Of a stretch of 64,000 nt of DNA, positions 1 to 64,000 are shown one piece after another; within the stretch, counting starts at the first letter, position 1; each line of letters opens with the position of its first letter. A model generated the notes under the pieces. It was not told the origin of the DNA. It saw only the letters and a program-made list of their open reading frames with translations, and ran no database searches. The position numbers were made by a program, and so were the translations under genes. This DNA comes from Octopus sinensis (Eukaryota), in assembly GCF_006345805.1 (NCBI RefSeq), contig NC_043010.1, positions 28,706,001 through 28,770,000 of the forward strand. The letters run 5' to 3'.

Positions 1-19
1 TGGGTCTCAAGACAGTACT

Positions 20-550
20 TACTCCTTTACATTCCAATTTCAAATCCTATTGATTTCAACTTTGCCTTTCATCCTTCCAGAGGTCAATAAAATAAAGTAT
101 CAGTTAAATAGTGAGGTTAATGTAGTTGAGTCTTCACCCTCCCTTCATATGCAAAGCACTGTGCCTTAAATTTGGTGGCAGGAAAATAGTTCTTTAAATT
201 ATTATATACTTACAACTAAGGTGGCAAGCTGATAGAATTATTAGCACACCTGGCAAAATACTTACTGGCATTTTGTCTGTCTTCATGTTCTGGATTCAAA
301 TGCCACCAGAATCGACTTTGCCTTCCATCTTTTTTGGATCAGTGAAATAAGTACCAATTGAGCATCTGGGGTTGATTTAATCAACTTAGCCCCTCCTTCA
401 AATTGCTGGCCTTGTGCCAAAATTTGGAACCAGTATTTACTCACAACCTTTTTTGTTCTGATTTCAAATCTCCATGATGTTGACTTTGCCTTTACTCTTT
501 CCCTTATGCTTGAGTTGATGAAATAGGTACCAGTGAACTACTGGGGTAAA
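20..550 (+). mobile_element. Three tandem diverged copies of SINE family A (tRNA-headed, ~210 bp)
   Basis: Motifs ggtggc.agct..cagaat, gttctg..ttcaaat, ctttgcctttcatcc, aaataagtacca and ggccttgtgcc recur at about 20-170, 218-435 and 445-550. Confidence 0.75.
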
Positions 551-872
551 TTCTGTTATATCTGTTTCTTAAAATCATTAGAACTGGTATTCAATGGCAG
601 GTCAGATTGTTACAGTTTGGTAGGAAGGTATTTGAACTGTTTTAAATTGTTCTAAGTTTGGTGCTTTGTTCTAAGATCATTTCCACCTAAGGTTCATTGA
701 TTTGATTTTATTGTATTAATTTCTTTTGTGATCAGAACAGTAGGTTTCAGTAATACTCTGGTGTTGTTTCAGTGGACAATAGTTTTCTTTATGTTTTGTT
801 TTATTTATCTCTTTTACAAAAAATGATCCTGTTTCTGATCCAAATAAATCATTCGTGGTAGCACTAGTGCAA

Positions 873-1260
873 AACTACTACTACCACCACTACCTATACT
901 ATTATTGTTACAACTACTACTACTACTGGCACTATTATTCTAACACTAACAACAACAACTACTACTACTACCACCACCACCACTGGTACTGCTATTGTAA
1001 CAACAACCAATACCATCTCCGACAACAACTGTTACTGTTACTATAATTTTACTACGATATTTATTACTGTTTCTTCTAGTCTGTTTACTACTACTACTAC
1101 TAATACTACTACTACAACCACCATCTCTGCCGTGACTGAAATTACGACCACCATAACTATCACCACTACCATTACTGCTATCACTCTTATGGCCACCACC
1201 ACCACCACCACTGCAACTATCACCCCTACAGTTACCACTTCCACTACAACACTGCTGCTG
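873..1260. repeat. Compound trinucleotide microsatellite (CTA/CCA/CAA/TTA)n
   Basis: Period-3 low-complexity sequence seen directly. The ORFs over it are homopolymeric. Confidence 0.9.
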
Positions 1261-2914
1261 TATCATTGGTGTAGACATGCTGCTGTTTGTTTTTAATAAA
1301 ATGCTATGTAGTCAATCAATATTGTCAGATGCTCTATATTAAAATCAACATTCTTCATATTAAATCAATATTGTAACATACAATGTTATATATTAAATCA
1401 ATATCTGTGTGGTGAATGGTGTTACACATAGTGGAGGTAAGCTTTCAGGGAACCAAGTCTGCGACCTGGTTTTCATTCCTCGTACAAGATGTCGCACTTC
1501 ATTTCATCCATGTCCCTGTTTCTCTTGAGAAAGTCATGAATACCACAACCTCATATTTCCCATCTTCAAGTTTTATATTTTATAAGCAATCTTTATATAT
1601 TATGTCAAATTAATGGAATTGTACTTGCGAAAGGCATGAATACCTTAACTTCACATATCCCATGTTCTTAATGAATCTGAGGTTTTATATTTTTTAAGCA
1701 ATTTTTAGTTATTAAGTCAAACTAACACAGTTGCATTTGGGAAAGGCATGAATATCTCAAACTCTCATTTCCTTTTGTCTAAAATGTAAGACTCTATACT
1801 TAGTTCAAAAGAACCCAACACTATTGTGGAGTGTTATGTAGTGTGGAGAGGGTTAAAACTGCAAAATTTTGGAATAAATTCATTTACCAAAGTTTGATTC
1901 ATCTCGCTTGGCAGGGTCACCCTTTATTTTTCATGTCATTGTAGTTAATAAGTACCAGTACTTGAGTTGTTTCCTAGATTCTTACAAAATTGGCGTTTGT
2001 AACTAATCAAAGAAATCGATATTGTGAATTGGTATGTTATCATAATCAATAAATTTGGCAAATCCTATAAAAATGTGAAACACCAAACATCATATTTCAA
2101 AGCAGAATCTCTCTCTCTCTCTCTTTCTCCCCTCCCCCCATCCTTCCTGCCGCTGCTGCCATCAATGATTATGTCTTACATTGAAACAGTCATGGCTTTG
2201 TATGGAAGAGGTAGAGCTGATTGAATCAATATCAATATCTGATTGATAAATTATTTTAGCAACCCTAAAAAGAATGAAAGTAAATACAATTCTGTTAAGA
2301 CATGAACTCAGAATATAGAGGAGTAAATGGGACTAAATGTTAGAAATTTACTTCAACATGAAAACAAATATATTTAATAATTGGCACAGACATGGTTGCA
2401 TGGTTAAGAAGTTCACTTCACAAACACACGGTTTTGCATTCAATTTCACTGCACAATGCCTTGAGTGAGTGTCTTTTACCATAGCTTCAGGTCAACCAAA
2501 ACTTTGTGAGTGAAATCTGATAGATGGAAATTTTGCAGAAGTCCACTGGAGACTATTTTAGTTTTGGGGTTTAACATCACCACTGTGTTCTTGGGTGTCT
2601 TTAGTTGAGTTCCACTCTGTTGCAACTATTTATGCTAAGTCTGATCTGAAGATAATTTAATTTCACAGTCTTGGGTTCTCAAAAGGTTCATGGTCACTGT
2701 CCTCTGCCCTTTGTCTGAGTCATTAAAATAAAAATAAATTAAGGAACTTCAGTTTTAACCATCTCCCACAGCTGTTTCCCCAGAGTTTTAAGGAACAATA
2801 CCTCACAATATAGATGGAATAATAATCATTTGAAACATTAATCGTTTACTTCTTCCAGTCATAGGTTTATTTAGCATTGATGAAGGGCTATCCAATATTT
2901 TACAACAACAATTA

Positions 2915-3175
2915 AAAGGTAAAGACCTCCTTCAGTCAACTATGGGATTGCACCTAGAAAGTTACCCTCTGAGATACAAGTCTTGGGCAAATTTGTTTAT
3001 AGAAGACCAGCAGTCATCCATGCATACCAACCTCCTGTCTCTACGCCAATAATGTTATCCTTGGGAATGGCAAAGGCCTATACAACTTGGCGTCAGTGAT
3101 ATTGCAACTCGTTTCTACAGCTGAGTGAAACAAAGTGTCTTGCTCAAGAACACAACACACAGCCTGGTCCAGGAA
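2915..3175 (-). mobile_element. SINE family D, truncated and diverged copy
   Basis: Matches 34561-34891 (ggtaaagacc...gggattgcacctagaaagttaccctc...cttgctcaagaacacaacacacagcc). Confidence 0.8.
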
Positions 3176-3520
3176 ATTACTGCATTTCATTTTAGTTAGC
3201 AAGAGAACTTCTCTGTTATCAACCTAATCTTCCTCTAATATCTTCTTATCATATTTAAACTGGAAAGTAGATTCACCAGGACTTACATTTCAGTTCAGAA
3301 TGCTGATACTAATGATTGGCTAGTTATAACAATTCAAAATTTCTTAGTTGCTGGTTGTCACATCCCTATGCCATAAGTCTACCCAAACATGGTTGTCCAT
3401 AGGTACACAACAACAAAAGAACATTTCCTTAATTTCCCTTAATCTCAATTAATTATCATTAACATTTTCTGTGTTAAAGAGAAACTTAACTCATTGTTTC
3501 CTTCTTTGTTGTTCTTTCAG

Positions 3521-3853
3521 ACTGCTGCTTCCACTTTCGATACAGTGAACATGTTCCAAGAAGCCACACTTAACAGACACCCTGCAATCTGTTGACAACT
3601 TTGGTCTCTCTATCCAGTACCACTCACATATGGAATGTTCCAACAGTCCTCCACGAAGATGGCGATATTTACATTGAATACAATTCTTACATATCCTGTG
3701 CAGTGCCAGACCCCATATTTTGACACGTAAAACTGCAAACTTCAAAGGATATTTTGTTGCTAGTTTTTTTTAAAGTTTTTTTTTTTTTTACTGTTGTTAA
3801 TGTTGTTGTACTTGAATGAACGAATGGTTTAAACTGCAGGCAATTCTGTCACC
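3521..3853 (+). other. Probable 5' UTR part of the first coding exon, containing uORFs
   Basis: Strong polypyrimidine tract plus TTTCAG acceptor ending at 3520, non-repetitive sequence, several upstream ATGs. A second possible acceptor (CTGCAG) ends at 3839. Confidence 0.55.
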
Positions 3854-4462
3854 ATGTCTTCTGAATCAATATATGTAGTGCAGCCTGCACTTGAGACTTT
3901 ACCTAATGCAAATGACCAAAATGCATCAAATGTTACTGAAGATCCTATTGAGTATAAACCTTTGGATTTGCTTGAACACCTCAACCAAACAACAAATGCG
4001 TTGGCTCTATCAACATCGCTGGCCACAAACACGAACACTTTGGCCACTATAACTTCCACAATGCCCACAGCAATGATTAACATGGGCTTGCTGAACAGTC
4101 GGCGCGAGAAGCCTTTCAAGTGTGAGGTGTGTCGCAAAGGATTTACATTGCGTGCGTACCTGAAACGACATCAGCAAATTCCTGAGGTGGAAAAACACTT
4201 CAGCTGCGCTTATTGCCATAAGGTCTTCCCACAGAGAGACCGGCTGAAGAATCACGAGCGGACCCATTTGGGTGTTCGCCCTTACAATTGTGCCTTCTGC
4301 AGCAAAAGCTTCTCCCGTAAAGACCACTTGAAAAACCACCAACGCTGCCATACTGGCGAGAAACCTTTCAAATGTGGAATTTGCCAAAGAGCTTTCTCCC
4401 AACGAGACAGACTACGGAATCATTCTCGTACTCACACAGGTGAGAGACCATTCCAATGCCAA
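3854..4462 (+). CDS. C2H2 zinc-finger transcription factor, first coding exon (aa 1-203): N-terminal region, fingers 1-4 and the first half of finger 5
   Basis: ACCATG start. Repeated C-x2-C...H-x3-H fingers with TGEKP/TGERP-type linkers. The exon ends ...F-Q-C-Q at a CAA|GTAAGT donor (GT at 4463, phase 0). Confidence 0.92.
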
Positions 4463-4561
4463 GTAAGTAAACTCTTTGTTGCTATAAGATTGTAATTCTA
4501 CAAAAGTTTTAGATTGGTTCAATTAAAATACATCAAAACTTTATTATATATATATATAAAA

Positions 4562-4932
4562 ATCCAAAATCAAAATCGAAATCGATCAACATCAATGGAA
4601 GTTGCAGCTGTGATACCAGTGCCGGTGGTACATAAGAGAACCATCCAAACGTGGCCGTTGCCAGTGCCGCCCCGACTGGCCTCGTGCCGGTGGCACGTAA
4701 AAAGCACCATCCGATCGTGGCCGTTTGCCAGCCTCGTCTAGCACCTGTGCCAGTGATACGTAAAAAGCACCCACTACACTCACGGAGTGGTTGGCGTTAG
4801 GAAGGGCATCCAGCAGTAGAAACATTGCCAGATCAGACTGGGCCTGATGCAGCCATCCGGCTTCCCAGACCCCAGTTGAACCGTCCAACCCATGCTAGCA
4901 TGGAAAGCGGACGCTAAACGATGATGATGATG
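4562..4932 (+). mobile_element. Retroposon family C, young copy with ~2 internal repeat units and (GAT)n tail
   Basis: Contains ggttggcgttaggaagggcatccagc...ccaacccatgctagcatggaaagcggacg and ends in gatgatgat. Reverse-complement match to 7207-7690 and 36657-37295. Confidence 0.85.
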
Positions 4933-4979
<47 letters not shown>

Positions 4980-5661
4980 GGCCACAGCTCATGAGCTGAA
5001 ACTAGAATCAATCAATCATATATATACATACACACACACATACTTACAGTAATATTCCATCACCCACTCACTAAGCAATAGTCACCTAAGGTTTCATAAC
5101 AATGTATTCTGACCATGGTGAAATCAATTTAGTGCCTTTCAAATGTTAAAAGTTCCCTGTTGAGATTTGAGCTAAGGCCTATATTATTACTAAGACAGTA
5201 TCAGTATAGGCTCCCAAGCAAATTAGTGCACTAGACCCTATAGTATTTACTTATTGATTGCAAGCCACAGGAATACATAGACCAACAAGAATTAGGCCCC
5301 AAGTCCATTGAGTCCTCCAGGCCACTGGCCAGTGTGCCCTTGCCTGAAGGTGGTACTGTTAAGGCCTCATTATTTCTCAAGTAACATGGATCATGATGCT
5401 CTGTATTTCATGATGATCAGAAACGTTGACTTAGGTACATAGTTTTAGTGTAGTCAGTATTTGATGAGTCATGTTTCAAATATTTATTTATATTCAAACA
5501 AATGTTGTTCTTGTTTGTTTGTTTGGCCTAATTGACTCAACATTGCTTATTATTACATGCTTGCAACATCAACACTCCTCTTATTTTTAGATTTTCTGTT
5601 TAATTTCCTCTTTTGTTTTCCATTTGTTGTCGTTTCCTTTTTTACTTTTAATCTCCTCCAG

Positions 5662-5707
5662 GGGTCATGTTAGTAGTAGTGGCATGTGTATAAAAGGCAA
5701 AAGGGAG
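5662..5707 (+). other. Candidate 46-nt cassette (poison) exon
   Basis: ~80-nt pyrimidine-rich tract ending CCAG, exon GGG TCA TGT TAG TAG TAG..., and consensus donor GAG|GTGAGT at 5708. Confidence 0.5.
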
Positions 5708-7206
5708 GTGAGTGTCAGATACACAGAATATTGACCAAGATGTGGTACCCAACAGCAGTTTCTACTTTCAGTAATCTCGCAACTGTCAGACTTTCTCTTT
5801 ACATGAAGGAATATACACACACACACATACATATGCATATAGATACATTTATACACACTCAAACACATACATATATACACACACAAACATATACACACAT
5901 ATTGTTGATTAAACTTTTAGTCATCAGTGAATGAAAGGCAGCAGCAATCCTCACTTTTCACAGAGATTCCAAGACTAGGGTAGTGAAACGATAACAAAAT
6001 ATTAAATATCAAAATATATCAACATATCAACATATCATCAAGACTGCAGAACTGGTCTGAGTGCTTACAATGGAGAGGGTACTGCACTAAAGGTACCCTG
6101 GTACACTAGAATCAGGTAGAAATGATAGACTGGGTAACAGATGTATGTATTCCACTCATTATGTCAAGAAATTAATGACTTGATGGAGCTGATAATATAT
6201 CATTTTAGCACATTATTTCCACCCCTTTACTCTCTATTTCACAATCTCTCATTGCCCAATGTAAACCCACTTCCCTCAATATTACTCCTCCTCAGTAGAG
6301 TGGGTCTTGCAAATTACTTGGTGACCTCATTGCTGCTGGTGCCAAGTAAAACGCATCCAGTACACTATATAAGTGGTTAGCATTAGGAATGGTGTCCAGC
6401 CATAGAAACTATGCCAAAGAAGACATTAAAGCTTGCTGCAGTCCTCCGGCTTGCCAGTGTTCCTGTTGAACCAGCCAACCCATGCCAACATGGAAAATGG
6501 ATGTTAAACAGCACTTAGCTCTGAAAAAACCATTTAACTATTAAGACTTATCAATGAATCATTGAATGACTAAATGCTGTAGGTGCATTGCTTATTTTAC
6601 AATAATGGTACCTGTACCACTAACAAAACTACTTCCTTTTGTACATCTCATCGGTATGGCTGTGTAGTAAGAAGTTTGCTTCCCAGCCACATGGTTCCTC
6701 ACTTCATGGCATCTTGGGCAAGTGTTTTCTGCTGTAGTCTCAGGTTCACCAAAGTTTGTGAATGGATATGGTAGATGGAAACTGAAAGAAGCCTTCGCGT
6801 AAGTGTAGGCGTGTGTGTTATCATCAGCATCATATAATGTCTGCTTTCCATGCTGACATTGCATGGGTTGGATGGTTTAACAAGCTGACCAGCTGAAGGG
6901 TTATTCAGTCTCCAATATTTGTTTTGGCATGGTTTCTATGGCTGGATGCTCTTCCTAACACCAACTGTGTGTGTGCGTGTGTGTTACTGTCGCCTTACCT
7001 TGGCTTTGTGCGATAGTTGATCACCATCATACAAGTAGTGTCCTTCATTTCCAATCTTCTGTGAAGACTTTTCTTGTCATAGAGGAATGTTACCATATGC
7101 AGAAACAGGCAAAGTGTGGCAACAAGAGGTAGAAAATCTGTCTCAAACAAATTTCATTTGACTCATGCAAGCATGCATTAAAACAATGATGATGATGATG
7201 ACCTAA

Positions 7207-7690
7207 TCATCATCATCATCGTTTAACATCCGCTTTCCACGCTAGCATGGGTTGGACGACTTTTTACTGAGGGGTGGCAAGCCAGATGGCTGCACCAGGC
7301 TCCAATCTTGATCTGGCAGAGTTTCTACAGCTTGATGCCCTTCCTAACGCCAACCACTCTGAGAGTGTAGTGGGTGCTTTTTACGTGCCACCGGCACAGG
7401 GGCTAGTCAGGCGTCACTGGCAACAACCTCGCTCAAATCTTTTTACACATGCCACCGGCACAGGTGCCAGTGAAGCGACGTTGGTAACTATCACGCTTGA
7501 ATGGTGCCCTTTGACGTGCCACAGGTACGGAAGCCAGTTGGCTGCTCTGGCAACGATCACGCTTGGATGGTGCTCTTGGCACCCTACTAGCACAGGCATA
7601 AGTGCCAGTAAGGCGACGCTGGTAACGATCATACTCGAATAGCCGCTCTGTCAACGATCACACTCGTATGGTGCTCTTTGCACCCTGCTA
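7207..7690 (-). mobile_element. Retroposon family C copy with several diverged internal repeat units
   Basis: Starts (CAT)n gtttaac.tccgctttcca.gctagcatgggttggacg, contains gatgcccttcctaacgccaaccactc, then repeated gtgccaccggcacagg-type units. Confidence 0.8.
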
Positions 7691-10600
7691 GCATGAATGC
7701 CTAATGATTGATAAAATAACTCTCATCATGCACACTGTTTTATATGACAAATATCTGACAAATACCAATAGGTGGATTGCCATTATAATGTTAATGAACT
7801 TATCCAATAGAATTACAAATTTACTATGTTCTTCAATTCTTTCAATAAGTTGCATAAATTGGTTTTGGCAAATTCCTGCAGTTCTTTTATATACTATATC
7901 ATTTGACTGGAATTTTTCTTATTTCAGTTGTATTTGTTTTTCCATGAATAATTTCTGTGATTCTACCTGCTGCAGGCAAGGCATGTTTTTTGCCAATTGT
8001 GTATAATTTCTTAGCTGTGGAATTTAAGTATGAGGTTTTAAATTATACTCTTAAGTGAAGATTTTTGTGACCTTCACAGGTTTTCTGTGATTGATATGGT
8101 TGATGTAGTTAATGTTAACTTTGAACTCCCACAGCAAAAACATGGGCAAGGAGTTCCGAGGGTTGTTGTTTTAGGAAGAAGGACTTGGTGTAGAGATTAA
8201 TAGAGGACTTAACAACAACAGGAGGATAAACATGTGAGTTGGGAAGACCTGAGTGGTGTTGGCACAAGACCAATTAGCTCCAAGAAGTAGAGGCCACTGT
8301 AGCTGGAGCAAAAAAAAAAGGTAGAGTGAAAGAGTCACAGCTCATTTGAGAGTGTTGGTGAGCGACCATATGTAAATCAGTCAGGTAGCCTTTGTGGGGG
8401 TGTGGTGGAGTGTAGGCTATATCAGCAACAGCACTGTCCCAGATGTAGAAGTAATTTCTTCCAGGAATTTGCTACAGCTGTTGTTGATTGTGAGGAGTAT
8501 TCAACCAACATCCTTATCGAGCAGTAACCATAGCAACTGTTTATCTTTCTACCATCAGGAAGTAATTTGAGGCTCACTTGGACCATATTAGCAAACTCAG
8601 AGAGAGTCTTCCTTCAAGAACAATCACTCATTTTGAACTCTACTTTGTACCATCATTAGTGTGTGTGTGTGTAGTGGACAAATGCTTTATATATTTCATC
8701 AACATAATTATGTTTTTATAATTTATGGTATCAGGTGGTGTCGTGTGTGGTGGGAGAAGATATGTGAGGCTCTTGGACTAAATGTCTTATGTTTACTTTA
8801 TTCTTTTCACTTTCTGAGATCAAATGCCACTGAGGTCATCTTAGCCTCCACCCTACTCTTGAGTCAATAAACTAAACACCAGACATGTGCAGTCATTGAT
8901 TCAACTGTCAATAATCTGTCTGTAAATTTGTGGCTTTTTGCCAATCTAAGAAATTATTATTGTTGTTGTTGTTCTTTGTGTCTGGAGCAAGAGGACATGT
9001 GTTCATGGTCATAAGTTTTCTTTAAAAATTTGTTGTTTTATTAGCGGGTATTCCAAGTTTTGTTGAACTAAATAACCCTGCTCACTGCAAGCAGAGCCAG
9101 CTAGTGTGGCAAGAATTCACCTTCTAAGGATGAATTATAAGTTTAATATTTTGAAGCAAAAATATCAATATGGCTTCCCAAATTGAGGGAACCAATGGCT
9201 GTTGGAATAGCTGCTATGGCATTGCTTTTCCTCCACTATTCAATGTAATCAAAAGACAAAGTACAGACAGCAGCAGCAACAACAAGCATGCAAAAGTGAT
9301 GAGTAGGATATATATTTAAAATGATGCAAGCACAACTTCCATCATTGTCCCCAACACCACTGCTACTACTGCCACCACCACCACCACAAACATTAATTGA
9401 TAAATCAACAACAGCAGCTTTTCTTTTTTTTGAAGCAGATTGGGAATGGTTTTGCACAAGCTTGCTGGGAAATGGAAAAAGTTGAGTCAACACAAAAATG
9501 TTGAGCAACACTAAGTTGCACTTAACAAAGAATGGCAGAGCAATTTCTCTTAATGCACTAGAGGAAGTGCGACAAGACACTGAGAAAAAACACAATAAAT
9601 AAATATCATTAAAGATGAGGAGACTGGAGCAAGCAATGCAGGTCTAGATTTTAAAAATTCCTGAGACTGGTCTGGAGTTTAGAAACTTATGTCGCCCATA
9701 GGAAATGCTTTGGCACAGTTGTTTCTTGTAGGTGAGTATGTATGGAGGAGCTTTGCAAAGAGGGGTAAGCAAACAATCATGTTTGATTAAATTAGGTGGT
9801 TTTAAACCTTTTTAAATTTGCCAACAGTAATACAAAGAAAGAATGATATGGATACAAACTCAGTTTATTAGTGAACAGGGAAGGGGACAGGAGTTTCACA
9901 AATAGGGTCAGTCACCAATACTTGGCAGCTGTTCTCATGGTAGCCAGTTTCAGTCCCATTTTCTGTGACTGGATTGTTTGTTCAGTAGTTTGAGTGTATA
10001 GTTACCAATTGGAACCATTCAGTTTCATGCGCTTGGTCCATCAAAAGTGTCCCCTCTCATCTTCTGTATGTACTGGTTATAGAGTCACTACTGTGGAAAT
10101 TGGAGACATCGAGTGGAATCCCACACAAACAGATTTCTTAAACTGATATCTTCCAGTTTAAGAACTCCTGAACTAAGTTGTTTACAATTACATGTTCTGC
10201 CAAAAAAAAAAAAAGAACGCAATACATACCAATATGTATAGGCATGATTGTATGATGAAAAAGTTCACTTTGCTACCATGTTGCTTTGGTGCAGACTCAC
10301 TGCATGGCACTTGGGTCAAGTGTCTTCTACCATAGCCCTAGCCAACTAGTGTCTTGTGAGTGAATTTCATACAGAGAAACCTTACAAAGCCTGTGTGTGT
10401 AAACATCAAAAAATAAATCCATAAAACTCTAATGTTGCAGTAAATCCAAATCGGACCAACCTGCATGTACATACGTAATTGGCTAAAACAATCTTTAAGA
10501 GCAATGTAACAGAAAAGCATAAATTTCACATATAGTTCATTCTATAATTGTGCTCAACCCCTGTTTCATTAGGTAAGGTAAACATTAAGATAAACATGTG

Positions 10601-11369
10601 TATAATTACATAATTGTGAAAAGTAATTAATTTGAATTAATTATGTACCACAGATATGTAATTATATTCAATGATGTCTGTTAATGAAACATCTGTTACG
10701 AAATATGAACTGTATGGGAAATTTATCTCGTGCGTGTGTGTACAGGTATACTCTTTTACTCTCTTTTACTCTTTTACTTGTTTCAGTCATTTGACTGTGG
10801 CCATGCTGAAGCACCGCCTTTAGTCGAGCAAATCGACCCTGGGACTTATTCTTTGTAAGCCCAGCACTTATTTTATCAGTCTCTTTTTGCCGAACCGCTA
10901 ATATGTGCTTATGTAAATGATTATGTTATTTCTCAAAGGAAAACTGTTGAAGTTGATGTTTTCATGTCAAGGAATTATCCAGTAGCTCAGCACTTTCAAA
11001 CAGACAAGAGAAATGAAAAATCCCTCACTTGTAAAAACTGATGAGGGTTATTGTCAAGAAGAACACCGTCCTGTAAAAACGATGTCTTAGTAAATGTATT
11101 ATCATATCCCATGCTAGTATAGGAAGACAGACATAAAATGAACTAACAAACGAATATATGAATGGATTTGAAATCAGCAACTTTGAACTGCTAGTCTTTA
11201 CAATTATATCTAATTGATCATTTCATGTTAGAGTGTAATGTAGGATTTTTCTTGTTTTAACTGCTCTCAGCCATCTACACTCTGAAGATTCTGTGATTTC
11301 TTTGGACAAGTTTTCTCACATATTAGATGTTTGGTGTTGGTTGCTTGCCTCCCTCTCTGCGTATAAATA

Positions 11370-11790
11370 TCTTTACTTGTTTCAGTCATTAGAATGTGGC
11401 CATGCTGGGGCACTACCTTGAAGGATTTTTAGTCAAATGAATTGACCACAGTACTTATTTTTTTAAAGCCTAGTATTTATTTTATTGGTCTCTTTTGCCA
11501 GACTGCCAAGTTATGAGGACACAGACACACCAATACCAATTATCAAGCAATGGTAAGGGACAAAGATGGACAACAAAGACACATGCATATAAACATATAT
11601 ACGTTTGTTCATTAATTACATTACATATGATGGGCCTCCTTAGTTCCCATCCACCAAATCCACTCAAAAGGCTTTGGTCAGCCCAAGGCTATATTGTTTA
11701 AAGACATTACACTTACCCAAGGTGCCAGGCAGTGGGGCTGAACCCAGATCCATATTGTTAGGAAGCAAACTTCTTGCCACACTGCTATGC
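11370..11790 (-). mobile_element. SINE family B, diverged copy
   Basis: ttttacttgtttcagtcatt ... ccaaggtgcca.gcagtggg.ctgaaccc ... agcaaacttctt.ccacac, matching 13285-13675. Confidence 0.75.
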
Positions 11791-12128
11791 TTATTCACTT
11801 TTCATGCTAGCATGGTTTAGATGGGTTGTCAAAGTCTGAGTCAGTTCTTATTCAGAGTTGCTGCGATTTCTAAACTTGTCACTGTCCTGCACATGTGGCA
11901 TTTTGGAATGGTTTCTACAGCTAGATCTTCCAACTAACCACTTATCAGGGTGTAATGTGTGCATTTTATTGTGGCATCAACACGAGAGGAATTGTTGTGT
12001 CTGCAGTATGGCATAAGGATTCTCTAGACCCTGTATTCTCTTGGTTCACTAGTGAAATGATTTACAGTAAATTACATACATACCATACATAAGTACATAT
12101 ACACACACACACAAACACCACACACACA

Positions 12129-13146
12129 TGAGGGTGGGCTGAAAACTTAATAGGTTGACAATGAAGGAGTGATGCTAGAGCTGTGAAATCTTGCATGCAT
12201 CAATTTTAACTCTTCTTATTGATAACTGCTTTGTTTCTTTCCTGGTAAGCTGACATTTGACTGTTCAACGAAAACTTCAAAAATAGTAACTTATCTTGAA
12301 AATTTGGCAGTAAGATGTTATCAAATATCTGCAGAAAGCCCCCACATTAGAGGATTATGCTCCAGCTTTATCATTAGTGCAAATCTGGGCAGCTGGTTTA
12401 GGAGGGTAAGGGAGAGTCTTGAAGATGACCTAAGGTCTGAATGTCCTGCAACTACAACCATTGAGGAGAACATTGATTGTGTTCACTGCATGGTGATGGA
12501 TGACAGGTGATTGACTTCAAATCAAATAGTCAATGCTACTAGCATATCTCATGAGATAGTTGAGAATATTTTGCACAAGGAACTTAGCATGATGAAGGTT
12601 TCTACTCGGTGGGTGCCGCGTCGTCTGACACTTGATCAAAACTGCACTGGGCTGATCACATCACTGAAAAATCTGACATTATTTGAAATAGACCCAGCTG
12701 AGTGCTGGATTCATGATTATGAGCCAGTGACAAAAAGATAATTCATGCAGTAGAAACATCCCTCCTTACCTACCCCAAAAGGGTCTTGTTTCATCAGGAG
12801 AATGCTCCAGCACACAAATCCTTGGTTTCACTGGCTACTGTGCATGACTAGCTTTGAATCTGTTTACCTCCCTCCCTGTTCTCCTGATTTGGCCCTGTTT
12901 GACTCTCATCTATTCCCCAACATGAAAATACACTTGGCTGGGAAGCAGTATTGTAGTGATGATGACATCATATTTGCTATTGATAACTTTTTTTACCAAC
13001 AGCTTCTTCACCAATGGTATACAAGCACTGCACCACTGATGGAAGAAGTGTATTGGCTGCATTGCTATCTTGGAAAATAAAACCTCATTTGATTACATTC
13101 CATGAGAGTATCTTGAGTAGCTTATGAACTTTTTAACCAACCCTCA
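12129..13146 (+). mobile_element. Decayed mariner (Tc1/mariner) DNA transposon with internal deletion
   Basis: Imperfect TIRs tgagggtgggctgaaaa / tttttaaccaaccctca followed by TA. Transposase remnants include LEDDLRS, KVSTRWVPRRLT (WVPxxL motif), WIHDYEP and PPCSPDLALFDSHLF (YSPDLAPxD motif), with stops. Confidence 0.9.
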
Positions 13147-13284
13147 TACATATTCAGTCTAATGAACAGGAATTTGAAATTCGAATAACTTGATACTGAG
13201 ATGCTACCATAAATAACCATAAATAACTCTCAACATCTCACCTGTACCTACATACACTGTGTATGAAATGCATACACTGTATAT

Positions 13285-13472
13285 TCTCTTTTACTTGTTT
13301 CAGTCATTTGACTGTAGCTATGCTGGAGCTCCGTCTTTAGTCGAGCAAATAGACCCCAGGACTTATTCTTTGTAAGCCTAGTTCTTATTATATCAGTCTC
13401 TTTTGCCGAACCGCTAAGTTACGGGGACGTAAACACACTAGCATCGGTTGTCAAGCGATGTTGGGGGGACAA

Positions 13473-13503
<31 letters not shown>

Positions 13504-13675
13504 CATATATACGACGGGCTTCTTTCAGTTTCCGTCTACCAAATCCACTCACAAGGCTTTGGTTGGCCCGAGGCTATAGTAGAAGACACTTGCTCAAGGT
13601 GCCACGCAGTGGGACTGAACCCGGAACTATGTGGTTCGTAAGCAAGCTACTTACCACAAAGCCACTCCTACACCT
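13285..13675 (-). mobile_element. SINE family B (tRNA head, CORE-like ccttg.gcaagt segment, internal (TA/TG)n, (AAAAGAGT)-type tail), young full-length copy
   Basis: On the minus strand: A-box-like tggc.ttgtgg and B-box-like ggttcagtcc. Near-identical to 15449-15895 and the reverse complement of 34407-35140. Confidence 0.85.
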
Positions 13676-13833
13676 ACATATACACTATATATGTATATAT
13701 ACATATATAGCATCATTTAATGTCCACTTTTCCATGCATGAATCAGATTGGATTTGTTGAAGCAGATCTTTTATGGCTGGATGCCCTTCCTGTTGCCAAA
13801 TTTCACCAGTTTACAAACAAGATAATATTTCTC

Positions 13834-14244
13834 AGATCTTTTCGATTTGAACGGCAGTTTTTAACATAATTTCTAGGTAACTAAAAAATTAAAAACTTCG
13901 TATACTGGTAGAATGTGTTTATAAAACATCTTTTTCTCTTGGCTTTATTGAGAAAATTCTATAGTTTGTAAGATATTTGTTGTTTTTTTTCTTCAATTTC
14001 TGCAATTTCAACCAATCAGTGACATCTATTGAGGTAAAAAACATTCTGTGCCGTATGAATATGTCCCTCGTTTAAGAAACAGATTGGGTTTATTTACATT
14101 TGTGAAGAAAAAAAAATACCCTTCCCCCCATCCCTAACCCTAAAACAGATTGAAATGCGATAGATCGATACTAGGGTCATAATTATGGCTGACAATTTCA
14201 TATGACACCGCTGGAAAAAACTGCCATTCAAACTGAAAAGATCC
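13834..14244. mobile_element. MITE with ~28-bp TIRs and 8-bp TSD (TATTTCTC)
   Basis: Left end agatcttttcgatttgaacggcagtttt, right end aaaactgccattcaaactgaaaagatcc. TATTTCTC at 13826-13833 and 14245-14252. Confidence 0.85.
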
Positions 14245-14902
14245 TATTTCTCTATGGAAGAATGATAATGAGCAACTTTGCTTGTATGATAGTGATACAT
14301 TGATGTTAAAATGAGTGCACACACATGCTCACGCACACATATGATGAGCTTTTTTTACTTTCTGTCTACAAAATCCACTCACAAGGTTTTGGTCATCTTC
14401 AGGCTTATTGTAGAAGACACTTATCCAAGCTGCTGCCCGGTGGTACTGAACTCAAGATTATTTGATTGGGAAGTAAGCTTCTTAATCACACAGCTACATC
14501 TGAGCCTACACTCTGTGTGTGTGTGTGTACATAGTGTATGTTACATGAGCTTTAGTGTGCCTAAATGTGTTTTTGTAAGGTCAGGACTGAGGAAAACGGA
14601 GTCAGTGCAGTCTTAGTTGCCAACAGTTCATACCAAAGAATTTCCCAGTAAAATGGCTAAAAATAGCATAAACAGAGTATTTTTGTGGTATGCACTGATA
14701 TGACCTGCAGCATTTAGCGGAAAGGTGTCTGGCTGTGAAGGAATCACATCTTGGAAATTGTTTTTTGGATATTCAATTCAGAAATTTTTGTAACACAAGG
14801 TTTCCAAAGTACAACCGTCAGTTCTTTACCAAATTCAATGTTGACTTTTAAAAGATAATCTTTCCATCATTCTATCTTTCTGTCTGTCTGTCTTTCTCTC
14901 TC

Positions 14903-14979
<77 letters not shown>

Positions 14980-15007
14980 TACATGTGGGGGTGTGTGTAT
15001 ATGCATC

Positions 15008-15383
15008 TTTTACTTTTTTCAGTCATGAAACTTTGCCCATGCTGGGGCAGTGCCTTAAAGAATCTTAGTCAAACGAATTGACTCTTGTATTTTTCTTTTA
15101 AGCCTGGTACTTACTCTGTTGGGCTCATTTGCTGAACTGCTAAGTTCAAGGATGTAAACCCATCAACAATAGTTGTCAGGTGGTAATGGTTGCGTACAAA
15201 CACAGACGCAAAGGCACACACACAGACATGATAGGTTTCTATCAGTTTCCATCTACAAAATCCACTTGCTCAATCTATGACTGTAGTAGAAGACATTTTA
15301 CCTGAAGTGCCACACAGTGAGACTGAACTCAAAACTGTGTGGTTGGGAAGCAAACATCTGACCACACACCCACACCTGTGCCT
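15008..15383 (-). mobile_element. SINE family B, diverged copy
   Basis: Same motif order as 13285-13675. Confidence 0.7.
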
Positions 15384-15448
15384 ATATGTGTATATATATA
15401 TCATCATCATCATCATTGTTTAACGTCCGTTTTCCATGCTAGCAGAGG

Positions 15449-15666
15449 TTACTCTTTTACTTGTTTCAGTCATTTGACTGTGGCCATGCTAGAGCACTGC
15501 CTTTAGTCGAGCAAATCGACCCCGGGACTTATTCTTTGTAAGCCCAGTATTTATTCTATCGGTCTCTTTTGCCGAACCGCTAAGTGACGGGGACGTAAAC
15601 ACACCAGCATCGATTGTCAAGCAATGCTAGGGGGACAAACACATACACACACACACACACACACAC

Positions 15667-15732
<66 letters not shown>

Positions 15733-15895
15733 TATATACGACAGGCTTCTTTCAGTTTCCGTCTACCAAATCCACTCACAAGGCTTTGGTCAGCCCGGGG
15801 CTATAGCAGAAGACACTTGCCCAAAGTGCCACGCAGTGGGACTGAACCCAGAACCATGTGGTTGGTTAGCAAGCTACTTACCACACAGCCACTCC
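15449..15895 (-). mobile_element. SINE family B, young full-length copy
   Basis: Near-identical to 13285-13675 but with a longer internal (CA)/(TA) tract. Confidence 0.85.
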
Positions 15896-16177
15896 GGGTT
15901 ATATATATATTTATTTATTTGTTCTAAATTTGAAGCTGGATTTAATGCTCAGTTTGATGACTAAAAAAAATTGAAATTCTGGGTCACAGTAGTGAGAAAC
16001 TTCTGTTTGGATGAATATATAAATTTATGTATGGAGTACTTTTGCCTCATGTTTGTTAATTCATATATCTGTACATACACAGACATTATTTTTATTTCCT
16101 TCATTTCTTCTATACATTAGTAGTAGTACAAACGCCATAACACTACATCAACATGGTTACTCTTCTTTTAACTTCTT

Positions 16178-16535
16178 TTACTTGTTTTCAGTCATTGCAT
16201 TGCGGTCATGCTGGGGCACCATAGTGAAAAGATTAGTCAAACAAATTGAGCTCAGTACTTATTTTCTAGATCTGGTACTTATTCCCTTGGTCTCTTTTGC
16301 TAAACCACTAATGTTACAAGGACATAAACCAACCCCAGTTGTGAAGTGGTGGGAAGGGACAAACATAAAATCACACTCACATATACAACAAGCTTCCACA
16401 CTGTTTCCATTTACCAAATTCACACATTAGGCAATGACCAGCTTGGAGTTTTAGTAGAAGACACTTCCCTACAGTGCTGTGCAGGGGATTGAACCCAAAA
16501 CCATGTGATAGCAAAGTGAGTTTCTTGATTACACA
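16178..16535 (-). mobile_element. SINE family B, diverged copy
   Basis: ttttacttgttttcagtcatt ... agtagaagacactt ... gaacccaaaaccatgtg. Confidence 0.7.
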
Positions 16536-17084
16536 AATTGTGATGGAAACCATTTTATTATGGAAAACATTAGTGGTTATTTAAAGTTTTAATTTTCACT
16601 TTCTTTGTTTTACATTTTGAAAATTCAAATTGATCAAACTGTAATACTGGTTTCACATACTGAAATTTTAAGTATAATTGTAACGGAATTGAAAAATAAA
16701 CTCAAATGAGACTAAAATTTCTTAAGTCTGAAATTTGATCAATGTAATTATTTAATAATTCTGAGTTAGAAAAACAAAACTTAAAACAAAATTAGTTTTA
16801 GTTACTTCTTCTCTCATTCACACATTTTTGCTTTATGAAAATTTCTCTCTTATTTATTTATTTTTTCATCAAGCTGACATTTCATATAGAAAAACCTGTA
16901 AAAACTTGAAAAGTAGACCAAGAAACTTGCAGTCGACAAACACATTTCTTAATTTGTGATACATATTTATTGTCAGTATATAGTGAAAACAATAGTCTAC
17001 GGTTTTGACTATATATATATATATATATATATATTGTTTGCACACACACATCATTTTAGTTTTGACTGGGATTTCAAGTTACAC

Positions 17085-17320
17085 TTCTTATTTCTTTATT
17101 GCCCACAAGGGGCTAAACATAAAGGGGACAAACAAGGACATACAAAGGGATTAAGTCAATTACATCGACCCCAGTGCGCAACTGGTGCTTAATTTATCAA
17201 CCCTGAAAGGATGAAAGGCAAAGTCGACCTCAGCAGAATTTGAACTCAGAACGTGATGGCAGATGAAATACCACTAAGCATTTCGCCTGGTGTGTTAACG
17301 TTTCTGCCAGCTTGCCACCT
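17085..17320 (-). mobile_element. SINE family A variant with a different 3' tail
   Basis: Minus-strand head ggtggcaagctggcagaaacgttaac..., and tail ...agccccttgtgggcaataaagaaataag instead of ggccttgtgcc...(att)n. Confidence 0.75.
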
Positions 17321-18184
17321 TCTGTAAGCCATTTGGTGAGACTACAGTCCCAATAAAATTCATTATATATAATACACACACACATATGCATTGGCCAAGT
17401 CTCTTGCTACTCTGAGATTTGCCTGTAGGTGCACAAGGTCCTCGGGCAAGTTGAAAAATGATGGCATTTACACACACACACACGCACATATAGGATTCAA
17501 AATAGAATTATTAATTTCTACTTTGATATCAACTATTCTTTGTGTTGGCAGTCAACACTAAATGTGTGTGTGTATTGGTGGTAAAATATTAAGAAATTAA
17601 TTTTTGATTGAGTGACGAATGTAGCTGTTCAGTGAGGAAGTCTCTGAGAAAATTTTCTGCTGCATTCCCACCTTATCTATAATTGAGCAGTAGTAGACGT
17701 TGCTGCTCCAGGTCACCTGCCAGGTGCTACGTAACTCCCCCCCCCACTCCATATATTGTTCCTTATATACCAAATAACTCATTAATGGTATAGTGTCCAG
17801 TGGGACAGTCTGGCCATGTAGTGTTCTCTCCATTGTTCACTCTGTTTCTGTACATTTCTTGCTATTTATTCCATGTTAAGCTCCTACTGAGCAGAACTGT
17901 GATCTGAGACATTCCTGTTTTGACCATCCTATCCAGGACTAAAATGTCTAATTCATCCTTTCATTATTTATAGCAGTAGGGTGTTATTTGAGGTAGATGT
18001 AGCTGGTATTTCTAGCAGATTGAGTCGCTGTATATTTGCTGATTTTTCTGTGCACCGTAGAATCAGGTAACAGGCCAAGGTATTATCTCTGTGATATGTA
18101 TTCACGTCTTGTTCTGTAGAATCTGGTGGTTAGCCAAGGTACACTTGGACAGAGTATGATTTCAATGATAAAGTTGAAGAATAA

Positions 18185-18576
18185 TCTCTATATATATAAA
18201 GCTGAAGTAATCTGTGTATGGCAGGTTTGGTAGCCTTCAACTAACACTATCTCCTCCGAGACCCTGCGGCGCAAGTTGACCAAAATTGAGAGTATGATAG
18301 AAGAAGGCTTGCTCTTCCTTCCGTAAAAGAAAAAATTCAAATCGGACCATGTTAACACCAAAAATTATTTACATCAAAAAGCTGCTTTTTTTCTATGAAA
18401 ATCCCTATTTTTTATGATTTTTTGACTGCTGTGTTGCCATTTTTCGGTGTATTTCAACCAGAAAAATGTTCACTTAAAGAGAATAACAGGCTACATAATG
18501 CAAAATTTTTACTTTTCAAAAATTCCAATTCTAAAGGGTCAAAACAAACCCGAGCAATGCCAGTCAATACTGCTAG
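18185..18576 (+). mobile_element. Non-autonomous Helitron
   Basis: 5' TC start, 3' CTAG end, inserted between A and T with no TSD, and a decayed subterminal GC hairpin. A second copy lies at 61879-62268. Confidence 0.8.
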
Positions 18577-21500
18577 TAAAATAATAAGATTGAAGAATTA
18601 TTCTGTTGCTTTTAAGAGATTGATGTTTGAGCTATTGACTATTTCTCCCTAGTGCAGCTCAACTTACTGTTGTATTGAACTAACACCTGGTTAACTGTAC
18701 TTTTGTAGGCTCATTGTAAGGTTATTGCTTGAGTGATTATAAGACATTGACTTTAAAAAGTTCATCAACCTAGATGTACAGATATAAAACATCTGGTTTG
18801 TATGTATGTCAGCTTGACTTAAAACCCCATTATTATATCAAGTCTTATGGTTAACAAGTTTGCTTCACAACCACATGATTCTAAGTTCAATCCTGCTGTA
18901 CTGCATCTTCAGCAGGTTTATTTTAGCAGGCTTGGTTGTAAATAAGAAGCATATTTCCCAACCATGTAAGATGTAAACACCCACCACATTGTTAATTAGT
19001 GTCAAATATTACATTATGTGTATGTGTCATAGCTGGCTGGGTCAGCAGAACTTCAGATGATTGACAAAAGAATATTGTCTTTACACCTGTCACTAGCATA
19101 ACACATCCAGTGGAGCATGCTTTCTTCATTTCTCTCCAACCTATTGTTATCTACTGTACTACAGATATAACCAAGACACCTAGCACTAGCTGATTCAGCA
19201 CACTTTCTCACTCTGCATTCCATGTCAGTTTCTCTACTAAATCCAAGAACTATAAGTCAAAGTAGAAGAAAGTACCAGTGGCATGAATTTGTTTAAGGTG
19301 GACCTCAACTTGCCAGAAAGTGACCCACACACTTGATTTCATGACCTTCCTCTGTGGCACACATAGAATGAAACATGCAGGATTCAGTTATGAAGCTGCA
19401 ACAGACTTCCACTAACCTGGTTATAGTTATGAGTGGCACCTTCTGTAGCATGTCTGTCATGCGTAGCCCTCATCTGTTCATTCAGCTGTTGAAATTTGTT
19501 GTACTCATCATCCACTTGTTCCATTGTTCGTTATCTACAGCATAGGCATCTTATAATCAACCACATACAGGAGGTGGTTAAATGTCATACTATAACAATT
19601 GCATATGTATCTATTCCTGGTTTAACATGTTGTTAATTCAAAACAGGTGTTAGTACCAGGATTAAATTGGAATAAATAGAAGGTTCCATGAAGTATTTTT
19701 CATTAAAAATCAGTTGCATTTTTACAGGGTTTATTTTTAATCTATAAAAATATCTTTCAATCAGTGGTAGATTATTTTTAACACCTGTTTGTTATTGGAA
19801 CTTATGTTTCTAGAATCTTCAACAGTAAAATTCTTAGGCTCCTATTTTTCTTGAGTTATGGAATTGTTAATAAGCCACTATCATCAAATTCATTTGCAGT
19901 ATTTTTTTTTTTTGGTGTTTGTGTGTTCTATTTTTCTCCCCTGCTCAATATAGAGAAACAGTTTTAGGATCTGTAGCGTTATGTGTTGGCTCTTATATTT
20001 CTTCAGATTCTTGAAGCATATGTATGTATGTATATATTTTTTCTAAAATTCACTTTCAGAGTCTAGAAGAAAGGGCTAGTGGCTTTTACAGGCAACCATC
20101 TGGTTCGCCAGCCCTCAGTCAAAATCGTCCAACCCATGCTAGCATGGAAAGCGGGCGTTAAACGATGATGATGATGCAAGTGTCTTCACAGACTCTGAGG
20201 CTAGAGAGCTTGATGCCATTAATGATCTCCTTAAACAATAGCAAGTCAACAACAGTTACAGGGAAAGACTGAGCAGGGAGGGCGTTCCAGAGGGGGGACA
20301 TTCTGAGGAAGATGGACAGTAGTAGTGAGTGTGGACCTAGTAGGATAGGTGGATGTAACTAGCATGATGAGAGAAGGAGAGACAAGTAGGCTGGGAATAC
20401 CTGAGTAAAGCCGGTAAGAGTCCAGCAAACTCTGTGGATCAGAAGAGTTATACAAGTTTTGTTTCTGTTATTTCACTTAACCATTAAGTATTTTTGCCAG
20501 TCCTTTGTGGATACCTGTCTGATAACTTTAGAATTACTTTTCAGCTATACTTGTTTTGAACATTCTCACCCATGGGACTCCACCTATTGTCTGTACTCCT
20601 CCCTAAATATCTTCTTATTGGTGTTGCATTGCTTTTTATTTTGGTATTCTTGATAAATTATTTTGTATTTTTATTCCAAACATTGTTAGAACTTTCCCTA
20701 AGAATGAGTGGATTCTTCACAATTTAGTGAAGATCTCTTCTCTGTTTTTATTCCAGGTATAACACCTTGATATTTTGTATTTTTCTAGTATTTGTCTGTC
20801 TGTCTTTTTATCCTTTTGTGTCTCTTGACAATCTCATTAAGAATTAAGAAAACTTTCAGTTTAATTTCCACTTTTCTGTCTTGGTTTTTTTATGTTTAAG
20901 ATTAGATTTTCTTTTATAAAAAGCTTGAAATTTAGGTGGAAGGAAGTTGGCATTCTTCTTTCTGACTACTGCAGGTAACTACATAGATTAACTGTTATTG
21001 TGGTGAAAACCCAAGTCAGCCTTATAGACCTATAATCAAAAATATCCAAAGCTTTGACCATCCTGCTTTCTTAGGGCTGTATCTTTCATCTTTTACTTGT
21101 TTCAATCATTATGCTGGGGCAACACCTTGAAAATTTTTAGTCAAATGCAGCAACTCCAGTACTTATTCATTTGTTAAGCCATATTCTCTTTTGCCAAAGG
21201 GACTGAGGGGGCTTTTACTTGTTTCTTTTTTATATTCTTTTCTTGCAAATTGCTTGACAACCTCACTCCTACTGGTGGTATGAGAAAATCCCCCAGTACA
21301 TTCTGTAAAATAGTTGGCATTTGGAAGGGCATTCAACAGTAAAACCCATGCCAACGTTGTCATAGGGTCTTGTCACAGTGGCATTGCTCACTAGATCCTG
21401 TCAAACTATCCAACCTATGCCTGATGGAGAATGGAAACTAAATGATGAGGATGCTTGAAAGTTCTACCTTGTAGCTAGACTCCTTCATAGACTTGGCATA

Positions 21501-22778
21501 AATTGACTGATTTTTCCTGGTGATATTAATATCTTTGATTGTTTTCAGAATATCTGATGGCCAAGTCTTTTTCTTTTTCCATTGTTGTGATTTTTATCTT
21601 CTAAATTTTAGAGGGAGGCTGGGATCATTTGGTCCAAAAGAAGATTCCATCTTTAGATTATTCATGTATTCAAAATAAAATAACTAGCTTTAGATCTTCT
21701 TTTTAGATCTCTTCCATATTCTTCTGTTCCTGTTTTTGTGTCTGTGTGTATTGGCCTTTGTTTAGTCAATATTCTTAAAGTATGTTACTGTTTTTTTGTT
21801 TTTTTTTACTTCTTTTGTTTAAACTTTCAATACTTCTCTTCTAATCCTTTACATTCTCACTATTTATCTTCTGTCTGTCTTTTTATATTTTATTTTTATT
21901 GTTTGTAATTTTGATGTCTGTTTTTGTTCATTGTTTGAGGTTTTATTGCTTATAGTCTTTCTTTCTGTTTTTTGTAAGTGTTCAGTTTTCTATGCTTGAT
22001 AGCTTTTTGATTTTTAAGTATGCATTTGTTTAAATTAGCTCATCTGTTGAGATCCAGAGTTACTTCTAGGTCAAGGTTATTTTCTCTTCAGATATTAAAC
22101 ATGTACAGTATGTGTCATTTTCTGTGCTGGTATACAGCTGTAAAATATGCATGTTGGAATGTATTTGCCTTGGTACTGTTCATGATTTATTGTTTTATTT
22201 CCAAGGTTTAGTCAGATTTTAGTCAGATTTTAGTCAGATTTGCATCATTTTTATTGAATATTCCTGTATCCATTACTGTTGAAGCAACATTTTCCATAAT
22301 TAGGCTATAAGATGATGTATTAAATGCTGTGTGCAAAAAATTCCTAATTAATGTAAATTTCCCTCTTAGTTGAAGAAAGAAAACAGAATCTAGTAGTGAT
22401 TGTTAGTGACTGTCAAGGGAGACTCACATCCATATAAATATAGAACTTGTAAACTTGGAAACAAACAGACTTGGAGTGGGGAGGGCATGTCATTGATCCA
22501 GTCAATAACAGCAAATAAAGGACTTTGACAAACCTGGCTAACTGTTTGAATGACTGAGTGATTAACAAGCAGGGAAGTTAAATGGTTAATCATAGTGAAA
22601 TATAACTAGTGCATGTGTTTATTACTAGCAGAATGACCTTCCTGAGATACAACAAAATATGTTTCAACACACAATTTCACATCTTGCAATCCAAATGCAG
22701 AAACAAAGAATTAATTTCTCAGATTTAACTTTCATACTCAGAGGAAGGAAAATCTGATGTTTGAGGGCAAGGGAGATG

Positions 22779-22820
22779 ACTATGGACATGTTTCAATCTG
22801 TTAGACCTCATCAGTACAGC
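22779..22820 (-). ncRNA. Type-I hammerhead ribozyme motif (partly decayed)
   Basis: Minus strand: gctgta CTGATGA ggtc-taaca-gatt GAAA catgT C catagt. Helix III is palindromic (acatgt); the first pair of helix I is mismatched. Confidence 0.55.
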
Positions 22821-23314
22821 CTACTGAAGCCTGCTAATCAGTTGACATATTTTTATATATAAAAGATAAAAACAAAAGTTACGAACATTTTTGGGACAGT
22901 AAAGATAATTAGATTAAGAAATAATCTATTGAATCCACTATACATTGTTTTTGTTTTGTTAATTGAAATTTAGCATATTCTGTCATTCTTGTTATCAAAT
23001 TTAAAGCACACATTCTCCTTTTAAACTGAGGTTGAATATGATTATAGTTTTTTTTGTTTGCATTTGACATGCTTTGTATTCAGTTAGCTTTTTTTTGTCT
23101 GGTATTGGGATAAGTTGTTCTGTTAATGTTTTTTATAAATGGCATCCTGTTGACAGTGCAAATTCTCAGAATACGTAGTTTATGTGAGGCACACCAAAAT
23201 ACCTTATTATTTTACATAGCTCTCCTTAAACCTGTAAGTCAGTTGTTTGTGGGGTTGTTTTTGCTGTTAATTCATTGATGCTTAAAGATAACTTTTTCAA
23301 ACTTACTGCTGCTG

Positions 23315-23540
23315 CTGTGAGCTGGTAAAATCATTAGCACACTGGACAAATTGTTTAGTGGCATTTTGTCTCTGTCGTTACATTCTGAGTTCAAATGCTG
23401 CCAAGGTTAACTTTACTTCTCATCCTTCCATGATTGATAAAATAAAGTACTAGTTGAGCACTGAGCTTGATGTAACCAACTAGCCCTCTCTGCCAAAGAT
23501 TTTCTGGCTTTGTGACCAGAGTAGAAAGGATTATTATTAT
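23315..23540 (+). mobile_element. SINE family A copy with (ATT)n tail
   Basis: Full motif series ending gtagaaaggattattattatt. Confidence 0.8.
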
Positions 23541-24200
23541 TAAGGTGATGAGCTGGCAAAATCATGAGGACACCAGGCGAAATGCTTAGTGGTATTTCGC
23601 CTGAATTCAAATTCTGCTGAAGTTGACTTAGCCTTTCGTCCTTTCAGGGTCGATAAATTCAGAGTGACTCTGGGGTAAAATATACAAAGCCCAGTATACC
23701 CATCATGACTACCCATTTGATAGGGTATACCAGGCACATGCATCACAACCATATGTGCGAGACATAGTGATCTCATATTAAGATAAACAGCGCATGACTT
23801 TGCAGGTGGGGCCCAGTTAGGATTTTTTTCAGGTTGAGTAGCCCATCCTGCTCAAAAAGTCCCTGAATAAGAGTTGTTTAAAGAATGTTGAACAAAACAG
23901 CCATGTTTCGAGAGGTGAATTATCCAAATCCCAAAGAATTCCTCACAACACATGGCTATGATGCTGCCCCACTACTTCTGCTCGTGATCAGAGATGCACA
24001 TATCATCAACCACTAAGGGACATGCTCAACCGGTTACGGTCGAACAACTGACAAGCAAATCTGTAGTATTGAGCAAAATATTTGCTGTAGCCCATCTTTT
24101 ATACCAAGACAAAACAATGTACATGATAACACTTGCAACCAGTTAAGATCAAAGGCCATGAGAGCCACTGTCTGCTACTGCATCAGGGCTTTTATTATTA
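23541..24200 (+). mobile_element. Family A head fused to a ~540-bp unrelated body (long or composite non-autonomous retroposon)
   Basis: Head aaggtgatgagctggcaaaatc...cctttcagggtcgataaatt, then non-A sequence ending gcatcagggcttttattatt. Confidence 0.55.
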
Positions 24201-24760
24201 CCGCCTTTAACTGGGAGGGCAAGGCAGTTTTCTTTTGCCTAGTGGCTGTAGCGAAAGAGGTTGTATGGTGGACCCGTTTGAAAGGGCTAAGGTCAGACAC
24301 TTTCCTCTTTGGCCCAGGCCTCATCAACTTTTTCAAGTTCCACTTGAAAAGGAAGGTGAGAGTAGAGAGGGAAGTGCTGTCCAATAGCAAGTTTGCTGAA
24401 AGGTGGATAAATGTTGCAAGAATGGCTAGTATGAAAGGAGCCATTCTGAGGTTACAATTGTGATTTAAAAAGGTAATATAAAAGGAGAAAGGGGCTCTCT
24501 ACCCACCTTTTGACCAGTCTCCCGTTGGCTTTTATGGATTTTTTCCACCAGGAACCTTTCGTAACGCCTCCACCTATTGGGAGTTTTTCGTTGTTATAAT
24601 TTTGATTGTTACACTGTTTTTACATGGTTTTTTTAGAAATAGACAAAACCCTTTGTAACCTTTCGTCCTGTTTTGTCCCTTTTGTGTTATAATTAATTTT
24701 TGTCAGCCCTTGTAGCCAATAAAAGAATTAATTATTATTATTAATTATTATTATTATTAG
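24201..24760 (+). mobile_element. 5'-truncated L1/Tx1-like LINE 3' end
   Basis: Peptide ...LVAVAKEVVWWTRLK...FFKFHLKRKVRVEREVL...FAERW resembles the ORF2 C-terminus of Tx1/L1-group elements (from recall). It is followed by a T-rich UTR, AATAAA and an (ATT)n tail. Confidence 0.55.
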
Positions 24761-27700
24761 TAGTAGTAGTAGTAGTGGATTTGGTAGATAGATACTGAAA
24801 GACGCCTGGTGTGTGTGTGTTTGGTGAGACATGTTTTTCATAGAAGACTGGAAATGAACAACACCACTTGTAGGATAATGATTCCTATTTACAACCATCA
24901 CATAGTCTAGACATGGGTACACACACACACACACAAATGATAATGATATTCATTCCATAGTATATTATGGTATAGTCAAAAGAAAGCACTGTTTGGTTAA
25001 CTGTTGTTAAGTCTACTTAAAGCTGAAGCTTTGAGGGACTCTGCCAAACACAATACATTAGAAATCACCCAGATTTTGTTCACTTGTATCTTATCAACAA
25101 TATAAAGAATAAGAACAAATACTGTCAGCTTTACCATGATTTGAACCCTTCCAATTCTGAACTGCTTGAGACCGCCCTTGGTCCTATGATAAAAAAAATC
25201 TGTATTAAAGTGATTTCAATTTTACCCCTTCCATAAAAATGTTCTGGTAATTTATGTTCTAAACACCAGCGGAATAATGACAAAATTATTTTACTAAATT
25301 TTTCATTATTTTCAAAATTAATTGAAACAAAGTCAGCATATTTCAACAGAAATAGGGTAACAAAAAGGTTAACCCATACATAACAAATTTATAATAAATC
25401 ATAGATGTTGGTTAGATGATTGCTCTAACAAATATGCCTGCTGCACTTTGATATCAAATATTCATCAAACAGTTGCCTACAAATGAATTATTTAATATAA
25501 AGTGTGTGAAAAAATTATTAACCAATGATAGTATTCATTGCACCAGTAGTAATAGTGTGTGTTGAGCAGTAAATACAAAAGTAATTTTGGAAGACAAGCC
25601 AAAAGGCAAAAACAGAAAACAATGCTACAATGGACTTTGTGTAAATCATCACTTTAAGATGTGGGCCTATAGTTGGCCACTTCAGCACCAAAATTGCTTG
25701 TGGGTATCTTTGGAATGAGAAACTGCATGTACTACAAGACAAGACAAATGATACCAGAGGGAGAGAAAGCTGTGCTGAGCCCCAATTGACTGGAGTAGGG
25801 AGGTTCCCCACATGTGTGTGGGTGGGTTACCTTGTCTGTTTAACATTTCCAGAACATATCTTGTTTTAATTGCTTTATATAATTTTGTGTTTTTAAATCA
25901 TCATCAGCACCATTCACTTTTCCATGCTTGTATGTATCAGTCAAAATTCATTGAGGCAAATTTCCTCTAGCCAGATGCCCTTCTGGTTGCCAACATCCAG
26001 CAATTTCCAAATTAGTTAATATTTCCTCTTGTCCTTTAAACACAGACATCTATGTATGTAGATGTTTATATCCATGCTTATAGGGGTGAGAAGGTTTTTG
26101 TTGGAGCAGTAGTTTTCAAAATTGGATGCTCCTCTTCTTAGTGCCAACCAATGAACCATGAAAGCAACTGTTTAATCAGCTAAACTGAATGGAGCAGATA
26201 AAATATGGTATTGGTTGCAAGATTTGAACCAATTAACCTGTGGTCATTAATTCAGTAACCTCACAATCATGAGCTATACACACACTAAAACCTTCAGACT
26301 CATCACAAGCTTTAAATTTCCACAATCCCTGATGATCTGTCATAGTGATAATTAATATTTCTAAAGTTGTGCATTACATTACACTGCTAAAGCTGTGTTT
26401 TCTAAAAGACTAATTACTTTTTCATGTACAGCTCTGATTATTTCAGTGATGTGCTACAAAAATTTCAAAAGCTTGAAACTACACCTTGCATATCAGTATT
26501 GTAACTTCACAGGCATGTACACTCACAGACACAAACAGTACACACACATACACACACACTGCAGTCATTAAAAGTGAAGTAAAATGGATTATCTCTATTG
26601 GTTTCAAAGATGAATGTGTTACTTTGATCAGTTGAATTACCATTTAAGTAGCTGAGTTTTCCACAGACAAGTGTTCCCTGAACATAATCTGAGCAAAATC
26701 AACATGGCACAGTATATGTCGAAAAAGCTGAGCCCTTGGTTACAGCTACAGTCCACCCAGAAAGCTTCCCCACAGTTTCTGTGTACTTAGTCATAATGCT
26801 AAGACTTGGGTTAACCTAACAAAAGATACTTGCTCAAATGCTATGTAATGGGATTAACCAAAGACCTTGTGATTCTAATTAAATCCACAGATGTGTTCTC
26901 CCCATTTCTCTGTTCCTTCTATCAGAACTACTATAATGACTCTCTTCATTTGAACTTCCAAGCTATGTGCCCTTCCATCTTCACCTCTGCTGAATTTCCC
27001 CTCATACACCCACATCTCTTCTCATCCTGAAGCGTCGTACCCAATCCTTTTTACCCTGGACTACAAACCTCTGCAACTCCCCCACTGAGCTGTGTGTTTC
27101 CTTACAGCCATTACAGTAGTTCACCAAGTTTGACAAAAAACAAAAAAAGAATCTTTAAAAACACAATTTTGCCTCCACTTACAACAAGTAACACCATGTT
27201 TACAGCAGTCATTTACAGTTAAGTGGACTGGACAATGCTCTAGAGTTAAGTGCCTGTGGCTGTGGTTACATCATTACAACATTGGTGACAGGATACTTAC
27301 TGTTGAGCTTCCTGTCACTTTAGTGACAGGGACAGAAAAAGGGATGAATGGGCAATTGGCTGGCTAGCTGGTTGTCTGTCACTCCTGATTTAATGACCAT
27401 CTACAACTCTCACCTTCATTCCCACTTCAACATTTCTCAGAGTAAAATAAGCAGACAATATTTACAATACATTCCTCGACCCTTCTAACTACGGCACTAT
27501 TTACTCAGCTGCTGTAATTATATGAGAGCAGAATTACCCATATTCCTCTCCTTTCTTGTGCTACTAGTTATCCCTCTCCTTGAAACCACTTCCCTTACCA
27601 CCCATCTTGCTCCCCTATCATCATCATCTTTTTTTCCCATTGAATGCCCTTTTCCCCTGAACACTCTCTTATATCTGTCCAACACAGCCCTCTGTGGATC

Positions 27701-28635
27701 CTGTCAAAACTGTCCCATTCATGATAGTATGGAATATGAGTATTAAATGAAAATGATGGTGATTATTACATGTTTGTACAAGGGTTCAGCAAGGTACAGG
27801 CATGACTGATTAAGAAGTTTGCTTTGCAAACAAGTGGCTTCAGGATCAGTTCTACTGCATGGTGGTTTGGGTGGTGCACGGATGTTGATATTCTATGTTG
27901 TTACCATTTGGACAAACTGGTGGTGGTATTGACATTTTTCCTTGACAGACATTATAACCAGTAGCTCTGTGTTTTCAAAGACCTGGAATGAAAAAAAAAA
28001 TTCCTTAACTTTAAAATTAGGGTTGATGACAGAAAGTGCATCTTACCATAAAATCCTGCCTCAAAATAGCTTTCATCGAACCCATTCTTGAATGGAAAAA
28101 TAGATTTGAAATTAACAAACGTGTAATAGTATTACATGAATAATAGTTTCTGATTTGGACACAAGGGTAGCAGTTTTGAAGGAAGTGGGTTAGTTCATTC
28201 CGTTGACCCTATAGTATCAATTATTGTTTGGTGACTGAAAGATGTTATTGTATTATTTGCTCATATTAGTTCAAACTAAGTGAAAGACTTTAATCAACAT
28301 TTCTGGGCTGAACACTTTATTACACATTCTCTCAGTTTATTCAGTTGTGTACAATACAGACCAGATCATTAGAGAAATGTTACTAGTCGACTATTCTGGA
28401 GAAGTTTCATGAAACTAGAGCAGTAATACTTCACTTACATCCTCACGAAGGACAAAACTTACACCTATTTTCTCACAACAAATAAACTTTAACCAGGTAC
28501 TTGTGAGCTCACAGGGAACATTGAGTGTTTTGAGGGGTTGTGATTTTTCTAAGAAATAAAATATTTAAACAATCTTCAGTATTTAATTTTAAACCTTTTG
28601 TTACCATATTTCTGTTGAGATACATTTTGTATGTT

Positions 28636-29018
28636 TCTTTTACTTGTTTCAGTCATTTCACTGTGACCATGCTGGGGCACCACCTTGAAGGGTTTTCTTA
28701 GTCAAACAAATCAACCACAGGACTTATATTTTTAAGCCTGACACTTATTGTATCAGTCTCTTTTACCCAACTGCTAAGTTCGTGGACATAACATGCCAAC
28801 ACTGGTTATCAAGCAGTGATGGTGGGGGACAAACACAAAGGCACACACACATAGATACGTGTGTGTGTATTTATTTATTTATACGCACACTTATATATCG
28901 GGCGTCTTTCAGTTTCCATTTACCACATCCATCCACAAGGCTTTGGTTGAACCAAGGTTATAGTGGGTGACACTTGCCCATGGTTCCATGCAGTGGAACC
29001 ATGTGGTTGGGAAGCAAA
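28636..29018 (-). mobile_element. SINE family B copy nested in a piggyBac-like MITE remnant
   Basis: Family B motifs. The flanks (28589-28630, 29020-29130) are the reverse complement of parts of the 25140-25373 element that ends ...aaaaggttaa. Confidence 0.65.
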
Positions 29019-31067
29019 ATAACTGTCATTATTAAAATGGTGTTTGGTACATAAATTTGCATGAAATTTTGATGGAAGGTTTTAATGTAGATTTCTTTAA
29101 AACAAAAAGTTTGCATTACAGAAACAAGTTCAAAACATTTTTGCTAGGATTAAGATAAACATAGGACAATGTGTTATCAGTGATCAGAAACATGACATGT
29201 TGTGCCAAGGACCAGTATATAATTTCATTGATAAGTTCTTACCTTCTTTAATAATTTCTACATAAATTTAAAACAGAAAGCACCAGTCCATGTTATAAGG
29301 AGTATGGATAACAAACCACTGCACAAAATTAGCTTCTGTTTCATTACATTTTATTTGCTTTTTTTTTTTTGTTTTCTTTTTACAAGGTAAAGGACTGGGG
29401 GGTATATGTAAATCATTAATTTGTGGAAGGAGGTACTAAGGAACCAAAAAGTTGAGAGCACTGGACTGGAATTTCATTGTGATTCTTAGCAAGATATTTA
29501 ATTCTTCATTACCTCTGTTCAGCTGTGAAGAAATAGACACAAGGTTTGTGTAGAAAAGTTATCTGAAATAGGACCATGCACCTATCTGAAGTGGGTGTGG
29601 GTTATTGAACTGAGGACTAAATTTTTAGGTTCATCTATTATGTAAAAGGTTAACTTCACTATGTTAGCTGTGTAGGTGGAAATGGTCATGGGAATGTGGA
29701 TCTAACTTTCTCTGTCTTCAACATTATTAATGTTAGTAAGGTCCTGGGAAACTAGTTCTGGGCTTCGTGTTTCATTCTCTATCATTGTTATTATTGTCCT
29801 AACTTCACCCAGTAGTGGGGCCCTGACTTGGTAGTTCCAGGTTTTTGAGGAGTGTGGAACCACCTATTAGTCATTAGTGTTTCTGGGCCTTCTCTGACTT
29901 GGAGTAGTAGCACTTGTCAGGGTCCTGGTTACGGAAAAATTCCAAGCACAACCCTCACTGCCTTGTGAGTGCCTCAGGAAAGGAGGTTAGGGAAGTCAAA
30001 GTTGACAGCAAATCTAGGAGTGGAGTACCTCAGGTAGTCCAGTGTTCTCTTTGATACCCTTCTGGCAACTCCAGAGTAGGTGGGGGCTCTCCAGCCCTGT
30101 AGGGCAATTCATCTGGAAGGCCACTCCAATGTAAAAGCTAACAGCTTGCTGCTCACAGCAGCCATCTTAGCCTGTTGAGTCATTATGATGAGATCTCTAA
30201 GATTAAAGAGAGATCAGATTGTGTGGACTGAGTTTTTGCTTTAAACTACTAAGCACAAGCAGGAAGAAGAGCTCTGCAGTGATGGAGATGAAAATGACAG
30301 GTGCTAGATGATCTTGGCAGTCATTGCCTCATCTTTGCATATGAGCAGCTTCTCTTCCACTAGCCTTTGTTTAATTAAGATGGTATGGTGTGATTTGGTT
30401 GATATTTCTAGTAAATTAAAGAACTGTATCAAAGCTCTATCATTGTAAGTGCCATTGGTTGCATAATTCACTAGTGTACATGATATCACTGCAAAAATGA
30501 TGAATGTTTGGGTAGCTTGGAGACCAAACACATCTTTTGACAGGCAAAGTTACCCTCTAGTAGCCAGCATGTTATCTCTGGGGAACTTATCTTTCATCTA
30601 CTAGGAAAACCAGAAATAAGGAACAAAGGATCTCATTATTTCGAAAATATGATTTTAAAATTTGAAATCTGTGAAACCAAAATTATTTTCACTAACTTAG
30701 AGTGTGTATAGGTGGGTTGGTATTCAAATTTTAAATAACAAATTAAAAAACGAAACAGAAATCTAACTCAAATTAGGAATAAGTAAACTAGTTTACAATT
30801 TGTCTTTGAATTTTGGTTCAAATTTCTATTTTGGATTCTGTTGATTTTTACTTGAGATTATCATCATCATTATTGAATGTCCACTCTTTCATGCTTGCAT
30901 AGGTCACATGAAATTTGTTGAGGCAGACTTTCTATGGTTTGATGCCCTTCCTATCACTAACCCTCACCTGTTTCCAAGCAAGGTAATACTTCCCCATGGC
31001 CAGACATGTTTTCCATAGAAGACTGTAAATGAGCAGCATCACTTTTATGACAATGATGATCATTTAT

Positions 31068-31339
31068 AGTTCTATATTTAACAGATGAGGAATTATCTAC
31101 ATTATTTACATTCGACAGATATTTGTCCTCATCTTGTTTGTTGTTAACACGTTTCAGCTGATACACCCTCTAGCCTTCTTCAGGTGTCTTGGGGAAATTT
31201 CGAACCTGAAATTCCTGAGGTATTCTTCGATGTTATTATTATTATTATTATTATTGTTGTTGTTGTTCAGGTCACTGCTTGGAATTGAACTTGGAATCTT
31301 GGGATTAGTAGCCCGCGCTCTTAACCACTACGCCATATG
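31068..31339 (-). mobile_element. tRNA-headed short element carrying a defective hammerhead motif
   Basis: Minus strand: tggcgtagtggttaagagcgc (A box) ... aagttcaattcc (B box-like), then (AAC/AAT)n, then gacac CTGAAGA aggct...agct GAAAC gtgtt. Confidence 0.6.
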
Positions 31340-32614
31340 TTGAAACATAAATTTTTTTTTTTTTTGCCTTTTGGTGCAAAATGCATTCTTTATATCACTA
31401 GCTGGGAGATAAATCCCTGTCACCTCCAGTGCCAAGACCATCAGATCATGTGATTTTGACCTTCCTTGGCCTTGTCAATGATGGACACTTAACCACTAGA
31501 AATAGCAGTGATTTATCTCCCTGCCAGGGAGGGATAAGTAAAGGCACCTTGCTGTAAGAGATAAAAGGAAGGTTGTGCCACCAGTATGAAAAATGCACCC
31601 AGCAACTCACAAAACTATGAAGCATGGGGTAAGGTGGGGTAAAATTCAGTTTTATTCTAGGTAATGAAGTATTAGAGTATGAGCAAGGTGGGGATGGAGC
31701 AATGCAGGTTGTTGTAGAGGATTTGGCTACTCATATATCTGCTGACTAATTAAAAAAAAGAAATTTAATTGAAATTTATTTCAGTTTAAGTAATTTATAA
31801 CTGTTTACTTATAAGATTTTGAGACTAAAGTGTGATTTACATTTTATTGGGTTCCTCCACCACCCATCTTAAATGTTTTTGCTAAAGTATATTGAAGCAT
31901 AGGAAAGTTTTTTATTCTGAATATAGCAATTAAATATAACAGAAATAAGTGATGTAAAGTGGATGGTCTATTGTAAATAAATGGTTTAAATTGGTCCACT
32001 TGAGAATTATGTGATCCAGTAAGATGATAAAATTATAGGAATAAGTAATAACGACAATGATAGTGACCTATTGTGAATGAAAGTCTTTAATTGGTCCACT
32101 TATGAAATACTTGTGAAATACTTAAAGAGAATTAAGGAAGTTTCACACACATGTACACACATACATGCCGATACATGTACATGCACACACACACACATAT
32201 ATTTATATATATATAAATATGCATGCACATGCATATATGTATTATATTAATAAGAATGAATGAACATTATATTTAACTTTGAACATATACTATCAAATTT
32301 GGTAAGTTGTATGTTTATATTGGTAATGCTATAACTCTGTAATTTCTACATGCTCTAGACTTTTGTTTGCTTCAGAAAGGCTTTAGTTGTGGTAACTAAA
32401 GACAAAGTTAAGAACCAGATTTCATCTAAATAGTAAAGTATATCTCCTGTAATATTGTAGGTAGACACAGGGAGGTGTTCCACATGGTTACTTGGTATGT
32501 GAGAAATAGTAGTTAAGTCTACCTCATCACACACAAAGATAGACGGATACATTGGGTATTGTAGTCCCTTGATACACCAAAAGGTAGGATAGTTACTAGA
32601 TGAACACTTAATAA

Positions 32615-33190
32615 GATAGTGAACTAGCAGAACCATTAGCACATTGGACAAAATGCTTAGCAACATTTCTTCTGGTTTTACATTCTGAGTTCAAAATCTG
32701 CCAGGGTCGGCTTTGCCTTTCATCCATTTAGGGTTGATGAAATAAATACCAGTTGAGAGCTGGGGTTGATGTGATTGACTATTTCCCCACCCCCAAAATT
32801 TCAGGCCTCGTGTCTATAGTAGAAAATATTCTTATTATTATTTAAAGCAGTGAGCTGGTAGAATTGATAGCACACCAGGCGAAAAATGCTTAGCGGTATT
32901 TCATCATCTCCATGTTCTGAGTTCAAATTCTGCTGAGGTCAACTTTGCCTTTCATGCTTTCAGGGTCGATAGAATAAGTACCAGTTGAGGGGGGGGTCAA
33001 TGTAATTGACTATCTCCCTCCCCAAAATTTCAGGCCTTGTGCCTGTAGTAGAAAATATTGTTATCATCATTATTATTATTATTCGGATGGCAAACTGGCA
33101 GAATCAATAGCATACAGGGCAAAATGCTTTGTAGCATTTCATCCGTCTTCACATTCTGAGTTCAAATACCACCAATAGTAGAAAGTATTA
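32615..33190 (+). mobile_element. Three head-to-tail SINE family A copies
   Basis: Units start at about 32615, 32845 and 33085, separated by (ATT)-rich tails. Confidence 0.85.
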
Positions 33191-33259
33191 TTGTTTGATT
33201 TGACTCAAATTTGTTCTTATTCTTGGTAGAATTTATGTGGATAGTGGATTACTGCTTGT

Positions 33260-34400
33260 GGCCTCAAGCTCTCAATAACTTTTAAGTGCTCAAAATTTTT
33301 CTGATAATCTTCCCCATTTCTGAGAAGCAGACTTTCTATAAAAGCTCTACGGGACATTCTATTCCAATCTCCTTCAACCATTTCTCTATATCTTTACTCA
33401 CAATTTCTGATGTACCAATTATTACAGGCACAATCTTACAGTTTTCATATTCCAAATTCTCGCAATTTCAAATTTTAAAGGATTGTATTTTTTAAAATTT
33501 TTTCATCATCTTTCTTTACAATCCAGGAATCAAATGGATATGATTGATTAATTAGTGAGCAACTTTGCTTCTCCTGGTCTATTATTGTTATGTCTGGTTT
33601 ATTATTTTCTGGCTTATCCATTTGAATAGGAAAATCCCATAAAAATCTTGCATTTCTTCAACTTAAACAGTCTTTCAGGTTGATTATCATACAAGTACTT
33701 CCAGTGGAAAACTTATGCCTCCATTTCTTATATTCACCCTGAACCAATTTGGAACATTCTGAAACAATGTGTGCCATTATTTCATCTCAAATTCCACACA
33801 CCCTACATTTTGCTGAAGCCTCCCCATACACTTATTTTCTCAAGTTTGTTTTTAATACTTGATCTTGAGCTGCTCTGTTTCTTTATTCCAATGCTCTTTT
33901 TTCAACCAAGCCCTGGTTTTTGTTTCACATTCATCTGTGGTTTTCCAAAACTGACCATGCAAAGGTTTCTCTACAATCTCTTTAACATGCTCTTTTCGAA
34001 TTTCATTTTTGCCCTTTTCTTTTATTCCACACTCGATCTGTTCTTTATTCGTTGTCTTCAGTAATTTTTCTGTGCTGTTCTGTAAATATTCTACTAGGTT
34101 TTTTTTTTTCTTTCCATCTATGCACACTCTTTCACAGCAATTAAGCTCCTTCCACTCTGGTCAAGTATAACTAGTTATCAGCTTTGGGGCAATGGGCTCT
34201 ATACAATACCAATAGCTTTCTAGTTTTTCTGTCAAGTTTCTGTAATTAGCTGTTTGTCCATTCTACAATTCCAACTCCTTATCTGATTACCAATACTGCT
34301 CTTGAATTTATTGTTTCAATAGCATTTTTTAAAATTCAGCTTTGTAATATTTTTCTCACATTTCCTACTTGTAATTTACTCCATCTCTTCATGTTTTATT
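33260..34400 (-). mobile_element. Decayed Dong/R4-clade non-LTR retrotransposon, 3' part
   Basis: Minus-strand remnants KPLHGQFW...WLKK...KETE and WDFPIQMDK...NKPDITID match motifs of R4/Dong elements with a restriction-like endonuclease (from recall). Many frameshifts. Confidence 0.7.
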
Positions 34401-34406
34401 TTGAAC

Positions 34407-34891
34407 TACATGGTTCTGGGTTCAGTCCCACTCCATGGCACCTTGGGCAAGTGTCTTCTACTATAGCCTCAGGTCAACCAAAGCCTTGTGTGTAGATTTG
34501 GTAGACGGAAACTGAAAGAAGCCCATCATATGTATATATATATGTGTGTATATATATATAAAGGGTAAAGACCCCTTTCGGTCATGAATGACCATGGGAT
34601 TGCACCTAGAAAGTTACCCTCCTAGACACAAGTCCGGGCAAGGTTGTTTATGGAAGACCAGCAACCGCCCATGCATACTGGCCTCCCCTCTCCACGCCAC
34701 CAGTGTTATCCAAGGGAAAGACAAAGGTCAATACAGCTTGGCACCAGTGACGTCGCAACTCATTTCTACAGCTGAGTGAACTGGAGCAGCGTGAAATAAA
34801 GTGCCTTGCTCAAGAACACAACACACAGCCCAGTCCAGGATTCGAGCTCACAACCTCACGATCGTAAGCTCGACACTCTAACCACTGAGCC

Positions 34892-34923
<32 letters not shown>

Positions 34924-35140
34924 GTATGTTTGTGTGTCTGTTTGTCCTCCCCAACATTGCTTGACAACTGATGCTGGTATGTTTACGTCCCCATAACTTA
35001 GCGGTTCAGCATAAGAGACCGGTAGAATAAGTACTAGGCTTACAAAGTATAAGTCCTGAGGTTGATGTGCTCAACTAAAGCCGGTGCTCCAGCATGGCCA
35101 CAGTCAAATGACTGAAACAAGTAAAGGAGTAAAAGAGAGA
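34407..35140 (+). mobile_element. SINE family B, sense copy interrupted by a family D element
   Basis: catggttctgggttcagtcccact...ccttgggcaagtgtcttctactatag and, after the insert, ...actgaaacaagtaaaggagtaaaagag. Confidence 0.85.
34561..34891 (-). mobile_element. SINE family D, near full-length, nested in the (TA)n tract of a family B copy
   Basis: Minus-strand head ggctcagtggttagagtgtcgagct...gagctcgaatcc and gtgttgtgttcttgagcaaggcacttt. Flanked by (TA)n on both sides. Confidence 0.85.
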
Positions 35141-35659
35141 GTATCATTGTCACTATCATTATTGTTTTAAATGTTAACATTTGTTTTACTGTGTTTGCAT
35201 GCAGCAAATGAAATTTGTTGAAGCTGATTGTCCATACTGGATGCTCTTCCTCTCCCCAACCTTACTTGTTTCCAAACAAATATTTTCCCATAACCAGGCA
35301 TGTGTCATGGACTGTTAAAAAGAAAGTGACACCACCTATATGGTGACACTTGTTTACTACTATAGCTTGTCAAGAAAAGAATACACAAGTGCACATAGAC
35401 ACACATGCACACACACACACACATGTATGTGTTGTGTATATGTATACAATAGACTTCTTTCAGTTTCCATCTACCACATCTATTCATAAGGTTCCGGCCA
35501 GCTGGGTCTATAGTAGAAGACTCTTACCCAAGATGCCATACAACAGGACTGAACTTGAAGCCACAAAGTTGGGAAACAAACTTCTTAACCACATGGCTGT
35601 GTGTGTGTGTGTGTGTATGTAGGTATGCGTGTGTATTTGTGTGTAAATGTGAATATATA

Positions 35660-35705
<46 letters not shown>

Positions 35706-35810
35706 ATATACCGGAGTAAACACATAAATGTGAAACAAGGTGGAAAAAAGAGTACTCAAATACCAGTGGTAGAGTTATATGCTTTATTTTAAGCAGCAGA
35801 AAATTCAACA

Positions 35811-35857
35811 AAATCTGTTACTCCGAGTTTCTCGTTGCCATTCATCAGACAGTTTTT
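35811..35857 (-). ncRNA. Type-I minimal hammerhead ribozyme motif
   Basis: Minus strand: aaaactgt CTGATGA a-tg-gcaa-cg-a GAAA ctcggagT A acagattt. Confidence 0.65.
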
Positions 35858-36463
35858 GCTAGAATGGAACCGATATATCAATTCAATCTAGACTCTTACA
35901 AACGCTACACCTTTAAAAAAAAAATGGACTTGTTTGATTGGCCCTTTAGAAAAAACGGTCAATCTTCGAGCGATAAACAAAAAGGTCAAAAATATATGTA
36001 TATATATATAAAAACTTATAAAAATTATAAAATTCGAGGAAAAAACCTTACATTGAATAAAATACATATTGACGTTAATGAAGAAAGTATAATTAAAGCA
36101 TAGAAATTAAAACCTATTATAAATATTACACTGCAATACATATTTATATTAAAGTGTACATATGTATATCAACATACACAGAAGGATGCGTGCAAACGCC
36201 ATACATGTACAGATGTATACATATAAATCTAAAATATACACATAAATGCATGCGTACATATATGCACGCAATCCATCTCGCACGCAAGTTAAAATCATCT
36301 ATGTAGCGATTCTCATATACTGAGTAAGGGGGATGTAGAGTTGCATTAGTATCAGTTAGAGAAAAAAACGACAGAAAGGAAGAGAGAGAAAAAGGAACGA
36401 AGAAGGGGGAAGGAAAAAAAGAAAAGGGAGGGGTGGGGGAAAAAACGAAATAAGAAAAAAGAA

Positions 36464-36510
36464 AAAACTGTCTGATGAACGGCAACGAGAAACTCAGAGT
36501 AACAGATTTT
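36464..36510 (+). ncRNA. Type-I minimal hammerhead ribozyme motif on the sense strand of the intron
   Basis: aaaactgt CTGATGA(36472-78) a-cg-gcaa-cg-a GAAA(36489-92) ctcagagT A(36501) acagatttt. Helix I is ctgt/acag and helix III is actc/gagt. Confidence 0.7.
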
Positions 36511-36656
36511 GTTGAATTTTCTGCTGCTTAAAATAAAGTATATATATATATATATAAGAGTTGTAGTCTGTTAGGAATGTGGTAGAGTACAGTCTAAAGC
36601 TCATCCATATTCAAATACATACATGTATATCCATACCTATATTTAGGCAACTATGT

Positions 36657-37295
36657 ATCATCATCATCATCATCATCATTTAACGTCCGCTTCCATGCTA
36701 GCATGGGTTGGACGGTTCAACTGGGGTCTGGGGAGCCCGAAAGCTGCACCAGTCCAGTCAGATCTGGCAGTGTTTCTACAGCTGGATGCCCTTCCTAACG
36801 CCAACCACTCCGAGAGTGTAGTGGGTGATTTTATGTGCCACCGACACAGGTGCCAGACGAGGCTGGCAAACGGCCACGCTCGGATGGTGTTTTTATGTGC
36901 CACCGACACAGGTGCCAGACGAGGCTGGCAGACGGCCACGCTCGGATGGTGGTTTTTTATGTGCCACCGACACAGGTGCCAGACGAGGCTGGCAGACGGC
37001 CACGCTCGGATGGTGTTTTTATGTGCCACCGACACAGGTGCCAGACGAGGCTGGCAGACGGCCACGCTCGGATGGTGTTTTTATGTGCCACCAACACAGG
37101 TGCCAGATGAGGCTGGCAAACGGCCACGATCGGATGGTGCTTGTTACGTGCCCACAGCACGGAGGCCAGTCGATGCGGTACTGGCTACGGCCACGTTCGG
37201 ATGGTTTTCTTATGTGCCACGTGCCACCGGCACTGGTACCACAAAGATACAAATTCCATTGATGTTCATCTATTTTGATTTGTTTTGATTTGATT
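36657..37295 (-). mobile_element. Retroposon family C, full-length young copy with an expanded internal tandem repeat
   Basis: Both ends match the reverse complement of 4562-4932, and the interior holds five 62-64-bp units plus a diverged one. Confidence 0.88.
36829..37210. repeat. 62-bp GC-rich minisatellite (5 near-identical units plus 1 diverged)
   Basis: atgtgccacc anchors at 36833, 36895, 36959, 37021 and 37083; a diverged unit starts at 37146. Confidence 0.95.
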
Positions 37296-37311
37296 TTTTT
37301 TTTTTTTTTTT

Positions 37312-37342
<31 letters not shown>

Positions 37343-37443
37343 CCCTCTCGGATTTGTGGGTATATATACATACCCACATAGATAAGTAAGTAAACCTACC
37401 ACTTTGACTTGCGCATACATATAGCAAATCACATGTGTATACA

Positions 37444-37502
<59 letters not shown>

Positions 37503-37503
<1 letters not shown>

Positions 37504-37739
37504 TTATAAAATTTATGAATAAATGAAAGAATGGAGTTGAACGACAAATTAACAAATTTCCTTTATTTTCGACATGTTTCGAAGGCTGCATATTCCTAAT
37601 TGTGAAGGAATAAGGAGTACATTATGCCGCTTTCTCATCAGGAAAAACAAGGAATTTATGTCAACATCAAGATTCACAAAAACTTTTGTTGATTTGTCGT
37701 TCAACTCCATTCTTTCATTTATTCATAAATTTTATGAAA
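37503..37739. repeat. ~54-bp inverted repeat enclosing a hammerhead motif (Penelope-like terminus)
   Basis: 37503-37556 is the reverse complement of 37685-37739 with about 2 differences. Confidence 0.85.
37555..37657 (-). ncRNA. Type-I hammerhead ribozyme motif with extended helix II
   Basis: Minus strand: ttccttgtttttc CTGATGA gaaagcggcata...tatgcagccttc GAAA catgT C gaaaataaaggaa, with a GUC cleavage triplet. Confidence 0.75.
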
Positions 37740-38075
37740 ATACACACAAATTTCCACACGAAAACACGTAGTCTCTGCCCATGGCACATAACTTCAACCG
37801 TGTTATTTCTGATGTGAATTTGCTACCCAGGTATCGGTTAAACGAATTATCCATAAAAAGATATTTCATTTTTCTACTCGTATATATATATATATATACA
37901 TATCCATATCTCTCTTCTTATCTCCAACTTTGCATGCTGACTCTCATACAATCACTCCCATAGATGTAAGTGTGTGTGTATGTATATATATATACCTACA
38001 CATCTACACATTCGTACATAAATACACATATTTTTAATAATAAATTCATACAAATATACACAGACCTGGACTTAT

Positions 38076-38146
<71 letters not shown>

Positions 38147-39129
38147 AATGAGTAGATACTTTCATGGTCTATAGAGATGTAGGTGGGCACCCGTACATAT
38201 AAATAGCACAATCCAACTAGAAGTTTACTGAATTATTATTAATTATTCACAATACTATTATTTGATAGTGCTGGGTCTAGAGATTATGTATATACATATA
38301 TAGAGAAAGAGAGATAAAGAGAGGTACAACCAGAGACTCATACTTATATATATAGAGAGTAAAGGGAAAAATATATATACACAGGATACTTAGGTAGGGT
38401 GTGTATATGTGAGTATGTATCCAACCACTTAATACTAAAGGTCAGCTTAAGAAGTTCACATGTGTAGCCAACCATGAAGAACAGATCAGAGATACAATCA
38501 AATAGCAGACCAATCCCATTTGAATGCCAGCCAGTACCATCTTCTACCATTCATAGCAGTCCAACAAACACTATCTGTGGCTTCTGAAGTCATTTGACTT
38601 CTATCTCTACCAAAGCTGATATTCTCCCAGTACCACCATATCATTTTAACTTGGCAGCACTGTTCACTCTTTAGTTAACCACTAGTATTATTAATTTTAT
38701 TATTAATAATATACTTATATATTTATTTGTAAATTATTCACTTAGTTTGTCTATGTATGTGCCTTGGGCCATCAAACGAACAAGCAAGCATGGTGAGGAG
38801 AATACGTTTAAATTTCACTTCTCTTACGTAAGTTTAACTGAAGATGGGATAAGAATATTTAATTCAGAGCCCAAAATTGGTATTAAGCTATCTGCTATTT
38901 CCTCTACAACCTCTGCAAAGGTAGGAGCCTAATTTTTATTCCTTGCCCGATTTTCACCATGCTTGTTCATAAAGTGAGCTATCTGTGTATTCCGAAGTCA
39001 TTTGACTTCTATTTCTATCAAATGCTGGAGCACCATTGTATTTTTACACTTTTACATATGATTCTTTATTGACTGATTTCTTCAGGGTGGTGGGATTTCA
39101 TATTACCACCCCTGTATGTGCCTTTACTT

Positions 39130-39790
39130 TGGTCATTAGCACCTTTAGTATATGAGGGAGTTTGATTCTGCTGCCTTCATCTGTACCTCTTGCTGGGCTG
39201 TTAATTCATCCAGTATTGTTGAAAGGAGAATGTCCAGTTCCTTTTTGAAGACATCCACATCTACATTGTGTAGGTTTCTTAGGACATTGAAGAGCTGTTG
39301 CAGTATCCCATCCTCACTTTTGGACAGTATCCTTGGTACAATACAATGGCACCCAGTTCAGGCTCAATGCTGAAATTAGGTACTAACCCTTCTAGAATTT
39401 TCCATATGTAATTATTACATATCTATCATGTCTTCACTCTAGGGAATAAGGTCATAGTTTTTCAGCCTTTCCCTGTAACCCATCTGCTGCACTGTTCCAA
39501 TATTTTAGTGTAGTGACACTGAACCACATCAAGCTCCATTGTTAGTTGGGTGTGCTGTGTTGACCACAGCTGAGAGCAGTAGTCCAGGCAACTGAGAACA
39601 AAGGTCCTCCACAGGGCTAGGACGACTTCTTGATTTCTTATCTTGAAGGACCGTATTATCCATCCTGCCTGTTGTTTGTATTTTGGTGCCATCTTGGTAA
39701 TATGCATATGAAATGATGCATCATTACACATACTGATCCCCAAGTATCTCACTGCTTGTGACTCTGGGATTGCTGTGCCTTTGAGTCCTC
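39130..39790 (-). mobile_element. CR1/L2-group LINE remnant (end of the RT domain and C-terminus)
   Basis: RYLGI...GWIIRSF...LWRTFVLSCLDYCSQLWS...LDVVQCHYTKI and a downstream VFKKELDILL. Confidence 0.8.
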
Positions 39791-41912
39791 TCTGTGTGTG
39801 TGTGTGTGTAGATTAAAGCACAAATGAAAAGGCAAATGGTTTGGCAAAACTTAACAAGGGCATTTAATTTAGCTATATAATAAAACGGTTTGCATAGAAA
39901 CACAGCTGTTTCTAGAATATCCCAGCTATTGGATCATCGTGTCAAGCAAGGATTCTATCGGCCAGAGTATTCCATCATCAGAGAGAAATAGGTTAAATGT
40001 GTAACAGTGGAAGAATATTCCTCATCAATGATATTATTGTGGCTCGTTTTGTCTAGAAAGGGAGGAAAAATTTAACTAAACGTTCAATTAAGATAGGTAT
40101 TCGTTAGGTAAATCCATGAACAATTGAAGAAAATTGATGATGTCTATTTACAGAACTAAAACAGAGAGAATGGTTTGATTGAATTCCATGGTGAGGGAAA
40201 ATGGATGTTAGCAATTCCAATGTTGGATAGATACTCGTATATGTGTGTGTGTGTGTGTATACACATACACACATATATATGTATATATATATACATACTA
40301 CATACATATATATTGCTTGTGATATAAAAAAAGTTATTTTTATGCCTGGATGCACATTCTATAACTAACCACTCGACTGTGAAATTGGTAGTGGAGCTTG
40401 TATTTTTTTCTTTATTTTTTCAATCAAAGTTGAATTACAGTTACAGCAGTGAAATTTAGTAATTATTCCTTTATATGTTTCCCTCTCTCTACTGAGTAGA
40501 GGTTTATGTCTTTTGCCCCTGTTGGGTTTATAAAAATATTACAAATGTAAAACTCACTTGCTATGATTCAAAGCCAACCTTGAAAACAAGCATGAAGGAA
40601 AGAAACCAGCAAATTGTCTACATGAGTCAAATTTCCCTCAAATCATACCCTGTTGTTTGGGGGGAAAGAAACAAATACATTAGCTAATGTAATCCTAGAT
40701 GTACATCCAAATAGTGGACTTAGTGAGGATCATGGCTTGACTATCTTTGGTCATGGGGGTCAGGGATAAACTAGGAATACAATATTAACTACAGTATGGA
40801 AAATAAAGCTTCTTCTTGGTTGCTCAACTTGCTAGAAACAGCAGTCAACTCTCCCTCATATCCTGTCTTGTCATCATCACCATTGTTTTAATATCTAACT
40901 TTCTATGCTTGTATGGGTCATTTGAGAATATGTTAGGGCAGAGTTTTTTACAACTGGACGCCCTTCCTAATGCTCACCCTCCACCTGTTTCCAAGAGAGA
41001 AAAATCTCCCTGTCTATTGCACAACAAACAGCTCAGGTTTGTTAACACATAGAGCTGGAAACAAAAGGGCACCATATGAATGATCTATTTGTTTACAGAG
41101 ATTGCACAACATTCCAAGTCATGTCAAGAGGCTTGGATATTCTTTCACAGTGGACTGTAAAGAAATGACAGTCTGACACCATCAGCATGGTCAAAGCGGA
41201 TACATGTGAAGATGAAGGAAACAAAAAACTTCCTCTCCTCCCCCACACATAATAATGAGGGGCTACCGAATCTACTTGCCAAGCTTTGATTGACCTGGGC
41301 TATAGTAGAAGATCATTGCCCAAGTTGCCATGCAGTGGAACTGAACCTGAAACCATGATTGAGAAGTAAACTTCTTGACCACATAGCCATGCTTGTGCTT
41401 CAGAAAAATTGACCATGTCATAACTGAGATATTTTTTGATTTTTATGTTTTAATTAGGAGGGGATATAGTTCCCATAAGCCTCTACAGGGTCTCCTAGAC
41501 TGATAGGAGGTGTTGGGGGCCAAAGAAAGGGAAAGTATCTTCAAATTGAATACCTGGCCCTAATGTTTGCTAAGGAGTGGACTGTAAAATTTACCCTAGT
41601 AGCCAGATAATAATGTTTAACCAGGTGACCATAACTCTGCTAGAGCTAACTTGGAGGCTTGGATAACAGCAGCAATATGGAAAATGTATGTAAAATAGTA
41701 TTTTCTCTCATTTGTTTTTATAGCTGGATAACTTCCTCTCACTTGACCACTCACTAGTGAAATTGGAGTGGTACCTGTTTGTTAATCAAGTAAACCTGAG
41801 ACAAGAAGTATCCTGTGTTTGGAGTATTATATATATATATGTAATTATAAATGTTTTATTATGTATCATATAATATTTTAGTTGCTATTTATTTATTTAT
41901 TTATCTTTTCAG

Positions 41913-42611
41913 ATATGTAAGAAAGCTTTTTCACGGAAAGACCATCTGAACAAACATGAGCGCACCCATGCAGGCGAGAAACAACACAAATGCACAGTTT
42001 GTGGTAAGGAGTTCTCACAGCGAGCGCACCTTGAGAAACATCGCAGCACTCATGCACATTCACACAATGAGCTGCACAACCAGCAGCATCTTAACACCAC
42101 TGGTGCAACACTTCTACCAGCAGCCTCCCTCTCGTTGCAGCTGACAACACCACTGCCCAGCCTTACAACACAGCAACAACAGCAACAGCAACAACATCAG
42201 TCCACAACCGCAGTGGTTGCAGCTGCTGGCGTGAATTCCAACAATGCTAACCTGACTGCTAATGCTGCATGTCTGCACCACCAAATCGTAGCTTCGGGTA
42301 ACCAGCAACAGCAACAGCAGCAACAACAACAGCAACAACAGCAGCAGGGTTTGCAGGCAACAACAATGATTACATCAGCCCCTTTGGGCATTGTCACCAC
42401 AACTGGTTCATACCGGCTGGAGAACAGCTATGTATGGGCTGGAGGGTTACCAGTGGCCACAACATGGAATGCTGGCTGTGCGGTGGGGACGACAAATAGT
42501 TCAATGCCTTGCTACACAGTTGGCCAAATCAAGTGTGAGTACCCTGATTCTGCTGAAGACTTCCAGACAGCCTTGCAGTATGGCACCAACTTGGACTACA
42601 TATCTTTATAG
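41913..42611 (+). CDS. C2H2 zinc-finger transcription factor, last coding exon (aa 204-435): rest of finger 5, finger 6, Q8 and Q15 tracts, C-terminus
   Basis: T-rich tract followed by TTTTCAG acceptor (AG 41911-41912). It translates [47 protein letters not shown]..., which completes FQCQ|ICKK as C-x2-C, is in frame with ORF 42135..42611, and ends in TAG. Confidence 0.9.
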
Positions 42612-43655
42612 TCTCTCCCTCTTCCCTCTCTCGCGCTCTCTCACTCTCTCCCCCTTCTGTTTAAATTTTCTATTCTTTTTTAAAATTTTTTTATACAAAT
42701 CACAGTAGTTTTACAGCAATCACAACAACAACAAAAAATGGAATTAAACTTCCCTTTCCTGCAGGTTGGCAGGGAGAAAAAAAAAATTTTTAAATTGATG
42801 AAATTATAAAACCCAATCCTAACAAAACTACGAAATTCCCCCCACCCACCACTACCACAAAAAAAAAAAAAACTACAACATTCACAAATAAAAAAAGTAT
42901 TGAATCAATGTAAAACAAACAAATTTGAAGGAAAATAACTGGAAAAAATCCAAAATAACAACAAAAAACATGAAAGAAAAACAAAACAAAATACCGTCCG
43001 GCGTCTCTGTCTAATGTTTTTTAATTGATCTTCGTTAAAGCCAATTATATCCTCCTGTGTTACAACAACTACTACTACTACCACGACAACTACCACTATT
43101 ACTACTACTGTTGTTATTGAGGACAGGCTGCTGTTTTATATTTTTATTTCTTTATTTTTTTTTTGTTTGTCTTTTGCAGCTCTCCTGGACAACAATCATC
43201 TCAAAAACCCTTCCCCACCATCACCATGACCCTATCAACACAACCACCACCACAGCCTCACATCACCTTTAATCATCTTTTACCTTCCCTTTTGTTTTGT
43301 TATTGTTGCCATGGTTGAGACACAAACACACATGCATGTACATAGTTTTGAGTTAGCTGATGCCGTTGATCTGAAATTCCTGACTTTGTACATCTAATGA
43401 TGACACATTTCTTCGGTCAGCCTTGCTGAAAGTTCTGCCATGGCTCACTGATGAAGTTCTATCATTGCACATGGAAAGGTAGAGTATCAACCTGATGGCA
43501 TCATTTCTACATGCATATTGTGCATTGTTTGTTTATCTTTGGTTGGTGATCTACAGAGGGCAATGACTACCACTACACCACCCAACAGCACATACAGATG
43601 CCACCAAAAGCATTGCACTACCATTACCATCATCATCATACACTATCAGACAAGT

Positions 43656-43722
<67 letters not shown>

Positions 43723-44900
43723 CCTTTTTTCCTCTCCACTTTATATTTTCAAACCCTATCACATCTTTAAGCTTGCAATCTTTGACTTTCCTTTTCATTG
43801 TTACTTTATGATATTGATAACATCTGAAAGAAAATACTTCATCATTCACCTTTGGTGAATGTAAATCAGTTCATCATCTCCTGGCTTCCAGCTTTAACTT
43901 CTCTCTCTTATTCCATAACCAGCTAGAAGTTCTTTCTGCTCCTCTCATATCCTCTACAAGCTACCTTTTACCCTTTTCTTCTTTTTCCAGTGGCTGTAAG
44001 CACACATACTGGCTGGGCAGGGAGTCCTCTACAGCCAACGAATGTATTCAGTTCTCTCCTTCAGATAGTCATACTTAGTACACTATACCTATTCTTCCTA
44101 TCTGTCTATATATATATATTTCAAATTTTGTTTCTTGCTATTCTGGATATCGCATAAAAGAAAGAAAAGCAATCACTTTGATTTGAAGACATGCAAGAAA
44201 GTGCAAACCATGCAAAACAAAATCCAAACTAAAATTTCAGACATGAAAATCAACAAACGTTTACAATATTATGAACATTATCCTTAAGACACAGATGAAC
44301 ACGAAGATGGTTGGGTAGGTTAAATGTGGTCTTGATATTGTTCTACGAAAATGACTACAACAACGATGACGACAACAACAGCAACAGTAGCAATAACAAC
44401 AAAAGTCATTTCAACTTCCAGATCTTTCCTTTTTATATTCTATTATTTTAATATATTTTTAATATTTTTTTGCATCATGAGTGATTTTTAAAAAATTGTT
44501 TTTAATTTTTTTTTGTGTGTGTGTGTGTGTGTATTATGTTGGGGGGGGGCAGACTGGGGGGAGGGAGTTTTCCAAAAAAAAAATTGAGATTTTGAGGGGT
44601 GGGGATTGATTTCTTCATTTTTATTTATTTTATTTGATTTTTATTTTTCAAAAATTTGCATTACATTTTTTTTCTCCATCTTTTCATCATCAAACATGAA
44701 CAATAACAGCATCTTTGCATCTTTTTTTAATTTTCAATTATCTTCATATCAGTAGTCAATAATGAAACATCATTCCTATCATCTCATTATCTCCATCTTT
44801 GATTCTAATAACTTCTGAAAGACCTTTTTTTAAATGTCTTTGACCATAGAAATAGTAAATACCAGTTCAGAAGGTTTTTCTTTTTTTTTATGAAAGAGTA
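42612..44900 (+). other. Proximal 3' UTR of the zinc-finger gene (true end undetermined)
   Basis: Unique, low-complexity, SINE-free sequence directly after the stop codon. No donor/acceptor pair was identified. Confidence 0.55.
43661..43717. repeat. (CT)n microsatellite in the probable 3' UTR
   Basis: Perfect dinucleotide run. Confidence 0.95.
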
Positions 44901-46519
44901 TAAGATCTTTTGGGGTTACTTAAAGTTTCTTTAAATCTTTCGTCTTTACAATTTAAGCTGTGTATGTGTGTAAATGAAGATCTGAAATTTTGGCCTAGTT
45001 TGGTTGTTTATTGATCTTGTCATCAGTATTGAAGGTGGTGGTAACAAACCATTGACTTACAGTTTGTCAGCCAAAACAGAGAATAGTGATGAAACTTAGA
45101 AGGTGGTTGATGCACCAAGAGGTGATAACTGAACCGACAGGATAAAGTGTAGACAGAGAAGGACATACATGATAAACAGTAGTTGGACAAACAAGCCAAA
45201 TAAGGTCTAGTCAGATAGACACACTGAGTTGAGAGTAGTGAAAGATATTAAGAAAAAATACAGGCAGATAGAATAAGACAAAGTCTGCTGTCAGTTGGAA
45301 CATGATGGGGGAATAATTGAAGAGACAAAGACAAGAGATTAATCAGATTGGGGTGGGGGGATATAGTTGTTATAAATACAAATAATGAGGGACCATTTGG
45401 GTGGATAATAGTCGAATTAGAGGAATGAAGGTTCATGACCACATGATTAGGGTTTTCAGCTTATGTATCAAGTTGTGGGATTAATCCCTGGATCAGACAT
45501 CACTTAGTGTCCTTGAGCAAGGCACTTCATCTTGTGTTAGTCCAGTCTAGTCAGCTGTAAATGAGTACTGACCAGATGCTGATTCATCTCTCTCCCTCAA
45601 TTTGTCACATCTTGGATGTGTTGCTAGGCCAAGGGTAAGGGGCCAAAAGAGTGTCTGTGTCTGCCCATGACTACATAGAGACCTAAACCAATTAGCAAAA
45701 TCATGGTAAATGTTACCAAACCATATCCACTTATGAGTGATGACTGGTTGTACTGCATTGGGTGGATGAGCTGGACAAAACAGGGAGTTGGGCAGACCAA
45801 CAAATGAAAAGGGACCAGTTCTACTGATAGATAAACTAACTGATAATATAGTAGATAGTGGAGCAAGGGAAATAAAATGTTGGGCAGGTAAACAGGAAAA
45901 CCAAGAAAGGGATCAATAAATATAAATTGGACCAATAAATAGACAAGAGAGGAATTACACAGGAAGGGGCTGATGAAGGTGGGGTTAGTCTGACACAACT
46001 GACAAAATATCAAAATTAAAATGATAGACAAAGACAAACAACTAAATTAATTTGTTGATGAAATCCACTATTCTGCCAGAGTATCCCTTTGGTTGACTGA
46101 ATTTCTGTATCGTCCTAAACTGTGGTGTATTTCCTTTTACTTCTGTGCCTTCCCCATCTAGTTTAACAATAACAATGATGATGATGACTGATGATGATAA
46201 ACATCACATTCCTCTCTTAGTATTTTACTCTTTTCATGTGGACTGTTTCTCCATTATTTATACTGCAATTTATTTTACTTTCCTTAAATATTGCTGCTGG
46301 TACAACTTACTGCTACTACAACTACTACTACCAATAAAATTGCTGCTGCTGTGATAGATATTATTAGTATTAGTATTATGGTGAGACATGACAGCCAGGT
46401 GATCGTAGACAACCCTCACAACAACACACACATACACACATACTCAGTGTTTTGTCCTGTGCTGTCCTTAATGTTTTTCTTAATGTAAACTTTTTGTAGT
46501 TAAAGAAATTATTATTTTT

Positions 46520-49500
46520 AAAGTGGTAAACTGGCAAAATCATTAGAACATCAGAAAAAATGCTTTGTAATATTTGTCCTGGTACTTTACATTCTGAGTT
46601 CAAATTCCTCCTACAACAATTTTGCCTTTCATTCCTCTTTAGTTGTGGTAATCGACTGACCAACTCCCCTTAAAATTGCTGGCCTTGTGCCTGAATCAGA
46701 AATTGTTATTATTACGTGGAACAGCCAGCTAACAGAATTGTTAGTGTTCCAAAAAAAAAATGCCTTGTAGTATTTGTTCTGACTTTACATTTTGAGTTCA
46801 AGTCCTGTTTAGGTCAGCTTTGCCTTCCATCTCTTCAGTACTTAATGAAATAAACTACTAGTTAAGTATTGGGTTGATGTAATCAACACCCTCCCCCCAA
46901 ATTTTTGGACTTGTGCCTAAATTAGTGTCTAAATTAGAAACAGCTATTATTATTATTAAGGTGGTATCCTAGCAAAATCGTTTACATGTTGAACAAAATG
47001 TTAGTGGCAGTTCACCCATCGCTACATTCCGAGTTGAAATTCTGCTGAGGTTGACTTTGCCTTTCATCCTTTTAGGGTCAGTAAATTAAATACCAGCGAA
47101 ACACTGAGGTGAGTGTAATCAACTAGTCCCCTCCCCCTAAATTTCAGGCCTTGTGCCTTTTGTAGAAGGGGTTATTATTATTATTAAAGCAATAGATTGA
47201 CAGAATCAGCTGAGTGATGGGCAAAAGGCTTTGATCATATTTAGTTCTGGGTCTTTATGTTCTGAGTTCAAATCCTGCTGAGATCAACTTTGCCCTTCAT
47301 CCCTCAAGATTCAATAAAATAGAGTACCAGTCAAGTACTGGGGTTGATGCAATCAACTGTACTCTTCTCTGAAAACTGCTGGCTTACATTAGAAGCTATA
47401 GGCATTTCATCGATCTCTATGTTCTGAGTTCAATTTCTGCTGAAGTTGACTTTACTTTTTACCCTTTCAGGGTCCATAAAGTAAGTACTAGTTGAGCACT
47501 GGGGTCAATGTAATTGACTTGCACTCCCCTCTAAAAGTTTCGGGTCTTGTGCCTATAATAAAAAGGATTATTATTATTACAGAACAATGGATAAAATATT
47601 TTGCATTATTTAGTTATGTACCTTGTCCATTTGAGTTCAAAACACCATGTTAGTCCACTTAGTTATTCAATATTACTGTGGTTGATTTAATCATCTATAC
47701 CGCCTCCACCATTGTGCCTACATTAGATAAATTTATTAATATCATTACTCAGATTTTGGACCAGTAGAATTGGTAGATAAAATGCTTTGCAGTATTTATT
47801 TTATCAAACTCAGTACTTGACTAGTACTTATCAACTCCAGAGGAATCAGTAAAATAATGTACCAGTGACCATCCTGTTTCCCTCAAAATTGCTAGCTTTG
47901 TGCCTGAATTAGAAACAACTGTTATTATTATTAAGGTGACTAGCTGGCAGAATCATTAGCATGCTGGGTGAAATGCTTAGCAGCATTTCATCCGTCTACG
48001 TTCTGAGTTCAAATTCTGCTGAGGTTGACTTTACCATTCATCCTTTCGGGGTTGATAAAATAAGTACCAGTTGAGTACTGGGGGATCAGTGTAATCGACT
48101 AACCCCCTCCCTCAAATTTCAGGCTTTGTGCCTATATTAGAAAGGATTATCATTATTATTAAGGTGGTCCGCTGAAAGAATTGTTAGCGCACCGGGCAAA
48201 ATGCTTAGTGGCATTTTGTCTGTCTTTACATTCTGAGTTCAAATCCTGCTAAGATCAACTTTACCTGTCATCCTTTCAAGGTCATATGTCCCCCTAACTT
48301 GCTGACCTTGTGCCAAAATTTGAAACTATTGTTATTATTGATGACACTCACATAAAACTTGCAACCACCATACTAAAATACTTTATATTTAGATTTCAAG
48401 TTTATCCACATTCAAAGTTTAAATTCTGCTAAGATCAACATAGCCTTGGTTTCCCCCACCCTTCACAATCTGGGCTTGGTAATAATGTTGACTAAGGTGA
48501 AGTATTTTGTTTACATTGTTGCAAATATGTATGTAGCATATTCGTTATTATTGTTAAAGCAAATGTTTTTTACAACTGGATGTCTTCCCCATTCTCTACT
48601 GTCAAAACTATTATTTGATGTAGAGATGGAACCTGTTCTTGCTGTTTCAGACTGAGACAACCTCAGTGCTGTTGCCTTGCTTCAGGGATTTTCAAAATAT
48701 CAGCTGTTAGTAGTAAGGTTTCTACCTGATGATGATTGTACAATTGCCTCACATGAACTGTGCCTCCCTTTACTAACTACTACTAGTATTAATTATCATT
48801 AATAGTTATTAAAGCAACAGAATTATTGAAACTGGCTAAATTACTTTGGAGTTACATTCCTCTGAATTCAATTTGAAATCCCAAGCTAACTTTGACTTTT
48901 CATCTATTTTTTTTGAGTACCAGTAATATACAGGGCTCCATCCAATTAACTCTATCCCTCCACAACATATATATGACAGTGGTAGTAATGGTATATATCA
49001 TTACTATTACTAGTATGTAAAGCAAGAGTTGACCTCATACCTGACTTCAATCCCTGGTTGTGCCCTTCTCATTTTGTTTCTACAGATTCTTTTTAAAGAG
49101 TCTAAGTGTTAAACCTTTCCACTATGTTCAGTGCGTAATTTGAAGGTGTTTTATGATATTCCCTTTTTTTTTTATTTTGTTATAAATTTGTGACAACTGA
49201 CATAAAGTTTGCCTTTCATCTTTTCAGAGATGTAATGTTCTGACGTACCAGTCACATTCAAGGGTCAATTAGATCAGCTATACACTCCCTCTAAAATTTG
49301 TGGCCTTTTACCTATGTTAGAAATTATTATTATTATTATTATTATTAATATTTTATAAGTGTGGTGGATTAGCAGAATCGGTAAGTATGTCAGATAAATT
49401 GCTTTCTTAAAAATTCTGAGTTCAAATCCCACCGAGGTAAACTTTGTCATTCATCCTTCTGAGGTTGATAAAATAAAATACCTGTTAAGTCCTGGGGTCA

Positions 49501-49990
49501 ATTTAAGCAATTCTTCTTCCTTCCTTAGTGCCTAAGTTGTAAACAGTTATTATTAACAGAAAGTTGGAAATCTGACAGGTCTGTTACAATGTCAGAAAAA
49601 ATGCTTTTGCTGTACTTGTTCCAATTCTGTTCTGAGTTCATATGAAACATGCTGAAGTTAACTTTACCTTTCACCCTCCACTGTTAATAAAACAAAGTAC
49701 AGTCAAATGGTATTGACTCCCTCCCCTCAAAATTGTTGGCCCTGTGTCTAAATCAGAAACGATTATTATTATTATTAACAGAGAAGATTGTCAGAGTTTG
49801 TGAAGCACCAGACTAGATGCCTTACAATATTTAATTTTATCCCTTTATTGTTCTGATTCAAATCCTGTTGATGATTTTTTTTACCTTCCATCCCACCATG
49901 ACTGTTGTAATGACCATCAGTAATGTGCTGAGGGTTATTTTAATAAAAAAATCTTTTGTTTTGTGCCAACATAGAAATATCATCATCATC
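46520..49990 (+). mobile_element. Head-to-tail array of about 14-15 SINE family A copies and fragments
   Basis: Recurrent ttctgagttcaaat / actttgcctttcatcc / ggccttgtgcc motifs about every 200-230 bp, separated by (ATT)n. Confidence 0.85.
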
Positions 49991-51609
49991 ATCGTTAATA
50001 AGCACTGTAGTTGATTTATTGTCAAAATTTAGTGAATTTAGTTTCAATTCCTAATTTGGTTTCTTCAGTTTATTTACTTTTCTTAAGTATCGTTGTAAAA
50101 AGCATGTCATCCATATCTCCTCTCAAAAAAAAAATGTATAAATTCTTTCACTTTAGATCAGTGTTTCCCAACCTGCTTTCTGCCCAGGCCCACTGATGGT
50201 TGGGAAAAAAGTTGTAATATGCTTGCTGTAAAGAAAAAGATTTTTACAATTCCATGTCCCACTAAAAAAAAAAAAAAAAAAAGGATCCCATTCCCTACCA
50301 CAATTTTCCCAGGCTCCACTTTGGAAATCACTGCTTTAGATTTACTCTGAAAGATGTGGCTAGTGGCTTTGGCTGTTGTGCTCACAATTGTTAGGTCATG
50401 GGTTTGATTTCATATTGCTCCAGTTCGCTATGAGTGCCAATGGTTACTTCGAGCTTTGCTCTGTGACTGGCTGGTTTCTTGAGAAATCTTGTACTCTCAG
50501 TCTGAATACCTTGAAAATCTAGGTAAGCTCTGGCTTTGTAAACCACCTGCTGGATTGAGGCAGACTCTATGTCTACTAAAAAAATTTACTGCTGTTGCTA
50601 AGATAGAGAAGTGGGCACAGCTGGAGTGGGGATGCAATATTACACTGCTTTTTTTTAATACTCAAGATGAAATATATACTAGTGATACACTGGTATCAGT
50701 TTAGTCAACTATTTCCACTCTGTTTCTTTCATAAGTTGGCCTAGTGAGTGCCTCTGAAAGAATTTACTATTTGTAAGAAATAATTACAAACTGTATTGAA
50801 TTAGTTTTTAATCAGGATTGATGCAATGACAGAAATGGTAAAATGCCAGACTGGATACCTTACAGTATTTATAATTTCTTCCACCACCATCACCACCACT
50901 ATCCCTTTGAATTGATCCTCTGGGATTGTTGATAAAGAAAGAGAAAGAAATAGATATCACAAACACATACACACACATGTACAGATGGGGAAGGGGTAAG
51001 GGTCAATCTAATCAACTCTAATGTCTCTAATAAATTTGTGGCTTTTGGCCAATGTAAAGAAAGAAAATCGTTATCTTTATTACTCAACTGCTGTTATATT
51101 TTCCTGTTTCGAAATTATTTCCACCTCAATAATATTTTTTTAAACCATTTTTCTTCCCCACTTCCTCCCTCTCTCGACTTGCTTTCAAAGGTGGCCTTTA
51201 GTATTGGACCTGTTACATCTATAATAAGATTATGTGGATGTGTATGAATATTTATGCACATCCGTGTGTGTGCGCGGTTACTATTCATATTGCAATCATT
51301 GTTATAAGTGCACTGGAGATGGTTTGGACTGTGGAGAACTAGTTAGATGCTCTTTACACTCTCTGGTTCAGTGGTTCTGGGTTCAAATCATGCCAACCTT
51401 GACTTCACCTTTTATAGCCCAGTTACTCCTTCCCCTACCATCACCTTCTTTCATTGCCTGATAAAGTGGAGAAATATTTACAGAGTAAATACCTGTAATT
51501 AACAAAGTTAATATTAAATATATCTTTCCCTTAAAATAATACAGGAATTTGTGCCTATGCAAAAAAAAAAACCTATCATCATTGCTATTATCAACATCAT
51601 TGTTGTTAT

Positions 51610-52578
51610 GCCATACTGTATTTGTTCCAATTCTTAGTTCTGAGTTCAGATCCTACCAAGATCAACTTTTTGGGGTTAATAAAATAAGTACCAGTTAAGT
51701 GCCAGGGTTGATGGTATTATTGACTAACCACTACCCATAAATTTCAGGTCTTGCACCTATATTAGAAACAATTATTGTTATTATTTGGTAGGATTGTTAG
51801 AGCATCCTACCATTGTCAACTTTGCTTTTCATCCCTCTGGAGTCAATATAATTGACCAACCCCTCCCCCTAAAATTGCTGGACTTGTGCAAAAGATTAAA
51901 AATTGTTGCGAGCTGGCAGAATCGTTATTGCACTGGGCAAAATGCTTAGTGGCATTTCATGCCTCTACATTCTGAGTTCAAATCCCACCAAGGTCAACTT
52001 TGCCTTTCATCCTTTCAGAGTTGATGTAATCAACTTACCCCCTCCCCTGAAATTGCTGGCCTTGTGCCAAAATTTGAAATCATTATCATCATCATCATCA
52101 TTAAGGCAGCAAGCTGGAAGAATCATTAAATGTGCCAGACAAATGCCTATCAACATTTCTTCCAGTTCTGCATTCTGAGTTGGAATGTCATTGAAGTTAC
52201 CTTTTGGGGTTGATGTAATTGTCTAGCCCTCTTCCCCAAAATTTCAGGCCTTGTATCTTTAGTAGAAAGAGTTCTTGTTATTATTATCGTCATCAGCACG
52301 ATGGTGAGTGGCAGAATCTGTGCTGTGTTAGAGAAAAATACTTTGTTATATCTATTTCTCAGTTTGGATTGAAATGGAATTTGGTTTTTGTCCCTGCAAA
52401 ATTGATATAAAATTGTACCGGTAATATTCTAGGAGTTGACTGGATTGAGTAAATCCCCTTCCCTTAAAACTAGTATATAAACAAAGACAGTAGAAGTTTA
52501 TTTTCTGTTTAGTGACTCAAAGTTTTGTGTTCAAATAACAGCAGAGTAGAATTTGCATCTCATTACCCACCTTCACTT

Positions 52579-52609
<31 letters not shown>

Positions 52610-53250
52610 GCAATCTATTTCCATCATATACTGATCTTTTACCAAGTCATAAAACAATTATTTTATGTTTTTGTCAACCCTTGTGGTAAAATAAAGAAAG
52701 CATTTTTATTATTATTGTTATTATGGCAACAGAACTAGCTTAATCATTAGTATGTTAGATAAAATGCTTACAGCATTTCTCTTGAGTTCTAAGTTCAAAT
52801 ACTATCAACATCACTTTTGCCTTTCATCCTTTCAGGATAAAATAAGTACCAGTCAAGTATGGCGAGGTGGGGGTTGATGCAATAAGCTTATATTCTCTTA
52901 AAGTTGCTGACCTTTTGCCAAAATTTGAAATAATTATTATCATTATTACTGTTATTAGGACAGTAAAGTGCCAGAATAGTTTAGCACATCAGACAAAATA
53001 CCTTGTGTTATTTGTTACAGGTCTATATGCTCTAAGTTCAAATCCTACTGCAACTAACTTTGCTTTTCATACTTCTGGTGGTCCATAAAATAATGTGTAT
53101 CAGTCAAGTACTATCCCTTTCTCAAGAATCTATTTTTGTTTTAGGGTAAGGGATTGGCAGAATCAATATGCCTTCTGGTATTTACATTTTGAATTCAAAT
53201 CCTGTGAAGTTTAACTCTGCCAGCCATCTTGTTTCCAGAGTTGATATATG
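51610..53250 (+). mobile_element. Array of about 8 SINE family A copies and fragments
   Basis: Same motifs, all on the + strand. Confidence 0.8.
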
Positions 53251-54279
53251 ATCAATTAGCTACTAAGTTCTCAAATTGACCAAAACTGTGTTTTCTCATT
53301 TCCTCCCCTCCTCCCCCATCGCATGTTTAACTTTTTTATTATTAAGTCAATGGCTATATCTGCATTGACAACACCTCTCTAAATGTATTACGGTTATTTT
53401 AGCTTCATTTTTTAGGGTCCCTGCATTCAGATGCTTTTTACAATCCATTTTAATCTTCAACAACAAACAACTGTTTTGTTTGCTTATCATCATCATAATT
53501 ATTTAATGAATCTTGTTACATTTTTTATTATACAACAAATTGCTTTTTCTTTGTCTTTTTTAGTTATTGATTTTGGTTTACTTATATCTCCACTGTCCCT
53601 CTTCCACTTTAAAAAGATTTTCCCCCTGAAGTCAGTTCTAAGTCCTTTCCAGGGTAACCATGGCAGTAAGAATCATGAAATAAAATAAAGGTATATGTGA
53701 GGGTGGGGTTATTTTGATTTTATTTTTTATTTATCCAAGTAAGTTCCTTGGTGATATCAGTTTTGGAGTTTAATACCCACCTATTTTGTTTGATTTTAAA
53801 GCAACATGTAGCTGGGTCTTTTTTTTTTTTTTTTACCTCCATAATTCAGTTTAGTGCCTGTCTCAGTTGGTCGGGATATTCTGAGTGTAATTTAGTGCCT
53901 AGCTAATTTATTTGGTGTTTTGTTTTGTCACCATTTTTTATGTAAACATTAAATTTATACATTCAAAAGACTTGTATCCATAACCTACAGCTACAGATGA
54001 CAACAACAACAATCCCATCCCCTGCCTCCATGCAATATGTTTGTGAAGGCAGGACAGTTCTTTTCTGGATAAACTGAATCAAATTTGTTTTATCCAGAAA
54101 CTCAATACTTGCAGTAGATTTGAACTTAAAGTCTTATAGTTTGTAGTCCAGTGCCTAATTCATTTAAGCATTTCAACATTTTTATTATATTTTATTGAAT
54201 CTGAAATATCAATGAAGCTGTTGTAAATCTTTATTAGTGTGTCTTCTTATAGTCATAATCATAGATATTATTATAGTTA

Positions 54280-55410
54280 GGGCAATGGATTGATAGAATT
54301 GGTAAAACTTTGGCCAAAATTTTTTGGGGTATTTCTTCGAACATTGCATCCTGGGTACAAATCCTGCCATGGTCAGCATTGCTCTTCTATTCCACTGGAT
54401 TCGATGTAAATTGACTAACCTCATCTTCCAATTTTCAAGCCTTGTGCCTATTTTTAACAATTTTCAAGTGGTGAATTTGCAGAATCATTAGAGTGTTGGA
54501 GGAATAATGTCATGCATTATTTGTTTCAGCCCTTTACGTTCTTATTTTAAATCCCACCAAGGTTGACTTTCCCCTTCATCCTCTCGGGGTCAATAAAATA
54601 AGTACCAGTTGAGCACTGGGGTTGATGTAATCAACTTACATCTTCCCTTGGAATTGCTGTCCTTGAGCCAAAATTTGAAACCACCACCACCACCATCATC
54701 ATCATGAGGGCTGTAGATAAGCAGAATTGTTAGAGCAGACAAAATATTTTGGAGGATTTAGTTATTGTCCTTTACATTATGACGTCAACTTTTGAGTATT
54801 ATTCTTGATAAAATAAAGTACCAGTGTCATACAAGGGTTGATATCTTTATATATCCCACTGCCCCAATAATTTCAAGTCATGTACACTATGTTAGATATA
54901 GTTATTACTATTGCTAAGATGAAGTGGCATATTGAGAACTAGAGGTAATGTCTTAGTAACTTGGTTTCAATTTTCACTTGTTTGAAATAATAGCATTTCA
55001 CTAAATATCCATAGTAAAAACTATAACTTGACAACTTTCATTTCAAATTCCATTTCACTCTGATCCTCACCATTTTTTTTCCAAATCTCATGCATCTCTG
55101 TCTTTGCCAATACAAACATCATCATCATCGAAACCACATTGCCTTTCATCCTTTCTGGGTCTATAAAATAAAGTCAATTTCATTAACTAACCCTCCTACC
55201 CTCATATTTTGGCCTTAGAAAAAGTTATTTAAGGGCAGTGAATTGGCAGAATTGTTAGAATAATTTACATGTGGTATTTCTTCTAGCTCTATGTTTTGAG
55301 TTCAAATCCTGCCATGATCAACTTTGCTTTCCATCCCTTTAGGGTTAATTCAATTGACTATTTCTTTCTTCCAAATTTCAGGCCTTGCACCTATGTTAGA
55401 AACTATTATC
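54280..55410 (+). mobile_element. Array of about 5 SINE family A copies and fragments
   Basis: Same motifs, all on the + strand. Confidence 0.8.
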
Positions 55411-55900
55411 ATAAACATTACGTACACTGCCACCAACATTTTAGTGTTGGCTGGTGTAGCAGATGTAAAACTAGAGAGATATCATTTCCTCCCCTGTTTG
55501 ATCTACAGCCAGGGTGGGTGGGAAATCCAAGTAAATCTGACTCTATTATTACTTCCATTTCATCACTCTTTTGGGAACAAATGTAAGGATTCCATTTTTT
55601 TGATTACTTTCCCACCTTTTATTGTGGGCTTTGTGTGCATGTGTGAGTGTATACAAACATATATACACACATTAACTGACAAGCAGGCACTTATGAAATA
55701 AACACACACACACACATGACATGTATGTTTGGATATAAGGACATTGAAAGTAATTTTTTAATGTTTTTCCTTTTCAAATTTTTAAAATTTCCTAAAAAAA
55801 AAGTTCCTTAAATTGTCTTTGGGTTGATCTATACCAATGATTACCATCTGTATAGCAGGTTTCCTCACCCATGTGTTTTATATGTATGTGTATATGTGTT

Positions 55901-55940
<40 letters not shown>

Positions 55941-56223
55941 TATCTATGTATATATATATTTACACACACATCCTTACATGCATGTGTGTGTGTGTGTGTG
56001 CATATAAACTGAGCAGAAGACAAGAAATGGCTGGGGAGTTTAATGATGTGGAAATAAAATTTTAAACTACCAGTTTAAAAAAGAACTAGTAAATATTCTT
56101 CTGGTCTCTGGTAGTTTAAAAAAAAAATTATTGTTATTATTGTTATACAGTGGCCTTCAGCCAACTTCAAGTGTGAAATTCATTATTAATGTTGCCTTGT
56201 GCCTAGTCAGAAGAAAATATTTC

Positions 56224-56260
<37 letters not shown>

Positions 56261-56262
<2 letters not shown>

Positions 56263-56683
56263 GGTGGTGAGCTGGCAGAATCATTACCATGCTGGGAAAA
56301 ATGCTTCGTAACATTTCTTCTGGCTTCATGTTCTGAGTCCAGGTACCACCAGGGTCAACTTTGCCTTTTATCCTTATAAGTACCAGTTGGACACTGGGGC
56401 CAATGTAATCAGCTTATCCCCTCCCCTGAAATTGCTGGCTTTGTGCCAAAATTTGAAACCATTATTACTTATAGGCAATGGACTAGCAGAATCAGTGGAG
56501 TATTGGACAATACCTTGTTCTATCTTTTTTATGTTCTTAGTTCAAATTTCACAAAAGTCAACTTTGCCTTTCATCCTTCTGGGGGTCAATAAAATAAAGT
56601 ACTAGTCAAGAACAGGGGTTGATTTCATCGACTTTTCTCTTCCCTCATATTTCTGGCCTTGTACCAATAATAGAAACAATTAT
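56261..56683 (+). mobile_element. Two tandem SINE family A copies following an (ATT)n tract
   Basis: aaggtggtgagctggcagaatc at 56261 and aggcaatggactagcagaatc at 56472. Confidence 0.85.
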
Positions 56684-59600
56684 ACTTTTTTTTTCCACAC
56701 ACTGTGTCTTTGGTGAAACACAAGAATGGTTGATCTGTATGTATACGTGAGTGAGGAGGGCAGAGGGTGGTTATTTAGTGACCTGCTCAACCAAGCTGAT
56801 TGTATAATGTGAATCTAGCTTTTTTTTTTTGTGTGTGTGTGTGTATGTTGTTTTATCTCCATATCATCTCTTGAGATTGGTACCAGCGATGCCTTAAGGG
56901 GCTACTTATGGTGTGCAGCCAGCTGTGCACAGCAGACATAAGTATGTATACATCTCTATCTCTATTACTTTATTACCTGTGTAAAAAAAAATTATTATTC
57001 CTTCTTGGGCTCTTCAATGCAGGTGCATTTATTGCATTTTTGATATGTTTGTCATTACATGTAGATATGCACACATACATTACATATAGTTAAGTATACA
57101 TATGTATACACACAAACACACGTTTTGACCTAAATTCCTGCAGCATATGTAAATAGATTAAATTAATGGGAGAGCCCATATATATATATATATATGATGG
57201 TTCTCTCGTTAATATGAACATTCAGTTGTTTGATCGATTGGATGAGTAGTCATTGAATCATCATGATGGCTGAGTATTATACAGACAATTGTACCCTTAG
57301 CATGACATGAGTGATACAAGGTTGAACCATTGAATTACAGGTACAATCAATCCAACAGGCTTTTACATAGTTTCCATCAGCTTAAATTCACTCCCAAGTT
57401 TGGGGTGAAGCTGAGATATGAAAGCCACTTGCCTAAGATTGATCTCATGGTTGTAAAGCGAACTTCTCAGTCACTCAGCCATATCTGCATCCATAATATA
57501 TATATTCATTCCATTCTGCTGTTTTCAATCCACTATGAGTGAAGATTCAGTATGCCATTGTGAGTTGTCTATGCTAGTTATAGGCCTACCTATCCACACC
57601 AGGTTGAATGGGATGCTCCCCAAGCCAAGTGATTAGAGCCACTGGCATCTGATTCAATATATATGCTAACATAAACACATACAAATATCAAACATCTTCC
57701 AGACTTTGTTTATCAATTGTAATGAGCACTTTGACATTTATTTCTGCAAGCACCTACCTTTTTGGCATAGTACTAAGCTATTAGTAGACCTACTCATATT
57801 TATAATTAGTATCCACCTACTATTAGTTGACAAAGATACTACTGTAGTCAATAAACCCTTTTATATCATGCTGAGTTTATTTTAATGGAACTTAGATAAA
57901 ACCTTTGCGAATATCTTCGAAAATTTTGCATAAGTCTATGTATGTACATGAAATGTGTGTGTGTAGAAGAGAGAGAGGGAGAGATGTGATTTAGGATGTG
58001 CTTGTGCATATGCATTTGTGTGTGCGTGCACGTGTGTGTGTGTGTATATGTATGTATATACACACATACATGGCTATGTCTGCTGAAACTTGACTGTTTT
58101 TAAGTAACAGCACATTAGTGTACCCATTCTCTAAGTACATAAACCATATCAGGGTACTCTATTGTAACTAGTTCACCATGTAGGAGTAACCCCTCAATAT
58201 TGAAATAACCTAGCTTTCCTCCCCCTCCTGCCTACCTGCTCACCCCTCTCTCCATAGATGGGCATATTCATAAAAAGTCAACCAACTGACCATAGTAGAA
58301 ACTCTCAGCATCGCTTGTGTCCTTCATTGCGGTGTGTGACAGCAACAGGAGCACCGAGTACTTAATTACTCACTCTTCCCTAACTCTGACGGGTTGAGGT
58401 GAGAGCTGATAGCTCACATCCAAATGAAATGTAAGAATTGGGGTACAACACTTCAATTGTTTGAGGTTTGTGCCTTAATTTATATATATATATATAAATA
58501 TATATACACACAATTGTTTCCAAAATTTATTCAAATACACAAGCATACACTCTCACAAACAAATACATCTATGCAGTTTCTTCACGTCACATCATGTGTA
58601 CTCCGGACATGCGTATTTATGATACAAATATGTGTACATTACACATTGGCAGAACCTTTTTAAACAATTTTTTTTTAAAGTTTTTTTATATATACATTCA
58701 TATATATATGCACACACACATATATATATTAGCATGACACCTTTCAGAATGTACACTTTGTAGCCCAGCTGTAAGCTGCACACTAGCTGACGTACACTAA
58801 GCATGCATTGGCATGTGTGTGCAACCCATGTGTTTTTTTAAAATCCTTTTTACATTTTATCAATATAATTACTTTGTAATTGTTTTGAATAAACATTCAT
58901 TTCAATACAATTTAACATTTTGTTGATCTTGAATTATTCATTTGTTCCTTTTTAACATCTATTTTTCCATGGGAGTTATTTGAAGTACAGTTTATATTTG
59001 CTTGAATGCTCTTCCTCTCATCAATCATGATTTGATACAGTCAGTCTGTTTTGACAAAGGTACTTTTTGGTGCTGGAAGAAAATGCACACAGGAATATAC
59101 ACAAACAGACACAGAGTGAGAAGGAGAGAGAGACAATATAATTTATTAATTGGCTATGATTGACATACACATTTTCCCTCTCCTCACACTCATAAACTGA
59201 GCAAGTGGAAGAGAGAGAGAGAACATGGTAAGCATTAACCCTACATCATTCAGATTACTCTGTCAAATATAGTGCTTTATTCTTTTACTTGTTTCAGTCA
59301 TTTGACTGTGGCTGTACTGAAGCACCAAACATTTTTTTAAATCATGTATGATCTTATAGCTTAGAGATTTCTAAGACGTGATTGCTTATTTTTAGAATGA
59401 CATTGCAAGGTAGGTGTGAGATGCTGAATCTGGTCAGTTTGAATATAAAACAAGTAAAATGTTTTGGCTGAATATGGACACTTTAAATACTAAAGGGTTA
59501 AAATGTCTGATGTTGGAAAAGTTAGTGGAGCCAAAATAACTGCCAAAATGTCTCATACATTCAATATCTATTGATCAAGTAAGAGATTTCTTTATTCCGT

Positions 59601-60733
59601 ACAATAAATGCAGGGCATTGGTACTGCTTTGCTCAAATCGCAACGAGTGCAGAATATTCAAGCACATGCACACATGTATATATTTATAAAAGGCTTCCAA
59701 AAATTTCTATCCACCAAATTACTTGGCCCAGAGCTATAGTAGAAGACACTTATCCAAAGTGTCACAGTAGGTCTGAACCCAAAACCATGTGGTTATGAGG
59801 CAAACTTTTTAATTACACAGTCAGTGGTTGTTAATTTGTTTTATTTATCAGCTATGGTCATGCTAGAGTTAAGATTTTAATTTATCAGACAGACTTTTAA
59901 CCATATCAGGGTTCACCACATGAACCAGTGACAACGCCACTTCTTCACAATGAGCAAATGTCTGAAAAGTTGAATTCTTCACCCTTCTCAATCACTGAAC
60001 TTACCAAAGTGTCCTATAACTACATCAACATTGATTATTTGGCATGTCCCAGACTTGATAAAAATGTTCTGCCCATGGAGGGTTCAATGGGGGTTAATCC
60101 TTAACATCCCTCATTCTTGTGAAAGATCATATAAAAGAGAAACCGGAGTAGAGGGAGCTCAAAGGGCCAGAAACCAGAATAGAGGAATACCAAGAAAACA
60201 TCTGTGCTAGAATGGTGTTAGAAATGAAAAAGTGAGAAATTCACTGAGAGTTAGAAAAGAACATCAAAAAACCTTAATGAGAGGAAAAACATTCAAGTTA
60301 GGAATTGCTTAACATATGTATATGGTGTGAAAAGGAGAAAATATGTATACACATAAACACACATTTTCTCCAATTTAATTGTTTTTCTTATTTTACTCTT
60401 TTACTCTTATTCTATTGCATAACTTTTGTCTCAAAGTGACTTTAATTACAGGTAAATCCAGGTAAATTGAGCAAAAAGTAAAAATATTAAAATTTTGTTT
60501 AAACATCACCATAGAAAATGAATCATCAGCTAATATTCAAATGGGTATGCAACAAAATTTTGATAAAGAAGAATTGTGCACATCACTATATCATCAATTG
60601 AATTTAATGCACAACAGGTGTACCATAAAGGTGGAATAAACTGAAATATTGGAATCCACCGTAAGTTTGACCGAACTAAAGAAATCGGTCAAAAAATAAT
60701 ATACGGCCCTGGTTATGGTATGGAAGTGATAAA

Positions 60734-61012
60734 TTCCAGACCACATCGTTCCCTAGGCCATGCTGACTAACATTATTTTCCCTGTATAAAAAATAAATCC
60801 ACGCAGTACCCAGTATTTGCTTCACAAATTTTCCGAAATTTGAACCCTCATTTTGTATTTGTTTACGTTCTGCGTAAGTTTGTTTCCGCATTGATCGCTT
60901 CAAACAATAACTTCCAGACCACATCATACCCTAAGCCATGCTGACTAACATTAGTTTCCCTGTATAAAAACTAAATCCACAACAGTACCCAGTATTTGTT
61001 TCACAAATTTTC
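60734..61012. repeat. Direct repeat of ~100 bp with 178-bp spacing inside a probable DNA transposon remnant
   Basis: ttccagaccacatc...cacaaattttcc at 60734-60833 and 60912-61012. A downstream terminus ...gtaacgaaagggTTAA (61327-61330) is piggyBac-like. Confidence 0.75.
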
Positions 61013-61878
61013 CAATTCGGAATCAATGCTTGATAACATGAAACTCCTATCTATTTTCAAAGTTGAAGAAAAATCGATGCCGAAAAAAATGTGGAAAAAA
61101 AATCTCCCAAAATTCAGGGAATTAAAATTACACGTCGATCTTTGTACAAAACTGTAGATGAACTGTTTACGAAGCATAATCACGTGTTTTCACGAATGTA
61201 CTAAAGAGATTTGCTCTGATATTCTCATTTAAATATGAATAGGTAAATTCGGGCGGGTTTGGGCGATTTGGTCACATTAACCAAAATTTTTTTCGGGCGG
61301 CTTTGGGCGGTTTGGTAACGAAAGGGTTAAGCAAAAATTCGAGAAAAGTAAATATTTTACGATTTGCCTCTCTAATTTCAACTGCTTCACTCCTGCTATT
61401 ACCATACTTTCTCCTACTTTCTCTTTGCAAGTGTACCTTAAACCACTACTCAAAAAAAATACAGAGCAAACAGAAACAAATAAATACATAATGATTTACT
61501 CCTCACACAATTTCTTCAATTGGAATTTACCTATGATTTTTCGAAGTACATTCCATTCGGTCATGGCATATAAATTTCTTTCAATTTGACCCCCAATTAA
61601 GCAAAAATTTGAAAAAACTCAATATTTTACGATTTCCCTCTCTCACTTCAAAGGCTTTACTCCACCTATTAGCACACTTTCTCTTTACACACATAGACAC
61701 GCAAACATATACATATATGACAGTGTCAATTGTTGAAAGAAAATTGTAAGCTAAGAAGGCGTGTGTGTGTAGGAAGTGAAGGATAAAAATATGGCAAGAA
61801 GTGGACAGATGTACATATATACATACATACATCCATACATACATAGATGTGTGTGTGTGTATGTATGTGTGTGTGTTA

Positions 61879-62264
61879 TCTCTCTATATATAAAGCTGAA
61901 GTTGTCTGTGTGCGCCAGGTTTGGTAGCCTTCAACTAACACTATCTCCTCCGAGACCCTGTGGCACAAGTTGACCAAAATTGAGAGTATGATAGAAGGGT
62001 TGCTCTTCCTTCCGTAGAAGATAAAATTCAAATCGGACCATGTTAACACCAACAATTATTTACATCAAAAAGGTGCTTTTTTCTATGAAAATCCTTGTTT
62101 TTTACGATTTTTTCACTGCTGTGTCGCCATTTTTCAGTGTATTTCAACCAGAAAAATGTTCACTTGAAGAGAATAATAAGCTACATAATGCAAAATTTTT
62201 ACTTTTCAAAAATTCCAATTCCAGCGGGTCGAAACAAACCCGAGCAACGCCGCGGGCGATACTG

Positions 62265-62268
<4 letters not shown>
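61879..62268 (+). mobile_element. Non-autonomous Helitron (second copy)
   Basis: TC start, cccg...cggg subterminal hairpin, CTAA end (CTRR), A|T insertion site. Highly similar to 18185-18576. Confidence 0.8.
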
Positions 62269-62308
<40 letters not shown>

Positions 62309-62436
62309 TTACATATAATCATATTTAAGATGTTCATGTACACTTGAGCATGGAAAAACAAAACACTGTGCAAATTATCTAATAGCTTATAGACAATATG
62401 GGTGTAAACACATCATGAAGTAGTGAATGTCACAAC

Positions 62437-62481
62437 TGTAAGATGCCCGCATTTCTACATTGTTATGCTTCATCAGTTACA
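62437..62481 (-). ncRNA. Type-I hammerhead ribozyme motif
   Basis: Minus strand: tgtaa CTGATGA a-gcat-aaca-atgt-a GAAA tgc-gg-gcaT C ttaca. Perfect 5-bp helix I, palindromic helix III, AUC triplet. Confidence 0.7.
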
Positions 62482-63494
62482 TATACTGAGCTATCATTTG
62501 AGACTGCTAAGAGCTGGTCATTCTTACATTAGAATAGCAAATGACACATTTGCTTATGTGTGAGAAGCTTTATCAAGTTGGGATTAATTAATCAGAGGTG
62601 CACTAAGTGTTTCTACATCAGCTATAAATATCAAGCTGACATTGATGGTCATTAAGCTTGTATCGTACGGTCCATTCCTGGCCTAGCAGTGTGTTGACAC
62701 CTATATTGTCTGTAATGACAATTTCTTCTCAAGACAACTTACGCAGCACATTGTCTTTCCATAACTGTATGCAAACGTTAAATATGATTGTACCTAACTG
62801 TATTTCATTCAACACTGCTTTATGTATACATATATATATAAAATTAAATAATCAATAAAATTTTTTTAAATGTTCTCTAACCAGTAAATTGGCTGCTGAA
62901 ATTTATTTACTGCAGAGTAATTTCCGACCTCAGCACACCAAAGTGAAGACACTTGAAAAATTCACCCAAATATAATTTGTAGAACTTTATACATGCTCTA
63001 TTTCAGTTGAACGTTCTGTATCTAGTTCTGGAAATTGTGTTTTGTAAGCAACAGACTATGCTGGCGATCTTGCAGATATCTGCGTGTTTGCATATGTAGA
63101 TATTAACAAGTGAAACCAATGGTACGTAGGTAATCATTTTTTATTTCGTGCATCTTCATTTGTCTTGCTCATTTTTACATTTTGGCGTTTTGCTGAGATT
63201 TTTCTTGAGAACACACTCTTCGTGGTAATAGCAATTTGACATCGTGGTAATAGCAATTTGACATCAATTTGACATCTTTAGCATATTAGGTGTCCACTTT
63301 AGTGATCATTCCTCTTAATTTTGTATATATATATATATATAAGCAAAATAGTTGTAAAATCTCAAGAAGAGCTCAGAATAGTAATTATACTACCAAGTAA
63401 AGTTAATCACCACATCAAAATGACTGTTCCATGTTAATACTAGTTTAACTCCAAACAGATCTGCCAGCTGGTTATGGGTGCAATGATGTACCCT

Positions 63495-64000
63495 ATGTGG
63501 GCTGATCAATAAATATCCGGACTATTGCCATATAATAAAGCTGAAGGATGCAAAGTGAAGCCACTTGGTACAGATTGACCTTGGTCTCTGCTGTGCATGC
63601 ACACTAAGTTTTAACATTCTAGCTCACTTTTGCTGTTTATAGCAGTGCTTGGAAGGAAGGTGTGTAGTGTGTGATTGTCACATTGACCACAACAGAGGAA
63701 GTTGAGCAGAGAATCTGTATCAAATTTTGCCAAAAGCCAGCAATACCTGCTCAGAGACCTCTTCAAAGTTTTCATCGTTCTTGATACAGTCAAGGAGATC
63801 TTGTGCAACTGAAACCTGAGTGTCTTATTTTGTCAGCTGAAAGCAGTTCTGGCACAAACTTAGCAGACACACATCTCATACCCAAATCTTCAGTGATTAT
63901 GGACTGAACCATAACTAATCAGCACATCCTCTGATAACCCACAGATGGTGATTTGATGATTTCCCCTCATAGCTGCATGCAATTCTGTGATGTTTTTCTC
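63495..64000. mobile_element. Rearranged mariner remnant: a + strand 5' end joined to a - strand transposase fragment
   Basis: The + strand has EQRICIKFCQK near 63703-63737. The - strand has ITEDLGMRCVSAKFVPELLS and VAQDLLDCIKNDENF between 63760 and 63900. Confidence 0.75.

What the first reader, a model, noticed from the sequence alone, without database searches (positions are those of the whole stretch)
22779..62481. Eight hammerhead motifs from apparently unrelated families in 40 kb, biased to the antisense strand
Seen: hammerhead-like cores at 22779-22820(-), 31146-31188(-), 35811-35857(-), 36464-36510(+), 37555-37657(-), 38832-38888(+), 39900-39990(-) and 62437-62481(-). Apart from the inverted pair, they have different helix I/II sequences but share the core and a near-palindromic helix III. 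Five lie within 35.8-40 kb. Of the two sense copies, one has lost GAAA and the other faces its own complement. Inference: the genome hosts a diverse set of non-autonomous ribozyme-bearing retroelements (Penelope derivatives or retrozyme-like), and active sense-oriented ribozymes may be purged from introns. The numbers are small, so the bias is only suggestive.
Basis: partly seen in the sequence, partly recalled or inferred. Interest (0 to 1): 0.75.

Follow-up and report, generated by a model that had tools for sequence, protein, structure and literature searches.

The report
Penelope hammerhead stubs, no strand bias
The eight self-cutting-RNA (hammerhead) motifs are real but belong to seven common repeat families of an octopus genome, three shown and four likely to be Penelope-type jumping elements or their hitchhikers; such motifs lie equally often on both strands in the introns of 27 other genes, so they likely do not cut host RNA, and one family carries a tRNA-like segment that likely acts as its promoter.

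Summary
All eight motifs exist. They are seven insertions of seven dispersed repeat families in an octopus genome; seven motifs lie in one 37-kb intron of a zinc-finger gene. Four pass a strict descriptor (0.04 expected from shuffles); four are damaged copies of families with intact hammerheads. Three families are tips of protein-coding Penelope-like elements (PLEs; RT/GIY-YIG frames upstream). One is a ~410-nt and one probably a ~340-nt non-coding head-to-tail unit (retrozyme-like). Two are unresolved.

The antisense-purge idea failed its test. In 1.37 Mb inside 27 other genes, intact motifs were 20 sense : 21 antisense, all copies 41:48, single-orientation insertions 22:25. A weak lean is not excluded (11:18 intact without the richest gene). 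The broken sense copy lost GAAA at a CpG, like 8 of 24 family copies.

Likely mechanism: minimal PLE hammerheads need a dimer and PLE protein, so lone intronic copies stay silent. One unusual detail: the family at 31.1-31.3 kb is an ORF-linked PLE with a tRNA-like Pol III head where most short copies begin; my searches found no paper on this. This scan already noted the stubs and that head on other octopus DNA.

The parts
3833..4462 (+). Host gene, C2H2 zinc-finger coding exon (5' start not mapped); ends at a GTAAGT donor
   Evidence: Open frame and Pfam zf-C2H2; donor sequence seen
4463..41912 (+). 37.4-kb intron that holds seven of the eight motifs (six insertions)
   Evidence: Direct joining completes one zinc finger (translations). 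In 4 of 4 RNA-like runs a contig starts on the window at 41913; two carry about 985 letters upstream that do not lie on the stretch. That no further exon lies inside is inferred.
41913..42611 (+). Last coding exon of the host zinc-finger gene
22600..22830 (-). H1: old (72-77% identical) repeat copy; hammerhead 22779-22820. The family has a 5-bp helix I, a 4-bp helix II and a 6-nt palindromic helix III; this copy has an A.C mismatch next to the core. No linked ORF seen.
   Evidence: (114 candidates)
31068..31340 (-). H2: ~285-nt tip of a Penelope/Poseidon-type element: tRNA-like head with A and B boxes (~31265-31340), (AAC/AAT)n spacer, minimal hammerhead 31146-31188 (3-nt deletion at the cleavage site in this copy), fixed 3' end without poly(A)
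   Evidence: (5846 candidates); ORF-linked relatives
35711..36543 (-). H3+H4: one young insertion of PLE family A in (TA)n. Main arm on - (36467 to 35711, hammerhead 35811-35857); inverted short arm on + (36460-36543, hammerhead 36464-36510, which matches the family majority).
   Evidence: (2344 candidates, 97-98%)
37505..37880 (-). H5: young insertion of PLE family B in (TA)n. Hammerhead arm on - (37687 to 37505, motif 37555-37657, intact); inverted arm on + (37685-37880) that begins past the hammerhead and carries the long tail.
   Evidence: (1909 candidates; 29 other loci 88-99% identical)
38553..39051 (+). H6: about 1.1-1.2 units of a non-coding ~410-nt head-to-tail repeat (direct repeat 38571-38618 / 38979-39027); hammerhead 38832-38888 broken by a G12-to-A change at a CpG and by helix III decay
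   Evidence: (40 candidates)
39800..40240 (-). H7: old repeat copy of at least 440 nt; motif 39900-39990 lacks the 3' strand of helix I and has G at position 17. The family core is mostly CCGA (U4C), so this copy's canonical CTGA is likely a CpG decay product.
   Evidence: (363 candidates)
62269..62840 (-). H8: old two-armed insertion (inverted arm 62690-62840 against 62269-62412, 67%); hammerhead 62437-62481 nearly intact; family probably a ~340-nt head-to-tail unit; lies 20 kb past the host stop codon
   Evidence: (71 candidates)

Best explanation
The eight motifs are minimal type I hammerheads at the ends of seven insertions from seven dispersed repeat families, three shown and four likely to be Penelope-like elements (PLEs) or non-coding hitchhikers of PLE enzymes, and as lone intron copies they are likely silent, which would explain the lack of strand preference. 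Shown here: the families, their hammerhead folds with palindromic helix III, linked RT/GIY-YIG frames for families A, B and H2, inverted arms and two-ended tails, a fixed ~410-nt non-coding unit for H6, and the near 50:50 orientation in a 27-gene sample. Inferred from published PLE work: PLE reverse transcription starts a short way 3' of the hammerhead and usually aborts early, so most insertions are 200-800-nt stubs that keep the ribozyme motif, often with an inverted second arm. The motif is expected to fold actively only when two same-sense copies swap their palindromic helix III, and in one PLE it cut only with the element's protein present. A single copy in a host pre-mRNA meets neither condition, so selection would barely see its strand; it then decays neutrally, with CpG sites in the core (C11.1-G12, and C4-G5 in CCGA cores) as hot spots. 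Family H2 differs from described PLEs: a tRNA-like A/B-box head sits about 35 nt after the ORF stop and before the hammerhead, and most short copies begin at its first bases, so it likely serves as a Pol III promoter that yields SINE-like copies of the element's own tip.
For: Families with 40-5846 first-look candidates each. ORF remnants upstream and on the same strand in 11 of 30 family A loci and 4 of 30 family B loci; PF01541 GIY-YIG on the family B frame, E 1.7e-4, just under the Pfam cut-off; RT, linker and GIY-YIG in one family A copy (L305); 35 longer homologues of 568-739 aa. H2: GIY-YIG C-terminus directly upstream of the head in L292; all 39 other scored places match at least 600 of the 621 nt of ORF end plus head at 90-92%; L320 and L323 continue into RT (PF00078, E 6.8e-5). 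Inverted arms in 16/28 A, 19/27 B, 12/20 H2, 8/18 H6, 5/20 H7, 3/18 H8 and 2/12 H1 loci; H2 3' ends form two clusters (256-267 and 285-290), the PLE tail signature described in PMC8557442 and PMC11167929. Descriptor in the intron set: 41 motifs with score >=9 against 0-3 per shuffle; helix III a perfect palindrome in 31 of 41 against 0 of 7 shuffled hits. Orientation: intact 20:21, all 41:48 (p=0.53, 95% CI of the sense share 0.35-0.57), insertions 22 sense: 25 antisense: 16 both; a 25% sense share is rejected at p<0.001. Gene orientation is supported by T>A skew in 103 of 140 tiles and by colinear exons inside the richest gene. Literature: a single min-HHR showed no cleavage and dimers only low cleavage (PMC4209133); the PAc hammerhead did not cut without protein and no RNA-seq reads ended at its site (PMC11167929).
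Against: No ORF was found within 1.5 kb for H1 (12 loci), H6, H7 or H8 (20 each), so their PLE link rests on hammerhead type and insertion anatomy. Without gene K3 the intact counts are 11 sense: 18 antisense, without K3 and M4 9:17, and lone intact insertions go from 7:10 to 3:10 (two-sided p about 0.09, computed by hand), so a weak purge is not excluded. The sample is 27 genes of three families (0.05% of the genome); 'intact' means passing a descriptor, not activity. The tRNA origin of the H2 head rests on A/B boxes and spacing: ARAGORN with a relaxed threshold called 1 of 20 copies and Rfam's tRNA model did not match L093. No cleavage, Pol III activity or RNA over the motifs was observed. 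Clade names are from motifs and BLAST, with no tree.
Confidence: 0.85

Rival explanations
1. Weak purge: lone, intact, sense-strand hammerheads cut a small share of pre-mRNAs and are mildly selected against, while two-armed insertions survive because the inverted arm masks the motif.
For: Window 6:2. The only intact sense copy (H4) has 43 of 45 nt paired with the H3 arm in the minimum-energy fold of the sense strand. Lone intact insertions 7 sense: 10 antisense, and 3:10 without K3; intact copies 11:18 without K3. A preprint reports Xenopus retrozymes depleted from introns, without a strand test (10.64898/2026.07.22.740005).
Against: Full sample 20:21 intact and Fisher p=0.67 for strand against integrity. 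K3 is a real colinear kinesin gene with four lone intact sense copies. Two tandem, identical, intact sense copies 535 nt apart sit in an intron of an SNF transporter gene. The broken sense copy H6 changed at a CpG, as in 8 of 24 aligned family copies. Of the six minus-strand copies in the window two are broken and one is impaired.
Confidence: 0.1
2. All seven families are non-autonomous retrozymes or SINEs that spread through small circular RNAs, independent of any coding element.
For: Most copies are short and non-coding. H6 and probably H8 have fixed head-to-tail units. A 535-nt unit forms a perfect tandem array elsewhere in the genome. H2 looks like a 285-nt SINE in 20 of 20 first loci.
Against: Families A, B and H2 continue upstream into GIY-YIG and RT frames. 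No window copy has two tandem complete hammerheads.
Confidence: 0.03
3. The cluster has been co-opted by the host to regulate processing of the zinc-finger pre-mRNA.
For: Four insertions within 4.2 kb is more than in any of 1268 control windows.
Against: Five of the seven intronic motifs are antisense, three are broken, the sense intact one is predicted to be masked, and families A and B are young (97-99% to other copies) and sit in (TA)n tracts. The control was less sensitive than the window scan.
Confidence: 0.02
4. The motifs are chance matches in AT-rich DNA.
For: Bare CUGANGA cores are not enriched (40 against 29 +/- 6 in shuffles, maximum 44) and a loose scan gives 7 against 2.7; Rfam finds none.
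Against: 4 against 0.04 with the full descriptor; each motif belongs to a repeat family that keeps the complete fold.
Confidence: 0.01

Closest known systems
Minimal and atypical type I hammerheads of metazoan Penelope-like elements (Cervera and De la Pena 2014, PMC4209133; parts 1-2 of 4 read: abstract, results, discussion, start of methods)
   Same: Type I core, short palindromic helix III, many unrelated families per genome, mostly single copies from truncated PLEs, pairs on opposite strands 100-700 bp apart, an extra base between positions 9 and 10.1 (H2, H6).
   Different: Many octopus families have an 8-nt palindrome (27 of 48 motif types), close helix II with a mismatch in place of G10.1-C11.1 (23 of 48; A, H7 and H8 among them), use A at position 17 (23 of 48) or a U4C core (8 of 48) (types are deduplicated motifs, not curated families). 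U4C and a U.U closure are known singly (PMC3088659 and PMC7229834, passages). Octopus is not mentioned in the parts read.
EN+ PLEs: Penelope/Poseidon (PAc of Anolis; Frangieh et al. 2024, PMC11167929, passages and second half of the main text read) and Neptune (Craig et al. 2021, PMC8557442, passages)
   Same: RT followed by C-terminal GIY-YIG, hammerhead near the 3' end, 5' truncation, inverted arm, one-sided tail, (TA)n or AT-rich targets. In H2 an ATG-started frame of 51 codons runs through the hammerhead to the 3' end in 8 of 19 translated copies, which recalls the PAc ORF starting in the hammerhead.
   Different: H2 has a tRNA-like A/B-box head between the ORF stop and the hammerhead; none of my searches returned a paper that describes this. 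No full-length H2 copy was fetched, so the 51-codon frame is not shown to be the ORF start.
Metazoan non-LTR retrozymes (Cervera and De la Pena 2020, PMC7229834, passages; Li, Clavereau and Pollet 2026 preprint 10.64898/2026.07.22.740005, parts 1 and 3 of 5 and passages)
   Same: Non-coding head-to-tail units of a few hundred nt with a type I hammerhead (H6, probably H8; the 535-nt array at L249); proposed mobilisation by PLE enzymes fits their PLE-type inverted arms.
   Different: Here the copies are mostly 1.1-1.5 units, old, and carry PLE-type hammerheads; no circular RNA evidence; families A, B and H2 are ORF-linked and so are not retrozymes.
Schistosoma Sm-alpha / Sj-alpha SINE-like elements (seen second-hand in PMC6765202, passages)
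   Same: A promoter followed by a hammerhead in a short repeat (H2).
   Different: H2 is the tip of a coding PLE and inserts with PLE-type inverted arms; the schistosome elements are described as SINE-like repeats.

Membership tests
EN+ Penelope-like elements (families A, B, H2) | RT and C-terminal GIY-YIG frame upstream of, and on the same strand as, the terminal hammerhead | tested here: met
   A: 11 of 30 loci, with RT, linker and EN in L305. B: 4 of 30 loci, EN only. H2: 39 of 39 other scored places, RT in L320 and L323.
EN+ Penelope-like elements (families H1, H6, H7, H8) | Linked RT/GIY-YIG frame | tested here: inconclusive
   None upstream within 1.5 kb in 12, 20, 20 and 20 loci. The same test also missed the H2 link in its first 20 loci, so absence is weak for H1 and H7; H6 and H8 look non-coding by their fixed periods.
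EN+ Penelope-like elements | 5' truncation with an inverted arm or partial tandem, and a tail on one arm | tested here: met
   Inverted arms in all seven families; stepwise upstream coverage in A; two 3'-end clusters in H2; unequal arms in the window copies of A and B.
EN+ Penelope-like elements | Clade placement by RT phylogeny | not tested
   No tree built. A is called Neptune-like from a Cys-rich linker (motif detail recalled; the feature is named in PMC8557442). H2 is called Penelope/Poseidon-type from 30-37% identity to L307/L311 frames.
PLE minimal hammerhead (Cervera 2014) | Type I core with palindromic helix III | tested here: met
   All seven families; 31 of 41 intron-set motifs are perfect palindromes against 0 of 7 in shuffles.
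PLE minimal hammerhead (Cervera 2014) | G10.1-C11.1 pair, with one extra base after position 9 | tested here: inconclusive
   Met in H2 and H6; H1 and B close helix II with G-C without the extra base; A, H7 and H8 close it with a mismatch.
PLE minimal hammerhead (Cervera 2014) | Self-cleavage as a dimer or with protein | not testable with these tools
   Needs an in vitro assay.
Rfam hammerhead families | Covariance-model match | tested here: not met
   No hammerhead family among 72 matches at E<=5 in the window.
Non-LTR retrozyme | Non-coding head-to-tail unit of about 150-450 nt | tested here: met
   H6 only: period 390-421 nt in 8 of 18 loci. H8 is suggestive (312-382 nt in 5 of 18). Not met for A, B and H2.
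Non-LTR retrozyme | Two or more consecutive units with complete hammerheads | tested here: not met
   No window copy has them. Met by a different, 535-nt family at L249.
Non-LTR retrozyme | Expression as small circular RNA | not testable with these tools
   Only assembled contigs of guessed RNA runs were offered.
tRNA-derived SINE (H2) | Internal Pol III A and B boxes at the 5' end | tested here: met
   Boxes visible in the alignment of 20 copies; a strict pattern matched 8 of 20 H2 loci, 2 of 20 H8 loci and none in the other five families. A tRNA fold was called in only 1 of 20.
tRNA-derived SINE (H2) | Non-coding family with no autonomous form of its own | tested here: not met
   ORF-linked copies of the same family exist.
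tRNA-derived SINE (H2) | LINE-type 3' tail (poly(A) or simple repeat) | tested here: not met
   Fixed 3' end about 85 nt past the cleavage site with no such tail; inverted arms instead.

The most novel reading that the evidence does not exclude
An autonomous octopus Penelope element has captured a tRNA-derived Pol III promoter inside its terminal repeat, so one family yields both coding copies and thousands of SINE-like, hammerhead-bearing copies of its own tip: a SINE caught in the act of being born from its own motor. Together with tens of thousands of strand-neutral hammerheads with relaxed cores, this would make octopus introns genome-scale evidence that PLE hammerheads cut only inside the PLE ribonucleoprotein.
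Probability: 0.5. Interest if true: 0.6.

Novelty: new variant of a known kind. Interest (0 to 1): 0.35.

Why it matters
As posed, the finding is ordinary: PLE hammerhead stubs occur about once per 22 kb in this genome's introns, and the strand bias does not hold. Two by-products have value. First, the orientation test bears on an open question, whether PLE hammerheads cut in vivo: intact sense copies are tolerated in introns as often as antisense ones, which fits dimer- and protein-dependence; my one search for such a test returned none. Second, family H2 shows a coding Penelope element with a tRNA-like internal promoter, a possible route by which a retrotransposon gives rise to a SINE of its own tip. 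It can be tested with Pol III and 5'-end data.

Tried and rejected
Rfam scan of the window: no hammerhead match, only microsatellite-driven miRNA hits. The first descriptor missed families with a mismatch closing helix II and was replaced. A reversed-sequence control gave 0 hits but changes core frequency, so dinucleotide shuffles were used. Ribozyme-free repeats as controls: no global strand bias in five queries (136:114, 88:86, 113:112, 81:85, 24:27) but strong local runs, 20:1 in this window; local one-sidedness is therefore common without any ribozyme. My first reading of H2 as a pure SINE (after) was dropped. Looking for the H2 parent through the octopus protein P0036 led to an unrelated young PLE family. 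tblastn with 60-odd PLE baits found no ORF next to H1, H6, H7 or H8 and none in the window. Pfam gave no hit on most PLE frames. Minimum-energy folds of monomers and dimers say nothing on activity; H6 and H8 monomers fold only modestly better than shuffles (z -2.5 to -3.2, crude pair shuffle). No listed holder was on record as RNA, and reads were laid only on the exon boundary, so there is no RNA evidence on the motifs. About 185 kb of further planned intron sequence from small genes was not obtained. Nine loci that duplicated another locus were dropped before the counts, and 8 of 20 H1 loci (L073-L080) were left out, five of which matched only a flank. Lunse, Weinberg and Breaker 2017 (about dimer cleavage of PLE hammerhead variants) is not held (citation seen); it may already describe the mismatch-closed and U4C variants. 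One search fetched an unrelated paper by a wrong id. PMC13282606 (octopus repeat annotation, passages) lists 30 recently active Penelope families and has no occurrence of 'ribozyme' in its main text; its supplements and Repbase/Dfam libraries were not seen and may hold H2.

Full report
SETTING. The window is G000:C14:28706001-28770000 in a 2.72-Gb genome. It is an octopus: the closest named relatives of a PLE frame from it are Octopus proteins, one of which matches G000 at 100%. The only gene found is a C2H2 zinc-finger gene on + with coding exons ending at 4462 and starting at 41913. Joining them completes a finger, and in 4 of 4 RNA-like runs from four studies a contig starts on the window exactly at 41913 (these are assembled contigs whose RNA status is a guess). 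Motifs H1-H7 therefore lie in one 37.4-kb intron; H8 lies 20 kb past the stop codon.

1. THE OBSERVATION. All eight motifs are present. Rfam matches none, as expected for minimal variants. A loose scan is not convincing (7 against 2.7 +/- 1.6). A descriptor requiring helix I of at least 4 bp, helix II of at least 2 bp (one unpaired base allowed on either side), a self-paired helix III and a non-G at position 17 passes H3, H4, H5 and H8, against 0.04 per shuffle in 200 shuffles. The other four are damaged members of families in which other copies have the full fold: H1 has an A.C mismatch at the base of helix I; H2 lacks 3 nt at the cleavage site; H6 has G12 changed to A; H7 has lost the 3' strand of helix I. 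H3 and H4 are two arms of one insertion. So there are seven insertions: five on - only, one on + only, one on both. None of the possible tallies is significant (p 0.22-0.375).

2. WHAT THE FAMILIES ARE. Each motif with its flanks found a dispersed family: 2344 (A: H3/H4), 1909 (B: H5), 114 (H1), 5846 (H2), 40 (H6), 363 (H7) and 71 (H8) first-look candidates, all lower bounds. Family A is young (97-98%) and 5'-truncated in steps. In 11 of 30 loci a GIY-YIG frame ends about 1.1 kb upstream on the same strand, and L305 holds RT, a Cys-rich linker and the endonuclease in one frame; 35 longer homologues were found. Family B has a GIY-YIG frame upstream in 4 of 30 loci. Both window copies sit in (TA)n and have unequal arms. 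These are truncated tips of coding PLEs.

H2 first looked like a 285-nt SINE: a tRNA-like head with A and B boxes, an (AAC/AAT)n spacer, a textbook minimal hammerhead and a fixed 3' end with no poly(A). Earlier notes of this scan were split between 'SINE' and 'coding element with a tRNA head', so I tested it. One copy in the intron sample (L292) runs upstream from the head into a GIY-YIG C-terminus whose stop lies about 35 nt before the head. A search with that 621-nt piece gave 39 other scored places, all matching at least 600 nt at 90-92%, and two of seven new loci continue into RT. H2 is thus the tip of a coding Penelope/Poseidon-type element. Of 61 aligned pieces, 37 begin within the first 24 nt of the query, at the head; 3' ends cluster at 256-267 and 285-290, the two-ended tail described for PLEs. 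The first 20 loci were ranked by likeness to the window copy, which favours long copies but does not force them to stop at the head. The tRNA origin rests on the boxes; a tRNA fold was called in 1 of 20 copies and Rfam's tRNA model did not match.

H6 is different: past the hammerhead its sequence runs back into its own start, with a period of 390-421 nt in 8 of 18 loci, and it has inverted arms in 8 of 18. It is a non-coding, retrozyme-like unit with PLE-type scars. H8 probably is too (312-382 nt in 5 of 18). H1 and H7 show no ORF and no fixed period; since the same test missed the H2 link at first, they stay unresolved.

3. THE ORIENTATION TEST. I located genes by colinear exon hits of myosin, SNF and kinesin families, left out compact genes on small contigs, and fetched 1,372,820 bases inside 27 genes. 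T exceeds A on the inferred sense strand in 103 of 140 tiles (p 2e-8), which supports the orientation. The descriptor found 45 motifs, 41 with score >=9, against 0-3 per shuffle in six shuffles; 31 of the 41 have a perfectly palindromic helix III against 0 of 7 shuffled hits. Homology search added broken copies. Result: intact 20 sense: 21 antisense; broken 21:27; all 41:48 (p=0.53; 95% CI of the sense share 0.35-0.57); strand against integrity Fisher p=0.67; 63 insertions = 22 sense, 25 antisense, 16 both. A 25% sense share, as in the window, is rejected at p<0.001. Against this: one gene, K3, holds 22 copies; without it intact copies are 11:18 and lone intact insertions 3:10 (p about 0.09 by hand); without K3 and M4, 9:17. 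K3 has further colinear kinesin exons inside the span, and its other long frames read like transposon pieces or have no clear likeness, so I keep it, but a weak lean is not excluded. Five ribozyme-free repeats are also unbiased overall while showing strong local runs. The loss of GAAA in H6 needs no selection: the base lies in a CpG and is changed in 8 of 24 aligned copies. In H7 the family core is CCGA in 8 of 21 copies, CTGA in 7 and a CAA form in 4, so the canonical core of the window copy is likely itself a decay product. Density is one insertion per 22 kb; if this held genome-wide there would be about 80,000 descriptor-passing motifs (rough extrapolation).

4. MECHANISM. Shown: family membership, folds, linked frames, arms and tails, the fixed H6 unit, orientation counts. 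From the literature: PLE insertions are mostly 5'-truncated, often with an inverted arm and a one-sided tail (PMC8557442, passages); reverse transcription starts inside the RNA 3' of the hammerhead, the hammerhead did not cut without the PLE protein, and no RNA-seq reads ended at the site (PMC11167929); single minimal hammerheads showed no cleavage and dimers only low cleavage (PMC4209133); only 1 of 9 Xenopus retrozyme dimers cut in vitro (preprint). Inferred: every stub keeps the motif because it lies next to the priming site; a lone copy in a pre-mRNA has no same-sense partner and no PLE protein and so is silent; selection barely sees its strand; CpG decay erodes it. H4 is in addition predicted to be paired with the H3 arm (43 of 45 nt). 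For H2, the head likely works as a Pol III promoter that starts short RNAs carrying the priming site, which the family's own enzyme then copies.

5. COMPARISON AND NOVELTY. The motifs, their diversity and the opposite-strand pairs match Cervera and De la Pena 2014. Departures (mismatch closing helix II in 23 of 48 motif types, U4C in 8 of 48, A at position 17 in 23 of 48) have single precedents (PMC3088659; PMC7229834) and may be in Lunse et al. 2017, which I could not read. Searches for octopus hammerheads, for a tRNA-headed PLE or Penelope-dependent SINE and for an intron strand test returned no paper that describes them, judged from listings and, for four papers, passages; repeat libraries and supplements were not seen. 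This scan has noted both the stubs and the tRNA-headed family on other octopus DNA, and failed strand-bias claims in other animals; those notes are leads, not support.

6. VERDICT. Observation partly confirmed, interpretation partly supported, purge hypothesis not supported. The finding as posed is ordinary. The class 'new variant of a known kind' rests on H2 alone. Interest 0.35.

Noticed in passing
L249 about 4615-7580 (G000:C1:135002615-135005580), intron of an SNF-family transporter gene: A 535-nt non-coding hammerhead unit repeated 3.75 times at 100% identity, then 1.8 units inverted at 99.8%, between (TA)n tracts; two intact tandem hammerheads lie on the gene's sense strand; the monomer folds far better than shuffles (z about -7). 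It looks like a very young retrozyme array with a PLE-type inversion.
   Followed up: partly
all loci; L214, L270, L116, L249: Several hammerhead families share a GT(A/G)AGT followed by AAATTAC or similar in loop II, which could be a 5' splice site or just a hairpin.
   Followed up: no
window 46500-56700: At least 15 copies of one SINE-like family, all on the same strand (20:1 in the whole window), although the family is unbiased over 27 genes (136:114).
   Followed up: partly
window 36824-37220: A 62-nt tandem repeat (6.3 copies) inside a CpG-rich repeat between the family A and family B insertions.
   Followed up: no
window 12754-13080 (+), 24017-24463 (+), 33852-34160 (-), 39462-39812 (-): Short frames that read like mariner and LINE fragments (likeness recalled, no Pfam hit for the three scanned).
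   Followed up: no
G000 contigs such as C2502, C1794, C7757, C8223, C9002, C12601: Myosin, SNF and kinesin genes with very short interruptions, unlike the long-intron genes on the large contigs. They may be foreign DNA in the assembly, for example from a parasite with tiny introns (inference from recall). They were left out of the intron sample.
   Followed up: no
L306-L315: A young PLE family with intact 765-aa RT/GIY-YIG frames, preceded by a long shared AC-rich region; no standard hammerhead was seen within 1.5 kb of the frames. Earlier notes describe permuted hammerheads in this genome; not checked here.
   Followed up: no
intron sample L161-L300: CpG observed/expected splits the genes into a depleted group (0.2-0.46) and an undepleted group (0.7-0.9: four of five SNF genes and two myosins); this could be used to test CpG decay of hammerhead cores.
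   Followed up: no

What the first reader, a model, noticed from the sequence alone, without database searches (positions are those of the whole stretch)
37503..37739. Large hammerhead with branched, extended helix II locked inside a 54-bp inverted repeat
Seen: intact CUGAUGA/GAAA core, GUC triplet, and helix I extendable to about 13 bp with a mismatch or bulge. The insert in helix II is about 54 nt (gaaagcggcata/tatgcagccttc, with an alternative tattcct/aggaata hairpin). The motif is enclosed by near-perfect inverted arms, so the ~235 nt fold into one rod-like RNA. It follows a (CA)n(TA)n tract. Inference: a second Penelope-like family terminus, and the best candidate in this window for an active ribozyme.
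Basis: partly seen in the sequence, partly recalled or inferred. Interest (0 to 1): 0.7.

Follow-up and report, generated by a model that had tools for sequence, protein, structure and literature searches.

The report
Hydra retrotransposon hammerhead, back-to-back insertion
This is a slightly worn copy of a predicted self-cutting hammerhead RNA that sits at the end of a Penelope-like jumping gene with hundreds of near-identical copies in this genome; the flanking inverted arms are a second scrap of the same element lying backwards, this copy likely cuts poorly, and the family likely keeps its ribozyme folded shut until something opens it.

Summary
The motif is real: a type I hammerhead on the minus strand (core 37641-37635, cut 37571/37570) with a 54-nt helix II domain and 52/54 inverted arms. 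It lies in the pseudo-LTR of a Hydra-clade Penelope-like retrotransposon (RW, DKT, YRDD, C-terminal GIY-YIG, (TA)n flanks); 602 exact family copies exist. The arms are not part of the ribozyme. They are the element's own 3' segment present twice in a 377-bp back-to-back insertion, and they do not change the fold. This copy lacks 2 nt of the palindromic helix III (15 such copies vs 602), has no partner hammerhead and lies antisense in an intron, so it is a poor candidate for activity. The family motif is strongly conserved, but the catalytic fold shows no covariation within the family; an alternative core-trapping hairpin does. Other leads: the family lacks the linker zinc finger (14/14 copies vs present in 91/93 homologues) yet still abuts (TA)n; insertions pair one short with one ~140-nt-longer end (19/20); 5' ends show no peak at the cut site. 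The scan noted long-helix-II Hydra hammerheads before on other DNA. Cleavage is untested.

The parts
37486..37502 (.). (TA)n tract at the left end of the insertion, preceded by (CA)n; likely the target site
   Evidence: 96 of 100 family ends meet a TA run at one of two fixed positions
37503..37687 (-). 5'-truncated pseudo-LTR copy 1: from 117 nt upstream of the cut site, through the hammerhead, to the short 3' end (T1, about +67)
   Evidence: 188 of 191 columns identical to family copy L013, with a 2-nt gap
37503..37556 (-). Left arm of the inverted repeat = element segment +15..+68 in copy 1
   Evidence: 52 of 54 identical to the right arm
37551..37570 (-). 3' strand of helix I (5 bp, 2x2 loop, extension)
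37571..37580 (-). GAA core strand, helix III palindrome ACAUGU (family: ACAUAUGU) and C17; predicted cut between 37571 and 37570
37581..37634 (-). 54-nt helix II domain: 12-position stem with two mismatches, 12-nt bulge, 5-bp hairpin with 8-nt loop
37635..37641 (-). CUGAUGA catalytic core strand
37629..37648 (-). Predicted alternative hairpin (5' strand of helix I paired with the start of helix II) that would trap the core in its loop
37642..37662 (-). 5' strand of helix I and its extension
37685..37687 (.). Inversion junction with 3-nt microhomology shared by both copies
37685..37879 (+). 5'-truncated pseudo-LTR copy 2: starts 14 nt past the cut site (no hammerhead); 37685-37738 is the right arm, 37739-37879 the ~140-nt tail ending at the long 3' end (T2, about +209)
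   Evidence: 186 of 192 identical to L013
37880..37898 (.). (TA)n tract at the right end of the insertion
4463..41912 (+). Inferred 37-kb intron of a C2H2 zinc-finger host gene that contains the insertion; the hammerhead is antisense to it
   Evidence: GT at 4463 and AG at about 41912 join in phase to complete a C2H2 finger; no RNA evidence

Best explanation
The stretch is part of a 377-bp back-to-back pair of 5'-truncated ends of a Hydra-clade Penelope-like retrotransposon lying in a (TA)n tract; one end carries the family's predicted type I hammerhead, and the 54-bp arms are the element's own 3' segment present in both ends, likely produced when both nicked target strands primed reverse transcription and the two cDNAs were joined at a 3-nt microhomology. 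Shown: family membership, anatomy, copy numbers, two fixed 3' ends, variable junctions. Inferred: the element's endonuclease nicks (TA)n; one strand primes at an inner RNA site (T1) and the other at an outer site about 140 nt further on (T2). In the intact element the hammerhead would work as a dimer through its palindromic helix III and likely needs help from the element's protein; it likely rests in an off fold in which a local hairpin traps the core. The templates used for insertion appear to be uncut. This particular copy has lost 2 nt of helix III, has no partner and no upstream promoter region, and is likely silent or nearly so.
For: Family: 1909 first-look candidates, 40 scored, the best at 97-99%; 602 exact long and 15 exact short helix III matches. 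Upstream of the hammerhead lie a ~600-nt 3' UTR, a GIY-YIG domain and an RT with RW, DKT, FDISxFYPS, YRDD; 521 homologues at E<=1e-10, best 43% identical. Most scored copies lack the left-hand context of the window and run straight on into the tail. In the first 100 anchor matches on contig C1, 58 have inverted element sequence at their 5' end by an automatic flag that also counts some alignment artefacts. Ends: 60 of 100 meet TA at +47..+75 and 36 at +177..+212. 19 of 20 independent back-to-back pairs have one short and one long end (P about 1e-5), as does the window. Constraint: core+II+III are 92-97% identical between subfamilies, the 3' UTR 50-87%, and synonymous divergence between subfamilies B and D is 0.40-0.45. 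Helix II is kept with changed letters in sister families that share the flanks. No 5' ends pile up at the cut site: 2 of 100 vs 2.2 expected, in line with PMC11167929. The short helix III is scattered over four subfamilies and matches the weak, dimer-dependent amphibian form (PMC7229834 passages). Off hairpin: 97.9% paired, 14 cells changed on both sides, 0 of 500 shuffles as high; 53 of 60 pairs across 10 lineages, swap p=0.002.
Against: No cleavage data. The catalytic fold shows no covariation among 39 family sequences (score 0.032 vs 0.030; 37 of 500 shuffles), and RNAalifold does not recover helix I or the base of helix II. Folding models give the hammerhead fold low probability in B, some D and all G copies. 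The off-hairpin signal rests on about 2-3 independent events among related sequences; helix I 3' and helix II 5' both begin with GAAA-like purines, so the pairing may be a by-product; subfamily C prefers the on fold (P 0.99). The short helix III still dimerises in the model (-4.6 vs -7.0 kcal/mol), and a 6-nt palindrome is listed as canonical for Chlamys-2, so this copy may not be dead. It could also be an assembly indel; contigs did not settle this. No empty target site was examined and no background control for TA adjacency was run. No intact full-length ORF was seen in the 15 stretches fetched. Clade placement is by motifs, not by a tree.
Confidence: 0.85

Rival explanations
1. The 237-nt arm-enclosed unit is a functional RNA or a MITE-like element in its own right, with the arms holding an active ribozyme in shape.
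For: Very stable fold (z -12.8). A few other loci have a similar arm upstream of the hammerhead (L002, L003). In this copy helices I and II are well populated (0.75, 0.67).
Against: L002's junction lies at a different position; junctions are spread over -200..+25; the right arm runs on into a 140-nt element tail; the arms do not change the hammerhead's pair probabilities; helix III cannot form as a monomer.
Confidence: 0.04
2. The motif is conserved as a protein-binding or promoter/5' UTR element and no longer cuts; the long helix II is the docking site and the core is a passenger.
For: No 5'-end peak at the cut site. No covariation for the catalytic fold within the family. In the Anolis element, ribozyme mutants did not affect insertion in vitro. 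The 3' strand of helix II is nearly invariant in sequence.
Against: Core letters, a palindromic helix III and an H17 residue are kept across unrelated families (315 pattern hits vs 1 control; 33 of 46 distinct motifs with helix I >=3 bp), which is hard to explain without catalysis.
Confidence: 0.12
3. The copies are a non-autonomous retrozyme-like element spread through circular RNAs, not ends of a protein-coding element.
For: Most copies are short and non-coding; some lie in short tandems (L017/L030, L133); retrozymes are reported to derive from Penelope-like elements (bioRxiv 10.64898/2026.07.22.740005).
Against: Copies have nested 5' truncations that run continuously into the endonuclease and RT; no fixed unit length from cut site to cut site; ORF under purifying selection between subfamilies (dN/dS 0.12-0.15).
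Confidence: 0.05
4. The (TA)n flanks are added during reverse transcription, or the family is mobilised by another Hydra protein that has an intact linker finger, so the missing linker says nothing about targeting.
For: The genome holds other Hydra-type frames, one with an intact CxCx5C linker (L204); the ends fall at AT-rich element positions; no empty site was checked.
Against: The family's own linker-plus-endonuclease region is under purifying selection and keeps the GIY-YIG residues; both ends of insertions meet TA.
Confidence: 0.2

Closest known systems
Hydra-clade Penelope-like elements and their hammerheads, including Hydra-1_Obim of Octopus bimaculoides (Craig et al. 2021, PMC8557442; seen: passages, section 11, supplement hits and part 2 with File S2)
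   Same: RW and DKT motifs, YRDD, C-terminal GIY-YIG without CCHH between GIY and YIG, CxxC and CxH around E and N, (TA)n flanks, type I hammerhead in the pLTR with a short palindromic helix III, inverted 5'-truncated copies, tail at one end.
   Different: Helix II domain 54 nt vs at most about 24 nt in the 26 Hydra rows of File S2; tail about 140 nt vs 30-40 bp; CxCx5C linker absent, with an Asn-rich stretch of about 120 aa; element about 3.5 kb vs under 3 kb. Hydra-1_Obim is a different family with a compact hammerhead (compared by eye).
Minimal and palindromic-helix-III hammerheads of metazoan PLEs (Cervera and de la Pena 2014, PMC4209133; seen: passages)
   Same: Type I topology in pLTRs, short palindromic helix III, G10.1-C11.1 pair, proposed dimeric action with low monomer activity.
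   Different: Their 'larger than usual' helix II is 7-8 bp; here a 12-position stem, bulge and hairpin.
PAc Poseidon element of Anolis (Frangieh et al. 2024, PMC11167929; seen: parts 1-2 of 4, not the supplements)
   Same: Two fixed internal ends that define a tail; hammerhead upstream of them in the 5' part of the next unit; no footprint of cleaved templates.
   Different: Different clade; the two ends are about 140 nt apart here; the ORF starts about 255 nt after the cut (one locus, L051) instead of inside the hammerhead.
Amphibian retrozyme hammerheads HHR_Amex1 and HHR_Amex2 (Cervera and de la Pena 2020, PMC7229834; seen: passages)
   Same: The window's helix III (1 pair + palindromic tetraloop) is the Amex1 form; the family's (2 pairs + tetraloop) is the Amex2 form.
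   Different: Those sit in head-to-tail tandem repeats that give circular RNAs; this copy is single and part of an inverted insertion.
PLE-X1 hammerheads of Selaginella (File S2 of PMC8557442)
   Same: About 50 nt between the core strands, flagged there as deviating from the canonical fold.
   Different: Endonuclease-less plant elements that target 28S rDNA; unrelated sequence.

Membership tests
Type I hammerhead ribozyme | Conserved core CUGANGA, GAAA, UH with helices I and II in type I order | tested here: met
Type I hammerhead ribozyme | Helix III able to form (as monomer or palindromic dimer) | tested here: inconclusive
   Monomer P=0 in the window copy and <=0.05 in family copies; palindrome duplex -4.6 (window) vs -7.0 kcal/mol (family)
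Type I hammerhead ribozyme | Covariation of the catalytic fold | tested here: inconclusive
   None within the family; changed pairs in helix II between homologous sister families, read without a formal statistic
Type I hammerhead ribozyme | Match to an Rfam hammerhead model | tested here: not met
   No hammerhead family among 46 matches at E<=1; the long insert may defeat the models
Type I hammerhead ribozyme | Site-specific self-cleavage | not testable with these tools
   No raw reads offered; indirect genomic footprint negative
EN+ Penelope-like element | [quoted passage not shown] | tested here: met
   L051 and L056; Pfam and PDB sequence searches gave no RT hit, so the call rests on motifs and homologues
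EN+ Penelope-like element | 5' truncation, inverted or tandem pLTRs, tail at one end | tested here: met
Hydra clade | RWK-type motif and DKT in place of DKG | tested here: met
   NRIRWL and SDKTRN in L051; third residue of RWK is L
Hydra clade | No CCHH finger; CxxC and CxH around conserved E and N | tested here: met
   C292, C295, E298, N311, C320 invariant in alignment A1; CxH in most copies
Hydra clade | CxCx5C linker upstream of the endonuclease | tested here: not met
   Absent in 14 of 14 distinct own linkers vs present in 91 of 93 homologues with an endonuclease; hence filed as a Hydra-derived variant
Hydra clade | Insertion at (TA)n | tested here: met
   96 of 100 ends meet TA at one of two fixed positions; empty sites not seen
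Hydra clade | Placement in the RT phylogeny with named Hydra families | not tested
   Named reference proteins were seen only as supplement text; compared by eye
Non-LTR retrozyme | Non-coding head-to-tail unit with a hammerhead in each repeat | tested here: not met
   Single hammerhead, inverted partner, continuity with a coding element
MITE / TIR element | Fixed terminal inverted repeats shared by all copies | tested here: not met
   Arms vary with the junction and one arm runs on into the tail

The most novel reading that the evidence does not exclude
This octopus-type Hydra lineage carries a two-state hammerhead. A local hairpin forms first and traps the catalytic core, and it has been kept by compensatory change even at the cost of pairs in the active fold; the element's protein or a second copy flips it on, with the 54-nt helix II as handle. 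The same lineage has shed the linker zinc finger thought to guide (TA)n targeting yet still hits (TA)n, and every insertion is made by one inner and one outer priming event 140 nt apart.
Probability: 0.3. Interest if true: 0.68.

Novelty: new variant of a known kind. Interest (0 to 1): 0.42.

Why it matters
The locus itself is a genomic scrap. The family is useful in three ways. (1) What hammerheads do in Penelope-like elements is open, and the one element tested with its protein needed that protein to cut (PMC11167929). A conserved core-trapping hairpin gives a concrete, cheaply testable structural reason. (2) The linker finger was proposed to drive (TA)n targeting (PMC8557442); a family under purifying selection that lacks it yet abuts (TA)n is a natural counter-example. 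(3) The near-strict pairing of one short and one long end constrains models of how inverted pLTRs arise. Long helix II hammerheads also escape Rfam here, so such motifs are likely undercounted in cephalopods; the scan had already noted this on other DNA.

Tried and rejected
Rfam at E<=1: only microsatellite-driven miRNA and snoRNA noise. Pfam on the RT and endonuclease frames and on two homologues, and the PDB sequence search: nothing useful. A footprint of cleavage in 5' ends: none. The -297..-300 values arose from a reference that itself holds an inverted arm, so for those five rows I used the values; the -178/-180 values partly reflect short references. Expression: no RNA holder listed and no raw reads. 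Contigs of four runs only guessed to be RNA cover family sequence but cannot show strand, ends or level. Contigs did not span the window's junction or settle the 2-nt difference. The relaxed hammerhead scan was faulty (it missed the known motif) and was redone, which gave the known motif and one weak chance-like hit at 28579. L203, with two hammerheads 3 kb apart, held no ORF between them. Hydra-type frames near the other long-helix families lay on the opposite strand or far off, so those families are not formally tied to ORFs here. A TATA-Inr promoter reading of the 5'-end cluster is weakened by a 13-nt deletion between the two motifs in subfamily D. A 53-codon frame over the motif was taken as chance. 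Paper searches for Hydra-clade elements in octopus, long helix II, twin priming and alternative conformations returned nothing beyond the papers cited. Repbase, Dfam and most subscription papers were not searchable, and the supplements of PMC11167929 (Fig. S2C on folding) and PMC4209133 were not read and may bear on the off-fold claim.

Full report
Observation. On the minus strand the window reads helix I 5' strand, CUGAUGA (37641-37635), a 54-nt insert, GAA, ACAUGU, C (37571) and the helix I 3' strand. The arms 37503-37556 and 37685-37738 match at 52 of 54, and the 237 nt fold far better than shuffles (z -12.8). The fold is a long stem ending in a multiloop. Helix II is a 12-position stem with two mismatches, a 12-nt bulge and a 5-bp hairpin, not a branch or an alternative. 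Pair probabilities are the same with and without the arms. Rfam does not recognise the motif. It is the only convincing hammerhead in the 64 kb.

Context. The genome has 2.72 Gb. That it is an octopus is my inference from its size and zinc-finger content (recalled) and from a cephalopod homologue. A GT at 4463 and an AG near 41912 join in phase to complete a C2H2 finger, so the site likely lies in a 37-kb intron with the hammerhead antisense to the host gene.

It is a repeat, and the arms are incidental. The genome search had 1909 candidates, 40 scored; most top copies match only from 37687 inward and then run on into the sequence found on the plus strand at 37739-37879. The window thus holds two truncated pieces of one element end, back to back: 37687-37503 on minus (188 of 191 columns identical to copy L013) and 37685-37879 on plus (186 of 192), overlapping by 3 nt. 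The segment they share forms the arms. I fetched all of the first 100 of 2144 exact matches to a 23-nt anchor, all on contig C1. Their 5' junctions are scattered, and 58 of 100 were flagged as abutting inverted element sequence; the flag includes some artefacts.

The element. Upstream of the hammerhead lie about 600 nt of 3' UTR, a GIY-YIG domain and an RT. L051 holds a near-complete copy in two frames; none of the 15 stretches fetched had one intact ORF. The motifs RW, DKT, YRDD, no CCHH, and CxxC/CxH around E and N are those given for the Hydra clade (PMC8557442 section 11). The published Hydra-1_Obim is a different family with a compact hammerhead (by eye). There are 521 homologues at E<=1e-10, best 43% identical. 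Between subfamilies B (3 copies) and D (1 copy), dN/dS over 140 codons of linker and endonuclease is 0.12-0.15. One defining feature fails. The CxCx5C linker is absent from 14 of 14 distinct own linkers but present in 91 of 93 homologues that have an endonuclease; in the alignment all four cysteines are replaced. Yet 96 of 100 ends meet a TA run at fixed positions (no background control, no empty site).

Insertion mechanism. The 3' ends are bimodal: 60 of 100 at +47..+75 and 36 at +177..+212 from the cut site. Of 21 back-to-back pairs, one is a tandem duplicate. Of the remaining 20, 19 have one short and one long end (one long end classed; L124 is the exception); P is about 1e-5 under independence. 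The window follows the rule. In L051 the element continues past the long end into the ORF start (one locus), so both ends are internal sites, as shown for the Anolis element (PMC11167929). A tail at one end is known, at 30-40 bp; here it is about 140 nt. I infer double-ended priming and joining at microhomology.

The ribozyme at family level. Four subfamilies share the 54-nt domain. Core plus helices II and III are 92-97% identical between them, against 50-87% in the 3' UTR and dS 0.40-0.45, so the domain is constrained. Formal covariation for the catalytic fold is absent in 39 sequences. These were 38 of 47 distinct full copies plus the window; nine were left out (four with a 5-nt duplication, two duplicates, three others). 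Sister families that share the flanks (69-78% identical downstream) keep helix II with changed letters, and one of them (G1) pairs only in a shifted register. A looser pattern finds 315 hammerheads with 40-70 nt inserts against 1 control, most from other families; 34 of 46 distinct ones pair at >=9 of the first 12 positions. The 26 Hydra rows of File S2 have at most about 24 nt there. Earlier notes of this scan report the same class; I had reached the Hydra reading before opening them.

An off fold. RNAalifold preferred a hairpin between the 5' strand of helix I and the start of helix II, with CUGAUGA in its loop. With a matching swap of the 3' strands, this fold is 97.9% paired and has 14 cells changed on both sides (0 of 500 shuffles as high). 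It is 6 of 6 in all four subfamilies, 4-5 of 6 in sister families and 1-3 of 6 in unrelated families; swapping strands among 10 lineages gives p=0.002. Two of the changes cost a pair in the active fold. Against it: only 2-3 independent events, related sequences, similar purine runs on both strands, and subfamily C favours the on fold. I give it about 0.3. It would fit the protein-assisted cleavage reported for the Anolis element.

This copy. Helix III is ACAUGU in 15 exact matches and ACAUAUGU in 602. The short form occurs in all four subfamilies (12 loci read), so it is sporadic loss or assembly error, not a lineage. It equals the weak, dimer-dependent amphibian form. Forcing the active fold costs 7.1 kcal/mol here and 2.2-13.1 in family copies, so the energy alone does not single it out. 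What counts against it is the missing partner and the missing upstream region. 5' ends show no peak at the cut (2 of 100 vs 2.2 expected) but do cluster at -155..-144 (19 of 100, one a duplicate, vs 3.8 expected), possibly the RNA's 5' end. The window copy starts at -117, downstream of that.

Verdict. A real but ordinary, slightly decayed copy of a known kind of motif. The family is a new variant: long helix II, no linker finger, long tail and a possible off switch. Papers seen: PMC8557442 (passages, section 11, supplement hits and part 2), PMC11167929 (parts 1-2 of 4), PMC4209133 and PMC7229834 (passages), bioRxiv 10.64898/2026.07.22.740005 (part 1 of 5).

Noticed in passing
family-wide; L013: 5' ends cluster at -155..-144 from the cut site, at a TCATT motif about 26-28 nt after TATAAA and near a TGACGTCA box; may mark the pLTR transcription start. 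Subfamily D shortens the spacing by 13 nt. The motif labels are recalled.
   Followed up: partly
window 37503-37879, plus strand: The inferred host intron RNA would fold the arms into a 54-bp duplex (-120 kcal/mol for 377 nt), a possible A-to-I editing substrate (cephalopod editing recalled). Untested.
   Followed up: no
run X20, record 26 (window 37523-37687): One low-depth contig (2.15) carries a cluster of A>G differences on the strand antisense to the hammerhead; could be hyper-editing, a diverged copy or error.
   Followed up: no
L157-L204: At least five further hammerhead families with 48-68 nt helix II domains and the palindrome ACAYRUGU; several have an A.C mismatch at helix II position 4, as do subfamilies A, B and D. 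L160/L161 and L182/L183 are short tandems (391 and 438 nt apart).
   Followed up: partly
L198 and L190: A sister family shares the pLTR tail (69-71% identical) and lies next to an inverted Hydra-type ORF 53-55% identical to homologue P0006, with a partly degenerate linker.
   Followed up: partly
L081, L085, L090, L153, L005 minus: A sub-lineage has a 5-nt duplication just after the cut site and a changed helix I 5' strand; left out of alignment A2.
   Followed up: no
window 36670-37260: Repeat with six to seven 62-64 nt tandem units after a (CAT)n run; related pieces at 4592-4894 and 7271-7642. Looks like an RTE-associated SINE (label recalled).
   Followed up: no
window 3833-4462 and 41913-42611: C2H2 zinc-finger gene whose 37-kb intron splits a finger between its two cysteines; the last exon has poly-Q tracts.
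   Followed up: partly
L005:200-420 (minus) and L064:5426-5959 (plus): Fragments of other Penelope-type reverse transcriptases near family copies.
   Followed up: no
L007, L009, L010, L011, L019, L020: The same back-to-back insertion with kilobases of near-identical flank occurs on C1 and four small contigs: segmental duplication or redundant assembly, which inflates copy counts.
   Followed up: no
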